Shown: piece by piece, positions 1 through 64,000 of the stretch
Numbering within the stretch: position 1 is the first letter of the stretch
Layout of the letters: each line of letters begins with the position of its first letter
Source of the DNA: an uncultured delta proteobacterium
GTDB lineage: Bacteria; Myxococcota_A; Polyangia; Fen-1088
Length of the DNA stretch: 64,000 nt
Assembly (NCBI GenBank): GCA_963737265.1
Contig: CAVTRY010000012.1
Location: 32,001 to 96,000 of the forward strand
Direction of reading: 5' to 3'
Position numbers and translations under genes: made by a program
Notes under the pieces: generated by a model
What the model was told of the DNA's origin: nothing
Databases searched by the model: none
The model's input: the letters and a program-made list of their open reading frames with translations, nothing else

Positions 1-606
1 GAACTGGTCGATCGATTTGGGCTCGGCCAGGAGGAGTTGAGCCGGCGCTTCGACAAGAGCAAGAGCTGGGTGAGCCGGCGGCTAGCGCTGGTCGCGGCTT
101 TACCGACGGCGATCCAGGACACCGTACGCCAGGGGAAACTGGCGGCACACGCTGCGATGAAGTACTTCGTGCCGTTGGCGCGCGCCAACGAAGAAGTGGC
201 GGTGTCTCTGGCGGCAAAAGCGGCGACGCTGCGACTGAGCACGCGGCAGGTGGGCGCCTTGTACGTGGGCTATGTCTCTGGAAGCGCGCGAACACGCGAG
301 CTGGTGTTGCAAGACCCGCGGATCTTTCTGCGCGTGCAACAGGAGGCACAGCAGAAGAAGGACGCGCCCCAGGGGCCGGTCAAGGAGATTGAAGGCGAAT
401 TGGGTGCGCTGGGCGGGATTGCCCGCCGACTGCACCGGAAGCTGCAACAGGGGCTGTGGCGCAATCTGGATCCCTGCGAGCACGAGGAAATCAGGTCGCA
501 TGTGCAGCGGGCGCGTGCGGATGTGCAGACGTGCCTGGCGAATTTCGACGAGGAGCAAAGTGATGCTGGACCAGAACACGCGAACGTCGATTCTCAAGCT
601 TCGTGA
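1..606 (+). CDS. ParB/Spo0J-like protein, C-terminal part (5' end outside window)
   Basis: Open from base 1. GLGQEELSRRFDKSKSWVSRRLALVAALP resembles the ParB HTH. The 3' end overlaps the istA start. Confidence 0.7.
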   Translation, partial: ELVDRFGLGQEELSRRFDKSKSWVSRRLALVAALPTAIQDTVRQGKLAAHAAMKYFVPLARANEEVAVSLAAKAATLRLSTRQVGALYVGYVSGSARTRELVLQDPRIFLRVQQEAQQKKDAPQGPVKEIEGELGALGGIARRLHRKLQQGLWRNLDPCEHEEIRSHVQRARADVQTCLANFDEEQSDAGPEHANVDSQAS

Positions 607-1993
607 AAAGGGGCACGGCACGCGCAAGATCGCCCGTGCGCTCGGGGTCTCGCGAAAAGCGGTGTGCCGGGTGATCGAAAGTGGAGACGCGGCCGTGCCC
701 ATGATCGAGCGACGAGAGCTGGCCGAGCCCTACCGGGAGCAAATTCTAGAACTGCACGCCGCATGCAAAGGACATCTGGGGCGGGTCCACGAGGAGCTGG
801 TGAAACAGGGCGCGACCTTATCGTACCAGGCCCTGACGGGATTCTGCCGTCGCCACGGGATTGGGTACGAGGCGCCGTTGCCGGCTGGGCGCTACGAATT
901 CGCACCTGGGGAAGAAATGCAGCACGACACTTCACCCCACCGGGCGAAGATGAAAGGCGTGCTGGTCGAAGTAGAGACGGCATCGCTGGTGCTGTGCTAC
1001 TCGCGCATGCTGTATTTCCAGATGTATCCGCGCTTTCGGCGCTTCGAGTGCAAGGTCTTTCTGACCGACGCGCTCGGGTATTTTGGCGGCGCCGCCGGCC
1101 GGTGCATGATCGACAATACGCATGTGGTGGTGCTCAAGGGGACGGGCAAGACCATGGTGCCGGTGCCGGAGATGGTGGCTTTGGGCCAGCGCTTTGGCTT
1201 TGTCTTCGCGGCCCACGAGGTGGGTGATGCCAATCGCTCGGCCCGTGTCGAGGGGCCGTTCAACTGGATCGAAAACAATTTTCTCAACAACCGCGACTTC
1301 AACGACTGGGAGCACCTGAACCGGGAAGCCACCGCCTGGTGTGACAAGGCCAACGCCACCCACAGCAGCAAGCTGCACGGAACCCGGCGCGAGCTCTTCG
1401 CGGTGGAGCAGCCTCGACTGCGACCGCTGCCCATCTTCGTCCCCGAGGTGTACCAGTTGCAGCACCGCTTTGTGGATGTGGAGGGCTACGTGCGCATCAA
1501 CCGCATTCGCTACTCCGCCCCGTACCAGCTCATTGGCCGGCTTCTGGAAGTGCGCGAATTGAAAGATCGGGTCGATGTCTACGATGGCCCTCGGTTAGTG
1601 GCCACGCACCGTCGGGTCCACGGTCCCCTGGATATCCGCGTGACCGATCCGGCGCACCGGCCGGAACGAGGCAGGCTAAAACCCGCCGCGGGACCGCCAC
1701 CCGAAGAAACCGCGATCCTTTCACGCGAGCCAAGGCTCTCCGCCTACGTGGCCGCATGCAAGCAACACGTCGGCGGCCGTGGTGTCCTGGTGTTGCGACG
1801 GCTGCTAGGCATGCTGCGCGAGTACCCGCGCGAGCCCTTGCTCGCGGCTGTCGAACGCGCCCAGCAGTACGGCCTCTATGACCTGGGCCGGCTCGAACGC
1901 CTGGTGCTCGAACAGATCCGGCGTGACTACTTCGTGATGGACGGCCTGTTGCCCGGTGAGAACGACGACGAGGAGAACGACGATGACCGATGA
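563..1993 (+). CDS. istA: IS21-family transposase
   Basis: N-terminal HTH, RYEFAPGEEMQHD, DNT and GDANRSARVE DDE-type motifs, Mu-transposase-like C-terminus (RYSAPYQLIG). AGGAG upstream of ATG 563. Confidence 0.9.
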   Translation: MLDQNTRTSILKLREKGHGTRKIARALGVSRKAVCRVIESGDAAVPMIERRELAEPYREQILELHAACKGHLGRVHEELVKQGATLSYQALTGFCRRHGIGYEAPLPAGRYEFAPGEEMQHDTSPHRAKMKGVLVEVETASLVLCYSRMLYFQMYPRFRRFECKVFLTDALGYFGGAAGRCMIDNTHVVVLKGTGKTMVPVPEMVALGQRFGFVFAAHEVGDANRSARVEGPFNWIENNFLNNRDFNDWEHLNREATAWCDKANATHSSKLHGTRRELFAVEQPRLRPLPIFVPEVYQLQHRFVDVEGYVRINRIRYSAPYQLIGRLLEVRELKDRVDVYDGPRLVATHRRVHGPLDIRVTDPAHRPERGRLKPAAGPPPEETAILSREPRLSAYVAACKQHVGGRGVLVLRRLLGMLREYPREPLLAAVERAQQYGLYDLGRLERLVLEQIRRDYFVMDGLLPGENDDEENDDDR

Positions 1994-2711
1994 CCTCGAC
2001 CAACTGCTCAAGCTGCTGCGCCTCAAGGGGATGTCCGAGATCCTCGACGAGGAAATGCGCAAGGCCGACAAAGAAAGCATGCCCTTTCGCAAGCTGCTGG
2101 CGCGTCTGCTGCGCGCCGAGTGGCAGCACCGGCAAGAGAGCGCGCTGGCCTGGAGGATCAAACACGCGGCCATGCCCGAGAAGTGGAGCATCGAGTCCTT
2201 CCCCTGGAAGAGCCAGCCTGGCGTCAACCAGCGGCAGATCCGCACCTTCGCTGACCTGGACTTCATCCCCAAGGCTGAAAACATCGTGCTCATTGGTCCG
2301 ACCGGCGTGGGTAAGACCGGGCTGGCGTGTGGTCTTCTGCTCAAGGCTCTGCACAATGGCCATTGCGGCGTCTTCGTGCGCGCGCAAGATCTCTTCGACG
2401 AGATGTACGCATCCCTGGCCGACCGCTCGACGCGCAAGCTGCTCAAGTACCTGGCGCGCATTGATGTATTGCTGATTGATGAAATGGGCTATTTGAACGT
2501 GAAGCCCGAGCAAGCCAACATCTTCTTCAAGTTGATGGAAGAACGGTACCGTCGCTTTCCAACCATCATCACCACCAATCTTGATTACGACGATTGGTAC
2601 AGCTTCCTGGGCAATAAGCCCCTGGTCGAAGCACTGCTCAGCCGCTTGCGCCACCAGTGCCACACGGTGAAGATCGACGGCCCCTCCCTGCGCACGCCGG
2701 CCGCCCCCTGA
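1983..2711 (+). CDS. istB: IS21-family helper ATPase
   Basis: Walker A GPTGVGKT, Walker B LLIDEMGY, IITTN, GPSLR. Overlaps the istA end. Confidence 0.92.
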   Translation: MTDDLDQLLKLLRLKGMSEILDEEMRKADKESMPFRKLLARLLRAEWQHRQESALAWRIKHAAMPEKWSIESFPWKSQPGVNQRQIRTFADLDFIPKAENIVLIGPTGVGKTGLACGLLLKALHNGHCGVFVRAQDLFDEMYASLADRSTRKLLKYLARIDVLLIDEMGYLNVKPEQANIFFKLMEERYRRFPTIITTNLDYDDWYSFLGNKPLVEALLSRLRHQCHTVKIDGPSLRTPAAP

Positions 2712-2736
2712 CCTCGATCCCGAGAGCACCGCAGCC

Positions 2737-2949
2737 ATGAGCCCCAGAACACTGCCGCACATCGTCTCCTTCGCCATCCCCGCCATCGAGCCACGCCAGG
2801 CCGAGGCACTCATGGACCTGCTCGGACAACTACAGGCCGCACTGTGGGATGCATACGGTGAAGCCATCCTCGCAACCGCGGACGACCCTCTCCAAGACAT
2901 CGACCAAGACGAGCCCACGTCAGATCCCGGCGACGCCTCGCCTTTCTGA
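2737..2949 (+). CDS. Small acidic accessory protein of the IS21 element
   Basis: 70-aa ORF directly after istB with an acidic tail ending in PF, inside the presumed element boundary. Confidence 0.5.
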   Translation: MSPRTLPHIVSFAIPAIEPRQAEALMDLLGQLQAALWDAYGEAILATADDPLQDIDQDEPTSDPGDASPF

Positions 2950-3129
2950 CCCGCCCTTGTCCCGCCATCGCTTGGCTGGGTGACAACCGCTGGCCTCGCC
3001 ACGCGCCGTCGCTGCGTCCGTCTTTCACGTCCACGTGTCCATTCCCGGCCGCGATCGCAGTACCGATCTCTGTTTCGCCCAGGGCCTCTTTCTGCGGAAC
3101 GAGACTGGCCTCCTCCTGCGGAGCGGCTC

Positions 3130-3311
3130 AGCCGGCGGGAGAGGCGCCAGCGGTGGCCGCTGCCAACAAGCGGGCCAGGAGCGGATCCTTCTCGCCCATG
3201 GTTTCGTCGGTGACGACGGTGACCTCACCGTCGCCGGGGGCGGTGACGAGGGTGATGACCCCGCGACGCTTTAGGAAGCGGAGGATGCGCTTACTGGCGC
3301 GCGCGACGATG
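3130..3311 (-). pseudogene. IS91-family transposase internal fragment (inverted)
   Basis: Reverse complement closely matches 46840-47085 (ARASKRILRFLKRRGVITLVTAPGDGEVTVVTDE). Confidence 0.8.
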
Positions 3312-3362
3312 CAGGCTTCCGTCCGCGCGTCTGCGGGCCACGTCGATGACGGTCAAGGCGAG

Positions 3363-3716
3363 CACACCGTCTGCCCTCGCTGCAAAACACCTCTGCGCCT
3401 CATCGCCATGATCGAGACCGAGGACACCATCAAGAAAATCCTCAAGGCCATGGGCCTGCCCACCTGTGCGCCAAAACTCTGGCCCGCACGACCGCCTCCC
3501 TCGCAATCTGGTGGCGAGGGCGGAGACTGGCTGAACTGACGGCACGTCGACAAGGGCGGGATCGAGTAGACTGCCTCGCGTGCTCGAAAACGCTCGAAAA
3601 CGCCCCGTCAGGCCCCAGAAACCCGGTCAAGTTCGCTGCGCGGTCGTGATAGGTCCCCACCTGATGCGGTCCGGCATGGTTCTCCGACGCTCAGAAAACC
3701 CCTTTGATTCGACTAT
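3363..3716 (+). mobile_element. IS91-family 3' fragment: transposase C-terminus plus oriIS-like end (copy 1)
   Basis: TVCPRCKTPLRLIAMIE...WPARPPP (stop 3539). Near-identical to 13889-14242. Ends CCTTTGATTCGACTAT before GGTC. Confidence 0.8.
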
Positions 3717-4245
3717 GGTCCTGCCCAGGTTGGTCACGTTTACACCCACGATGGTGCGCGGGCCGCCCATCTCCGAACCGGCAACCGCGTACTGCACGTT
3801 GTATCCGGGGCGGAAGCCGCCATCGCCCATCTTCATCACCCGGGCCTCGGCGTCAGTCGTCGACGCGCGGGCAGGTGAGTCCGACGGTGACCGGTGCGAC
3901 TGAAGCTCCGTCACCGTCGCGATCGCGGCCTCCACGCGACCCTCATAGTCCCTGGCCGCCGCCGCCCGCGCCGCATGCTGAGCGCGCGTGTACTCCGGGT
4001 CGTCCGCCGCGGCCAGCACCGCCTTCAGGTGCAGCTTGGCCTGCTGCCGGCATTGCAAGAGCGAACCGTAGCTCCGAAACGGCGGTGCGCTGGCCGCCGC
4101 TCGTGTCCGCGTCCCATCCTGTGCTACCACCGCCAGTGACAGCAGCCCCTGGTTCATCAGTGTCGCCAGGACGTTGGTCATCAATTCGTTGAGCGCCTCC
4201 CCGTGCCCTACGCGAAAACGCGACAGCGTCTGGTGGCTGAGCGCT
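3717..4245 (-). pseudogene. IS1182-family transposase fragment
   Basis: SHQTLSRFR, AQDGTRTRA and ASTTDAEARVMKMGDGGFRPGYNVQYA motifs. Both ends missing. Confidence 0.8.
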
Positions 4246-4414
4246 CTTTGGCTGGCACCCCGGTGCAGATTTCATCCGCGAGGGCAGCGTACTGCGCCGC
4301 CGATGTCTTCGCATTCGTTCCTGCAGCGCCAGTCTCGGCGTAGGCCGCAGCCCCCAGAGGGCTAGCAACGCCGACAACAACTAGCGAGAGCAATGTCCTT
4401 ACTTTAGTAGTCAT
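4245..4414 (-). pseudogene. N-terminal fragment of a secreted protein
   Basis: AGGAG RBS and signal peptide MTTKVRTLLSLVVVGVASPLGAAAYA, cut off by the IS1182 fragment. Confidence 0.45.
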
Positions 4415-4697
4415 GATGAATTCTCCTAGCTCCAGCCTTCTTTCGAGGCTGTGGATAAGACTCGTCAGCCGGATTAAAGGAGCGTTAAAACGCGATCGTG
4501 TGACGCCTCCTTATTGAGGCTGTCGACGCGCGGACAGATTTCTTCCCCTCGCCACCGGGTGGGCTCCTGGCACCCGGTGATGCTGGTGAAAATGGCACCC
4601 TCGGTCACCGCTGCGCCGCTGGCAACAGGCAATGGCCCAAACAGGAGAAACTAGGTCGTCTCCTCGGTGGAAAGACCCTCCACCTCGTGCACCCGCA

Positions 4698-7600
4698 TTA
4701 CCCTTTCGGGTTGCGCGGGGAAGGAGGCAGGTCCGCAAGCAACTGTTCGAGCTCTTCGAGGCTGGGTGGCTTGGCAAGATGCCGTTCGAACCCAGCCTGG
4801 GCCGAGCGCTGCTGGTCATCCGGGCTGGCGTACCCGGTCAGGGCCACGAGGAAGACTCCCTTGAGCGCGGCCTCAGCGCGGAATAGCCGCGCCACCTCGT
4901 AGCCATCCATCCCAACCAACCCGATGTCGCAAAGCACGACTTCCGGTTTGAATTCGCGCGCTCTGGCGATGCCCTCCGATCCCGTAGAAGCGATCGTAAC
5001 CTCGTGTCCACCTAGCTCGAGCGCCTCTCTCAGGCTTTGGGCGGAATCGACATTGTCTTCAATGATTAGAATTCGACGCCTGGAATGGGGCTCGGTCGGA
5101 GGGGAGGCGCTACCCGGCCCAGTTCCGGACGCTTCCCGCTCGATCGGTAGTCGCACCGTGAACTCGGCACCGGTTTCCGCACCATCGCTGTTGGCTGTCA
5201 CGGTGCCGCCGTGGAGCTCCACGAGTCCCTTGACGAGGGCGAGCCCCAGACCTAGGCCGCCTCGGCTACGGTCGAGCGTCCTGTCAGCTTGGATGAATGG
5301 CTCAAAGAGATGCGGCAGCATCTCAGCGCCTATTCCAACGCCGGAGTCGCGAACGCGGATGACTGCCACCCCTGCGACAAGATCCTTCTCGACCGAGATC
5401 GAAGTCTTTCCGCCCCGGCCCGTGAATTTGGAGGCGTTTTGCAGAAGATTGCCAATGACCTGCACAAGACGGGCCCCGTCGCCCTTCATCCAGATACGAT
5501 CCTCGGTAATCTGGACGTTAAGCTCCACTTCGTTTTGCGTGAACAGCAACCGATGATCCTCGACGGTGCGCCGAACCAGTTCGCAGAGCTCCAGCCGCTC
5601 ACACTGCAGACTGACCTTGCCCCGAGAGATCCGAGTCGTGTCGAGGAGGTCATCGATCAACCGAGTCATATGAGTCGTCTGCCGATCGATGATTCTGTGC
5701 GCCCGTTGCGCTTGTTCGCTACCTGGGACCGCTCGGTCCAGGATGTAGAGGCTGTTGCGGATGGGCGCAAGGGGGTTGCGCAGTTCATGGGAGAGCATGG
5801 CAATAAATTCGTTCTTGCGCTTATCAGCCTCCTCAAGGCCACACCGCGCTTCGACATGCTGGGAAGCGAGCGACGCTACGGCGGCGAGCTGTCGCAAAAA
5901 GGTCTCGTCTTCTTCGGTAAAATCGCCTTTCTCCTTGTCGGTTACCAGGATCATCCCATTCGTCCGCCCACGAATGTCCACCACACGTGCGCCGAGCAGT
6001 CCGCGCATGGGAACGTGCTCATCCGGCAACCCCCACCAGCGGGGATCTGCGCGCATCTCTGCGTCGGTAAGACGGATGCTCTCGGCGGCGCCTGCGACAA
6101 GCTCCGAATAAACGCCGCCCTTTTCGATCAAGAATTTCTTGCTTGGGGGACAGTCAGGCGTTCCCGTTCTCCGCGCCGAACTGCCAATGACAAATTGGCC
6201 ACCTACATAGCCATGGCCCACGACCGCGCTGCGTGCCCCGGTCAGTCCGAGCGCCGCTGTTGCGACCGTTTGGAGCATGCCATCGAGGGTCGTTTCGCGC
6301 ATTACCCCAAGCGAGTTTTCGACCAGGCGGTGAAGGCCCAGGCGTGAACCTTCGAGGGCAAGTTCGGCATTTTTGCCTTCGGTGATGTCGTGTATCACCG
6401 TCAGAACGAAGTTCTCCCCGCCGATGTCCACCCGATCGAGATTGATCGATAGAACGAGCCGGGCGCCGGATTTCGTGAGGCGTGAACATTCGAAGGCGCG
6501 GACCAAACCGCGCTGCTGCAGCTCGGCAGAAACACGTGTTTGCGACTCGACGTCAGCGATGCCGAGTTCCAGGCTGGTCTTTCCGAGAATCTCCTCGCGG
6601 GCACACTCGAACAGTCTCAAGAAGGCATCGTTGGCGCTCACAATGGTGCCATCCGCAAATTTCGTCAGCGCAATGGCGAACGGTGCATTATCGTGAATTG
6701 CAGAGAACCTTTGTTCGCTTTCCTGCAGTGCCTGCGTTGCGTGCTTGCTTTCGGTAATGTCTCGGTCCGACTCGAGGACGCGCTCGACGCCGTCGTCGCC
6801 CCGTACGAGTTGAAGCTTCGCCGAAACCACGACCGTCTGGCCGTCCTTGGTCTGGTTCGTGAGATCGCCGCTCCAACGTCCGTGTTTGCGCAGCGCGGTC
6901 TCGATTTCCGAGTTAGGGCATGGGTGAACCGTGTGTAGCAGTTCGTGCACCGCTTGTCCTCGGGTCTCCTCGATCGCGAAGCCGTAAAGCTCCTCGGCTC
7001 CGCGATTCCAGGTCTCGATACCGCCATCGAAACGCCGGACGAAGACGGCATCGGGCGAGAGCTTGAGGAGTTGGCCGTAGCGACGCTCGGCCTCCTCGGA
7101 GCGCAGTAGACCAGTGACATCTACAAATGTTAAGCCAACACCTGCAAGGCTGCCGTTCTGGATACGATACGGCAGGATGCGCATGAGAAACCAATTCTCG
7201 TCGTCGGTTGCCCGAATGTGCCGTTCGATGCCTTGTTCGGTCTGTAAGACGGTCTCAGCATCCGCGAACAGACTCGGGTGATGCACGCGGGGCGAGAGGT
7301 CGCTGATAGGACGTCCCACGTCACCCTCAACGAGGTGAAAGAGCGCAGTTGCTGCCGGCGTGAACCTCACGACGCGTAAGCTGCGATCGAGAAAGATGGT
7401 TGCGATCTTCGAGCTCGCCTGGTGGCTCTGCAGGTCGCTCTGGGCGATGTCGAGCGCCTGCATCTTCTCGCGCAGCTCATCGTTGACGGTTTGCAACTCT
7501 TCGCGCGAGCTTTGCAGTTCCTCGTTGGCGGATTGCAGTTCCTCGTTGGTCGAGAGCAACTCCTCGTTGGTGGACTTGAGCTCTTCGTTTGACGTTTCGA

Positions 7601-8738
7601 GGTCTTCGGTGAATGACTGGAGATCGGCGCGTATGGTGCGGTTCTCGTCCTCAAGTTGTTCGATGAGAAAGCGGTCGCGGCCCGGTCGTGTCTCGCCCGT
7701 GCTCTCGACATCGGGCACGACTTCGCTTTCTTGTAGCACCACCACATAGAGACCGGCGTCGGAAGGAAGACCGGGCAATGGTCGCACGGTCAGGCACAAG
7801 TGGCGAGCGTCGCCGCTCGTGTCGATAGGATCGACAGGGACATTCCTGCGCACGACGGGCAGTCGAGTCTTCGCGGCAGCCGCAAGGGCGGTGCGCAGTT
7901 CGAGACGCAGGCCGGTTTGCACCTGGTCGAGCAGGTTGTTGGTCGGCGCACCCTCGCGGGCTTGCAAGCAGCGGCTCGTTCTGCCCGCGAGATACAGGAT
8001 CTCGCCGCGCTCGTTCACTACAACGCAGGGCGGGGCATACTCCTCGCGAATCATCTTCTCTAAGGATTGGCTGAGCATCGGCAGCTGGCCGAGTGATCCC
8101 GCCTTCAGGGAGGACGTTGCCGAAACGCCCCGGGAAGGAGAGAGGCCGCCCAAAGGAAACTCGGGTGCCCGGACCAGTGCCTCCTTTCGACGAAAGAGCC
8201 GATGCTCGTGACTTACCTGGGTGAATAGGTCGTCGTGGGCCGCAAGGTCTTCCGATGGCCCGAGAAGGAGACATCCACCGGAGCGCAACGCGAAATGAAA
8301 CAGCGGCACCAGTTTCTTCTGCAGATCGGCGCTCAGGTAGATGAACACGTTTCGGCACGAGATAAGATCAAGGAAGAGAAAAGGTGGATCCTTGATGAGG
8401 CTATGCACCGAAAACGTGCACATATCCCGGAGCTCCTTCGCAACCAGGAAGGTGTTCTCCTCTCGGACGAAAAAGCGTTCAAGGCGTTCGAGAGAAACGT
8501 GCTGGCGAATCTCGTCCGCGTAGCGGCCATGCCGCGCGGTCGCCACGAGCTCGCTGTCGATATCGGTCGCGAAGATTTGGACCGCTCGCGATGATTGTTT
8601 GCGCGCAAGGTATTCGCGCGCGAGTATAGCTATCGAATAGGCTTCCTCGCCCGAAGCACAGCCTGGAACCCAGATGCGTGCGGGTGTGTTCGGATCGCCG
8701 CTTTCAAGGATCGCCGGGAGGCAAAGTTGTGCGAGGGC
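4698..8738 (-). pseudogene. CheR-PAS-GAF-histidine kinase-receiver part of a CheB/CheR hybrid kinase split by IS3
   Basis: WVPGCASGEEAYS, DLISCRNVFIY, NEEL heptads, PAS repeats, SHELRNPL H-box, GGLGLGL, terminal REC. Confidence 0.9.
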
Positions 8739-8806
8739 TGAAGTGGACCCCAAAAATGGGACCAGGAGCTAAGGTGTAGTCCGCCTCAACAACGAGGCAG
8801 GACACG

Positions 8807-9100
8807 ATGAAAACGAACCGCCAAAAGCACACAGCACTCTTCAAGGCGCAGGTAGCTCTCGAAGCCATGCGGGAGCAGGCAACGGTTGTGGAGATCGGGC
8901 GCCGATACAAGATCAACCCGAACCTGGTTCACAAGTGGAAGAAGGAAGCCGTCACACGGCTGGCCATGGTTTTCGAACCAGGCCATGCAAATGCAGAGGA
9001 ATCGGCGAACGCCGAACGCGAATCGGAATTGCTGCGCAAGGTGGGGCAGCTGACGCTGGAGAATGATTTTTTAGCACGCGGGCTCGCGCGCATTCGCTGA
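8807..9100 (+). CDS. IS3 transposase OrfA
   Basis: FKAQVALEA HTH, ELLRKVGQLTLENDFL zipper, slippery ATTTTTT near 9066. Confidence 0.9.
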   Translation: MKTNRQKHTALFKAQVALEAMREQATVVEIGRRYKINPNLVHKWKKEAVTRLAMVFEPGHANAEESANAERESELLRKVGQLTLENDFLARGLARIR

Positions 9101-9114
9101 CGGAGAAGCGCGCC

Positions 9115-9951
9115 ATGATCGAGCCCCACAACGACCTATCTGTCCGTCGGCAGTGCGAGCTGCTGAATCTTGCGAGATCGGGCATCTACTGGGAGCCGAT
9201 GCCGATGGCAGAGGAAGATCTGGCCATCTGCAAGGAGCTGGACAAGCTGCATCTCGAATTGCCAGCATTCGGCAGCCGGAAGCTGTCACGGTTGCTAAAG
9301 GCACAGGGGCAGACGGTGAATCGCAAACGGGTGCAGAGACTGATGCGAATCATGGGCATCGAAGCGCTGGCGCCCAAACCACGGACGACCGTCCCCGCGC
9401 CGGAACATACGAAATTCCCGTACTTGCTGCGCCATCTCGCGATCATTCGGCCCAATCAGGTGTGGGCCTCGGATATCACGTACATCCCGACGAGACAGGG
9501 GCATTGCTACCTGGTCGCCGTGATGGATTGGTACACGCGCCGGGTTCTGTCCTGGCGCATTTCAAACACGATGGACAGCCGTTTTTGCATCGAGGTCGTG
9601 GAAGAAGCTCTTGCGAACTTCGGCTTGCCGGAGATCTTCAACACCGACCAGGGGTCGCAGTTTACCGACGACAACTTCACATCGGTTTTGCTGGACAAGG
9701 GCGTAAAGGTCAGCATGGACGGTCGCGGCCGATTCATGGACAACATCTTCGTCGAGCGTCTATGGCGGTCTGTCAAATGCGAGGAGGTCTACTTGAACGA
9801 CTACCGAGACGTGGCCGACGCCCGCAGTGGCATCGCGATCTACCTGGACAAGTACAACCACAGGCGGCCTCACCAAACCCTTGGATTTCAGACACCCGTA
9901 GCGTTTTACGAATTCGAACTAAAGAAGTCGGCGATGAAAGAGGCCGCCTAA
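9115..9951 (+). CDS. IS3 transposase OrfB (DDE integrase core), probably fused to OrfA by -1 frameshift
   Basis: NQVWASDITYI, FNTDQGSQFT, DNIFVERLWRSVK. Confidence 0.92.
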   Translation: MIEPHNDLSVRRQCELLNLARSGIYWEPMPMAEEDLAICKELDKLHLELPAFGSRKLSRLLKAQGQTVNRKRVQRLMRIMGIEALAPKPRTTVPAPEHTKFPYLLRHLAIIRPNQVWASDITYIPTRQGHCYLVAVMDWYTRRVLSWRISNTMDSRFCIEVVEEALANFGLPEIFNTDQGSQFTDDNFTSVLLDKGVKVSMDGRGRFMDNIFVERLWRSVKCEEVYLNDYRDVADARSGIAIYLDKYNHRRPHQTLGFQTPVAFYEFELKKSAMKEAA

Positions 9952-10174
9952 ATCGCCGCTGCATCATGCTGATGGCACGCTGCCCACAACTGCAACGCGT
10001 TCACCTGCTTCTGTGGGGCCGTGCGCGCATTGCATCCGTGGACAGCAGCCATCAGCATGCCTCCGCTCTCAACAATTTCCTTGCCGGCGAGGCTCACCCG
10101 GATCTACAAACAAACCCACGCGGACTCTCTCTTAGCTCGGGCCATTTCTGGTCCTACCAAAGGGGTCCACTTCA

Positions 10175-11101
10175 GGCTTCGAACGCGTCCGCATCACGAA
10201 AGAAGTGCGTAACGCCGATCGAGAGATCCCGGACCAGCGCTTCCGCCTCTGCCACTTCCCGATCGAGGCGCTTGACGTAGTCGACGACCGAAGTAGCGTT
10301 TTGGATCCGGACACGTCGTCCGATTCGGCGAACCAGCGTGCCTTGCTTGTAGCGACCGAAATCGTGCCCCGTTTGCCGCAGCAAGATCTCACAGATGATT
10401 TGCAGGTGCGTAGTGATCTCGGCGTCGAACTGCTCAGCTGCCCCGCGCTGGTCCTCGGCCAAGTTGTGTGCGTGGGCCAGCAGGCGCGCAGGCATCTCCT
10501 CGACGAGCAGGGCATCGTCCACAAGCCCAGCTGCAATCGCGCTTTCCGGCATGCCCTCGTACTTGGCGGACTCAGGAGCTTGAGCGAGGGTCATGCCCCC
10601 GTGGTCCTTGATGGCGCGCAGGCCGCTGGTGCCATCGGTTCCGGTTCCCGACAGAACGATCCCGACAGCCGCCTCGCCTTGATCTTGGGCAAGGGAGCGA
10701 AAAAATGCATCTACTGGCGCGCGCACGCCAGCCTCGGCTGGTTTGGTGACCTTGAGGACGCCTCGCTCCAGCATTAGCACGGCATTCGGCGGGATCACAT
10801 AGACGTGGTTGGGACGAGCCCGCACGCCTTCCTCTGCCTGTTCGACGGGCATCTGCGTATACTTGCCAAGCAGCTCAGCGAGCACACTGGGATGGTGACG
10901 TTCGAGATGCTGGACAACCACGAAGGCGATCCCGCTGTCCTCGGGCACGTGGGCGAAGAACCGCTTCAGCGCCTCCAGCGCCCCCGCAGAGGCGCCGATG
11001 CCAACGAAGAGGCCACGCAGTGACCCCGGATTGGCCGTCCGCAGGTCGCTCGAACCGGATACCGTTGAGGGCCCTTTCACTAGAGCCCTTCGGTGCGCCA
11101 T
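10175..11101 (-). pseudogene. CheB methylesterase N-terminal part of the IS3-interrupted hybrid kinase
   Basis: GIGASAGA, VQHL, LSGTGTDG. Removing IS3 and one GGC restores FFRDADAFEA-LAQLCLP in frame. Confidence 0.9.
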
Positions 11102-11697
11102 GGTCGCAACGGTTTCATGTGTTCTTACCTGACTGGCCGCGAACAAAAGCATTCTGGATCCCTGGTGCGCAAAAGCAATGCCCGCGAGATAAAAGAAGAA
11201 GTTGTCCTCAGAATCGTGGACTATTTCTAGGCTGTAAACGAAACCACACGAGCGCGTGACCACGTTTGGCCTTCGCCGGAGCATTGCTGCCTCCAGTTCT
11301 TCAGAAACCAGGAAGATCTTCCCTTCGCTCCGCCGTTCTGGAGTCACACTTCCATAGGTTCTTTAGCTTTAGACAGTGATGGACCCCACTCCCTGCAGCC
11401 GACCTCGCCTGCGTGGCCTGCTTGCAGCCTGGACTGCTCTGCAAATCGTCCTGCTAGTCAGCACTTGCTGACCCAGACTCCGACATTGAGACCAGAATCT
11501 GGAGCTCCGAAGAAGGATCCCGCTATGGGTGGCACCGACTCGGGCAACCTCGCCACGGCCACGGTGATGTGATCGGTTCCGGGCGCATCAAGACCAATTC
11601 GGCAAACGTTGTGCCCCAGGGTCCGGGCGATATGTTCCGCAGAGTGAGCCATCCTGTTTGTCCTTGGCCTCCAGATTACCACGCTCCCGCGGGTAAC

Positions 11698-12075
11698 TCA
11701 CGGCGCGCGCAGGGCGTAGTACAGGAATCCCGCGGCGATGACCACGTGTAGGACCGAATTGGGAAGGATAGGGCCCAGCCCCGGCAGCACGCCGGAGGTA
11801 CAGGCAGCTATCTCGATGGGCAGCAGGCCTGCATGAAGCAAGGCGCTGCTGAATAGGAAGGCACGGAGGGTGGGCGAATTGAGGTGCTGGCGCACGAGTA
11901 GCGTCAGCACGCCGGACGCGAGAATCAGGACACCGACCTCCCGGACCCAAACCCGAGCCACGGGATTGGGCGAAACCCCCTTGCTCGCCAAAAGCGCAGC
12001 GGGGCAGGTCAGGGCGAACACACCAATAGCAAGCGCGATGGTGCCGACAGAAGTAAGGAATGACTTTCGAGTCAT
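11698..12075 (-). CDS. Small multi-pass membrane protein
   Basis: About four hydrophobic helices. Divergent from an XRE regulator. Confidence 0.65.
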   Translation of the reverse strand: MTRKSFLTSVGTIALAIGVFALTCPAALLASKGVSPNPVARVWVREVGVLILASGVLTLLVRQHLNSPTLRAFLFSSALLHAGLLPIEIAACTSGVLPGLGPILPNSVLHVVIAAGFLYYALRAP

Positions 12076-12160
12076 GGTGCGAGCTTGTCCGGGCAACGGC
12101 GCGAGCTCAATGACCTCGCCAGGTCATGGCGCGCGAAAGATCGGATGCTAGATCCCTGCG

Positions 12161-12964
12161 ATGACCAGCCTGCTCTTTCCCGCGGTCTTGCGCTATTGGC
12201 GCGAACGTCGTGGCATGTCGCAACTGGAGCTGTCGTGTGCCGCCGATGTTTCGGCCAGACACATCAGTTGTCTCGAATCGAGTCGGGCCAAGCCGAGCCG
12301 GGACATGGTGCTGCGACTGCTCTCGGTCTTGAGTGTTCCCTTGCGCGAGCAGGATCAGGCGTTGCTTGCCGCCGGGTTCGAGCCGCGCTATTCGGCTGCG
12401 GCATCCGAGCCGCCGCCAGAGCTCGATCCGGCCATCGCGCTTGCCATCGAGCGAATGATGGAAAAACAGGAGCCCTTCCCATTGACCGTGCTTTCCCTCG
12501 ATGGGCGCATCGTGCGCAGCAACCACGCGGCAACAAGCATCTTCGAGGCCTTCGTCGCCGAGCCCGCGGCGCTGCCCGATTCGCCGAACATGTACACCTT
12601 GCTCTTCGATCCGCGTTTCCTGCGATCCTTCATTCTCGACTGGAGCACCCTGGCTCGCGCCATCACCTCGCGCGTGCATCGCGAGCACCTGCAGCGGGGG
12701 GATTCGCGCCTGGCCCCTGTCCTGGATCGGTTGTTTTCTTTCCCCGATGTGCCGAGCGAGTGGCGGCATCCCGACTTTTCCACCCAAGCGCACCCAACGA
12801 CTCGGATTACGTTGGTTCGCGGCGCACTCCGAGTCTGCTTCCTGGTCACGATCACGGCCTTTTCCGCCCCACAACGGGTTGCACTCGATGAGTTGCGCAT
12901 CGAAAGCTGCTTTCCCCTCGACCAAGAAACCGAAGCGACCTGCGTCCGCCTGGGTTCGGGATAG
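12161..12964 (+). CDS. XRE-family HTH regulator with MmyB-like ligand-binding domain
   Basis: LRYWRERRGMSQLELSCAADVSARHIS, EPFP, LDELRIESCFPLD. Confidence 0.85.
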   Translation: MTSLLFPAVLRYWRERRGMSQLELSCAADVSARHISCLESSRAKPSRDMVLRLLSVLSVPLREQDQALLAAGFEPRYSAAASEPPPELDPAIALAIERMMEKQEPFPLTVLSLDGRIVRSNHAATSIFEAFVAEPAALPDSPNMYTLLFDPRFLRSFILDWSTLARAITSRVHREHLQRGDSRLAPVLDRLFSFPDVPSEWRHPDFSTQAHPTTRITLVRGALRVCFLVTITAFSAPQRVALDELRIESCFPLDQETEATCVRLGSG

Positions 12965-13179
12965 GTGAGTCGGTCGTAACCGTCCGCTGGTGGCCATCTC
13001 GCGGGTCACGGTAGAGTTTGGCAGTATGACCGGGACACGATGGATAGCGCGACGAAAAGCCCGGACTGCACTTCAGCCGACTGAGATCAAGGCTGGGAAT
13101 TTCTCGCACGCACTGCCACCGGCCAGATTTGTTGAAAGCGAATGGATCGGAAGCAGTCACTTAGCCGCGTTCTCGAAGG

Positions 13180-13408
13180 ACACCAACACCGTCTATATCA
13201 ACCCCGTGCGTATCGTGCTCGACCCAGACGCCACTCCCGTGGCCAAGGGCAAGCTATGCGGCCAGCAAGCCGGGTTTAACCTGCATGCTCAGACCAAGGT
13301 CGCCGCCAACGACAAGAAGGGTCGCGAGAACCTGTGCAAGTACATCTTGCGCCCGCCGCTGGCCAACGACCGCCTCAAGATCCTCGACGACGGTCACGTG
13401 AGGCTCCC
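13180..13408 (+). pseudogene. IS91-family transposase internal fragment
   Basis: GFNLHAQTKVAANDKKGRENLCKYILRPPLANDRL, the catalytic-Tyr region of Y2 transposases. Confidence 0.8.
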
Positions 13409-13860
13409 GAAGCGGTCCTCGCGTTGCTGGCGCTAGCGCGCGATCTCACCGGCGACGCGGTATTGGCGTTCGAGATGTTCTCGCGCTTTGCCCTGGAATT
13501 GGTCACGCGCTACGTTCCTGGAACCTCGGATCCTCTGGCGGCTCCTTCACCCTGGTATGTGCTGACCGACTTGACGGTTGCGCGCGCCACGGCTGAATCC
13601 TTCCTGGCGGAAGCGTTTGCCCAGGGTTTGGTCAGCGATGCGGTGCTGGCGGGAAGCGCGGCGCAAGCCAAGGCTCTGTGGAAGCTGCGCGAATCAATCT
13701 CGGAGTCGCAGAAACACGAAGGCGGCAGCATCAAGCACGACATTTCCGTGCCGGTGTCGCGCATCCCGGCCTTCATGCACCAAGCGCTGGCCGCTGCGAA
13801 AAAACTGATACCTGGCATCCGCCCCGTGCCCTTCGGTCACGTGGGCGACGGCAATCTGCC
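13409..13860 (+). pseudogene. Internal fragment of an FAD-linked oxidase (D-2-hydroxyacid dehydrogenase-like)
   Basis: LWKLRESISESQKHEGGSIKHDISVPVSRIP and VPFGHVGDGNL. No own start or stop. Confidence 0.8.
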
Positions 13861-14242
13861 CCAGCTTCTGAAAAAAACGTTCGAGATCGACACCGTCTGC
13901 CCTCGCTGCAAAACACCTCTGCGCCTCATCGCCATGATCGAGACCGAGGACACCATCAAGAAAATCCTCAAGGCCATGGGCCTGCCCACCTGTGCGCCAA
14001 AACTCTGGCCCGCACGACCGCCTCCCTCGCAATCTGGTGGCGAGGGCGGAGACTGGCTGAACTGACGGCACGTCGACAAGGGCGGGATGGAGTTGACTGC
14101 CCCGCGTGCTCGAAAACGCTCGAAAACGCCCCGTCAGGCCCCAGAAACCCGGTCAAGTTCGCTGCGCGGACGTGATAGGTTCCCACCTGATGCGGTCCGG
14201 CAGGGTTCTCCGACGCTCAGAAAACCCCTTTGATTCGACTAT
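13861..14242 (+). mobile_element. IS91-family 3' fragment plus oriIS-like end (copy 2)
   Basis: QLLKKTFEIDTVCPRC...DWLN stop 14065. Same terminal motif followed by GGTC. Confidence 0.8.
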
Positions 14243-14418
14243 GGTCCCTTTAATTCGCCTATGGTCGCGGCCGTGCAGAGAGCTGAACACCCAGGGGCAC
14301 TCGCCCAGATGGCCGCTTCACTCAAGCGCAAGGTCAAAGAGATGACCACGACCAGCCGAAGAAGCCAGTTCTTGTTCGAGCGTCGCAGACTGCGGCCCGT
14401 GACCTCGGGAGATGGTCT

Positions 14419-15036
14419 ATGAGATCTCCACGGGACGCCCTGGTTGCTCAGTTCGGAAACCCGAACGGGTTTCTGGGGCGGGTCGCCGGATTCATCATGC
14501 GCTTTCGATCATCCAATCGCGAGCGCAACCGTCGAACCTTGGAGATACTCGACATCCGACCCGAGGACGCAGTGCTGGAGATCGGTTTCGGCCCTGGCCT
14601 CGCCATCGAGCAGGCGGCCCAACTTGCGCAGCGGGGCAAGGTGATGGGAATCGATCATTCGGAATTGATGCTGCGGCAGGCACGACGTCGAAATGCGAAG
14701 GCGATCGCGGATGGTCGCGTCGAGCTATTGCTCGGCTCCGCGAATCGCCTTCCTGAATTTGCCACGCGCTTCGACAAGGTGTTCGCGACCAACGTGTACA
14801 TGTTCTGGGACGACGCCGCGGGGATTCTGCGCGGGATTCGCTCGGTCATGAAGGAGGGTGGAACGATCGTCCTGGCGCTACAGCCGCGGCATCGTGGGGC
14901 CACGAATCAAGACGCTCATGCGGCGGCCCAGCGCATGACGAGTTCGCTCCGCGATGCCGGCTTCGAGGCTGTGCGAACGGAGATTCTCCCAATGGCTCCC
15001 GTTGACACCGCATGCGTGCTCGGCCGTTCACGATAG
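14419..15036 (+). CDS. Class I SAM-dependent methyltransferase
   Basis: VLEIGFGPG motif I, GIDHSELM, FDKVFA. Confidence 0.88.
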   Translation: MRSPRDALVAQFGNPNGFLGRVAGFIMRFRSSNRERNRRTLEILDIRPEDAVLEIGFGPGLAIEQAAQLAQRGKVMGIDHSELMLRQARRRNAKAIADGRVELLLGSANRLPEFATRFDKVFATNVYMFWDDAAGILRGIRSVMKEGGTIVLALQPRHRGATNQDAHAAAQRMTSSLRDAGFEAVRTEILPMAPVDTACVLGRSR

Positions 15037-15344
15037 CGTGGCTGCTACGGCGGCCCGCTCGTGAAGAAACGAAGCTGCTGATGCACAATGACCGTTCTCT
15101 TCGCGCAGGCTGTAGCGAGGGCCATCGTACGCCGCCCTCGCAGCTCAGAGCCGTCGATCTCTACCAGCTGGCGACGAATTGCAGGCGCCGATGACAACAT
15201 TGGCGACTGGAGAAATGTCAGGTAAGCCGAATCGTTTCCGAGCTTTTGCTTGCCAGCATTAGGCTTCGGGAATATGCAAATGGATGCACGCGTACCGGCC
15301 GCCATTCAAAGTGATGGGCATGACGGCGCCAGCGGAAAGCCCGA

Positions 15345-16442
15345 ATGTCGATTGATAAGTCGCTTCTTCTGGTCGGTGACGAGCCCTGGAATACCCAGAA
15401 TACCGTCGACCTCATGGTCGAGTTCGTGAATGCGGCGAAAACAAGCCTGCACATCGCCATCTACGATTTTCGCCTTACCCAGCCGCAATCTCTCCCGTTC
15501 GTGGATGCCTTGGACAACATGGCGCACGAAGGCGTCGAAGTGAAAATCGCCTACGACCACCGAAACCCACTTTCGCTGCTCCCAGGGTCCAAAGCTTTCG
15601 CTGCTGGCGACGATCCGGCGCCCAAAGGCACACATGAGTTCCTGACCTCCGGCTTTGGCGGCCGCCATCGGAAAACCCAGGTTCAGGTGAAGGCCTTGCA
15701 GGAGGAATCGATCGCGGGCAGCAAGCTCATGCACGAAAAGGTCGTCATTCGCGACGGAAGCGCTGTGCTTACGGGTTCGGCGAACTTCACTGACGACGCC
15801 TGGGCTCACCAGGACAACAACATCCTGACCATCAACTCGCCTGATCTCGCAAACTATTACGAAAAGGACTTCCAAGAGCTCTGGTCGACCGGGAAGCTCA
15901 GTGGCACGGGCGACACCTTCGGCACGGTACATGCTGCGGGGCTCGACCTCGATGTACGTTTCGCGCCGGCCCAAGGCAAGCGGATCGATGGCGAGATCGC
16001 GCAGCTCATTGACGGCGCAAGGGCGGGACGGCTCCTCCACATCGCCTCGATGGTTATCACGAGTGACAAGATCCTCGCCTCGCTCGGGAACGCGCTCGAC
16101 CGCGGCGTCGAGGTGCATGGGATCTACGATGGCACGGAGATGTCCGTGGCGCTTGGCCAGATGACGAACCCGCCCAAGGTTGACCTCATGAACAAAATCA
16201 TGGCGGCCTTGGTCGCGAAGCACTCAACCCCCTTTGATCCCAGGAATCCAAGAGGGCTTCACAACTTCATGCACGATAAGATTGTGGTCGAAGGGGACAC
16301 TGTGGTGACGGGGAGCTACAATTTCTCGACCTCGGCCGAGGGCAATGCCGAGGACATCCTTTTCATCCGGGATAAGGCCCTTGCTGACAGCTACCGGGTA
16401 TACATAGAAAGGCTCATCGAGAAGTGGAGGAAGAGCAAGTAA
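15345..16442 (+). CDS. Phospholipase D-superfamily protein (two HKD-like motifs, Nuc-like)
   Basis: MHEKVVIRD...TGSANFT and MHDKIVVEG...TGSYNFS. Confidence 0.85.
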   Translation: MSIDKSLLLVGDEPWNTQNTVDLMVEFVNAAKTSLHIAIYDFRLTQPQSLPFVDALDNMAHEGVEVKIAYDHRNPLSLLPGSKAFAAGDDPAPKGTHEFLTSGFGGRHRKTQVQVKALQEESIAGSKLMHEKVVIRDGSAVLTGSANFTDDAWAHQDNNILTINSPDLANYYEKDFQELWSTGKLSGTGDTFGTVHAAGLDLDVRFAPAQGKRIDGEIAQLIDGARAGRLLHIASMVITSDKILASLGNALDRGVEVHGIYDGTEMSVALGQMTNPPKVDLMNKIMAALVAKHSTPFDPRNPRGLHNFMHDKIVVEGDTVVTGSYNFSTSAEGNAEDILFIRDKALADSYRVYIERLIEKWRKSK

Positions 16443-16565
16443 AGCTCGATCCGGCCAATACCATGCATGGCTCAAGGCCCAGGCTGGCGGCGCGCTCACA
16501 CCGCTCGGCCAACAGCCGAAGGCTCCGACAGCATCCATAGGACTGCAGAAACCAAGGAGCGTCAA

Positions 16566-16970
16566 ATGTCCAATGCCACCAAGTTGATTTCAGGCATCCT
16601 CTTGATAATCATTCCGACGATCGAGTACGGCGGCACGTTTCTCCTCGGCCTCCTTTCCGGCAAGCCTCCGCAGTTCACCGACTTCCAGCGCTCGATGTTT
16701 CGGGCAGGTCACGCCCATGCCGGCGTGCTCGTCATTCTCGCCCTCGTTGCCCAAATCTTCATGGACCAAGCGCGACTGCCGGAGACCGTGGGATGGGCGG
16801 TCCGGATCGGGTTCGTAATTGCTGCCCTCCTCGTGAGTGGTGGTTTTTTCGGGGGCGCACTGGGCAAGAATCAACCAGGCCCGCTGATCGCGTTACTCTG
16901 GATCGGCATCATCATTCTCGCCTGCAGCGTCATTACGCTCGGCATCGGCCTAATCAGAGCCCACACCTGA
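16566..16970 (+). CDS. Membrane protein
   Basis: AAGGAG RBS, four hydrophobic helices, FRAGHAHAGVL motif. Confidence 0.7.
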   Translation: MSNATKLISGILLIIIPTIEYGGTFLLGLLSGKPPQFTDFQRSMFRAGHAHAGVLVILALVAQIFMDQARLPETVGWAVRIGFVIAALLVSGGFFGGALGKNQPGPLIALLWIGIIILACSVITLGIGLIRAHT

Positions 16971-17261
16971 CAGGAAAATCGTTCGGGAGTCGAGAATGAA
17001 AGAAAGTAGATGGCGGGCTTCGACCGGGATGCCGCTTTGGTCTTCCCTGGCTGGGCATGCCGAGTGACGGATGATCCTGCTCTCGTTGCTTCCCCGCAGG
17101 CTGCGTCGCTGGCAGGTGGCCCAGTCCGCTACGCGCCTACGAATGACGGAATGAGGATCGAGCAGGCACCCTCGAACCGGAACCTGACATTGTTTTCCCC
17201 GTTAACGTTGGCAACACAAGGAGATGAATGGCACCTTCTATCGTACTTGTCGTCTCAGCCG

Positions 17262-17844
17262 TGGCCTTCTGGCTTGCGGTGCCGAGCCTGTTTCGGCTGA
17301 GGACGGACGGGTCCAGCGACGCCTGGCCGACCAGCGTGCGGGGGCGGAAGACGTCGGTCGGGTTGAAGCCGAGCGCGACGCCGTTGCGCACGTTGATGCG
17401 CCCGACCTCGAGATAGAGGCGCGCGCGCGGCTGCCAGCTCGCGTATGCCTCGCGCAGCTCGTTGCGCGCGGTCGAGCGCGACCACCAGGTCTGATGCTCC
17501 TGGGCGATCAGATCGATGCGATCGCTGAGGGTCAACTTCAGCGACGCCCGCGCGGCCCAATCCGCCACCAGATCCGCGCTGGCGCGGTCCTGCCACCGAT
17601 AGGGCGGCGGCGGCGGAAACGGTACGACCGGAGCCCGCACGCTGGCCACCGTCAGCGCGTCCTCGAGATAGAGCCGCGCATGCGGCCCCCCGCGCGTCGG
17701 CCGGGAAAGAGGCGTCGCGGGCGCCTCCGCCGCCGGCCCGGCCAAAGCGCCGGGGATGCGATCTAGGTCGCTGTCCTCGACAGCGGGCGCGGGCGCCGCC
17801 ACGACCGCGGACAGCACCGCGAACGTGGCCAGAGAGATCGACAT
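17262..17844 (-). pseudogene. N-terminal fragment of an exported/outer-membrane protein
   Basis: Signal peptide, NELREAYASW, GVALGFNPTDVFR. Truncated near 17262. Confidence 0.55.
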
Positions 17845-17846
17845 GC

Positions 17847-18275
17847 TCACTCCTCTTCGAAACGCGGCAGGTAGTCGCGCTGGAACCAGGCCTCGGGCAT
17901 CTCCTGGGTGCGATAGCCGGCGGCATCGACCGTCGTGACCAGGTTGGCGTCGACCGCGTCGATGATCACCGTCTCCGTCGGACGCATCACGCCCAGCACA
18001 TCGGCCACCTTGCGGTAGTAGGCGATCTTGAGCAGGCGACCGCTGTCCGAATAGAACTTGCCCTTGATCGCGCGGTACGTATCGCGTTCGACCCAGCATT
18101 CGAGACGCGCGTAGACCGCGTCGCTCGTCGCCGCGACCAGGTTCAGGTGCCAGGCGCGGCGATCCTGGTGGTCGCCGTCCTTGATCGTCTCCTCGCCGAT
18201 CAACGTCGCCGTGTAGTCGTGCGCCAGGTTGACGGTGAGCACATCGCCGTTCGACGCCTGGCCCACCAGCGAGCT
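17847..18275 (-). pseudogene. C-terminal half of an outer-membrane lipoprotein-sorting (LolA-like) protein
   Basis: GQASNGDV, KFYSDSGRLLKIAYY, WFQRDYLPRF. N-terminus replaced by a hairpin repeat. Confidence 0.65.
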
Positions 18276-18633
18276 CTCGGCCCCTACCCGCCACCCACAC
18301 CACCGCTCGCTTCGCTCGGCCTCGCATGGCACGCTCGGCAGACGGGTCCTTACGCGGCCGGAAGACCGGCCGCTGGCCCCTTTCCCGACTCGCTGGCACG
18401 CGAGCCCAGGCGTTCCGGCGCTCGTCTACACGCGCAGTCGTGGGCGCAGGCCACACCGCACCGTCATCTGCAGCGGGGCGAGCCATGCCTTCCCGCGAAG
18501 CTCCGCGGGCCGGCGAGGGCGAAGCCCGAGGAGGCGGCTTGGGGGTGCTGGTGGGTCCCGAGGGCCGGCCGGCTTCGCACGCGCGTGGCTGCCGTGCTTG
18601 CCAAGCCAAGAGGCGCGGGTATACCTTCCCCTG

Positions 18634-18925
18634 GTGAAATTCGAAACGCGCCCGCGCCGCTGCAAGAGCGAACCCGAGCCCGCGTCGGCCTTGATTTCCG
18701 CCGTTGTGGCCAGCATCGGAGGCGACAAGCGAGGGCGCGAGCAGCAGGTGTTCGCGGTGTACGACGACATCGCCGGAGATTTCTTGCGCAAGCATTCCCG
18801 CCCAGACGCCCTGCGCGATGGGATGCTGGTGGTGCGGGTTTCGAGTTCGTCCATCGCGCACCACCTGGTGCTTCTGCGCGGAGAAATCCTACAGCGGATG
18901 GCGCCGCTGCTTCCCCCGAATGAGC
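18634..18925 (+). pseudogene. DUF721/DciA-like protein, probably 3'-truncated
   Basis: DIAGDFLRKHSRPDALRDGMLVVRVSSSSIAHHLVLLRGEIL. Confidence 0.6.
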
Positions 18926-19139
18926 ATAGTCCGTTGAAACGCCACTTTGCTTTCAAAGTCCGATAAGAAGCATTGGACGAAGCCGCTTGCACGGCAGCTT
19001 GGCGGCCGTGCGACTTGGCAAGCATTGTAGCAGGGCAAGCCTCATCTTGAGCTGACACCGTCGCCCGAAATTCTGGTCGTGTCCATCGTTCCGACGTGGG
19101 CAACTCCTTGGCTTTCACCCAAGCCAAAGGAGAAACGCC

Positions 19140-19550
19140 ATGTCCGACCGAAATGATGTCCAGACCGCTATGTCCGACGCAAACGATGCAGAGAAGTCGC
19201 TCGACCGGATGAAGATTTTCATGGAGCTGCGCGGGTTGCGGCCCAATACGGTGTACACCTTCGCCCTCTGTGCTCGCAGGTTTCTTGCTCACGCGGGCAA
19301 GGCGCCGACCGCCATCAAGGCCGCCGACGTCGAGTGTTTCCTCCTCGATCTCACACGCAAGGGCCGTTCGCCGCAGACACGCAACGTGAATCTGTCCGCC
19401 GTGCGTTGCCTGCTGTTTGCCACCCTTGGCGACGACAGCCGCGTGGTCACTGCCGGTATCCCGAACGCCAGGGTTCGGCGCCGAAGCCCGGAAATCCTCA
19501 ACGGCACGGAGGTCGAGCGACTGCTCGCCGCCACGGACTCGCCGAAGTAA
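19140..19550 (+). pseudogene. Tyrosine recombinase N-terminal SAM-like domain, truncated
   Basis: MELRGLRPNTVYTF, NVNLSAVRCL, PEILNGTEVERLL. Stops before the catalytic domain. Confidence 0.8.
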
Positions 19551-19797
19551 CTCTCTATCTGTTAACCAGTCTCTGACGCTCTCTCCCCAAATTGGCCGCC
19601 AGAGATCACTTCTGGGAAAGATAACCCGCCCCGTTCGCCCTCTTGACGGATCTCGGCATTCTCGTCGCGCTTTTCGGCTTTCTGAGGCGATCGCGCAAAC
19701 CCCTGCGAAACAAGCGCATTTCCTGCGACGGCCTTGTATCTGTCCCCGGGGTCGCGCTGTCAACCAGCGGCGACCAAAAGTTCGCGGGACACGAAAG

Positions 19798-19840
19798 TGG
19801 CTCCCCGAGCGAGACTCGAACAAGCGACCCGGTGGTTAAC
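19798..19840 (-). tRNA. Degenerate 3' half of tRNA-Asn(GTT), att-site remnant
   Basis: Minus strand GTTAACCACCGGGTCGCTTGTTCGAGTCTCGCTCGGGGAGCCA: anticodon, TTCGA loop, CCA. No 5' half, T-stem mismatched. Confidence 0.6.
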
Positions 19841-20029
19841 CGGATCGCGTCAATCCCTCCCTGGCGTCCATCCTGTGCGGAGGCGCAAAGCCATCAGCCA
19901 GCGAGTAGCAGGCGCAGCGAAGGTAGGCGATATCGAATCGACCTTGCTCATCCGAGTCGCAGATTGGATTTCGAGATGTCTCCCGACGAATCTGGCGTAG
20001 TCTCGGCCCGCGCGCGTCCGGCAGCGAGG

Positions 20030-20400
20030 TTGTGGGCGTGGCCGCCGATGTGGTCCGTTCCCGACGTGACCTGACCATCGAGAGCGCCATGCTTCGACAC
20101 CAAATCAACGTACTTCGTCGAAGCACGAAGCGTCCCAGGCTTGGGCTGACCAACCGGGTTGAAGCTCCTTCTGGGTGCCTCATTGCTTCCCACGTGGGCG
20201 CCGGGCGGTTGCCAGCGTGCAGCCAGAGACTGTCCTTCGCTGGCACCGAGCCGGCTTCCGCCTGTTTCGGCAGATTCGCTCTCGGCCGCGTGCCAACTCG
20301 CCGTTGCCGAAAGAGTCCACCGACCACTCCCCGGCGCTGCCGAGTGCCATCCCGTTTTTTGACGACGTCTTGGTCACCATCTTGCGGGGGCTGCACTAGG
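20030..20400 (+). pseudogene. Degraded integrase-core transposase
   Basis: Frameshifted pieces ESAMLRHQINVLRR, VQPETVLRWHRAGFRLF and terminal ILRGLH. Confidence 0.65.
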
Positions 20401-21647
20401 CAGTCGCTATCACTTTGAATCGCTACGGTTGGCCCGGGCAGTCGGGATGGGATTGAGGGACAGAGGGCGAGCCAGCCGCCGATTTGGCGACCGCGCCGCG
20501 ACCACGGGCTGGACGTTCCGTACGTCTCGCGGGCAAGGCGCGATCTTCCCAAACTCCCTCCATACGCGCCAGTTTGTAGAAATGCCCGTCCATCCGGCTA
20601 GTCCTGCCGGCGTCCCGTGCCCGCGGACCTCCCTGTCAGGTATCATGAGTCCCCATCCCCAGTCTGCAGCGCCGCAACGACCAGTATCCAGCGGCGCGGC
20701 GTAGACGTCCTTGTACCGACGAACGTAATGCTGAATTTCCTCAGGAATGCCGCTTGGGTTCAGAAATAGTCCGCGGGCGAATTCGCTTCCGCCGTGTCTA
20801 GTTATACCTGCCTCCACCCGCACCGGATACCACGACCCCTGAAGTGTCGTCCCTTGGATCCATCCTTGTTGCAGCTTGACCTTCGCGTAGATTTCGCCGT
20901 ATCTCGCAAGCGTCACGGTGTCTCGCCAGGACATCAGCGACGTCCCGCTGTAACGACAATCAATACGCTCTTGATCAGTATCATCGAATGAGAACCACTG
21001 CACATGGACGACGGGCTCGGTCGTCAGGCGTCGCTCAACTCGCACAATCACTGGCGCAAAACGAAAACAATCGCCTTTGCGGTTCAGACAGACACTCCTC
21101 CGATTGTCGTGGGTCTCCGGCAACTTTGGTAGGGAGAGCGCCTTGCGTGGCTTGTGTAAATCGAGGGCAACCCGCAGGGACTTGATCTTTGGCGCAAAGG
21201 CCTCCAGTGCCCCAGCCTCAACGCGGGGTCCCCAATTTTCTTTGCTGAAGTCGAATTTGATCTGATCGCACCGCGACTCAAGCTCGCCCGCCGCTGGCAG
21301 TCGCATCCCGACTTTCTGGTAGGAAAAGAGATTATGGGTCGGCGCAATGGCCGCTCGAGCGATCACAATATCACCCAGCAGAATCTCGAGAGCAAGGTAG
21401 CACTGTCCCCTATACTTGAGCGTACCGCGAGCGACCAGATCGACTCGATTGTCACCTTGAGCCCATGGATATTTCCATGGGCCCGGCGGTTCGCCCGGCA
21501 GCAAGCGCTTCGCTGACTGTCTCGCCGGTGGCCTCACCACTGTCGCTTCCGTGACGTCTGCCGACGCGGGTTCACTGTTGGACCTGGTTGTGGTGGAGTC
21601 AGTTGACGGGAGTGGCGGCGCAGGCGTTGGAGGCGGGGGTGGGGACT

Positions 21648-23075
21648 CATAGGCATTAACCCAAAAACTTGCGATTTCTCCAAGAACGCCCGCATATGCT
21701 CGGGATGGACAACATAGCGAAGGACAGCACCACGGGCGACTGGCCAATGATTGCGGCGCAGCTTCCATCCGGATGGGAGGATCTGGCGGTCGAGATGGGC
21801 GTGGTCTACACGAAGTTTCCGGCGCACATGGGCACGAAGGTGACCGAGGCGGCACATTTGCTGCAGCCGATTCTGTACCAGGTGGCGACGAACTCGTCGC
21901 TGGCCGTGACGGTGGCGATGGCGGCGGCGGCCGGGGTGATCAAGATGTCGGCAGTCGGGCTGCACAAGCGAATGAGAACCATTGGTCCCTACCTGGCGCG
22001 ACTGGTGACGCTGATGACGGATGCCGAGGCTTCGTTCGCAGCGGAGCGATGGGCGGGCTACGACGTGGTGATCGTGGACGGCTCTTCGGTGTCGCGGCCA
22101 GGAGCCGAGGGCACCACGGCTCGCGTTCACTATGCGCTGCGCTTGAGCACGTTGCGGCCTGTGCAAATCGAGGTCACGGATGACAAGGGCGGCGAGACGT
22201 TCAGAAACTTCGATGCCGAGGCGGGACAACTGTGGATGGGCGACCGCGGCTACTCGAACCCGCCTGGCATAGCGGCGATCATGGCGGCGGATGCCGACGT
22301 ACTGGTCCGATACAACCGTGGCTCGCTTCCTCTGTACGGCATGAACGGGCAGCTACTCGACGTTCAGCGAATGCTGGCTCGCCTCAAGCATCCGGGGGTT
22401 GCACGCGAATGGTACGCAGAGGTCCATCCGCAGGGTGGCAAGGCGATCGCTGGCCGGCTGTGCGCGTTGCTCTTGCCGCCCGACAAAGCAGAGGAGGCTC
22501 GGCAGCGCGCGCGACGGGAACAAGGTCCGTCTGTGACTGAGGAAACCCTTGCGGCCGCGCAGTACGTGGTGGTGTTCACGACCGTACCGAGGTCGCGGCT
22601 GACCGCCGCCCTGGTCATGGAACTATACGGCCTCCGCTGGCAAATCGAGCTTCACATCAAGCGGGACAAATCCATCGCAGGGCTCGACCGACTGCCCAAC
22701 TTTCGCAACGACACTGTCTATTCCTGGATTTGCGCCAAGATGCTGCTTACCCAGATCGCCCGCAAACTTGCTACACCCAACGTGGCTATTCCCCCCTGTG
22801 GAGAACTCGACTGGTTCGGCATCCGACGAGCCGCAGAAAGGCGTCAGGGCCGGACTCAGGCGATCAAAGCACCGGGTCGTAGCCGAGCCATGGCGTCTCA
22901 TGACCGTCCTCTGGCAAACCGTATGCGCGGCGCTCACGCCGATCAGCGCCAGTCGGTTTCCCGATTTCTTGCAGGCATTCCTTGACCACCTTCAACTCCA
23001 AGTCCCGCGCAAGCGTCTACGCAGCGCCGTTAAGTTCCAGCAACATCTTGCGGAGGAATTGGGTTAATGCCTATG
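21648..23075 (+). mobile_element. IS4-family insertion sequence (1428 bp)
   Basis: TIRs CATAGGCATTAACCCAA / TTGGGTTAATGCCTATG. 11-bp TSD GGGTGGGGACT at 21637-21647 and 23076-23086. Confidence 0.93.
21696..22985 (+). CDS. IS4-family transposase
   Basis: IVDGS, GDRGY, YGLRWQIELHIK (YREK signature). Confidence 0.9.
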   Translation: MLGMDNIAKDSTTGDWPMIAAQLPSGWEDLAVEMGVVYTKFPAHMGTKVTEAAHLLQPILYQVATNSSLAVTVAMAAAAGVIKMSAVGLHKRMRTIGPYLARLVTLMTDAEASFAAERWAGYDVVIVDGSSVSRPGAEGTTARVHYALRLSTLRPVQIEVTDDKGGETFRNFDAEAGQLWMGDRGYSNPPGIAAIMAADADVLVRYNRGSLPLYGMNGQLLDVQRMLARLKHPGVAREWYAEVHPQGGKAIAGRLCALLLPPDKAEEARQRARREQGPSVTEETLAAAQYVVVFTTVPRSRLTAALVMELYGLRWQIELHIKRDKSIAGLDRLPNFRNDTVYSWICAKMLLTQIARKLATPNVAIPPCGELDWFGIRRAAERRQGRTQAIKAPGRSRAMASHDRPLANRMRGAHADQRQSVSRFLAGIP

Positions 23076-23443
23076 GGGTGGGGACTGGGGTGGGGACAGG
23101 GGCGGAGGCAGCGATGGTGCCCAGGCGCATCTGGGGCTAGGGAGAAGAGTAACGCGCCCGCCCGAAAGCGCATTCACCAGCCCGCTCACTGCGCAAGAAC
23201 CGAATACTCTAACCAGATCCTCAACCCAGCTCCGGTCGTGTCCTGTGGTCATTTTCGACATTGCAGTCCCTCCGTGTCAGCGATCTGCCGACATCTGTGT
23301 TGCCATTTTGTTGCCGTGACTATGCAGCCACGCCTGGTACTGAACGGAACACAACGGAACGGCGCGGGACTGCCTCGATGAATGATTTCCGAGGGTTACC
23401 GGCCAAGGTCCCGTCCCGCCTCAGGTTTTCGAAAACCATTCAG

Positions 23444-23468
23444 CGGGGGCAGTACCCGGCGCCTCCAC
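23444..23468 (+). ncRNA. tmRNA (ssrA) 3'-end-like fragment, probable att remnant
   Basis: CGGGGGCAGTACCCGGCGCCTCCAC resembles the alphaproteobacterial tmRNA T-arm (GGCAGTA loop) and acceptor strand. No upstream tmRNA body recognised. Confidence 0.5.
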
Positions 23469-23610
23469 AACGCAAGCTCTTGATTTTCCTCGGACTTTTC
23501 GTCGACTGTAGCAAACCCCGTAGCAAAGCAATCGGCTGCCGCGGCTTTGCAGCCCTGCTGCGAACGAAGACATTAGGAACTTCTTGTTCGCAACAGCGAC
23601 GCCATGGAAA

Positions 23611-24195
23611 TCAATGAGGAATTGTCTCGCCAGGAAGAGTGGCTTGCTGCCCAAGACAGCGCTCGCACGAGATCGCACGATTGGCGGCCATGCGAGCTGC
23701 CCGCGCATTGCCCTTCGCCAGCGCCAGTTCGTCGGGCACTTTGGCGCCGGTCCCAAAGAACATCTCGTCAGGCGTCTGCCCGCTGAACGCTGCATGCGGC
23801 ATCGTCGTGTTTTGCTCGTTGACGTAGAATTCTACCATCGCACGAACGCGCGCCACAGAATCCAAGGTATTCAAGAACAACCATTGATTCTTCAGCGAAC
23901 GCCAATAGGCCTCGATGAGCGAATTGGAAAAGGCGACCTCAACCTGGGCGAGGATGCGGTCCAAGCATGCGGTGAGCAGGATGGAATCCACCGCGCCATT
24001 CACGTTCTCGACACCGGAATCGGCATACAGCAGCGGCCGGCCCGCAATTACAAGATGCTTGCCGGCGGCCAGCAACACCTGGCACGTGCTCGATGGGTCG
24101 AAGCGCTCCGCTACCGTCCACGCAAGGATCTTCCGCGAGTAATTGTCCAACACCACGTGGAGATAAGCTTTCGTTCCGTCGAGCAACTTGATGAG
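23611..24195 (-). pseudogene. Integrase-core (rve) transposase C-terminal fragment
   Basis: LHVVLDNYSRKILAW, ADSGVEN, SNSLIEAYWRSLK, PHAAFSGQTPDEMF. Confidence 0.8.
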
Positions 24196-24448
24196 CGTGG
24201 CCAGCCAGCGCCACCGTGCAAAAGCAAAGGACCAAGATGCCGCCGACCACGGCCACCGACTTGGAACCGCCGATGGCCAGCAGCACGATGCCGATGGCCG
24301 ACATCAGAATGGTCGGAATGAGCGCCGTCAGCGTGAACGTCAGGCGCGCGCGATTGAGAAGCCGGGTGGTGGGTGAGCGAAGCCGCAAGCAAGGCTATTC
24401 TGGCAGACAATCGCTGAAACTGCCGCGCCGAGGACCAAGAAAAAGCAG

Positions 24449-25780
24449 CTAGCTTCCTTCCGGACCGATGACCGGCGCCACCGGCGGCTCGCTCTCGGTT
24501 CGCCTTTCGCGCAGCAGAAGCACGAGAATTCCCAGGCTGGCGAGGTTGCTGCACGCGACGACCAAGGGACCGATGACGTTGCCCGGTACCTTGAGGGTCA
24601 GACAAGACGAAGCCGCCACGGCGAGGGTCGCAACATAGACGATGTCGCCGGCCAGGATGGTTGGCGTGCGATGTTCGAGGGCCGCCAGCGCCTCGCGGTG
24701 GCAACGCAAGGCCACGGTGATGGGAAACCCCACGAAGAGCAAGGCCGTGGTGCGCACCAAGGGCAGATCCGCGGCGGGAAGCCGCTGCACCGACTGGTAG
24801 TACCACTGGCAAAGTCCCGGCAAAAGGAAGACTAGCGGAACGAACGAAAGTAGCGCACCCACCGCGACAGAGAAGCGAAACGTGCGGTCGTCCTCGCGCG
24901 AGCGCGGGGGAAACGAAATCGCGACGTTCTGCACGGTCTTGGCGGCGTAGGCGGCCGGATTGGCCAGACCCGCGGCCAGGTAGTAGGCGGGCAACATGCG
25001 CTCCGGCTGACCGCCACGGGCGATAACGCCGCCCAAAATCATTCCCGCCGAGGTCATGAGAAACCCGCCGAGCGAGAGCGGCAGCGCGAAGAACATGATG
25101 GTGCGCTTGCTCGGCGCCAAGGCCGCGTCCCCCGCCAGCGCCGCCTCGAACGGCCGGCTGTACCACCACGACATGATCACCTCGATGCCGACGGGAATGG
25201 CCAGGCACACCAAGGCCCAGCGCGGGCCGACCAGCCCCCAGCCGCAGAAAAGCGGCGATAACGCCAAGGTCACGCCGATGCGCGCGAACGTCGCCACGCT
25301 GGCGCGCCCGGAAGCGCCATGGTTGTAAAGCAGTACCTGGTAGGGATTGCGCGCGTAGAACAGCACGTTGAGGGGAATGGTCAGCGGAAAGGCCTGAACC
25401 GCGGCGATTTCGATCGAAGCCGGCAGGCCGAGCAATCGGCCGAACACGAGATGGCCGGCCGCCGGGACGCAGATGACGGCTTGGATGAGCGCCGTGAGGA
25501 AGGAAAACAGGTTGTTGATGGCGATGAAACGCGCGTACCCCGTCCGCGTCCTGGCAAACACCATGCCGGCCGTGACCAGGCCAGCCCCCAGCGTGCCCAC
25601 GAGAAACATCACGATGTTGGCCTGCGCCACGCCCGCCAGGTTCAAAGCCCCACCCCGCCCGTGCGAGGCGACCATGGCGATGAGCGGGTAGCTCAGGCTC
25701 TGCGACGCCGCCTGCAGCGCGAGAGGAATGAAATACGCGGTGAGACTTTGGGCGGACGGAGGTGGCTCGGATTCATGCAT
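24449..25780 (-). CDS. MATE/ANKH-like multi-pass membrane transporter
   Basis: About 12 TM helices. YFIPLALQA and FFALPLSL internal duplication typical of the MOP superfamily. Confidence 0.65.
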   Translation of the reverse strand: MHESEPPPSAQSLTAYFIPLALQAASQSLSYPLIAMVASHGRGGALNLAGVAQANIVMFLVGTLGAGLVTAGMVFARTRTGYARFIAINNLFSFLTALIQAVICVPAAGHLVFGRLLGLPASIEIAAVQAFPLTIPLNVLFYARNPYQVLLYNHGASGRASVATFARIGVTLALSPLFCGWGLVGPRWALVCLAIPVGIEVIMSWWYSRPFEAALAGDAALAPSKRTIMFFALPLSLGGFLMTSAGMILGGVIARGGQPERMLPAYYLAAGLANPAAYAAKTVQNVAISFPPRSREDDRTFRFSVAVGALLSFVPLVFLLPGLCQWYYQSVQRLPAADLPLVRTTALLFVGFPITVALRCHREALAALEHRTPTILAGDIVYVATLAVAASSCLTLKVPGNVIGPLVVACSNLASLGILVLLLRERRTESEPPVAPVIGPEGS

Positions 25781-25821
25781 CGGTACAATAACGAGGTGCC
25801 TGGCACATGGCCGGTGTTCGG

Positions 25822-26301
25822 CTACGGCCGCTCGCCGGCTTGCAGAAGGACTCTTGCGACAAGCTCGTCCGAAAGGAAGAGACCCTCGGCGCGCGCCCGG
25901 TCGATCTCCGGGCCTACCGCCCGTAGGAGTCCCGCCTTCTTGGCTTGAAGCAAGACGTGCATGGTTCCGTGCGCAACCAAGCCCAGAACATCGGCGCATC
26001 GCCTGGCAGAGCGATCGTCGAGAACCGCGACATCCGCGCACTCGAGAACGGCATAGGTCAAGACTTCGCTTTCACCACGACCCAGATCCCAGCTAGCGAC
26101 GATTGCATCGATCGCTTCGACGGTTGCGGTGCGGAAGGACGCGAGACGGCTCGGGGCGATCGGGCGAGGGCCACGAGAAATTTCGGCGAGGACTCCGCCG
26201 GGGACGACCAAGGTGTGGCCAAGGCCGGCCAACAGGTCGAGCTGGTCAAGCCGGTCGAGAATGATGAGCGGCGAAGCGTTGACGACCCAGACCTCAGCCA
26301 T
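25822..26301 (-). CDS. DUF3368 PIN-domain putative toxin
   Basis: VVNASPLI, LGRGESEV, LDDRSARR, GTMHVLLQAK. Confidence 0.85.
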   Translation of the reverse strand: MAEVWVVNASPLIILDRLDQLDLLAGLGHTLVVPGGVLAEISRGPRPIAPSRLASFRTATVEAIDAIVASWDLGRGESEVLTYAVLECADVAVLDDRSARRCADVLGLVAHGTMHVLLQAKKAGLLRAVGPEIDRARAEGLFLSDELVARVLLQAGERP

Positions 26302-26548
26302 GCCCCGGCCCCGCGGCGAAATCATCCTCGTCAACCTGAAACGGCGAGACTCGGTAGCGCGAGAGTAGGTCGAGAAACTCAGAGCGGCTGATGCCGAGAA
26401 TTTCCGCGCCCTTGCTTTGCGATACCATGCCCACCTCGTACCACTTGGACACGGCGGCACGCTTCAGTTCCTCGGCGAACTCGGCCGGGCCAGTGCGTAA
26501 TACGGAAAGTGCCCCCTCGGGAAGCACGACGTTGACGGTGACGCTCAT
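26294..26548 (-). CDS. UPF0175-family putative antitoxin
   Basis: AVSKWYEVGMVSQSKGAEILGISRSEFL. Overlaps the toxin start. Confidence 0.85.
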   Translation of the reverse strand: MSVTVNVVLPEGALSVLRTGPAEFAEELKRAAVSKWYEVGMVSQSKGAEILGISRSEFLDLLSRYRVSPFQVDEDDFAAGPGHG

Positions 26549-26744
26549 GATCGGAGTCTAGCGCCGATCTCGCGGTTGTGGACGTTCGGTTTGTCGAATC
26601 CCGTGCTGCCCTGAAGCTCATCGCGAAAATCGTGGGCGGGGCGAATTCGCGGACTTGGGAGGCAGATTCAGGCATTATTGTTGCTCCGTGAGACACGCAA
26701 ATGGGACCTGAAATTCTCTTGTCTCCAACGCGAACGGGCGTAAC

Positions 26745-27088
26745 CTGTGGTACTTCAAGTCCTCCATGACCCCGGCTCGAAGGAAGGCCCGCACCGAGCG
26801 AGCAACCTTCGTGTCGTTCACGCGTCGACGAATTCGCTCCATCAACGTGTGATGGTCGATGTTGTCGAAGCATGCTTTGATATCGCCTTCGACGGCGTAC
26901 TGGTATGGGAGCCGGCGCTCTTGCGTCGAGCCGGTCGGCCGTGGGCGAAGGAGCATCCGAAGATGCTCGATAGCCGCATGCACCGAACTGCCAGGGCGAA
27001 AGCCATACGAAATCGGAAAGAAATCCGCTTCGTAAATCGGCTCCAGGATGTTCTTCAGGGCTGCTTGTACGACTCGGTCTTCTCATGT
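26745..27088 (-). pseudogene. Group II intron reverse transcriptase internal fragment
   Basis: DRVVQAALKNILEPIYEADF, SYGFRPG, EGDIKACFDNIDH, FLRAGVME. Confidence 0.88.
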
Positions 27089-27259
27089 TCAAAGTTGAGA
27101 CCCTTGGTGCGGTAGGTGACCGCCTTTACCCCTGGCAGCGCTGACCTCCTGTCGAATCGAGATAGAACGGCGGCACACCCATACGGGTGTACCCAGTTGG
27201 GCCCAGTATACCCACCGGGCTCGGTCTGCATTCTCCCTGATGGGAGTCATTGTTCCATA

Positions 27260-27554
27260 CAGAGTCGGAAACATCCTGCGCCGGAGCCGCCATCTGCCTA
27301 TGCAAGTGGCGGTTGCGCAGGTGAATTCCGTCCTGCGGGGTTGGGTGAACTACTTTCGTGTCGGCAACTCGGGGACGGCGTTCGGCAAAATCAAGTACGA
27401 GGTCGAACGCAAGGTGAGGCGACTGGCGGCCAAGAAGTGCAAGCGCGAGGGATTCGGCTGGAAGCGGTGGAGTAGCGCCGTGGTGTACGGAACGTGGGGC
27501 CTCTTTCGAGACTACCGCGTGGTGTACTGGAGCGCGAAAGCATGCCCTGGCTGA
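27260..27554 (+). pseudogene. Group II intron maturase (domain X) C-terminal fragment
   Basis: VNSVLRGWVNYFRVGNS, GFGWKRWS. Confidence 0.85.
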
Positions 27555-27589
27555 ACGGACCCATAACCCCGATAGAAGACGCCTTCGCG

Positions 27590-27740
27590 GTGAGCCGTGA
27601 TGCGGAAAATCCGCCTGTCCGGTTCGATGTGGCGGGGGCCGGAGACGAAGTGATGGAACCCCTAAACGGGCACGAAGCTGGAAACGGCGGACACAGCCAA
27701 GGGGCGTCCTGTACACCACCGCGCCGGTCCCCGACCCGAC
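27590..27740 (+). ncRNA. Group II intron domains V-VI and 3' splice site
   Basis: GAGCCGTGATGCGGAAAATCCGCCTGTCCGGTTCGATGTGGCGGG (DV), long DVI hairpin, ends CCCGAC. Confidence 0.85.
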
Positions 27741-27907
27741 TCCACTTGTGATCAGCTACGGAATCGTCCAATGCGTGGTGGCTTGCTGACAGCCGGCCCC
27801 GCACCCAGGGCCGTTGGGTTGGAAGCTGGTATGGGTCGGAGTGACCGACTGATCGAGAACAACGGTTCCGGTGCTGGACGTCAACTACATTCACCCGGTG
27901 ACGTCAA

Positions 27908-28755
27908 TTACATCGCCCCATTGTTGTCGGGGGTAGTTGTCGTTGGTTGATCGGTAGTTGTCGTAGTTGTCGCTGGGGTGGTGACGCCTCTCTTTCGTGC
28001 TTCTTCGCTGCGGTAGCTGGGGCCGGTCATCTCAAGGATGACCGCGTGGTGGACCAGTCGGTCGATGGCGGCGGCGGTGGTCATGGGATCCTTGAAAATG
28101 CGGATCCAATCGCTGAAGACCAGGTTGCTGGTGATGAGGACGCTCTTGCGTTCGTACCGCTCGGCCAGGAAGGTGAAAAGGACCTCCATTTCATCGCGGC
28201 TCTGCTGGACGTAGCCGATGTCGTCGAGGATCACGGCGTGATAGATGTCGAGCGCGGCCAGTTCTCGTTCCAGGCGAAGGTCGCGCTTGGCGGCCAGCAG
28301 CCCTGGACAAGCGCGAAGGTCGGCGTGAAGAGGACCCGGTAGCCGCGCCGGATGAGTTCGTGGCCGATGGCAGCCACAACGTGACTTTTGCCTCGGCCGG
28401 GCAGTCCGAAGACGAGCAGGTTCTCCCCACGTTCGACAAAGCCACCCTCACACAGGCTCGCCATCTGCTTCATCACCTTGGGTGACAGCCGACCACGTTC
28501 CAGGGTGGCCAGGGTTTTCTCCGTGGGAAGGTCCGAATCGCGAAGCGCGCGATCGATGCGACGGGTTCGGCGCTCTTCGATTTCCAGTTCGGCCAGGTGC
28601 TGGAGGTATTGGCTGAAGGTCCACCCCTCGCGGCTGGCCTTGATCGCGATCTCCTCGGCGTGCCGGGTGAAGGCAGGCAGCTTGAGCGCGCGCAGAAGCA
28701 CCAGCAGAGCGTCGAGCGCGCTCGGCTTGACCGTGTCTACGGAGACGTTGGTCAT
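27908..28755 (-). pseudogene. istB: IS21 helper ATPase, frameshifted near 28240-28305
   Basis: GLPGRGKS and ILDDIGY/ITSNL lie in different frames. Confidence 0.85.
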
Positions 28756-30251
28756 GATGCCACCTGTTCGAGGAGCAGGTCGTAGGACGCGAGATCGACC
28801 AGCGGTGCTTCGAGCGCGGGGACGCTCGGTGGATAGGTACTGTCCGTCGCCTGTGTGCATCTCTTCTTGGTTGCATCCGCCGTCAAGATGGTCCCATCGG
28901 CAAGCAGAGTCGTGAGCGCTTGCTCGACATCGGCTTCCATCGTGCTGGCGGCCAGGTGAAGAATGCGCAGGTATTCAACGTCGCCTTTGATTCCAGGCTT
29001 GGTCGCCTGGATCGCGTCGTATGCCCGCCTGAAAGTCACGCTTGGAAACAGCTCTTCTCGGTAGACGTAGCGAGAAAACGCGCCCGGCTTGCGCACCAAA
29101 GACCAGATGACGTGCCGGTAGTCGATGCGCGCGGTCTTGCCTCGCAGCCTGTCGCAGGCCAATTCCAAGTTGTCGGCGTAGTACACCTCGATTCGGTGCT
29201 CGAACACGCGGACTCTCACCCGTGCGCCGATCAGCCTCGACGGCACCGAGTAGGCGCACGACTTGACCCGGATGGTGCTCGTCGACGCCACAGGTGCCGT
29301 CATTTCTGCGTACTCCGGCAAACGCTCCACCACCAGCGGCCGCATGGCTTCGATCTCCTCGGCGACGCGCGGGCCTCGCGAAGCGTTGGCTTTGCGGACC
29401 ACCTTGGCTACGAAGCGTTCGTAGTCGTCTTGGTCCGCGAAGTCGCGGCTGCCACGCACCAGCAGCGCTTGTTCAAGCCGACGCTTGAGCGCGCCGTTGC
29501 TGGCCTCCACATCGCCGTTTTGTTCCTTGGCCCCGACGGCTGTAGTTCGTGGCTCCATTCCGAGGTGCCGCATGACCGCCTTGTATTCATCGTTGAAAGT
29601 GCGATCTTCCGCATCGCGAGCGATCTGATGTGTCGCCGCCGTCGAGTGGTCGGTTTGGTGGTATCGCGGCACCCGCCCAAGCTGGAACAGCGCCGACTGG
29701 ATCCCTCGCCGAAGCGCTGCCAGAGACTCCGACAGACACGCGGTCGCCCATTGCCAGTTCGAGTACGGCAGCACCGTCACGCACAAAAGGTGCACAAATA
29801 GCTGGCCCACGATCGTCACACCAAGCTCCGCCGTCGACGTGAAGTCGGTTTGCGCGGCTTCACCGGGCCGATGCGCCTGCGTGAACCAAATCTCACGCGC
29901 AGGACCATGCTCGGCCCGCCAGCGACGGATTCGCCGCTGCATTGTCCGAAGATGGCTCTCGTTGTACCGCCCTGGCTGCTTCGCCTCCAGCAGCTCCAGC
30001 ACCGTCTGAGCCTCCAGCCCAGGCGTTTCCTCCAGCAACTTGGCCACGGCTGGCCAGTCCTCGGCGAACGCGTCAGGGCGCGTCCGCCACCACCGCGGCT
30101 GCCGTAGCTCCGACGGTAGCTTGCCCGCGGCGATGTATCGCCGCCCTGTCTTCCGGTCCATGCCCGCCTTCATGGCGGCCTGGCCTACTTTTCCAATCTT
30201 GCTCATCTCTTCCATCAAACGCCTCACTTGGGCGTCGGTGACCGGCTTCAA
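28752..30251 (-). CDS. istA: IS21-family transposase
   Basis: WRTRPDAF, AQTDFT, QTDHSTAA, NGDVE, YSVPSRLIG, IDYRHVI. Confidence 0.9.
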   Translation of the reverse strand: MKPVTDAQVRRLMEEMSKIGKVGQAAMKAGMDRKTGRRYIAAGKLPSELRQPRWWRTRPDAFAEDWPAVAKLLEETPGLEAQTVLELLEAKQPGRYNESHLRTMQRRIRRWRAEHGPAREIWFTQAHRPGEAAQTDFTSTAELGVTIVGQLFVHLLCVTVLPYSNWQWATACLSESLAALRRGIQSALFQLGRVPRYHQTDHSTAATHQIARDAEDRTFNDEYKAVMRHLGMEPRTTAVGAKEQNGDVEASNGALKRRLEQALLVRGSRDFADQDDYERFVAKVVRKANASRGPRVAEEIEAMRPLVVERLPEYAEMTAPVASTSTIRVKSCAYSVPSRLIGARVRVRVFEHRIEVYYADNLELACDRLRGKTARIDYRHVIWSLVRKPGAFSRYVYREELFPSVTFRRAYDAIQATKPGIKGDVEYLRILHLAASTMEADVEQALTTLLADGTILTADATKKRCTQATDSTYPPSVPALEAPLVDLASYDLLLEQVAS

Positions 30252-31084
30252 AGGTGCCTCCTGCCCGCTTGCGGGCTTGGAGGTCTACCTCACGGTCACC
30301 GTCGCGCCTCAAAGCGGGGCGACGTAGCTGTCGTCTTTGGGGAGATGTAATTGTCGCTCAGCATCGGGCTCTAGTCGACCGTGATGGCCCGGCGACAGCT
30401 TTTAGTTTAGAAGCGGCGGCAATTTCGGCCTGCTGCTCAAGGGTAACCCGGCCTTTCCCGTATTATTCGGCGCTGCCAAGCTGGCCTTCAACGCTTTCCG
30501 CGGGCCACGGCCAAGATGGCGGTGGCAAAAACGAAGGCATAGCCAACAGGAAACGGGGCTGCTACTTCTGGAACCCGACAGTACCCGTCGTTATCGCGCT
30601 CTGCGTTTGCGGGGTCCAGGTCATCCTGTTTCCGGAGAAGCAGTAATCGCATGAGTTCGTATCGTCGATGGTGATCACGTTATTCGCGGTGGCGAAATTC
30701 CCACTTGTCGACGCGTCACTGGATACGAACCCAAGCGAGCCAATCGCCGGCACCTGTCAAATCCCGTCAGGGAACGACTGTCAATAACGCGCGTCCCTCG
30801 TGACAGAGCGCCGGGAGCTGCCCTCCAAGATCGCCGCTCTTTCTAACGAAGGGAAACGGCTGGTCGAGGCGGTCAGCAACGTCAAGGGCGCCGGCCAGCG
30901 GCTGCGGCGAAGGCGTCGAGGTCCTTGTGCCTCGATGCAGGCCTGTCGCAAGAACTTGCCTTTGTTCGCGCGAAACCGACGCGTGAACCATAGCGACGAT
31001 TTTCGGGACACCACAGGTTGTGACCGCTCAAGACGTGTCCATAAATGGACCCGTCTTGAAGATTTTTGAAGGGAGGGCCGCTGC

Positions 31085-31273
31085 CAGGGCCATCGCATCA
31101 TCCTACATCGACGCAGGATCCATCAGAGTCTCGGCCATTTCTGGAAGGTTTTCCCCTGGGGTCGGTGCGCGCGCCGGTGTGCAGGCAGGTTCGGCAGCGC
31201 GCACGGGCGCGGAGACCGGCATAACTATCGGCATCTCCGCAAGATCACTTACAATTTAGATGCGTTGGCCCTG
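31085..31273 (-). mobile_element. ISAs1-type MITE (copy A)
   Basis: Near-exact reverse complement of 48259-48448. Ends CAGGGCCATCGCATC / GATGCGTTGGCCCTG. Confidence 0.88.
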
Positions 31274-31494
31274 AAGTGGACCCCTTTGGTAGGACCAGAA
31301 ATGGCCCGAGCTAAGAGAGAGTCCGCGTGGGTTTGTTTGTAGATCCGGGTGAGCCTCGCCGGCAAGGAAATTGTTGAGAGCGGAGGCATGCTGATGGCTG
31401 CTGTCCACGGATGCAATGCGCGCACGGCCCCACAGAAGCAGGTGAACGCGTTGCAGTTGTGGGCAGCGTGCCATCAGCATGATGCAGCGGCGAT

Positions 31495-32331
31495 TTAGGC
31501 GGCCTCTTTCATCGCCGACTTCTTTAGTTCGAATTCGTAAAACGCTACGGGTGTCTGAAATCCAAGGGTTTGGTGAGGCCGCCTGTGGTTGTACTTGTCC
31601 AGGTAGATCGCGATGCCACTGCGGGCGTCGGCCACGTCTCGGTAGTCGTTCAAGTAGACCTCCTCGCATTTGACAGACCGCCATAGACGCTCGACGAAGA
31701 TGTTGTCCATGAATCGGCCGCGACCGTCCATGCTGACCTTTACGCCCTTGTCCAGCAAAACCGATGTGAAGTTGTCGTCGGTAAACTGCGACCCCTGGTC
31801 GGTGTTGAAGATCTCCGGCAAGCCGAAGTTCGCAAGAGCTTCTTCCACGACCTCGATGCAAAAACGGCTGTCCATCGTGTTTGAAATGCGCCAGGACAGA
31901 ACCCGGCGCGTGTACCAATCCATCACGGCGACCAGGTAGCAATGCCCCTGTCTCGTCGGGATGTACGTGATATCCGAGGCCCACACCTGATTGGGCCGAA
32001 TGATCGCGAGATGGCGCAGCAAGTACGGGAATTTCGTATGTTCCGGCGCGGGCACGGTCGTCCGTGGTTTGGGCGCCAGCGCTTCGATGCCCATGATTCG
32101 CATCAGTCTCTGCACCCGTTTGCGATTCACCGTCTGCCCCTGTGCCTTTAGCAACCGTGACAGCTTCCGGCTGCCGAATGCTGGCAATTCGAGATGCAGC
32201 TTGTCCAGCTCCTTGCAGATGGCCAGATCTTCCTCTGCCATCGGCATCGGCTCCCAGTAGATGCCCGATCTCGCAAGATTCAGCAGCTCGCACTGCCGAC
32301 GGACAGATAGGTCGTTGTGGGGCTCGATCAT
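31495..32331 (-). CDS. IS3 OrfB (copy 2)
   Basis: Same protein as 9115-9951. Confidence 0.92.
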   Translation of the reverse strand: MIEPHNDLSVRRQCELLNLARSGIYWEPMPMAEEDLAICKELDKLHLELPAFGSRKLSRLLKAQGQTVNRKRVQRLMRIMGIEALAPKPRTTVPAPEHTKFPYLLRHLAIIRPNQVWASDITYIPTRQGHCYLVAVMDWYTRRVLSWRISNTMDSRFCIEVVEEALANFGLPEIFNTDQGSQFTDDNFTSVLLDKGVKVSMDGRGRFMDNIFVERLWRSVKCEEVYLNDYRDVADARSGIAIYLDKYNHRRPHQTLGFQTPVAFYEFELKKSAMKEAA

Positions 32332-32345
32332 GGCGCGCTTCTCCG

Positions 32346-32639
32346 TCAGCGAATGCGCGCGAGCCCGCGTGCTAAAAAATCATTCTCCAGCGTCAGCTGC
32401 CCCACCTTGCGCAGCAATTCCGATTCGCGTTCGGCGTTCGCCGATTCCTCTGCATTTGCATGGCCTGGTTCGAAAACCATGGCCAGCCGTGTGACGGCTT
32501 CCTTCTTCCACTTGTGAACCAGGTTCGGGTTGATCTTGTATCGGCGCCCGATCTCCACAACCGTTGCCTGCTCCCGCATGGCTTCGAGAGCTACCTGCGC
32601 CTTGAAGAGTGCTGTGTGCTTTTGGCGGTTCGTTTTCAT
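32346..32639 (-). CDS. IS3 OrfA (copy 2)
   Basis: Same protein as 8807-9100. Confidence 0.9.
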   Translation of the reverse strand: MKTNRQKHTALFKAQVALEAMREQATVVEIGRRYKINPNLVHKWKKEAVTRLAMVFEPGHANAEESANAERESELLRKVGQLTLENDFLARGLARIR

Positions 32640-32710
32640 CGTGTCCTGCCTCGTTGTTGAGGCGGACTACACCTTAGCTCCTGGTCCCATTTTTGGGGTC
32701 CACTTCACCC

Positions 32711-33998
32711 CAGGGTCATCGCATCTAAATCCCGAACGATCTTCGCGGTATAGCCGGCGCACCAGAGAGGAACGTTTTTTGATTGAAGGGCGATATCGTG
32801 GCTTGTTCGTAAGTCATGAAGCGAACAACCGTGGCGGAACGAGAAAAGGAAGAGCTGGCGGCATCGATCCTGGAGTACTTCGCGTCGGTGCCGGATCTGC
32901 GGGTGGAGCGGACGCGGCACCACGCGCTGACGGACATCCTGATGCTATCGTTGTGTGCCGTGGTCTGTGGTGCTGACTCCTTCTGTGCTATCGAGACCTA
33001 TGGGCGGGCAAGAGAAGCCTGGTTACGAACGTTTATCGGTCTGCGCGGCGGGATTCCCACACACGACACCATCGGGAGGGTGTTTGCAGCCCTGAATCCA
33101 GATGCCCTGGCTGAGAGGTTCCGGCAGTGGATCTTGAGCGTGGCGCGACTCACGAAAGGCGAGGTCGTGGCCATCGACGGCAAGACGCTGCGACGATCCT
33201 TCCAAGAGGCCGGCAGCCACGCTTTCGTCCACATGGTTAGTGCCTGGGCCACCAACAACCACGTGGTTCTTGGGCAGGTCAAGACAGAGGAGAAATCCAA
33301 CGAGATCACTGCCATTCCGCGGTTGCTCAAGCTCCTGAAGATCAAGGGCTGTCTAGTAACTATCGATGCGATGGGCTGCCAGAAGCAGATCACCGCAGAT
33401 ATCCAGGACGCCGACGCGGATTACCTGCTCGCGGTGAAGGAGAACCAACCCACGCTCAGCGCTGAAGTGACGACAATCTTCGCGCATTGTCGTCGCGACC
33501 CGACGGGATTGGACGTGGATTTTCACGAGACACGCGATGTTGGGCACGGACGAACCGAGGTTCGCCGGTGCTGGACCACAAACATGGTCGAGAGCATCTC
33601 CCAGTACCAGGAATGGACGGGTCTGAGCAGCTTGGTATTGATCGAGTCCGAGCGCACGGTCTCGGGGCACACTTCAACCGAGTGCCGCTACTACATCAGT
33701 TCGCGAAAGAACCTCCCAGCAGATGCCGCTCTCGACGCCGCTCGGAAGCACTGGGGAATCGAAAATGAATTGCACTGGGTTCTCGACGTCACTTTCCGTG
33801 AGGACGAATGCCGTGTTCGCGCCGGCAACGCCGCCCAGAACTTTGCAGTGATGCGCCACATCTCACTCAACCTCCTCAAATCAGTCAAAGACTGCAGGCT
33901 CAGCATCAGGCTTCGCCGAATGCGCGCGGCATGGGATCAGGACTTCATTCTGCAAGTCCTCATGGCCCAACCCGATGTGGGATGATGCGATGACCCTG
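32711..33998 (+). mobile_element. ISAs1-family insertion sequence (1288 bp)
   Basis: TIRs CAGGGTCATCGCATC / GATGCGATGACCCTG. 10-bp TSD CACTTCACCC at 32701-32710 and 33999-34008. Confidence 0.95.
32816..33985 (+). CDS. ISAs1-family transposase
   Basis: AIDGKTLRRS, KSNEITAIP, TIDAMGCQ, HWGIENELHWVLDVTFRED. Confidence 0.95.
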   Translation: MKRTTVAEREKEELAASILEYFASVPDLRVERTRHHALTDILMLSLCAVVCGADSFCAIETYGRAREAWLRTFIGLRGGIPTHDTIGRVFAALNPDALAERFRQWILSVARLTKGEVVAIDGKTLRRSFQEAGSHAFVHMVSAWATNNHVVLGQVKTEEKSNEITAIPRLLKLLKIKGCLVTIDAMGCQKQITADIQDADADYLLAVKENQPTLSAEVTTIFAHCRRDPTGLDVDFHETRDVGHGRTEVRRCWTTNMVESISQYQEWTGLSSLVLIESERTVSGHTSTECRYYISSRKNLPADAALDAARKHWGIENELHWVLDVTFREDECRVRAGNAAQNFAVMRHISLNLLKSVKDCRLSIRLRRMRAAWDQDFILQVLMAQPDVG

Positions 33999-34101
33999 CA
34001 CTTCACCCCTCGTCCGCGAAGTAAATTCGCGGACTTCACCCCACCTACGGCCGAGCCCTTGGCTCGGCTGCTGAAGAACTGTCCAATTTTTGGACAGTTC
34101 T

Positions 34102-34599
34102 TCAGTTCTCGCAGGTCCACGGTCCGCTCACGTTCACGGTGGTGGTGCCGCCATAGTACAAAAACACCCCGTCCAGCGTGCCGCTCTTGCCATCGCTGTT
34201 GATGGTGAGGTTCATGTGGGTCCCTGTGCCGCTGTTTATGTAGCTGTGGAGGTTGCCGTCGGTAAGGTACGTCGAATCATCGAAACTGCTCGATGTGTAG
34301 ATCCCCGGAGCGCCGCTGCTGTTGCGGATTATGATCTGCAGCAAGATGTATTTGCTGCTTGTGTCGGCATTGCGGGAGAAATCGATCACGTAGTCGGTAG
34401 TGAACCAGACGCCGCATGAACCAAGCTCGGTAAAGGTGAGGTTCTCGGCGCCAGTGACGACAATATCCGAACCATTGGCGGCGACATGGCCACTGTCAAG
34501 GCCGCCACCGTCGTTGCCCAGGCCGGCACTGTCGGTGCTCCTGCAGCTCGCGCCCAACGAGAATAGTGCCAGGGCAGCCCACATCATGTGTCTTTGCAT
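34102..34599 (-). CDS. Putative lipoprotein
   Basis: Signal peptide with LGASC lipobox. Its TGA stop is the MITE target triplet. Confidence 0.6.
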   Translation of the reverse strand: MQRHMMWAALALFSLGASCRSTDSAGLGNDGGGLDSGHVAANGSDIVVTGAENLTFTELGSCGVWFTTDYVIDFSRNADTSSKYILLQIIIRNSSGAPGIYTSSSFDDSTYLTDGNLHSYINSGTGTHMNLTINSDGKSGTLDGVFLYYGGTTTVNVSGPWTCEN

Positions 34600-35123
34600 G
34601 TCGTTTCCTTCCGTGACGGCGCTGAAAGTACTCGGCCGGTCTGCTCGTGGGCAAGCGACATCGTGTGACAGTTGCGCAACGTTCAGGACCCTTGGTGTCC
34701 GAAAAGTCGTCGCTGGAATTCTGCCATAAATTCGCCGAGATTCGCAGCTTGAATCTGCATGCCTGGACGGCCAAAGTGGCGACCAATGCTACCGTAACCC
34801 GCGAGATCGCCTTTCCGGCGCCCAGGAATCGGCGTCCATGTCGATGACGCAGTGCCGAGAGAGCGACCGTGCCGGCGGCGCCTGGGAAGACGGATCCCCA
34901 TTGCTTGTGCTCCAAATTGGTGATGATGACTGGTGGTGACGGAGGACTTGGATTCGTGGCGACGGTTGGTGATGTTGTAGAGGACGTTAGCGGAGCGGCA
35001 ACCGCGCACTGGCGCCCGGACAAGGCCTTTACCTAACTTTACTTTCGCGCAATACGCCCACAGCATCCGGGCCTCATCTTGAGAACAGACGGAACAAACA
35101 ACCGTCGTCCCAAGGAGGTCCCG

Positions 35124-35645
35124 ATGAACTCGACAGAATCGACAAAGACAACCCATTCGAGGAAACGACACCTGTGGCTGCTTTTGGCGGCCGTGCCCGT
35201 GCTGCTGGGCGCCGGCTTCTGCGCGGCACGTGCGCACGCGGCCGACGCCGGCTTCGGCTACGGTCCGGATGCTTTAGGCGGCACGCCCGAACAGCACAAG
35301 GAATTCATGGAGCACCGGCTCGACAAGATGCTGGGCGTGCTCAAGGCGACCGATTCGCAGAGCGCGGCCGTCAAAGCCATCTTCGAGCGCATGTTCGCCG
35401 AGATGCAACCCGTCCACCAACAGCACAAGCAACTGCACGACGCCATGATCGCCGCCTTCACCGCGAACAGCGTGGACCGCGCGGCCGTCGAGCAGTTGCG
35501 CGTGCAAGCCATTGCGCTGGCGGACCAAGGCTCGCAGGTGTTCAGCAAGGCGCTGCTCGACGCGGCCCAAGTGCTCACGCCCGAGCAGCGGCAAACCCTG
35601 GCCAAGTTCGTCCAGGAACACCACGGCCATCGCCACCATTTCTAA
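35124..35645 (+). CDS. Spy/CpxP-family periplasmic protein
   Basis: AAGGAGG RBS, signal peptide, VLTPEQRQ (LTxxQ) motif, upstream of an RR-HK pair. Confidence 0.85.
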   Translation: MNSTESTKTTHSRKRHLWLLLAAVPVLLGAGFCAARAHAADAGFGYGPDALGGTPEQHKEFMEHRLDKMLGVLKATDSQSAAVKAIFERMFAEMQPVHQQHKQLHDAMIAAFTANSVDRAAVEQLRVQAIALADQGSQVFSKALLDAAQVLTPEQRQTLAKFVQEHHGHRHHF

Positions 35646-35647
35646 TG

Positions 35648-35720
35648 GGAACCCTGAGAGGGTCCCCAAGCCCTCCCGCGATTGGTCCGCGCCGAGCAAA
35701 GCTCGGCGGCTCCCCACGCG
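35648..35720. repeat. REP-like palindromic intergenic element
   Basis: Hairpins ACCCTGAGAGGGT and GCCGAGCAAAGCTCGGC directly after the stop codon. Confidence 0.5.
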
Positions 35721-35791
35721 ATCCAAGCCAATTTCCTCAACCTGGCCGGACCGGCTATGCTCCCCGCTAGCCGGTCCGGCTCTTTTCAGTC

Positions 35792-36499
35792 ATGCCAGCG
35801 CGTGTCCTTCTCATCGACGACGATGCCCGCCTCGTGGAAATGCTCGGCGAGTATTTGCGCTCGCGCGGCTATCACGTCGAAGTACGCGGCGACGGCGAGT
35901 CGGGCCTGGCGGCGCAGGCACGCGCTGACTTCGACGCCGTCATTCTGGACGTGATGTTGCCCGGCATCGACGGACTGGAAGTCTGCCGCCGCCTGCGCAA
36001 GCGGTCGCAAGTGCCCATCTTGATGCTGACCGCGCGAGGCGACGACATGGACCGTATCATCGGGCTGGAGATCGGCGCCGACGATTACCTGCCCAAGCCT
36101 TTCAACCCGCGCGAGCTGCTCGCGCGCCTGGCCGCGATCCTGCGCCGCGCGCGGCCGACAGTTGGCCAGCCTGAAGATGTGCTGCGTTTCGGGGCGCTGG
36201 AAATCGACCGCGCGGCCCGGGAGGTGCGCGTGCGCGGAGAGCGCCGCGAGCTGACCGGACGCCAATTTAATTTGCTTCTCCTGCTCGCCGAACGCGCCGG
36301 CCGCGTGCAGACGCGCGAACAGATCATGGAAGCGCTCAAGGGCGAGGAGTGGGACAGCGTGGATCGCAGCATCGACGTGCACATTTCCCGCATCCGGCAA
36401 TTGATCGAGGACGACGCCCGACATCCGCGTTTCGTGCAAACCGTGCGCGGCACCGGCTACGTGCTAACGCCGCCGCCAGCCGAACGGGACGAGCCATGA
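35792..36499 (+). CDS. OmpR-family response regulator
   Basis: LIDDD, ILDVMLP, GADDYLPKPF, QTVRGTGY. Confidence 0.93.
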   Translation: MPARVLLIDDDARLVEMLGEYLRSRGYHVEVRGDGESGLAAQARADFDAVILDVMLPGIDGLEVCRRLRKRSQVPILMLTARGDDMDRIIGLEIGADDYLPKPFNPRELLARLAAILRRARPTVGQPEDVLRFGALEIDRAAREVRVRGERRELTGRQFNLLLLLAERAGRVQTREQIMEALKGEEWDSVDRSIDVHISRIRQLIEDDARHPRFVQTVRGTGYVLTPPPAERDEP

Positions 36500-37768
36500 C
36501 CCATCGCCTGTATCTGCGCCTCTATCTCGCCTTTCTCGCCATCGTCGTGGTATCGTTGCTGGTGACCGCGACGATGGCGCGCGCCTTTCACGAGCCGGGT
36601 GGAACGGTTTCGCACTTCATCACGCCGCTGGCGCGATCGCTGCGTGTGCACCGTGCCCGGCGTGTGCAAGGGCGAAGCCGCGCGCGGCTTGAGCGAAACT
36701 GCGCGCGTGTTGAACATCGACATCGCGGTCTGGGACGAACAAGGCCGCCAGCTTTTCCAAGAGTCCAAGACTCCGATTTCGCTTCCCGCGGACGCCACGG
36801 CGGGATGGCACCACACCTCGCGCGGCCCGATGTGGCTCATCGACATGGGCGACGGCCGCATGCTGGGCTTGCGCGAGCGCGGCCACTTCGGACCGCGCGG
36901 CCGACTCTTTCTGCCCACGCTCATCGGCCTGGCCTTGGTGATGGCCGTTGGGCTCTACCCGTTAAGTCGCAGCATCACGCGGCGGATCGAGCACCTGGCC
37001 GAGGGCGCGCGGCGCTGGGGCGCGGGCGATCTCGCGCACCGGGTGCCTGTGGTGGGCAAGGACGAAATCGCCTTGCTCGCCGAGCGCTTCAACCAAACCG
37101 CCGCCGCCATCGAGTCCTTGCTTGCGCAAGAGCGCCAGATGCTGGCCACCGCCTCGCACGAGCTGCGCTCGCCACTCGCGCGCGTGCGTATGGCGCTGGA
37201 GCTTCTGGCCGAAGAAGCCGATGCCGTTCGGCGCGCCGAACTCTCTCGCCGCTCGGCCGAGGACATCGCCGAGCTCGATGCCCTGGTCGAGGAGCTGCTG
37301 CTCACGGCACGCACGCAAGCAGCCGTGCCACGACGGCCTTTCACCGAGGTCGATTTGCTCGCCCTGGTGCGCACCGAGACCGAAGAGGTCGGCGCGCAAG
37401 TTGTTGGCGAGCCGACTGTGCTTTCCTGCGAGCCGGCCATGATCAAGCGTATGGTGCGCAACCTCTTGGTCAATGCGCGATTGCATGGCCAAGGCGGCGC
37501 CATTCGCGCGGAGATCCTGCGCAAGGGCTCGCAAGTCCTGATCGCCGTCGAAGACGATGGCCCGGGCGTGTCCGAAAGCGAACGCGAGCGTATCTTCGCG
37601 CCCTTCTACCGCGCGCCCGGCCCGCGGCCGCCCGGCGACACCGGCCTTGGCCTCGGCCTGGCCCTGGTTCGCCAAGTCGCGCGCTACCACGGCGGCGACG
37701 TCGTCTACGTTCCCCGCCAGCCCAAAGGCAGCCGCTTCGAAGTGAGCCTGCCCTTGGCAAGCGGATAG
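36496..37768 (+). pseudogene. HAMP-domain sensor histidine kinase with a frameshift near 36640-36670
   Basis: ATGA overlap with the RR. The N-terminal TM is in a different frame from HAMP, ASHELRSPL and GLGLGL. Confidence 0.85.
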
Positions 37769-38282
37769 CAGCAGCCTGGCGTCGTCCGCGGCAGGCGCGC
37801 TTGCAACAATGGCTGCGAACTTCGCGCGATGGACACGCGGAAAGCTTGAGTTGGAAGGCATGGGATCGGACGATGCCGTAGCCTGCGTAGCCGCCGACGA
37901 GCCGGCCGCCTGGATGCCCTGGAACTACCGCCAAAGCCTAGCCACGCTCGATCCGACCTCAACCTGACTGCAGCGCCAGGCGCCAGCGCCCCTCTCAGGT
38001 CGGGCCGCCAACCCTACGCTGGCATCAACCCGGCGCCTGCGCACGCGTGCCGGAAGGACACGGGATGGAGTCGACGTTTACACAGCCAGCGAGAAGCGCG
38101 GCGACGAGCAGACATTTGATTTTCATCTATGCTTCTTAGCGCGAACCGTCCGAGGATCCAGGATCTTCCCATCAGCCGTGCAAGAGGTGGTTGGGCCACG
38201 CGATAGGGTGTAACCCGGCTTCAGACTCGGCATCCAAGCCGAAGCTGCGAGAGAGCTAGGAACATCGCGAAGGAATTCTTTC

Positions 38283-38945
38283 ATGGAGCTAGAACAACGG
38301 GCTGAAGTCTTCATCAGCGTTCACAAGGGATTGCGCCGGGGCCTCGCCGGGCTTGCGCTCGACATTGGCCAGGTGGATTGGGAAGACGATTCCGAGGTGA
38401 AGACCCTCGATAAGAAATTCTCCGACATGCTGCACTTCTTGCGCGAGCACGCCGCCAATGAAGACGAAGTACAGTTTCCCTTCCTGGAAGTGCGGGTTCC
38501 CGACGCAGCGGCCCCGGAGCGGGCGGAACACCGCGAGCTGGAGACCGAGCTCGATGGAATGGAGCGCGACTGGAACGGCATCTTGAGCGACGGAGCGAGG
38601 CGTGAGGCCGGGTACCTCTTCTATTTGGGGTACAACCACTTTCTGTCGGGATACCTGGCCCACATGGATCGCGAAGAGACGCACCTGACGGATCTGTTCT
38701 ATCGGCATTGCTCCGACGCCGAGATCGAGGGCGAGTTCAAGAAGATCATCGCGCGCACCACGCCGCAAGACATGAGCATGATGCTTTCGCACATGCTTCC
38801 AGCCATGAACCCTTGGGAGCGCCGTCAGTTGCTCGCCAAGGTCCGCGCGTCCGCGCCTCCCGAGGTGTTCGGCAAAGTGAAGGGGCTGGCCAAGAACGTC
38901 CTGGCGCCGCGCGATTGGGACAAACTGTCGACGCACCTGGCATAG
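38283..38945 (+). CDS. Hemerythrin-domain protein
   Basis: VHKGLR, EHAANED, AEHRE, AHMDREE metal-ligand motifs. Confidence 0.85.
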   Translation: MELEQRAEVFISVHKGLRRGLAGLALDIGQVDWEDDSEVKTLDKKFSDMLHFLREHAANEDEVQFPFLEVRVPDAAAPERAEHRELETELDGMERDWNGILSDGARREAGYLFYLGYNHFLSGYLAHMDREETHLTDLFYRHCSDAEIEGEFKKIIARTTPQDMSMMLSHMLPAMNPWERRQLLAKVRASAPPEVFGKVKGLAKNVLAPRDWDKLSTHLA

Positions 38946-38989
38946 GCCGTGCATGGCGCCGAGTTCCAGAGATCTAACGCGCCAGCCAA

Positions 38990-39141
38990 ACGTGAGCACC
39001 ATGACTAGCGGTTACGCCGAGGATCTGGTCAAGGAGGATCCGGCCGCGCATAGCTTCAAGGCCAGCCTGCGCAAGCCCTTTGCAATGTCAGACCTGTCGG
39101 AGTTGCTCGAAGAGCACGTTCCACCACGGAGGCCCTGCTAA
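38990..39141 (+). pseudogene. Receiver-domain C-terminal fragment
   Basis: TSGYAED...LRKPFAMSDLSELL, no N-terminus. Confidence 0.5.
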
Positions 39142-39190
39142 CTGAGCTAGAGCCGAACATACCGGCGGCCGCTGTCGCGGACCAGGGGAG

Positions 39191-39637
39191 TTATTCGGGA
39201 ATCTCTGCCTCCACCAATTGCGCAAGTAGAACCAGCGATTCTTGCCAGCCGAGGTAGCACATCTCGGTGGGAATCATGGCGGGGATTCCTTCTTGCACGA
39301 TGCCTAACTCGGTTCCGCACGACACCAGCGTGAGGGACACCGTGGTCCGCATTTCGCCTGGCATGTTCGGGTCGTCGAACGTGTCGGTGTAGCAAATTCG
39401 TTCGTTGGGCACGAGCTCCAGATACTCTCCGCCAAACGAGTGACTTTGCCCGGTGGTGAAGTTGGTGAACGACATCTTGTAGGTGCCACCAACCCCGGCG
39501 TCAAGATGGTGGACTTTGCCGGTGAAGCCGTGCGGTGGGAGCCATTTTGCCATGGCATCGGCGTCGAGAAAGGCCCGGTAAATTAGTTCGGGCTTGGCCC
39601 GAATCACTCGGTGGAGTCGAACGGTGCCTGTGGCCAT
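39191..39637 (-). CDS. SRPBCC/AHSA1-family protein
   Basis: VRLHRVIRAKPELIYRAFLDADAMAKWLPP, CYLGWQESL. AAGGAG RBS. Confidence 0.9.
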   Translation of the reverse strand: MATGTVRLHRVIRAKPELIYRAFLDADAMAKWLPPHGFTGKVHHLDAGVGGTYKMSFTNFTTGQSHSFGGEYLELVPNERICYTDTFDDPNMPGEMRTTVSLTLVSCGTELGIVQEGIPAMIPTEMCYLGWQESLVLLAQLVEAEIPE

Positions 39638-39811
39638 GTTGCTCTCCTTTCGTCCTGAGGCGCGCTTCGAATTGGATCTGCCGAACAGCGCAAAGGTGAC
39701 AGAAAATCCGGCACCGCCCATCGGCAACGACAACGTGATAGGCGCCGAGGACACCGAGAACCAACGGTCTTGACGACGCGATCGCCCTGCGCCTCTCCGG
39801 CCAATTTGTAA

Positions 39812-40756
39812 TTAGACCTGCGCGAAATGCTCGGCGGCCTGGGCGAGCGTGAGGAAGGTCGCACCGGCGGCGTGCGCTTCGGTCAGCGTGGCGTCCAGCG
39901 CCGCCAGCTTGCGCGAAAGGGACACGCGCAAGTCAGGCTGCCGGGCGACCAGCGCGGGCGAAATGCAGTCCGCAGTTGCATCGGCGAGATCGATACCGTG
40001 CAATTCCAGATTGAAATGCGACGTGGTCAGCGCCGAGGCCACCAGGCGGCGGCGAAGCCACTCGGGCGAAATCACGAGCATCGTTCCGATGACGTGCAGA
40101 CGCAAAGCGGGCGTCACGGTCACGGGCAGCTCCATGATAGGCCGATCCCCGCGGCGATAGGGCGCCTGCGCGGCGGGGCGGTATGGCGAGCGAGGCGCGC
40201 CGAGCACGTTCGGGCTGCCGAGGATGCTGCCCGACGCTCGGCCGGTCACGCGAATGGCCGCCATGACCGCCGCCTTGGCGAGATAGTACGGTATCGCCGG
40301 GAACGCCGACGAGTCGTAGCGGTAACCGCGCTCGCACAAGAGATCGATGAGATCGGCCGAGATCTCATAGCCGGGCGCGCGGAAACCAACCGGTGGCTGG
40401 CCGGTGGCGGCCATGATGGCCGCATGGGCGCGGTCGAGCTCGGCGGCGATCTGCTCGCGCCCAAGGCGCACCAGGTTGTAAGGATGGCTGTACGAGTGGC
40501 TGGCAATCTCGTGCCCAGCCTTGGCCAAATCGACGACGATCCGCCTGCCCTCGGCGTCTTCCTCCAAGTCCTGGCCCACCACAAACAGCGTCGCGCGAAT
40601 GCCGTGCTTGGCAAACAGCTCGCCAAGCCGGGGCAGCGCTCGTCGCAAGATCGCGAAGCGAGCATCTCCCGACGGACGCGCGGCAAGGGAGTGAATGCGG
40701 TGGTAACACGCGATTGCGTCTAGATCGACGGAGACTGAAACAAGGGGGGACGCCAC
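39812..40756 (-). CDS. Polysaccharide deacetylase family protein
   Basis: VSVDLD, ATLFVVG, HEIASHSYSH, GFRAPG, YDSS. Confidence 0.88.
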   Translation of the reverse strand: MASPLVSVSVDLDAIACYHRIHSLAARPSGDARFAILRRALPRLGELFAKHGIRATLFVVGQDLEEDAEGRRIVVDLAKAGHEIASHSYSHPYNLVRLGREQIAAELDRAHAAIMAATGQPPVGFRAPGYEISADLIDLLCERGYRYDSSAFPAIPYYLAKAAVMAAIRVTGRASGSILGSPNVLGAPRSPYRPAAQAPYRRGDRPIMELPVTVTPALRLHVIGTMLVISPEWLRRRLVASALTTSHFNLELHGIDLADATADCISPALVARQPDLRVSLSRKLAALDATLTEAHAAGATFLTLAQAAEHFAQV

Positions 40757-40796
40757 GGAGGAATCGTAGGCGGCCTTCGCCCAAAGCTCAAGGCCG

Positions 40797-42716
40797 TCAG
40801 AAACGCCCCGATAGCCCGACCATGCCTCCCGAGGGTGTGGGCGCGATCCCGACCTGCACGCCGAGACCCGGATCCGAGCGGTACAGCTTGAGCAGACGTT
40901 CGGTCGGGTTCTCGACCAAAGAGCGCAAGGCAAATCCTCCGGCAACAAGCAAGCCTGAGAGCCCATACAGCGCGGCAGCGCCCGAAGGCTGTAGCTTGGG
41001 AGGGCCGAACCACGAAGGCTTGGCCAGCCCCAGGGTCGTCAGGGTGATGCCACCGGCTCCCAGAACTTCAAAGTACCAGAATCCGTAATTTCGCATCATT
41101 CGATCACGGCGGGCGATCTCTTCAAGTGCCTCTTCTGTCTTTGCGAATGCCACGGGCTTGTTCCGCGCCGAGGCCACCTCCGACTTGAAAACTTCGAGGG
41201 CGACCTCGCCCGACGTCGGGATGAGTAACCGGGCCACGCCTCCACCGAAAATTGCCGCCCCCAGGCTGGCCAGGGCAATGGAGCCACCCCGGCTACCGCC
41301 TGTTCCATAACGAGGCGTATCGGCGTAAGAAGCGACGGCCGTGGCCGCGAGAATTCCGCCCACCCCGAGAAGGATGCCGCCGCCAAACCTGCGATTCTGG
41401 CGATCACTGTCGGCCATGGCAGCGATGTAGTTCTGCATGCGCAGGACATCGGTATCGCTCACGCCATAGACAGCCCCGGTCTCGGACACATTCGCGGCCA
41501 TGAACTTCGCATAAGCGGCAGGGCCATAAGGCAATGCGAAGATGGAGCCGAACAGTCGGTCGCCCCGCGCCGCCAGAGAAGGTTCGGCGGCAGTCAGCCC
41601 GGCAAGACGAATCTCGCCATCACCCACTGGCGCGTCGCGCTCGATGACGAGCGGCCGGCCGGCGTCTTTCGCGGTTTGTTTCTCGACGTAGATCGAGACT
41701 GCCTGGGCCTCGGGCCCGGGCAGCACCACGGTCATCGGCTCCTGGTCTTTGTGAAGGTCGAGCAGGCGCTCGCCGCGATCGCTTTTCACCCACAGGCGCG
41801 CCGGTCCGTCGCCTAGGACCAAGCGCCGGCCCTTGGCTTTGCTCGGCCGGAAGAGCGGCGACGTGGATTCGCCGTTGGGACCGCGGAAGTAGATGTGCGG
41901 TCGTAGGTTGTCGCGCGTGATGCGCTGATTGGCCTGATCGACGAAACCGGCCGCTTCGGCGTAGCTGACGCTGCCGTCGCCGTCCACATCGGCGGCGCCC
42001 GACAGACCCGAGCGCAGCTCGTGGCTGAAGACGCCCGACTCGAGCTCTGACCATTCGAACACCTCGGCGTCGCTGTTGGTGGACAGGAACAGGCCGACCT
42101 CGGGGTGGCGTTTGGAAAACCCCAGCGCCATGTCCTTGGGCGTGGCCCAGCGGCGCCCACCCGGTTTTCGCGGATTGAGCACGAAAAAGGAATCGCAGCT
42201 ATCGAGCAAGACGTGCTTGGTGTCGGCGGGGATGGTCTCGATGATGGCGCGTTCGAGAAACTGTCCGTCGACGCGGCCGTCTTCGAGGTCGATGGTTCCG
42301 CGCCCCCGTTCTACGTCGCCATGGCCGGCGTAGACAAAGTAGAACGCGGTTTTGGAGCCAGCCTTGCGGGCCGATTGCACGGCGGCGGCGATGCGCCGGG
42401 CGGCCGACTCGACAGCTGCTGTCGTCGGTGCCCTGGCCACGTCCAGCAGCTCGGGGTAGGCGGCGGCGCTGGCCCGATCGAATGTCGTGAGCAGAACAAC
42501 GTTGTCGGCATCGGCCACCGAGCGGAACAGGCGATAGTAGCGCGCGCCATCGTCGTCGGCGTATTGCAAGTCGGGCATGCTCAGCGACGAGCTGCGGTTG
42601 TTCGTCACCACCAGTGCGAAGGTTCGCGTCTCCTCGGCCGCGGCCACCGGCGCCGACGGAATCAGAACCAGAATCAGTGCCGCCAATACCGTCAGAGATG
42701 TCAGCGCGCGTTCCAT
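40797..42716 (-). CDS. Exported caspase-family (clan CD) protease with C-terminal TM helices
   Basis: Signal peptide, LQYADDD, YAGHG (His) and LDSC (Cys) dyad, GLSGAADVDGDG. Confidence 0.85.
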   Translation of the reverse strand: MERALTSLTVLAALILVLIPSAPVAAAEETRTFALVVTNNRSSSLSMPDLQYADDDGARYYRLFRSVADADNVVLLTTFDRASAAAYPELLDVARAPTTAAVESAARRIAAAVQSARKAGSKTAFYFVYAGHGDVERGRGTIDLEDGRVDGQFLERAIIETIPADTKHVLLDSCDSFFVLNPRKPGGRRWATPKDMALGFSKRHPEVGLFLSTNSDAEVFEWSELESGVFSHELRSGLSGAADVDGDGSVSYAEAAGFVDQANQRITRDNLRPHIYFRGPNGESTSPLFRPSKAKGRRLVLGDGPARLWVKSDRGERLLDLHKDQEPMTVVLPGPEAQAVSIYVEKQTAKDAGRPLVIERDAPVGDGEIRLAGLTAAEPSLAARGDRLFGSIFALPYGPAAYAKFMAANVSETGAVYGVSDTDVLRMQNYIAAMADSDRQNRRFGGGILLGVGGILAATAVASYADTPRYGTGGSRGGSIALASLGAAIFGGGVARLLIPTSGEVALEVFKSEVASARNKPVAFAKTEEALEEIARRDRMMRNYGFWYFEVLGAGGITLTTLGLAKPSWFGPPKLQPSGAAALYGLSGLLVAGGFALRSLVENPTERLLKLYRSDPGLGVQVGIAPTPSGGMVGLSGRF

Positions 42717-43522
42717 GAAGATCTCCATTCTCGAATAAGGGGATGGGAAAAGGTGTTGGCCAGGGCGCGCACCGCCGGGAGACCGGACGAGGCCTCGCGC
42801 AACGCGGCTTCCACTTGCTTGACCGAAACCGGCGCGCTGGTGAGCAACGCGACTACTTGCAACGGGCCACGCGCGGGACGGTCGGGCTCGACGACCTGGG
42901 GAAGCAGCGTCTCTTGCTGGGTGGCGGGCAGAAGAACCGATCGAGGATCGGTGGTGGCGTCGGCGTACTCGGGGTAAATCCAATGCACGGTCCCGGCCGC
43001 ATCCATCGCGAACGCGGCCAAGTAATACCGCGCCTGCCCGGGATTCACGAAGCGAACCGCGAAGGCGTCTCCAGGCGACAGCGGCTGGCTGTCGACTGGC
43101 CTGAGTTGCCCGTCGTGCACGACCAGGATCTCGGTCGTGGGCTGGTCGGACCGCACCTCGTGGCGCCCGCCACGAGCAGTCCAGGTGTCTTCGTGCCCGT
43201 GCCGATACCGATGTCCGACCTCGATGCCGGCGCCGAGCAGAAATACGGCAGCGGCGGCTATCCATGCCAGGCGAACCACACGCGGGCCGTGGGTCGAGTT
43301 GGCGACCACCGTGGCTCCGCGGTTCGCCATGACCCGCGCGACAAACGATTCGCTTTCGCCGTCACGCGGCCGCTCAAGATCCGTCACCAGTTGGCGAAGC
43401 TCGTCGCGGCGCCCGGCACAGCCAGCGCACTCGGCAAGGTGCCGTTCGATGTGGCCGGCTTGGTTGAGCGTGACCTCGCCGAGCTCGGCCTGGATCAATA
43501 GCCTTTCGCCGAGGCAAGTCAT
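42701..43522 (-). CDS. Zinc-finger anti-sigma factor with TM helix and DUF4384-like domain
   Basis: HLAECAGC (HxxxCxxC), TM, WTARGG, GTVHWIYP. Overlaps both neighbours. Confidence 0.75.
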   Translation of the reverse strand: MTCLGERLLIQAELGEVTLNQAGHIERHLAECAGCAGRRDELRQLVTDLERPRDGESESFVARVMANRGATVVANSTHGPRVVRLAWIAAAAVFLLGAGIEVGHRYRHGHEDTWTARGGRHEVRSDQPTTEILVVHDGQLRPVDSQPLSPGDAFAVRFVNPGQARYYLAAFAMDAAGTVHWIYPEYADATTDPRSVLLPATQQETLLPQVVEPDRPARGPLQVVALLTSAPVSVKQVEAALREASSGLPAVRALANTFSHPLIREWRSSWNAR

Positions 43523-44118
43523 CGTGAAGCGTCCTTTCCGAAGATTTGGCGCAGGCGCAAGATGCCGTGAAATACGCGCGAGCGCACCGTCGATTGCGAG
43601 CGGTCGAGCACCCGGGCCATTTCGTCGTAGTCGAGTCCGGCGGAGTAGCGCAAGAGGAGTGCTTCGCGCAGCTTGGCCGGCAATAGCGCGAGTTTTTGCT
43701 GTACCCGTCGCGCGCGATCGCGTTCCAGGATCGCCTCCAGCTCGGTGCCGGGTTGCACGAGCTCGGCGCTCAGATCCTCCTCGTCGCGTCTGCATCGAAC
43801 CGCGTTCAGGCAGCGCGTCCGCGCGATAAGAAAAAGGTAGGAGCGAAATCGGCCGCGCGGTTCGTAGCGCGCACGCGAGCGCCACAGCTCGACAAACACC
43901 TCTTGCGCCACATCGTCGCCGGTCGCGCTACCGCCGCACGTGCATGCACAGAAGCCCCGCACTGCGCCCTGGTGGCGCCGCACCAGCACCGCGAAGGCGT
44001 CGTCCATGCCCGCAGCGCAAAGGCGCATGAGCTCGTCGTCGGTTCTGGCCGACAACGCCACCTCGGGTTTGGCAAACGGCACGAGGGTGCCGAGCTGGTG
44101 TTTGCTATCCGGCTTCAT
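43519..44118 (-). CDS. ECF sigma-70 factor
   Basis: TDDELM, DDVAQEVF, FRSYLFLIART, LDYDEMA, TVRSRV. Confidence 0.92.
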   Translation of the reverse strand: MKPDSKHQLGTLVPFAKPEVALSARTDDELMRLCAAGMDDAFAVLVRRHQGAVRGFCACTCGGSATGDDVAQEVFVELWRSRARYEPRGRFRSYLFLIARTRCLNAVRCRRDEEDLSAELVQPGTELEAILERDRARRVQQKLALLPAKLREALLLRYSAGLDYDEMARVLDRSQSTVRSRVFHGILRLRQIFGKDASR

Positions 44119-44248
44119 CGTTCGATTGATCTAAGAACACGTGGCGGTCCGGACTTGTTGAAATCTTCTATCAACGCCACCTCTTGGCGGCGTGTTTTCC
44201 GTCCATGATGACTTTCACTAGGACGTTCATAGTCTCAAATGGGCACCG

Positions 44249-45278
44249 TTGGCTCTCATCTTCGTCGCAGCCTGCTCTGCGCCTGCAACAAGTGATGTCT
44301 CGGGTGATGCGCCGATTCCAGCGGCCTACCAAGCATTCGCCGCAGCCTTCGACCAGGAGCGACAGCAGCTCGGTATCCCCGGCGCGTCCGTCGCGCTCAT
44401 CCAAAATGGCACCGTCACCTTCGCCCACGGCTTCGGGACCAAGGGACCAAGCAGCAAAGAGCCGGTGGGTTCGAGCACGCTATTCCGCATCGGCTCGATG
44501 ACGAAGGCACTCACGGCGACGGCGCTGCTTGGCCTGGTTCAGTCGGGAAAAGTCAGTCTCGACACGACCCTGACGAGCGTCGTTCCCGACGTTGCGATAG
44601 GCGACGCCAGCGATCCGTCCACCTTGACGATCCGCCAACTCCTCACGCGCCAATCGGGACTCTACGATTACCTCGTCTGGGATGGCCCGACGGACGACTC
44701 GGCCCTGTCCCAGTTTCTCACCAGCCCAGCGTACGCGGCGAATGAGTATTTCATGGACCCTCCGGGTACCTTTTACAATTACGCAAACCCCGACTTTTAC
44801 CTGGCAGGTCTCGCGCTTGAGCGCGTAGGCGGCGTCCCGTATCGGCAAGCGCTGGCCGAGCCAGTGTTCGCGCCGCTCGGGATGACGCGCACGTTTTTCC
44901 TGCCTACCGAGGTCATCGCCGATGGCGACTTCGCCGACGGAAAGTCGACCATGTCGGACGGCACCCCCTAGGACGTGCGGCCAGACTCGTACAACAACGC
45001 CTGGGCCCGCCCGTGCGGCTACGCGTTCTCGAGCGTGGTGGACTACGCCAAGTTCGTACAGTTCCTCTACGCTGGGAACGCATCGGTACTGGCAGACAGC
45101 GAACACAGCGTACGACCACACATTGCAGCCGACCTCGATGGACAACTTCATCGTGACTGTGCAAGGCAGCCCGCTCCCACTCACCTTCATCGCCGATTCG
45201 ACTGGGGCCTACGTGTGGATCCGCACCCGGATCGCCGTGGTGAAACGGGTATTGAACAACGGGGGAACGGCCCCCTAG
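44249..45278 (+). pseudogene. Serine hydrolase (beta-lactamase family) with internal stop and ~440-bp deletion
   Basis: FRIGSMTK (SxxK), YNYAN, TAG at 44969. The 3' part matches 58575-58679 then jumps to 59123-59299. Confidence 0.85.
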
Positions 45279-45690
45279 GTTCGTCGAGTGCGACGGCGAA
45301 GGAAGGCCAGAACGCCGAGGGAAAGCAAACCAAGGATCGCCGATCGCCGGTCTGAAACACCCGCGCCGACGGCGAAGGAACAAGCCAGGGGCTCGCGAGA
45401 ATAGGCTGAAGAACTGTCCAAAAATTGGACAGTTCTTCAGCAGCCGAGCCAAGGGCTCGGCCGCAGGTGGGGTGAAGTCCGCGAATTTACTTCGCGGACG
45501 AGGGGAGGGCAGCGGCCCAGGCAGCGGCCCTCCCTTCAAAAATCTTCAAGACGGGTCCATTTATGGACACGTCTTGAGTTGTCGGCGTAGCTTCCTGACT
45601 GCATGTTGTTCTCCAGCGCCAGAACATTGCTGGCTTCGGTCGACAAGTCGGCGTCTTCGAGTGTGGCCGACTCCGATAGCAGCATGGTTC
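45275..45690 (-). pseudogene. Duplicated 3' end of the VWA lipoprotein gene, interrupted by a MITE
   Basis: Matches 59296-59543 apart from the 165-bp insert and an extra TGA. Confidence 0.88.
45410..45574 (+). mobile_element. 165-bp hairpin MITE (copy B)
   Basis: Imperfect TIRs AGAACTGTCCAAAAAT / ATTTATGGACACGTCT, TGA TSD. Empty site GGC-TGA-GTTGTC visible at 59425-59436. Confidence 0.9.
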
Positions 45691-45691
45691 T

Positions 45692-45825
45692 CCCTAGAGG
45701 CGGCCGGCTACAAGGTGCTGGTCGCCGCTGCCGGCGACGAGGCGCTGCGGATCGCAGCGGAGCACGCTGGTGACATCCATCTCCTTCTCACTGACATGGT
45801 CATGCCGAGGATGAGCGGCAGAGCA
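45692..45825 (+). pseudogene. Receiver-domain internal fragment
   Basis: [18 protein letters not shown]...[15 protein letters not shown]. Confidence 0.7.
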
Positions 45826-46124
45826 CCCGATGCCGATTCTTGGCGCCAGAAGTCCCAGGCGCCCTCGAAGAAAGGCAAGTAGCAGACACGGACCGGCGGC
45901 TCTCCTCGCGCACCTCGCGAGCCGCGCGCGAACGCCGCCCTGGCCGCCGGCGCTAACGTATTTCTGCCCCAAGAGCCGCCACCGCCGCAGCCTGGTCGCC
46001 GCCGTGGCCGCCTGCCTCAACCAGCGCGACAGCGAACCGGCCCCGGACGAAACCGGACGAAGGCGCGGGGCGCTGAGGGCGTGCTCAAGCAACTTCCGTG
46101 ACCCGCTGACCGACATCCTCCTTC

Positions 46125-47110
46125 GTGGAGGCAGCAGCATGCGCAAAACCTGCGACCGGCTACAGCTATGCCCGCCGGGAGCCTGAGAAGACCGCGCTCT
46201 TCCAGGTGCTCCAGCAACACCTTCTGACCTTCGAGCAAGAGTGGACCGACAAGTCCGACGGCCGCACGCTGCCCAGCTTCGTGACCGACGAGCTGCACGA
46301 CTTCCTAGGCTGTGGCATCCTCGCGCGGGGCTTCGCGCAACTTTTGTGTAAGACCTGCCACCAGCGGTATGCGGTGGCCTGGAGCTGCAAAGGTCGCGGC
46401 TTCTGTCCGAGCTGCGGCGGCAGACGCATGAACGCGGGCGCGTTGACTCTGGTCGACCACGTGCTGCCCGAAGTGCCTATCCGACAATTCGCGACGGGCG
46501 CGGCGAAGCCGCGTGGGGCAGGGGCAGGGCGGGCAGGCCCTAGTTACGCTGCCCTTCTCGCTGAGATTTCCGTTGGCCTTCGATGGGCAATTACTCGGCC
46601 AAGTCCTGCGCATCTCCATCGACACCGTAGCGTCGAGCTATCGCAAGCGCCTGGCAGATCGGGGGATTGCCGACGGCGAGTGTGGCGCCGTCACGGTCGT
46701 CCAGCGCGCCAACAGCGACCTGCGTCTCTCACCGCATTTTCATGTCCTCCAGCTCGATGGCGCGTACGCCCCTGGCCGCGACGGCGGTTCCCCCATCTTC
46801 CACCCGGCGCCGGAACTTACCCAAGAGGACGTCCTTGCCATCGTCGCGCGCGCCAGCAAACGCATCCTCCGCTTCCTAAAGCGTCGCGGGGTTATCACCC
46901 TCGTCACCGCGCCCGGCGAGGGCACGCGCGAAGCGCGTGGGGTGGGTAGGTGGAGGGGTAGGTCCCGAAGTCCCCGAAGGGGGAGACGGTGAGGTCACCG
47001 TCGTCACCGACGAAAACCATCGCCGAGAAAGATCCTCTCCTGGCCCGCTTGATGGCCGCAGCCACCGCTGGCACCTCGCCCGCCGGCCCCGCGCACAAGC
47101 GCGCTCCCGT
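46125..47110 (+). pseudogene. IS91-family transposase N-terminal part with two short insertions
   Basis: Zn-binding CGILARGFA/CKGRGFCPSCGGRRM and HUH motif PHFHVL. Frame broken at about 46492 and 46920. Confidence 0.9.
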
Positions 47111-47425
47111 GCGCATCGTGTTGTTGTCGTGGCGGCCGGCCGGTCTCGGTTTCGGGTGCGGGATTTGATCGATCTCACCGCACTGGTGGGGAGGCTTCGC
47201 AGGTGAGAGCGACGCGCGTAGCGGCGGAAGTGTGTAAGGCCATTTTTGCCGTCTGTGTAATTGTGATTATGCCGTCCTGTGGTCAGGGTGGCACTTCAAA
47301 TGGCACGATGAGTGCACATTTCAGCGTCTGCATCCACTGCCCTGCCTGGCGATTTTGGGTTGACATCTCTACTTGCGACGGCGTTAATAGAGTTACACCA
47401 CCTTCCAGCCACCCTGGAGACGCCC

Positions 47426-47893
47426 ATGAGCAAAGCCAAGCCCTCCGACCCCAAGCTCGCAGCCCTGCGACAACACGGCTGCCTCAATCCCCATCCGGAC
47501 AAGGTCGCCGATCCGATCTTCGCCTCCTCCGACTTCTTCGACCCCCGCGATCTGGTCCAGGTCAAGTACGAGATGGTGCGGCGTGTGCGCGTGGACGGAC
47601 AGCCTGTCAGCCACAGCGCCGCCGCGTACGGATTCTCACGTCCCGCGTTCTATCAAGCGCAAACCGTTCTCGACCGCGGCGGCCTGGCGGCTCTGGTGCC
47701 GAGAAAGCCAGGACCGCGACGGTCGCACAAGCTGAGCACGGACGTGATGGAGTTTCTACAGCGAGAGCGGTCCACGGATTCGTCGCTGCGCCCGCCGGAC
47801 TTGGCACGCCTGGTTCTGGAGCGTTTCGGCCGCAAGGTTCATCCTCGCAGCGTCGAACGGGCGCTCACACGACAGGAAAAAAAACGGCGGTGA
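47426..47893 (+). CDS. HTH protein associated with a large serine recombinase
   Basis: FFDPRDLVQVKYEMVRRV, YGFSRPAFYQ, KPGPRRSHKL, VHPRSVERAL. Confidence 0.75.
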   Translation: MSKAKPSDPKLAALRQHGCLNPHPDKVADPIFASSDFFDPRDLVQVKYEMVRRVRVDGQPVSHSAAAYGFSRPAFYQAQTVLDRGGLAALVPRKPGPRRSHKLSTDVMEFLQRERSTDSSLRPPDLARLVLERFGRKVHPRSVERALTRQEKKRR

Positions 47894-47996
47894 TCGTTTC
47901 GCCCGCGGCAACGGGTGGCAGCGACACCGCCATCGCGGAGTACGAAGAGTTGCGCTGTCGCGTTACCTTGGCAGCAGGACGAAGGGAGATGACGAC

Positions 47997-50258
47997 ATGA
48001 ACTCCGAAGGACATCAGAAAGTCACCACCAGCCACCTCAAGCGGGATGCCTATCTGTACGTCAGGCAGTCGACGGTCCGGCAGGTCATTGAGAATACCGA
48101 GAGCACGCAGCGGCAGTATGCTCTCCGCCAGCGTGCCGTTGCTTTGGGCTGGCCAAACGATCGGATCATCGTCATCGACACAGATCTCGGCCAGTCAGGA
48201 GCTTCCGCGGTCGACCGCGTGGGTTTCCAGAAGCTCGTGGCCGAGGTCGGGATGGGGCCAGGGCCAACGCATCTAAATTGTAAGTGATCTTGCGGAGATG
48301 CCGATAGTTATGCCCGGTCTCCGCGCCCGTGCGCGCTGCCGAACCTGCCTGCACACCGGCGCGCGCACCGACCCCAGGGGAAAACCTTCCAGAAATGGCC
48401 GAGACTCTGATGGATCCTGCGTCGATGTAGGATGATGCGATGGCCCTGGGGATGGGGCACGCCGGTATCGTGCTTGGCTTGGAGGTCTCTCGACTGGCGC
48501 GCAATTCCACTGACTGGCACCGATTGCTCGAAGATCTGCGCACTGACCGACACCTTGATTCTCGACGAGGATGGCATCTACGACCCCGCGCACTTCAACG
48601 ACCGGCTGTTGCTCGGGCTCAAGGGAACGATGAGTGAAGCCGAGTTGCACGTCTTGCGAGCTCGCCTGCGCGGCGGCACCATCAACAAGGCGCGCCGGGG
48701 CGAATTGCATTGTCGCCTACCTGTTGGCTTCGTCTACGACGGTGGCGGGCGCGTCGTCCTTGATCCGGACAAGCAAGTGCAAGAGAGCGTGCGATTGCTG
48801 TTCGCGACTTTCGCACGAACAGGGGCAGCGCATGCCACGCTCAAGTACTTCCGACAAGAGAAGCTGCTATTCCCCACACGTCTGGGTGCCGGGGCGAGCA
48901 AGGGTGAGCTGGCTTGGACGCCGCTCAGCCTGGCACGCACTGCCAGCATCCTGCACAACCCGTGGTATGCGGGCGCGTACGCATTCGGTAGAAACCGCTG
49001 GCGAAAAAGACCGGACGGAAGCAACTCCTGCCGACGAGAACGCTTACCGCGCGCCGAGTGGCTTGCTCTGCTTCGGGATGCCCACCCCGCGTACATCTCG
49101 TGGGAAGAGTACGAGCGCATCGACCAGCGCTTGCAGGCCAGTGCCAAGTCCCTCGGCTGGGAGCGAGGCCGGGAATCTCCTCGTGAGGGTCCAGCCCTGT
49201 TGCAAGGACGCACGATCTGCGGACTCTGCGGCTGCCGAATGGGCGTTCACTACAACACTCGACGCTCAGGTCAGCTCATTCCCAACTATGTGTGCTCCGG
49301 ACACGGCCGTCTCCTTGGCGACGGCTCATGCCAGAGCATTCTGGGAACGGAAATCGACGCAGCCGTCAGCAAGTTGCTGGTCGAGGCCGTGACACCGATG
49401 GCGCTCGAAATGACCCTCGCCATCCAGCAGGAGATCGCGGCCCGCCTCGACGAGGCCGATCGGCTGCGCCACCGCCAAGTCGAGCGAGCCCAGTACGAGG
49501 CTGACCACGCCCGCCGTCGCTACATGCAGGTGGATGGCGCCAACCGGTTGGTCGCAGATTCACTGGAAGCAGAGTGGAACGCCAAGCTGCGTGCGCTTTC
49601 CAAGGCCCAGGAGGAATACCTGCGCCAGCACGAGGCCGACCGACTCGCCGTCGGCAAGGATGAACGCCAGCGCATCCTCGCTCTCGTCACGGATTTCCCC
49701 GCCGTCTGGCGTGACCCCAATACGCCCCAGCGCGAGCGCAAGCGCATGCTCGCGCTTCTGATCGAAGACATCACCCTGATCAAGCGGCGCGAAATCACCG
49801 TGAAGATCCGCTTCCGCGGCGGTGCAACCACTACCTTGACACTGCCTCGTCCACTCACGCCCCAGCAACTGCGTGCCACACATCCCGAAGTCCGTCAGCA
49901 GATCGACGCCCTCCTCGACGAGTACACCAACGCTCAGGTCGCCAACCAACTCAACAAGCAACAGATGCGCACCGGCACTGGCGAGTCCTTCGATGCCGTG
50001 AGCGTCCAGTGGGTACGCTTCTCGGCCAAGCTCAAGAGTCTCAAGGAACGACTCATCGAAGCTGGCTGGCTGACAAGTAAGCAGGTCGCTGCCCTGCTCG
50101 GCGTCAGCCTTTCGACCGTCAGTAGTTTGCGCAACAACGGGCGCCTCAAGGGACGTATATGCAGCGACAAAGGCGAGTGGCTATACTGGCCATCCGACAT
50201 CCCCACAAGTCCTTCACCAACACCAACTGTTACATCCACTGCGAGAGGTGCAATATGA
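47997..50258 (+). pseudogene. Large serine recombinase interrupted by an ISAs1 MITE, with a further frameshift near 48530
   Basis: YLYVRQST (catalytic Ser), DLGQSG, SRLARN, LKGTMSEAE, CGLCG Zn ribbon, C-terminal HTH. Confidence 0.9.
48259..48448 (+). mobile_element. ISAs1-type MITE (copy B, 190 bp)
   Basis: TIRs resemble the ISAs1 at 32711-33998. 10-bp TSD GGGATGGGGC at 48249-48258 and 48449-48458. Confidence 0.93.
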
Positions 50259-50622
50259 AAAGCGATCCTTCGAGATCGACACCGTCTGCCCTCGCTGCAA
50301 AACCCCGCTGCGCCTCATCGCCATGATCGAGACCGAGGACACCATCAAGAAGATTCTCTCTGCCATGGGCTTGCCCACCGAGCCGCCCAACCTCTGGCTC
50401 GCACGGCCGCCACCCTCGCAATCTGGTGGCGAGGGCCGAGACTGGTTGAACTGACGGCACCTCGACAAGGTCGGGATGGAGTAGACCGCCCTGCGTGCTC
50501 GAGAAAGACCCCGTCAGGCCCCCAAAACCCGGCCAGGTGCGCTGCGCCAACGTGATCGGGGCCGACATGCTGCTGTCCGGCAGGGTTCTCCAACGCTCAA
50601 AATACCGCTTCGAATCGCCTAT
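50259..50622 (+). mobile_element. IS91-family 3' fragment plus oriIS-like end (copy 3, diverged)
   Basis: KRSFEIDTVCPRC...DWLN stop 50454. Ends GCTTCGAATCGCCTAT before GGCC. Confidence 0.8.
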
Positions 50623-50917
50623 GGCCGGCGATGTAGCGGCGCAAAGCCGCAATACCGTGCTGGTAGCAACGGTCGCGCAATTCGAGTAACAGGCGAGGCG
50701 CAGTCAACTCGGGCAACGCCGTCAGTCGCTTGACAATGTAGGGTTTGAAGGGCTCCATGATGCCCTTGCTGGCTGGCCGCTCGCTCTGGGTGTCGTCGGC
50801 CAGCGCCCTACGCACCGTCGAGTGGTGAACGCCGAATCGACGAGCCACGGTCTCAATGGGCAGCTTGTCGAGCAACACCAGGCGGCGCATTTGAGCGCGC
50901 AATTCGGCGGTGATCAT
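50623..50917 (-). pseudogene. istA: IS21 transposase N-terminal fragment
   Basis: IETVARRFGVHHSTVRRAL, MEPFKPYI, LTAPRLLLEL. Confidence 0.75.
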
Positions 50918-51299
50918 TGACCACCTCCCGCGGCCAGACCCACCCTGCGCGAGGCTCCGCGAAAATCGCCGAGCTTGCCGATGAATCGGTCACGCCGCTT
51001 GGACGCCGGACGGTGCGACCACTTCACCGCGATGTGCGTCTCATCCAGATCGCCCAGCAGGCGGGCCCAGCGATCGCCGTGCTGGCGGACATCCTGCGCG
51101 TCCGCATCGAGCACAGCGACCAACGACCGGCCATACCAGGCCACCAACGACTCCAACAGCGTGGCCAGCGCACGCGGCTGGCTCGGACATAGCGGCAGAC
51201 GGGCGCGCAGAGATCGAGCCCCGCCCTGGCTCGTGCAGCGACAGCCGTACCTCGTCGGGACACGGCTCGATGGACATCCAAAGTGACTGCGACATGGAT

Positions 51300-51629
51300 C
51301 ATGACCTCCACGCGCCACCCGTCGTCCGCGGGCACCATGCCTGCGTCGCGGGTAGCGCCTACTTCTGGAGGTACAGGTGCCGGGCCCGGCTCGGAACACG
51401 GATGCGTCACTTTCTGCAAAACGCGCTGGTGGCGGTACCGCATCTGGCGGGCCGCGTGTGCGTGCCGACCATCTCGCGTGCCCTGATAGCGTCGGCCCGC
51501 TGCCTGCTGTCGCTCCCGCTTGGCATCATCGGAGCATTCCATCGAGCAGCAACGGTAGCGTCCATCGCAGATCCGGCACAGCAGGAATTCGCCCTCGCAT
51601 CGGGGACAGCGACGGTCGATGAGGTCCAT
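51300..51629 (-). CDS. Cys-rich putative zinc-finger accessory protein upstream of istA (3' end uncertain)
   Basis: CPRC-x6-CRIC-x5-CCSMEC, then a basic helix RRYQGTRDGRHAHAARQMRYR. Confidence 0.55.
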
Positions 51630-52422
51630 GCCACGGCAGCAAACCCGCCGGGCTGGACTTCTTCAGCGCCCCGTGCGATCCAAGATCTTGCTTGGTGGGT
51701 CTCGTTTGTACGGGGACACCTACGAGGGCTCGGAGCGCTAACTCCGGGCCCTCGGTCTATCTGGGGGCAGCGACCGCTTCCCGTCTACGCCATCGCGCGT
51801 GGCAACATCAAGCCGCGCACCAAGATCCCCCGCGCCCGATCAGATCGGTTGCCCGCGTTTGGGGGGATCGTTTCCAGTCGCGCACGCGGCGGCCCCATCC
51901 CCCTGGCGAAAATGCCGATCCCTGGCCCCATGGGCCTGGCGATTGACACCCAAACTATCCCTATATCCGCCAACGAGGTTGGCGCCATCCGCCCGATAGT
52001 TGGCCACTTGGATCGCCAAGCTCTCTACTACCACGCGATCTTGGTTGGCCGCTGGATTGCGAAGGTTCCGGTTCAGAGTTGGAATCTGCCGGCGTAGGAC
52101 TCCGTGATGGCTCCCATTCCTTCCTACCGCAAACGACTAAATGAGGAAGCTTATGAACGAAGACCACTCGAACCTATGGCTGGCGTTTGGACTGCTACTA
52201 TTTCTGGGATGCGAAGCGAAGACCCCTCTCGACTCGCAGGAGGGATCGGCAGGCAGCAGCGCATCCGATTCCCAACCGGGTGGGAACAGTGCCGGGTCGG
52301 CAGCTCTCGCAGGAAACTCTGGGTCGGGCGGCCGAGGGGGGCTTGTTGGAACGAGTAACTCGGGAGGCACAGCAGGCGGAAATGGCGACGCGCGGCTCGT
52401 CAGCGCCTCGTATTCCTTCGGA

Positions 52423-53025
52423 TCAGCGAGTTTCTTGACCAGGAACTCCACCCAGGCCGGGGTAGGTTGTGCCCTCGTAGAAACGCTTCAGGCACTCGCC
52501 CAGCTCCCACGCCTTGAGGTCGCCATCAACCACTACTGGTTTCCCAGTCGCTTGGTCGAGGTAGCTGTACGGATGCCCACGCTTCTCGAAGATCGCGTGG
52601 AAGAGCGCCGTCCAAGCGATAACCATCATCACGGAGAAGCCCTCGGTGCGAAACACCGTGGTTGGGTTGTTGTAGATCTGGAGGGCCAGCAGCGCCGACT
52701 GCCTCGCTTTGAGAAGAAGGGATTCGACCTCCGGCTTCAGGTGGGGTTTTCGAGGATCGGCGCTGATCTCGTCACGCTGGGACATGAGGCAGAGGAACTC
52801 ATCCATCGTGTAGCCGGAGACCCCGATGGCGCGGAGGACACGCCCCTCGCGCTTCACGAGCTTCACCCACTTTTTGGTCAGGTACGTAGTGACCGTGCCA
52901 CCTCTCCATCCTGTGGCAGCGACGAGTTCCTCCTTCGTAAAGGTTGCCGCGTTCCGCTCACGTTCCGTCAGGAAGACGTACGCCCTCTTGATGCGCTCGA
53001 ACGTTGGCGGATGACTGCCCAGCAT
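52423..53025 (-). pseudogene. DUF3644-domain protein with N-terminal wHTH-like region, 3'-truncated
   Basis: LLKARQSALLALQIYNNP...EGFSVMMVIAWTALFHAIF, WELGECL. Confidence 0.7.
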
Positions 53026-53067
53026 GCGGCATGGTTCACTCACGTGGCTAGGGCAGCGAACACCTTG

Positions 53068-53728
53068 TATGTAGTCGCGACACGCTTGTGCGCGCTGTTC
53101 CGACAGCGTCTTGTTGGCCTTGGCTTTCCCCACGTTGTCGGTGTGGCCCGAGATCTCGACGCGCGCGTCCTTCTTGTGGACCATGAAGTCGACCACCGTG
53201 TCGAGGCGCGGGAACGACTCGGGGCGGATCGTCGCCTTGGCGGTGTCGAAGTTGACCCCGTCCAGGATGAGAGGCTTCGGTTCGACCTCACGCTTGTAGC
53301 GCAGGGTCAGCTTGACGGATTGACTCGGTTCGTCCGCCACGGGAACCGTGGCCGCTATCTCCCGCCGACCGAGACCTCAGGTAGGTGATGTCGTATGTCT
53401 TGCCCACCGGCACCAGCACCTCCGCGTACCCCTCGCCGTCCGTCGGGTCGGTGTAGTATTTCGTCTTGTCCGGCCCGGTCAGAAAGATCACGACCCCCTT
53501 GACCGGCCCCTTGTCCTTGTCGACGACGAACAGCTTCATCGCCGCCTCGGTCCTCGTCGGCTTGATCTTCGATGCCGTGGCCCCGTGCGCCTGCTTGGCC
53601 GTGTGCGTGTCCTGAAGCTGGAATTCCTTCTTTTCGTCGGAGGCAGCGGGGGCCGGCGGGGCTGCGTACGCCGCGGTGGTGGCGGCTAGGACCATCGCGG
53701 CGATTGTCGTGTTCAAACGGTGATGCAT
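53068..53728 (-). pseudogene. OmpA-family protein, frameshifted and truncated
   Basis: Signal peptide, GVNFDTAKA, ISGHTDNVG, LSEQRA. Frameshift near 53370. Confidence 0.8.
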
Positions 53729-54240
53729 GGGGGAAGCCTCCGTCGGCAGAACTCTGCTCACTTGACGGTAACACGAAGGCGCAGTCGTGGTGGGGGCGAA
53801 AATTGTCGCGAAAATTGTCGACCAGAGAGCCGAGACGGGCTACCCCGGCGTAGACGATCGGGCCAATGGGCCGCGAAGAGATCGCCTTGACCGCGATCCC
53901 GGCTCTCGGCAAGGGCTTGGGAAGCCAAGCAGTTGAGCCTGCTGGGGACCGCGCTTCACTCGCTCGTCGTGGTGCCATACCGAGCGATCGTCTCGACTCA
54001 CCATCACCTCGCCATGCGAGCCAGGAGAAACCGCTCGAGATCACGAAGATTTTGGCGGATCCAGTTTCGGCACAGGATGGGCGGAAGTTGCTTTCTCTTA
54101 ACGTCGGACTTCTGATGAAGCCACCTGGTGGCCGGCACGAGCGTAGTCTTCCCCTGCCGCACCATGGGCGAGTCTTTCCACCGCGGTAAGGGGACAGTTT
54201 GGCCGCGCAGTTGGCCGGACGCTGCCCCCGTCGAAAGTGG

Positions 54241-54836
54241 TCAGAACTGCATGTAAAGGATATCCAGCGAGATCTCGTTACGATGCTCGTGTTGGGTCCA
54301 AATATGGCGATACACCAAGGCGAATAGCCCCAAACTCATGTAGTAGTTCTCCGCCATGGTCTTCATCAACGGCTGAAGGCCCGCCCCAACAAAACCCCCA
54401 GCTCCGTCGGTGGCCATAAGCCCTCCTGCCTCTGTCAAAAGGCCCAGCAAATGCCAGTTGAAGGTCCAGCGCGTTCCTATCAGACTGCGGTATTCCCTCT
54501 CGCCCAGGCGAATCTGTGGCTCCACGAATATGGACGGCCAGACCACCGAATTCTCGTCGGGTGGGTCTGCGAAGAATCTGCGCACGCTGACGTGCACGGG
54601 CCATGACAGGACCGCTCTGACAGGCTTGGTCAACTCCAATCGCAGATCCGGGATGCCGACTTCCAAGGCTGCCAAGACCCCGTTGGCAACCCCGTTCAGC
54701 CCACTCATGTCGGACTGGGCCGCAGCTTGCGGAGGAACAAGGAGCACCCCCATCACCAAGAGCAGCAGGAACCGGCGGCGAGCCGCGTGTCGCGAGCAAT
54801 CTGGGTATTGGGCGTTGTGAAGGTGATGGTACCGCA
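54241..54836 (-). CDS. Hypothetical exported protein
   Basis: Signal-like LLLLVMGVLLVPPQAAA, beta-rich body, terminal F. Start uncertain. Confidence 0.45.
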
Positions 54837-54899
54837 TAGATCGCCGCGTTGAGAATACTCCCCTGCTGGTCGAGGAGTCGAGGGTGGTGCCAGAAAAAT

Positions 54900-55830
54900 G
54901 GCCGGCCAAGCCAGCGATGCCGTTGGTCAGGCCGGCTACGGCAGGCTCAGCGGCGGGTGCTTCCAAAGTCCCTCGTGCTTGAAGCTGATCCACACGAAGC
55001 GCCAGGCGCGGGGCTTGGGTGGCAAGCCAAAGCCCCAGCACCAGCAAGGTCGCCTGGTAGGCCCAGGCGGGCAGCGACACCATCCACGGACGGGGCAAGA
55101 TCCCGGCCACGCGATCCTGGCTCCACACCAATGCATCGAAGGCGCGCGGGCCGCCGGACACGTTGGTGGGCGGGCGCATGAAGCGCAGGCTGGTGAAGTC
55201 GGCGAACCAAGCGACCAAGCACAGTCCAAGGCCGACCCCCGCGGCGATTTGTCCAGCGTTGTAGTGGCTGGGCGACAGCACCCGACGGTTGCGCCAACCT
55301 AGGCCCAACAAGCACGCCATGATTCCGATGGTGGAGAGATCGCCGACGGGAAGTAGGCACAGGCACAACAGGAACCATTGATAGGCCCGCAATGGCGCAA
55401 GCCCGGATTTGCCGAGACGCCAAGAACTGATGGCCAAGATCATCACCAGCATTCCCCACTCGATCACGGGCCCCTGGCTTGGTCCTGCAACCCCGCCGAT
55501 CCAACGCTTGTTTCCCGTCAGATCCCACCCCACCTGATGGTTCACCGACGGCAACCCCAGAGCCACCTCGGGGGTTCGGAAGAATGGCGCTCGAAATCGT
55601 GCTTGCCGGGTGGGATGGCCAAGCGCAAGGCAACCCCGTCCCGCGCGATGGCTTGTGTGGCTCCATCACGAACAATCGATTCCACCACCGCGCCCAGGGG
55701 TAGCCGTATCTGGTGTTCCGTGCCCCGGCTGGCGCGAAGGGTGATCGCCAGCTTCGAGGAGAGCAAGCGCGCGCCCGGTGCGAGCGCCAGTGTGGAGCCA
55801 TCGATGGTCAGCGATTGGCCTGGGGCGCCT
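54900..55830 (-). pseudogene. Frameshifted C-terminal fragment of a large membrane protein
   Basis: LRASRGTEHQIRLP, RWIGGVAGPSQGPVIEW, PLRAYQWFLL, PRPWMVSLP in shifting frames. Confidence 0.5.
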
Positions 55831-55859
55831 AGATTTCCGAATCACTGCCAAGTCGTGGA

Positions 55860-56055
55860 TGCCGGGCTCTACACCAACAATCACTGCGTTCGCCATCCCA
55901 ACCGCGGCCAGCCGGCCGGCCAACATCACGCTTGGCCCGGACGGCAACCTCTGGTTCGTGGAGTACCAGAGCAGCAAGATTGGGCGCATCACGCCGGCTG
56001 GCGACATCGCCGAATTCTCCATCCCAACCGAGAACTGCTACCCAGAGCGCATCCG
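55860..56055 (+). pseudogene. Virginiamycin B lyase-like beta-propeller fragment
   Basis: ITLGPDGNLWFVEYQSSKIGRITPAGDIAEFSIPT. Confidence 0.7.
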
Positions 56056-56322
56056 TCTCCCCGGCCCCGCTAACCGCCCCACCCCACCCAAGAGTTGGTG
56101 GGGCACGTGGGGGGCTCCCCATTCTCCCCACTGAACGAACATTCCCGAACGCCTGGGACAACTGATCTCCGGCGTGCAAGTGGCCGGAATGGCTCGTGTT
56201 CTCGGCAGACATCACTGCCCGCTCCGAAAACGCTGGCCCACTCCCCCTGTTCTATCCTTGTCGCCCCAGACCACGGAATCGTACAGATAGCCAACACACG
56301 GGTGTCCTATACTCCACGGCCG

Positions 56323-57624
56323 ATGCCAAACCTAAGCAATCGTCGAATGGTGCTATTTCTCGTGGCGGTCGTCGGGGGAGCCGGTGTCTTTCCGTCGCCG
56401 GCGGCATTGGCCGGGGAGAATTCCCCAACCTCAGCGGTAGGGTTCGTGCCCGAGAGCCGCGGTCTGCTGACCGTGTTGCCGAAAGGAGAGGGCCGTGTGT
56501 TCAGTGACAAAGCGGGTGGAACGGTGGTCGGAAAGCTGGGCCGCAAGCGCATCAGGCTCCACGATGGAGACCCGGTCCAGTTCGTGGACGACAACAGTGG
56601 CATCGGAATGGGCGAGGACACGTTCGCGGAAGTGGTCTTCAATGCACAAAGGGTGACGGTCCCCAATCAAAACATCATCGTGGAGGATCGACTGAGCCGG
56701 TCGCCAGATGGGACCTGGGCCGTTTTCAGCGGCTTCGTTTCCTGTGTCGATTTCTGCTACGCCAGTGGATGGCTGCTGAGCGCGAATACGCGCATCCGTC
56801 TATCCGAGAGGAGCTTCGGTCCTGATCTGACGGTTGCCTGGCGTAGCGATGGCAAAGAGGTTGCGGTCGGCAGCCGCAGCCTCTTCCTGGTGTCGCTGCC
56901 CGACGGAAAGGTGACGTCTTCCTCTGAATTCACGAGCCCGACGTACGCACCCTCCGGGCGGCTTTTCGTTCGCGGTAACGCAGAGAGCGACGATGCGGTG
57001 TACGAATGGAGCACCGAAGGCAAGCCGCGCAAGGTCCTGGTGGTACCCGGAAGTCCGCCCGTGATGGAGACGGATACCGACCCGGGGGATCCTAGGGCGG
57101 TCACGTTCGCACGCAGTGGGGCATTGACCGCGGAATTCGAGCGTAACGACACGGTCCGCCGACGTACCGTCGCCGCTGGTGACATAGGCAGAAACCTCGA
57201 CGGCCGATCCACGCCCCGCCCCCCGACTCTCGACCAGGCCTTGAAACTGATCGACGAGCCGACATGGCCGCCGGCCACCGCGTCGACGACTGCGCTCGAG
57301 GAGTGTGTGCGTAGCCCCGCGTTCGCACACGAGTTGGCCGTTGCTGCCAATACGCGTGGCTATCGCCTGTTTCAGGATGGCAAGCTGGACGATGCGATTC
57401 CTCTGTTCGACGCAGCGGTCACTCTAGACGGCAAGTACGGGATGCCTCGCTTCAATCTGGCCCGCATCTATGCTCTGCGTGGAAATGCTCCCGAAAGCGT
57501 CGTCTACCTACGCATGCTCAAGGTCATGGGGAAGGCTCAACGCGATAGGCTGAATCGGGCCCGCAACGACAGTGCATTCGAAAAGATCGCCAATAGTCCT
57601 GAGTTCCAGGCACTCTTTCACTAG
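56323..57624 (+). CDS. Exported protein with beta-propeller-like region and C-terminal TPR
   Basis: Signal peptide, SPDG/RSDG repeats, NTRGYRLF...RFNLARIYALRG, DSAF...EFQAL. Confidence 0.7.
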   Translation: MPNLSNRRMVLFLVAVVGGAGVFPSPAALAGENSPTSAVGFVPESRGLLTVLPKGEGRVFSDKAGGTVVGKLGRKRIRLHDGDPVQFVDDNSGIGMGEDTFAEVVFNAQRVTVPNQNIIVEDRLSRSPDGTWAVFSGFVSCVDFCYASGWLLSANTRIRLSERSFGPDLTVAWRSDGKEVAVGSRSLFLVSLPDGKVTSSSEFTSPTYAPSGRLFVRGNAESDDAVYEWSTEGKPRKVLVVPGSPPVMETDTDPGDPRAVTFARSGALTAEFERNDTVRRRTVAAGDIGRNLDGRSTPRPPTLDQALKLIDEPTWPPATASTTALEECVRSPAFAHELAVAANTRGYRLFQDGKLDDAIPLFDAAVTLDGKYGMPRFNLARIYALRGNAPESVVYLRMLKVMGKAQRDRLNRARNDSAFEKIANSPEFQALFH

Positions 57625-57668
57625 AGAAGCCGCATTGCTCGGGCTGCTCTCATTCGCAGGGTGGATAC

Positions 57669-58136
57669 ATGAGAAACCTCACGCAAGCCGCTATTGAGAA
57701 CTGGATGCAACCGCCAATGGATCGCCCCTACGAAGAGCTGCTGGAAAAGTATGTCGCCGAGCTGCGGGTCGCGCGCGACGCCGCCCGCGAGTGGTGGGAC
57801 GGACTGCTGCGCGCCGAAGACCCGGATCCGGTCAGCGCCCACACCCAGGTCAGGCTGCGGTGGCCCGCCGGTCCGGCGACCTTTCCGCGCGTGATCCACA
57901 TGTATCGAAAGTTCTATCTCCGATGTGAGGCGCTCAACGACGAGCGCGAGGCGGAGCCAGGAGACCAACCTGCCGCAGCGTGGGGCGAGACCGACGACGA
58001 CAGCGGGCCTGGGACCATCCCCCCGCAAGGGCTCTTGCTCGACAGCCTGGAGGCCGTCGATCCCGAGCTCAGCGAGTTCATGAGCGGATTTGTGTTTTCG
58101 CCCATTGGCATCGACGAGAAAGGCAAGGGCGCCTGA
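57669..58136 (+). CDS. Hypothetical protein (paralog 1)
   Basis: 155-aa ORF with AGGGTGG upstream. Shares motifs with the next ORF. Confidence 0.65.
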   Translation: MRNLTQAAIENWMQPPMDRPYEELLEKYVAELRVARDAAREWWDGLLRAEDPDPVSAHTQVRLRWPAGPATFPRVIHMYRKFYLRCEALNDEREAEPGDQPAAAWGETDDDSGPGTIPPQGLLLDSLEAVDPELSEFMSGFVFSPIGIDEKGKGA

Positions 58137-58137
58137 G

Positions 58138-58577
58138 ATGCCGTTTGCACCCACCCACAGCATTCCGCGCGGCCTGCACTGCCTGCTGAAGGCTCCCCAG
58201 GACGTGCCGGTGCGCGATCCCGTGCCGTGGCGCGAGCCGCCGGTCCCCCACGCGGCGGCCTTGCCGCAGCATCAGTCGCTGTTCGCCGAATACAAAGAGC
58301 TTCTGGCGGAGGCCATGGACATCGCCGAGGGTTGGTGGGACGGCATGCTGGAAGCCGCGCGCGACCGCGGCCTGGGCGCCGCCGACGCCGCCAAGGAGGT
58401 GTCTTCTCTGGTGTTCGCAGGGCCGGCCGCGCGCGGCGAGGTGGTGTGGACGGTGCGCACGTTCTGGCTCCGCTGCGTCGCTGTCAACCGCGAGGTCGAG
58501 CCAGCAATGCGGGTGCCGCCTCATGTCCTGTTGCTCGGCTGGCTCGTCGACGACGGCCAGGATCGCTGGGTCGCCGC
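58138..58577 (+). pseudogene. Hypothetical protein (paralog 2), 3' end fused to a serine hydrolase fragment
   Basis: WWDG, AGPA, FWLRC, PPHVLLL. Junction at GCCTGGGCCC. Confidence 0.6.
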
Positions 58578-59299
58578 CTGGGCCCGCCCGTGCGGCTACG
58601 CGTTCTCGAGCGTGGTGGACTACGCCAAGTTCGTACAGTTCCTCTACGCTGGGAACGCATCGGTACTGGCAGACAGCGAGCGCGCGGCGATGCAATCCCC
58701 TCAGGTCAACACGCTCGACATTGGCGGCGTCGAGGCCGATCTCGAGAGTTACGGCTTCGGCCTCGTCGTCGATCGCGAGTTCCAAGTCGGCGACAGTGCC
58801 TACGTCACCAAGCTCGTATGGCACAACGGCAGTCTCCCCGGCTTTACGAGCTGGTTTTACCTTGTGCCGTCGACCGGATTCGGGATGGTATGGTTCGCCA
58901 ATGCCGACCAGGTGGAGTTCGCCACGTCTGTCGCCCTCGCGCTGGAGAGCTTCGCCGGGATTGACCAACCCCACCTCATCGCCGCCAGCGGGCCTCGCGG
59001 TCGACTCGAGTCTCTTTCCAAGCTACGCCGGAACCTACGACGACCCGAACGGAACTGGCTTGATCACGGTCACGGCAAACGGGGCAACGCTGTCGATCGA
59101 CATCCCCACGTTTGATGCCGCGAACACAGCGTACGACCACACATTGCAGCCGACCTCGATGGACAACTTCATCGTGACTGTGCAAGGCAGCCCGCTCCCA
59201 CTCACCTTCATCGCCGATTCGACTGGGGCCTACGTGTGGATCCGCACCCGGATCGCCGTGGCGAAACGGGTATTGAACAACGGGGGAACGGCCCCCTAG
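58575..59299 (+). pseudogene. Serine hydrolase C-terminal half
   Basis: SSVVDYAKF, YGFGL, WHNGSLPGF. Frameshift near 58960-58990. Confidence 0.8.
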
Positions 59300-60891
59300 G
59301 TTCGTCGAGTGCGACGGCGAAGGAAGGCCAGAACGCCGAGGGAAAGCAAACCAAGGATCGCCGATCGCCGGTCTGAAACACCCGCGCCGACGGCGAAGGA
59401 ACAAGCCAGGGGCTCGCGAGAATAGGCTGAGTTGTCGGCGTAGCTTCCTGACTGCATGTTGTTCTCCAGCGCCAGAACATTGCTGGCTTCGGTCGACAAG
59501 TCGGCGTCTTCGAGTGTGGCCGACTCCGATAGCAGCATGGTTCGCGTTCGCTCAAGCAGCGCGGTCGCGCTGTCGACAGCTCCGCTGCGGTTCCAGTAGG
59601 TCTGGCACGCCTGATTTTCAGCCAGGGCCGTGTTGACCAGCGCAACCGTCTTCCGCACCGCACGCTGCGAGTAGAAGATCGTGTCGTCGGCCAGCGGCGC
59701 GCTGGATGAATAGGCGGCCTCAAGGGACTGACGGACCGGGATCGCGCTGCCAGGCGGACTATAAGAAAGACTGAGCTCCGCCAGTGGGCATTGCCCCGCC
59801 GGCCAGGCTCGGTTGACCGGGTCGAGGCGCACCACGATGGCGCCGTGATTCGTAGATAGGAACACGGTGGGAACGGAGAGCTGCACCGTGGTGCTGCCCG
59901 TGCGCCATGCTGAGACACCGTAGACGTTGGTGATTGCGAACCCGGCCGCCGGACTGAGTTGAAACGTCAAATCATACGCCAGCGGCGTCACCAGATAATC
60001 GAAATTGGCATCGAAGATGGTCGCAATCGTGGCGGCATCCTTTAGGAAGAAGTAGTTTCCGCCACGAATCGACGTAATGGCCAGCGCGAGATCCTGATTG
60101 AGATCGGTGCCCACGCCAAACAACGTCAGGCCGATGTTCTGGGCCGCGTCGCTGGTGGCTATCTGGATGAAGGTGGCCTGATCCGTGTCACCGGTGTTGG
60201 TTTCGGCGTCGGTGAAGACCATCACACGGTTGGAGATCCCAGTCTGCCCGGCAAAGGCTTGCACCAGCGCCGAGCCCTGGCGCAGCCCCGCAGCCAGATC
60301 CGTCGCCCCGCGCGCCGCGATTTGGCCGACCGCTGCCTTGAGCGCCGTCTTGTCGCCAACCGGCGTCGACTCGACGAGGACGTCGACGCGATCGTCGAAC
60401 TCCACGATGGAAAGACGATCGCCTTCGCCAAGCTGGTCGATTAGACTATCCAATGCCGTTTTGACGGCGTCGAGCTTACTGCCCGCCATCGAGCCGGATC
60501 GATCCACGACCACCGAAAGATTGAGGAAGGGGCGTTGAAAGGTCGCCGGGTCGATGCCGGAGGAAAAGCCAATTTGCACGAACACCGCCGAGCGGTCCTC
60601 GGTCAGAACCGGCGCCACACCGTACGCGGCATCGATACAAAGGTCTTGCTGGCAACCGAGGGTCTCCAGCGGGAGGTCGTACTGGTTGAGCAGCCCCTCG
60701 ACGGTGAAGGCATCGGGCTGCGGAACCAGTCCTTGCTGCACCTGGCCACTGGCGAGGCCGTTGTCCTGTGCGCCACCCGGCGTGGCGCCCATGCTACTTC
60801 CCGCAGCGCCGGAGCAACCTGCCCCGAGCGCGGCCACCATGCCGAACGTGCAAAAAGCGGAAACGGTACCAAGCAGCGATCTTTTCAACAT
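59296..60891 (-). CDS. VWA-domain lipoprotein
   Basis: LGAGC lipobox, VVDRSGSM MIDAS, FTDA, MYXO-CTERM-like tail (ACS...[14 protein letters not shown]). Confidence 0.88.
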   Translation of the reverse strand: MLKRSLLGTVSAFCTFGMVAALGAGCSGAAGSSMGATPGGAQDNGLASGQVQQGLVPQPDAFTVEGLLNQYDLPLETLGCQQDLCIDAAYGVAPVLTEDRSAVFVQIGFSSGIDPATFQRPFLNLSVVVDRSGSMAGSKLDAVKTALDSLIDQLGEGDRLSIVEFDDRVDVLVESTPVGDKTALKAAVGQIAARGATDLAAGLRQGSALVQAFAGQTGISNRVMVFTDAETNTGDTDQATFIQIATSDAAQNIGLTLFGVGTDLNQDLALAITSIRGGNYFFLKDAATIATIFDANFDYLVTPLAYDLTFQLSPAAGFAITNVYGVSAWRTGSTTVQLSVPTVFLSTNHGAIVVRLDPVNRAWPAGQCPLAELSLSYSPPGSAIPVRQSLEAAYSSSAPLADDTIFYSQRAVRKTVALVNTALAENQACQTYWNRSGAVDSATALLERTRTMLLSESATLEDADLSTEASNVLALENNMQSGSYADNSAYSREPLACSFAVGAGVSDRRSAILGLLSLGVLAFLRRRTRRT

Positions 60892-61082
60892 GGCCAGCAC
60901 CCGTACAAGTTGTGGTTGAGTCTTGGCCCTAGCGAAAAACGAGCCAAGGCGGCTTACGTTCGAGCGGTTCTCACGATTCGGGCCATAAATGCGGAATTCA
61001 CGAAATCCCAAGGCAACCAGCGCAGATTGTTACGCGACAGCTCCAGGACAAGACTGTCGCGCTCGGCGGTCGGACTGGACGC

Positions 61083-62591
61083 CTAAGCGCCGGTCGCCGC
61101 AGTTTCCACGTCCGAGGCCAGCATTGCCGACCTGGCAACCGGCAACAGGATGGTGAAGGTGGTTCCCCCACTTTGGGGACAATCCACCTCGATGCGCCCG
61201 CCGTGCTCGCCGATGATCTGCTGAACCAACGCCAGACCAAGACCGGTTCCTTTGGCTTTAGTGGAAAAGAATGGCTCGAAGATGTTGGCGAGGTTTTCGG
61301 ATGCAATGCCCGGGCCGCTATCGGCCAACACCAGCCGCACCTGTCCTTCAGGGGTTCTGCCGACGTCGACGTGAATTTGGCCGCCGCTCGGCATGGCCTC
61401 CTTGGCATTGCGTACCAGATTGAGCAGCGCCTGGCGCAGTTGGCTTTCGTCCGCCGCCACCTCGGGCAAGTTCGGCTCGATACGGATGTCCAAGGCGATT
61501 CCGGCCAAGGTCAATTCACCGCGCGAAAACTCCAGCACCGACGTTGCAATGGCCCCAAGATCCTCGCGCTCGACCTTGGGCTTGGGCAGGCGCACGAAGC
61601 GCAGATAGGTTTCGGTAATCTCGCTCAGCCGGTCGATCTCGTTGCCGATGGAGGTGACGAGCTTGCGCGCTTCCTGATTGTCCGCGCCTACTTCATCGGC
61701 CAGCAGCTCGACGTTGAGCCCGAGCGAGGCGAGCGGGTTTCTGATCTCGTGGGTGATATGCGAAGCCATGCGGCCCACCGTGGCCAGCCGCTCGGAACGA
61801 ATGAGCCGGTGCTCGCGCTCTTCGATGGCGGCGGCCATGGCGTCGAACTCGCGCGCCAGGTCGCCGATTTCGTCGCGCGAAGCGATGCCGGTGCGCCGGG
61901 CGTAGTCGCCGCCCGCAATCTGCCGCGCATGTTCGCGCAGCACATTGAGCGGACGCAGCGTGCGCACCATCAGCAGGGCCGCGCCGACCGCCAACAGCAG
62001 GCCAAGACCGCTGAGCACGAAGGCTATCTCCACCGCGCGGCGCTCGTTGTCGGACAGCTGTTCGGCTATCTGCTTGCCCTGGCCGCGCAGGTTGTTCTTG
62101 AGGCCGTGAAACCGGCTGAGTAGGTTGGCCAGGCTTCGATCGGCTTCGTTGCTGTCGCCCGCCGCCAGCTCACTGTTGCCGAGGGCCGCGGCGGCGCCTA
62201 CCACGCGCGCGTCGAGCTCGGCGATGTCGCGCTTGTAGCCGCCAAACTCGTCCCGCCTTGAGGGATTCGGCTCCTCCTTGAAATAGCGATCGATGGCGTC
62301 GAGAGCGTCCCGCAGATACTGCCTCGACGCGACAACGCCATTCTGTGCCGCCACCCGACTGGTGAGGCCGAGGGTCGAGCCGCTCCCCTCGGCCGCGCGC
62401 ATCTTGGCAAAATCCTCCATTGAGCGCAGCGATGCGTCGACCGCGACCTGGACCTCCAGGCGGCGCTGATTCGCGGTCAACTCCTGTCTTCCCCGGCGCA
62501 GATAAAGCAGGGTGAAGAGGCTGCTGGCGGCGAGCATTCCCAGCAAGACGGCGTACGCGATGAGGATCTTTTCCGACACGCCAAGCCGCAT
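61083..62591 (-). CDS. HAMP-domain sensor histidine kinase
   Basis: Two TMs, [29 protein letters not shown]. Confidence 0.93.
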
Positions 62592-62704
62592 GATCCAGCT
62601 ACGCTAGCACAGGCACAGCGCGCCATGGAACCATCGGAGACGTCACATCAATATCGCGTGCGCATTGACATTACCCATGGCCTGGGAAAACATCGTGAGG
62701 ACCA

Positions 62705-63946
62705 ATGGGAAAAACTCCGCTCCGAGCATCTTCTTTGGCTGCGCTTGGAATTTTTGTCGGTTTGCTTTCCGTGAGCCAGGTGGCCATCGCCGGCGACACA
62801 ACCATCTCGGTCCTCGGTCTAGAGGCGGCGGCTGGCGCTCCCGAGCAAGTCGCCACCGCCGTCACCGACACCCTCCGCCAGCGTGTCGCTTCAGCGCCCG
62901 GTTTTCGGCTGGTGCAGGGCCGAGACCTGGTCGAGGTGAAGCTGGTCTTTAGCTGCCCCGACGAGGCCCCGGCCTGCATGACCCAGGCCGCACAAAGCAT
63001 CGGATCGTCGAAGATCATCTTCGGCAACGTGCAACCTGTCGGCACCGATGCGTATCTCGTCACCCTCAAGCTTCTAGATGCCGAGCGCGGCGTGGTCGAG
63101 ACCTGGATTTCCGAGCAGGTCACCACGGCGCAAACCAATGCCATCGCGTTGCGCGTGCCGGTACAGAAATGGTTTGCAACGCTGACCGGACAATCGTCGC
63201 CCGGAGCCATCAAAGTCACGGGCGGGGTGGTGGGGGCGACGGTGTCGATCGATGGCGTCCAGGCCGGCTTGCTGGCGGCCGACGGGCTGACCATTGCCGG
63301 CGTCGCGGCGGGTCCTCATCAACTCGCAGTCACCAAGGCCGGGTACGAGAAGGCCGAACGAGCCGTGACCTTGGCCTCTGGCGGTCTGGAGAAGGTTGTC
63401 ATTCAAATGAAACCCATCGAAGTACCCATCGCGGCGGCACCCGAGGCCGCACCGACCGCCGAACCGGCCGGCCCTGCGGCGACCGAGTCCGAGCCCTTGC
63501 CGCCTTCCCAAGCCTCAAATCAGGGCCCGCGAGTCGGAGCGTGGGCACTGCTCGGTCTCGGCATGGTCAGCGTCGGTCTGGGCGGTTACTTCAGCTACAA
63601 AGTCACGGTGGTCAACAGCAATCTGGATATTTATCGCCGCTATCCATGCCCGGGCACCGGCGCGCAAACTTGCAACGCCGACGGCACGCAGAATTCTGTC
63701 ATTCTCAAACCAGCGGATATCGCCTACGTTCAGAGCGAACAAAACACAGGCAACAACTTCGCCAAGCTGCAATGGGTGGGCTACGGCGTGGGAGGCGTGC
63801 TGCTGGTGACCTCGGGCGTGCTCTTCTACCGCGGCTATTTCGCCAAACCTACGCAGGAAGCGTCCAACAAGCGGCGCACCAACCTGATCGTGCTGCCCGC
63901 CTTTGCCCCGGATAGCGTGGGCGCCATGGCCTTCCTGCGCTTCTAG
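62705..63946 (+). CDS. PEGA-domain exported protein
   Basis: Signal peptide, GATVSIDG...AGPHQLAVTKAGY, C-terminal TM helices. Confidence 0.85.
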   Translation: MGKTPLRASSLAALGIFVGLLSVSQVAIAGDTTISVLGLEAAAGAPEQVATAVTDTLRQRVASAPGFRLVQGRDLVEVKLVFSCPDEAPACMTQAAQSIGSSKIIFGNVQPVGTDAYLVTLKLLDAERGVVETWISEQVTTAQTNAIALRVPVQKWFATLTGQSSPGAIKVTGGVVGATVSIDGVQAGLLAADGLTIAGVAAGPHQLAVTKAGYEKAERAVTLASGGLEKVVIQMKPIEVPIAAAPEAAPTAEPAGPAATESEPLPPSQASNQGPRVGAWALLGLGMVSVGLGGYFSYKVTVVNSNLDIYRRYPCPGTGAQTCNADGTQNSVILKPADIAYVQSEQNTGNNFAKLQWVGYGVGGVLLVTSGVLFYRGYFAKPTQEASNKRRTNLIVLPAFAPDSVGAMAFLRF

Positions 63947-64000
63947 TCGCGTTGGCGTTGGCGGGCTTTGCCCATTTCAGAATACCGCCTCTCACCTCTG

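Follow-up and report, generated by a model that had tools for sequence, protein, structure and literature searches.

Three probable ori-end remnants of an ISCR-like insertion-sequence family, and the different DNA that precedes each of them

The window analysed here, a stretch of 64,000 nt, contains three direct repeats that end alike and are each preceded by something different. The question that it raises is whether these are three instances of a single process, in which a rolling-circle element picked up adjoining DNA, or separate histories with a common right-hand end. The setting is a dense mosaic of IS21, IS3, IS4/5, ISAs1 and MITE copies. The explanation that we prefer, with a probability of about 0.72 on the sequence comparisons below, is that all three repeats are ori-end remnants of ISCR-like elements, of which one (copy 3) was invaded by another mobile element while the other two (copies 1 and 2) contain joints copied from distant templates. 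The features concerned are these:

1-3130, plus strand: IS21-family element (Pfam Mu-transpos_C_2 and IstB_IS21), its left end outside the window
272-1990 and 1956-2708, plus strand: IstA and IstB genes of the IS21 element (Pfam)
3131-3311, minus strand: internal piece of the transposase gene in inverted orientation (reference -1031 to -851), 96% identical to reference A
3312-3363, plus strand: filler of 52 nt that exactly repeats a unique chromosomal stretch at C17 75307-75358
3364-3720, plus strand: copy 1, the final 353 nt of the element, with CTAT ending at 3716 and then GGTC (BLAST)
13205-13405, plus strand: internal transposase fragment (reference -830 to -629; 99.5%), collinear with the copy 2 tail
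13406-13859, plus strand: FAD-oxidase patch of 454 nt, 99.3% identical to C14 346907-347360
13860-14246, plus strand: copy 2, the final 383 nt of the element, with CTAT ending at 14242 and then GGTC (BLAST)
14247-14266, plus strand: 16 nt left from an older ori end that belongs to another subfamily, with its own GGTC, a 'stutter' (from the sequence)
45966-47120, plus strand: copy 3 head, the upstream region and 5' two-thirds of the transposase gene (reference -1823 to -817; Pfam Zn_Tnp_IS91 and Y2_Tnp)
47121-50273, plus strand: remnant of an integrative element (about 3.35 kb in full), matching intact copies from two sister species at 98% identity
50274-50626, plus strand: copy 3, where the 3' end of the transposase gene resumes, with the ori tail (CTAT ends at 50622) and GGCC (from the junctions)

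The first-pass annotation had described three copies of a transposase C-terminus with a tail, each behind different upstream DNA and lacking a target-site duplication, and this description stands. The repeats (3364-3663, 13890-14189 and 50279-50578) form one family, and the CTAT ends are followed by GGTC at 3717-3720, GGTC at 14243-14246 and GGCC at 50623-50626; over the 353 nt of copy 1, identity is 98.3% for copy 2 and 83.0% for copy 3 (BLAST). The common unit comprises the final 69 or so transposase codons and a non-coding tail of 170-180 nt (C12:45856-46062 matches residues 433-501 of the 501-aa transposase), and the end itself is constant across copies. Upstream lie the inverted transposase piece in copy 1, an FAD-oxidase_C fragment in copy 2 and a large serine recombinase in copy 3. 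Absent from that description were further transposase pieces on the 5' side of the supposed cargo in copy 2 (13205-13405) and copy 3 (45966-47120). Nine of the ten sister-genome copies with both junctions defined show no target-site duplication (a repeat of 0-3 nt), and the tenth has a 5-nt repeat. A 7-bp imperfect palindrome is readable 22-45 nt from the ori end and appears in one minus-strand fold, and folds of the ori tail are no more stable than those of shuffled sequences (z 0.1 to 1.8). Stacked ends comparable to the stutter behind copy 2 also occur at C19:10046, C14:364195 and C14:418414. We read the three repeats as probable ori-end remnants of a single ISCR-like family of insertion sequences belonging to the IS91 family.

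The assignment to an IS91/ISCR-type family, also made at first pass, is borne out by an intact 501-aa copy of the transposase, in which Pfam recognises an N-terminal zinc-binding domain (Zn_Tnp_IS91, 4.9e-15) and an HUH catalytic domain (Y2_Tnp, 7e-23). The best curated model is that of NCBIfam for ISCR clade Ia (NF052416; E 2.7e-89), at 300 bits against a cut-off of 925, and the NCBIfam IS91 model gives 89.8 bits against a cut-off of 125. The protein thus appears to be a relative of clade Ia that falls below its cut-off and outside that narrow clade. An alignment of two local copies, a distant local paralogue and a plasmid ISCR shows H188, H190 and Y335 to be invariant and a single tyrosine in the transposase motif; ISCRs have one catalytic tyrosine and IS91 has two. 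The element is accordingly best described as ISCR-like, with a predicted HUH nuclease of one catalytic tyrosine, and the likening of its end motif to the ISCR oriIS holds too, since a plasmid ISCR ends in CTAT plus ACTC.

Scanning the genome for the motif produced 30 matches, from which three judged spurious by eye and one at a contig end were left out. Among the 26 scorable ends, CTAT is followed by GGTC in 17, GGCC in five, GGGC in one and TGAT in three, and the tabulation that had been suggested as a check is therefore far from random (22/26 GGTC or GGCC; genome background 0.58% and 0.95% respectively). At the three TGAT ends there is a group II intron, and the final T of CTAT is replaced. 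In the sister species GGCC follows all 17 ends (13/13 in G008, 4/4 in G001), and in all three genomes the flanks differ beyond the four nucleotides. That GGYC is the target, as had been supposed, is nevertheless doubtful: the tetranucleotide is missing from four of four homologous uninserted sequences compared, none of which is a clean empty site, and it recurs along with stacked end remnants. It may instead travel with the element. A search for clean empty sites of the inserted copies found none, so that any one 'insertion' may be more complex.

While the right end is fixed, left ends form ladders. On one contig of G008, 12 same-strand copies have common upstream DNA that is 99.5-100% identical and extends for 40, 41, 88, 443, 652, 808, 922, 1120, 1264 and 1266 nt and, in two copies, at least 3000 nt. 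In the genome of the window, copies of the B type reach left to -1913, -2704, -3212 and at least -3695 and take with them the 3' part of a GH2 glycosidase gene; those of the A type reach -1924 and, twice, -2253. Other tails carry cargo. About 277 nt lie 5' of the recognisable tail of the copy at C14:426907, and at least 163 nt of these are the 5' end of a gene whose native place is C11:1290108 and which has orthologues in five relatives; two copies on C11 have one common cargo-tail joint with cargo of 539 and 387 nt. Neither a common motif at the termination points along the ladders nor a defined terIS was found. Two of the 12 G008 copies end 40-41 nt 5' of the common core, perhaps at a weak terminator. 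Many tails have been shortened by insertion of other IS, so some are not products of early termination, and the ladders could in principle have arisen by segmental duplication followed by left-side truncation. We nonetheless regard the nested left ends as the probable signature of rolling-circle replication that starts at a fixed origin, terminates imprecisely and carries fragments of upstream genes along; a fixed end with a variable stop is known behaviour for ISCR-type elements, and transposition activity is here inferred from the copies. Pick-up of fragments by rolling-circle derivatives, claimed at first pass, therefore finds support at the level of the family, from ladders and cargo tails, but not in the three window copies from which it was proposed.

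Copy 3 illustrates why. Its serine recombinase had been taken for captured cargo, but belongs to an independent, site-specific integrative element that invaded the transposase gene. In its intact form the element holds a 330-aa ORF and the genes for a DUF5372 protein and a 686-aa large serine recombinase; in the G008 copy, which is intact, the recombinase has Resolvase, Recombinase and zinc-ribbon domains. The element is located at a TTCGA core in the 3' part of the transposase gene. The same junctions are found in one copy in G008 and three with both flanks in G001, where two more retain the right flank only; identical TTCGA-core junctions are known from G008, G001, the window and contig C15. 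Copies of the integrative element are 98-99% identical across G008 and G001, whereas the host elements are just 81-91% identical. The window copy has lost its first 204 nt and about 197 nt internally, and a 190-nt MITE (48259-48449) splits its recombinase gene and cuts off the resolvase domain. The head of copy 3 is itself broken by a 59-nt insertion (46923-46981) common to a defective sub-lineage. A literature search found no paper on this integrative element.

In copies 1 and 2 the foreign DNA had been attributed to read-through of adjoining sequence, and here too the bracketing transposase pieces suggest otherwise. The transposase fragment of copy 2 falls in an ORF (12990-13433) with a Y2_Tnp domain (Pfam), and its left edge coincides with a site at which other copies have a small insertion. 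The FAD-oxidase patch takes the place of 233 nt of the transposase gene, and its parent is an intact FAD-linked oxidase gene at C14 346199-347608, with FAD_binding_4 and a complete FAD-oxidase_C, whose sister-species orthologues are just 73-80% identical; patch and parent differ at three of 454 positions. Metagenome contigs reach the transposase parts only and leave the FAD joints unconfirmed. In copy 1, the right end of the IS21 element (of which 2900-3130 has three copies at 100%) adjoins an inverted ISCR-like fragment. This piece, 3131-3311, where the inverted repeats I4 and I6 are found, is not cargo as it had been taken to be, but lines up with a minus-strand copy at C12:30287-31141 on the far side of the IS21 element, and the copy 1 tail is 100% identical to the end of that copy (C12:30287-30639). 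The 52-nt filler between piece and tail is 100% identical over its length to the one other copy in the genome, on C17, and its junctions share 0-1 nt. Copy 1 thus appears to be a 353-nt tail facing an inverted second copy, apparently split by IS21 and joined through the C17 sequence; the two flanks of IS21 have an overlap of about 17 nt in which they are not identical, and so the inverted piece and the copy at C12:30287 may derive from two different elements. A similar layout of inverted piece, filler and tail occurs at C11:668068-668888. On the genome map no element adjoins either the FAD parent or the C17 source, and read-through from a neighbour cannot therefore explain the pick-up. In both copies the foreign DNA is an internal patch, copied from non-adjacent loci and with transposase pieces on both sides.

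In proposing how such structures arise, we suppose, from the known mechanism of IS91, that the transposase would nick the fixed ori end that lies 170-180 nt beyond the 3' end of its gene, and that one strand would be peeled leftwards through the gene by rolling-circle replication. Copying would have no fixed stop; some daughters would take pieces of upstream genes and others would halt early as 'tails', and for this reason daughters would all end on the right in CTAT plus GGTC or GGCC but be unlike in their left reach. Copy 3 would then have been invaded at its TTCGA site by the 3.35-kb serine-recombinase element and later have suffered a deletion and a MITE hit, while the joints of copies 1 and 2 would reflect copying from distant templates, for which we favour template switching of the replicating strand. 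The general proposition that ISCR-type elements switch templates during copying, stitching distant gene pieces or their own opposite strand into new copies, is rather doubtful and we advance it tentatively. If true, it would be a bacterial counterpart of the 'filler' capture of Helitrons, and the invariant tetranucleotide behind CTAT would be the terminus of the transferred strand and not a target.

The chimeric joints of copies 1 and 2 could also be the work of ordinary double-strand-break repair, or illegitimate recombination with filler DNA, in which the transposase had no part. We judge this possible, if on balance unlikely. Such repair would suit a window crowded with IS, joints that are blunt and have 0-1 nt in common, the position of the left edge in copy 2 and the want of a termination motif, and nothing ties patch to transposase in copies 1 and 2, just two such cases being present in the window; yet both patches lie inside elements of the same family and each is followed by an intact ori end, one joint sets two copies head to head, their arms being 100% identical, as a strand switch would give, and the layout recurs on C11. 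It is improbable that each tail is a non-autonomous element that was inserted beside a GGYC target and captured its adjoining upstream DNA by read-through at the left end, as was originally proposed. The family does show read-through capture and the tetranucleotide is nearly invariant, but copy 3 contradicts this account, its upstream DNA being a site-specific element that other species carry at the same position, copies 2 and 3 have collinear transposase beyond the 'cargo', the FAD parent and C17 source have no adjoining element, and GGYC is missing from all four uninserted homologues. False joins made by the assembler at repeats are very improbable indeed. The tails are repeats, multi-copy and 350-380 nt long, in an assembly of 25 contigs, the filler is identical to its source and metagenome contigs do not span the FAD joints; against this, the three mismatches between FAD patch and parent argue for a true sequence, the patch has unique combinations on either side, and like structures exist on other contigs and in other genomes.

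For annotation, our preferred reading means that the mosaic in the window consists mostly of nested mobile elements and not of three independent captures. ISCRs are credited with moving many resistance genes. According to PMC6218425, transposition had, as of 2018, not yet been demonstrated experimentally for any ISCR element. This environmental lineage would offer clean natural evidence of self-copying of the ISCR type, in the form of a dozen near-identical copies that are fixed at one end and form a ladder at the left. Short tails appear to have taken gene fragments to new places, with a hint that the 'target' tetranucleotide travels along, and ISCR itself seems to support mobile elements that live on it, the serine-recombinase element in its transposase gene and the group II intron at its ori end.

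The closest analogues are ISCR1, ISCR2, ISCR8 and their relatives, with which the family has in common its set of domains, the HUH and single-tyrosine motif of a plasmid ISCR, and an end composed of CTAT and four fixed bases (ACTC there, GGTC or GGCC here). The ori end 170-180 nt after the stop codon compares with 167 bp after the transposase gene in ISCR8-type elements, as given in PMC5737581, and an unfixed left end with co-mobilised upstream DNA matches the one-ended transposition described in passages of PMC13181058 and PMC5737581. It differs in that the closest plasmid ISCRs are about 36% identical at the protein level (and the clade Ia score is 300 against 925 bits), in its host, which is an environmental genus where a single contig can hold up to a dozen intact copies, and in that resistance genes are not involved. 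IS91, IS801 and IS1294 have the same rolling-circle logic; for the IS91 family, sections of PMC13181058 describe a fixed oriIS, no target duplication, a tetranucleotide beside oriIS and one-ended transposition if termination fails. They also report that IS91 uses CTTG and GTTC about equally and that these are found in the target, whereas here each subfamily has one tetranucleotide, which the four uninserted homologues lack, there is no recognisable terIS, and the IS91 model falls short (89.8 against 125 bits).

The term 'Helitron-like' survives as an analogy of outcome. Helitrons are eukaryotic rolling-circle transposons that capture gene fragments, and their hallmarks are a Rep-helicase fusion protein and Helitron-type ends. 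The likeness lies in chimeric copies with short stretches of host genes copied from elsewhere; the bacterial protein, at 501 aa, has no helicase domain, the ends are CTAT plus GGYC, and the window holds two patch events. The invader of copy 3, finally, resembles other large-serine-recombinase elements in its Resolvase, Recombinase and zinc-ribbon domains and in its use of one short core in independent hosts, but departs from them in carrying a DUF5372 gene and a 330-aa ORF, and in an apparent attachment site that lies inside the transposase gene of another mobile element.

The three copies share a unit made up of the last ~69 codons of an ISCR-like (IS91 family) transposase gene and a tail of 170-180 nt. 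Repeat grouping of the window places them in a single direct-repeat family, within which BLAST over 353 nt gives identities to copy 1 of 98.3% for copy 2 and 83.0% for copy 3. When two full-length references, A (C8:25986-27723) and B (C23:543107-545019), were mapped on the source genome (6.55 Mb in 25 contigs, 63% G+C, with the window on contig C12), about 60 fragments at ~35 loci were recovered, yet the 501-aa transposase gene is kept open in three copies only, one on C8 and two on C23. Its product has the Pfam domains Zn_Tnp_IS91 and Y2_Tnp; the best curated model is the NCBIfam 'ISCR element clade Ia' (E 2.7e-89), at 300 bits far below the cut-off of 925, and the NCBIfam IS91 model scores 89.8 bits, below its cut-off of 125. 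Relatives of the transposase occur in 30 of the 41 genomes searched, including 11 of the 12 other species of the genus. Beside this lineage the source genome has several copies of another, distantly related ISCR-like transposase (43-49% identity between the two), which is likewise present in relatives (C12:3331-4629, C23:5185-6483, C11:1331370-1332827, C13:568958-570169 and others).

The right end of the element, hereafter the ori end, is constant. As the first-pass annotation had it, CTAT ends at 3716, 14242 and 50622 and is followed by GGTC, GGTC and GGCC respectively. A scan of the source genome for the end motif, which can overlook degenerate ends (C14:364195 and C13:257994 are examples), gave 30 matches; three were spurious by eye and one lay at a contig end, leaving 26 to be scored.

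Four nucleotides following the 26 scored ori ends of the source genome
GGTC: 17 of 26
GGCC: 5 of 26
GGGC: 1 of 26
TGAT: 3 of 26

With 22 of 26 ends followed by GGTC or GGCC, against background frequencies of 0.58% and 0.95% in the same genome, the tetranucleotide is not random, as had been anticipated. Sister species agree: on one contig of genome G008, GGCC follows 13 of 13 ends, with 13 different continuations, and in genome G001 it follows four of four. The choice of tetranucleotide tracks the subfamily of the end sequence, and all three TGAT ends have the last T of CTAT replaced. Inspection by eye found no consistent covariation between the tetranucleotide and a guide-like complement in the subterminal sequence. 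One of the TGAT ends adjoins a group II intron (C14:431211-431405; Rfam RF02003 at 106 bits), which takes the place of the last T; C23:258199 has the same sequence start, and the end at C20:39301 the same first bases.

The left end, upstream of the transposase gene, is not fixed among the copies compared in G008 and the source genome. Twelve copies on one strand of G008, all within 130 kb, have upstream DNA in common at 99.5-100% identity, for 40, 41, 88, 443, 652, 808, 922, 1120, 1264 and 1266 nt and, in two copies, at least 3000 nt, and past the break their left flanks are unrelated. Judging from its translation, the shared DNA probably includes pieces of genes for Fe-S cluster assembly. Four B-type copies in the source genome reach -1913, -2704, -3212 and at least -3695 (negative positions are nucleotides upstream of the ori end); among the DNA carried along are a 200-aa ORF and a GH2 glycosidase gene represented by its 3' part, and in the longest copy this gene continues in frame over the -3213 boundary. 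Three A-type heads reach -1924, -2253 and -2253. No termination motif was found at 10 ladder break points, and an internal GGTC at truncation points fits only roughly at the right break of copy 2 and not at the others. Nine of ten copies lack a target duplication, in keeping with what was noted at first pass. One fixed end combined with a ladder of left ends is the pattern expected from copying that begins at the ori end and is loosely terminated, and the same loose termination is described in passages on IS91-type one-ended transposition (PMC13181058, PMC5737581). On the IS91 mechanism, as set out in passages of PMC13181058, a nick would be made at the ori end and one strand displaced leftwards, with loose termination. 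Contig C9 of G008 holds, between 7.5 and 131 kb (loci L018-L024), 11 full-length copies, one copy that the serine-recombinase element interrupts, and a tail of 129 nt; all lie on one strand within about 125 kb, and the cluster is likely to be a hot spot of recent local transposition.

GGYC had been proposed as the insertion target. The tetranucleotide is indeed fixed, but homologous sequences without the element have other bases in its place.

Bases at the tetranucleotide position in homologues without the element
Element end C14:367034, against uninserted homologue C11:494297: AGCA
Element end C8:25986, against uninserted homologue C23:541407: TCCA
Element end C11:664105, against intact transposase sequence: GGCG
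G008 copy at 130898, against a malic-enzyme gene of the source genome (named from its translation): CCTA

The tetranucleotide of the element is thus absent in four of four cases. Moreover, once past its own GGTC, copy 2 runs into 16 nt left over from an end of another subfamily and then a further GGTC (14247-14266), and similar stacks of short ori-end remnants, each with its own tetranucleotide, occur at C19:10046, C14:364195 and C14:418414; that each remnant keeps its own GGTC is not expected from a pre-existing target. We lean towards GGYC being carried by the element, and only lean, because none of the four homologues is a clean empty site. None was found when the flanks of 13 G008 copies were compared with the source genome and with 140 kb of their own contig, nor when two source-genome loci were searched in relatives; at one of the two, homology ends in a diverged intergenic region. 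Joining flanks in silico in search of restored reading frames gave two long frames, one lacking Pfam support and the other an implausible protein.

Gene fragments do travel ahead of the tail, and the view that non-autonomous derivatives carry them holds for the family. Over 386 nt the copy at C14:426907 is 97% identical to C11:1290108-1290494. The opening 163 nt of the C11 stretch are native there, forming the 5' end of a gene that has orthologues in five relatives, so that the C14 copy bears a transplanted gene fragment. Two C11 copies have an identical joint between cargo and tail, with cargo of 539 and 387 nt, and a third copy of this cargo DNA lies nearby with no tail. The serine recombinase module of copy 3, which had been taken for captured cargo of this kind, is something else.

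Features of copy 3
45966-50622: whole element
45966-46922 and 46982-47120: head
46923-46981: 59-nt insertion in the head, found elsewhere only in other defective copies
47121-50273: serine-recombinase insert

The insert also interrupts the corresponding transposase gene in G008 and G001, at an identical position by a TTCGA core in the gene's 3' part, and the junction sequences agree between these genomes, the window and contig C15, where the insert is lodged in a tail 69.5% like reference B. When intact it is 3333 nt long, about 3.35 kb with the right-hand half-site, and carries genes for a DUF5372 protein and a 686-aa large serine recombinase (Resolvase, Recombinase, zinc-ribbon and HTH_17 domains) as well as a 330-aa ORF. 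Full inserts with both flanks number one in G008 (L021:6357-9689) and three in G001, which has two more with the right flank, and a third genome, G010, has an 80% relative. Across three species the insert is 98-99% identical, whereas the host elements are 81-91% alike. The stretch at 47121-50273 is therefore not cargo of copy 3 but a mobile element living on another mobile element; we found no paper describing it. The window insert has lost its first 204 nt, together with transposase positions -817 to -365, and an internal ~197 nt. Its recombinase gene contains a 190-nt MITE (48259-48449), a repeat with 99.5% identity, an inverted copy at 31084-31273 and at least 20 copies in the genome; the MITE is missing from the C15 gene, where an overlap of ~10 nt is suggestive of a target duplication. 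A single defective ISCR sub-lineage has further insertions of 59-67 nt like that in the head, at constant positions (C23:539342-539400, C14:368367-368425, C19:5884-5942), and a broken full-length copy, C23:538502-540510, holds three or four. Their near confinement to these elements indicates that a broken lineage has multiplied.

Copies 1 and 2 require another explanation.

Features of copies 1 and 2
1-3130: IS21-family element, present in three identical copies
3131-3311: inverted transposase piece, aligning across the IS21 element with the minus-strand copy C12:30287-31141
3312-3363: 52-nt filler, an exact copy of a unique stretch of contig C17
3364-3716: tail of copy 1, matching the final 353 nt of the inverted copy at 100%
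13205-13405: upstream transposase fragment of copy 2 (reference -830 to -629, 99.5%)
13406-13859: patch of FAD-linked oxidase sequence
13860-14242: tail of copy 2 (reference -396 to 0), collinear with 13205-13405

Of the first-pass description of copy 1, the inverted transposase piece stands, but it lines up with a minus-strand copy across the IS21 element and is followed by the filler of distant origin. The arrangement is one of two outward-facing ori ends, head to head, joined through filler; the two sides of the IS21 element overlap by ~17 nt that are not identical, and so may derive from two elements. A similar layout (inverted piece, 395-nt filler, tail) occurs at C11:668068-668888. The window mosaic further includes an identical, inverted pair of 1442-nt IS3-family elements (8735-10176 and 31270-32711), the first of which interrupts a large CheB/CheR-PAS-GAF-histidine kinase-receiver gene (parts at 10175-11347 and 4701-8753), and a beta-lactamase-family (PF00144) gene in two halves 13 kb apart (44249-44968 and 58090-59112), beside which lie three 100% identical direct-repeat blocks (repeats 44998-45690 and 58575-59543).

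In copy 2 the oxidase fragment is present upstream of the tail as first described, but transposase sequence resumes beyond it: 454 nt substitute for 233 nt of the transposase gene. The patch matches the middle of an intact FAD-linked oxidase gene on C14 (FAD_binding_4 and full FAD-oxidase_C domains) at 99.3%. Nine sister species have orthologues of the gene at 73-80% identity, and the composite is absent from all 41 genomes searched, which together indicate a recent copy made in this lineage. In one search of sequencing runs, no run contained a fraction of the sampled words above 0.27; over 13100-14300 the contigs of four metagenome runs match the transposase parts only, continuing at 13405 and 13861 as ordinary transposase sequence, and so speak neither for nor against the FAD joints.

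Both patches, the 52 nt from C17 and the 454 nt from C14, are of distant origin. Genome mapping places no ISCR-like element near the C14 parent gene, so read-through from a neighbouring element cannot explain the oxidase patch, whose joints are blunt. The serine recombinase was considered as maker of the joints in copies 1 and 2 and rejected, since the breaks lie 5 and 25 nt off the TTCGA core and the site is intact in copy 2. We infer that in both copies the growing strand would have jumped to a second template and then returned; the chief alternative is ordinary break repair in which filler DNA is taken up.

Comparison with known systems places the family at some distance from plasmid ISCRs, the nearest of which are ~36% identical at the transposase, and the tail searched as DNA against plasmids gave no match. 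Alignment with a plasmid ISCR nevertheless leaves the HUH histidines H188 and H190 and one tyrosine, Y335, invariant. The ends behave alike: 35 of the 40 matches listed for a plasmid ISCR stop at query 661-665, four bases (ACTC) past its CTAT. In a plasmid record examined, a group II intron gene adjoins an ISCR there too. What is noteworthy in the present family is its natural ladders, a possibly carried tetranucleotide, a serine-recombinase element that targets the transposase gene and a group II intron that targets the ori end, while its core behaviour matches what ISCR/IS91 elements are known or proposed to do.
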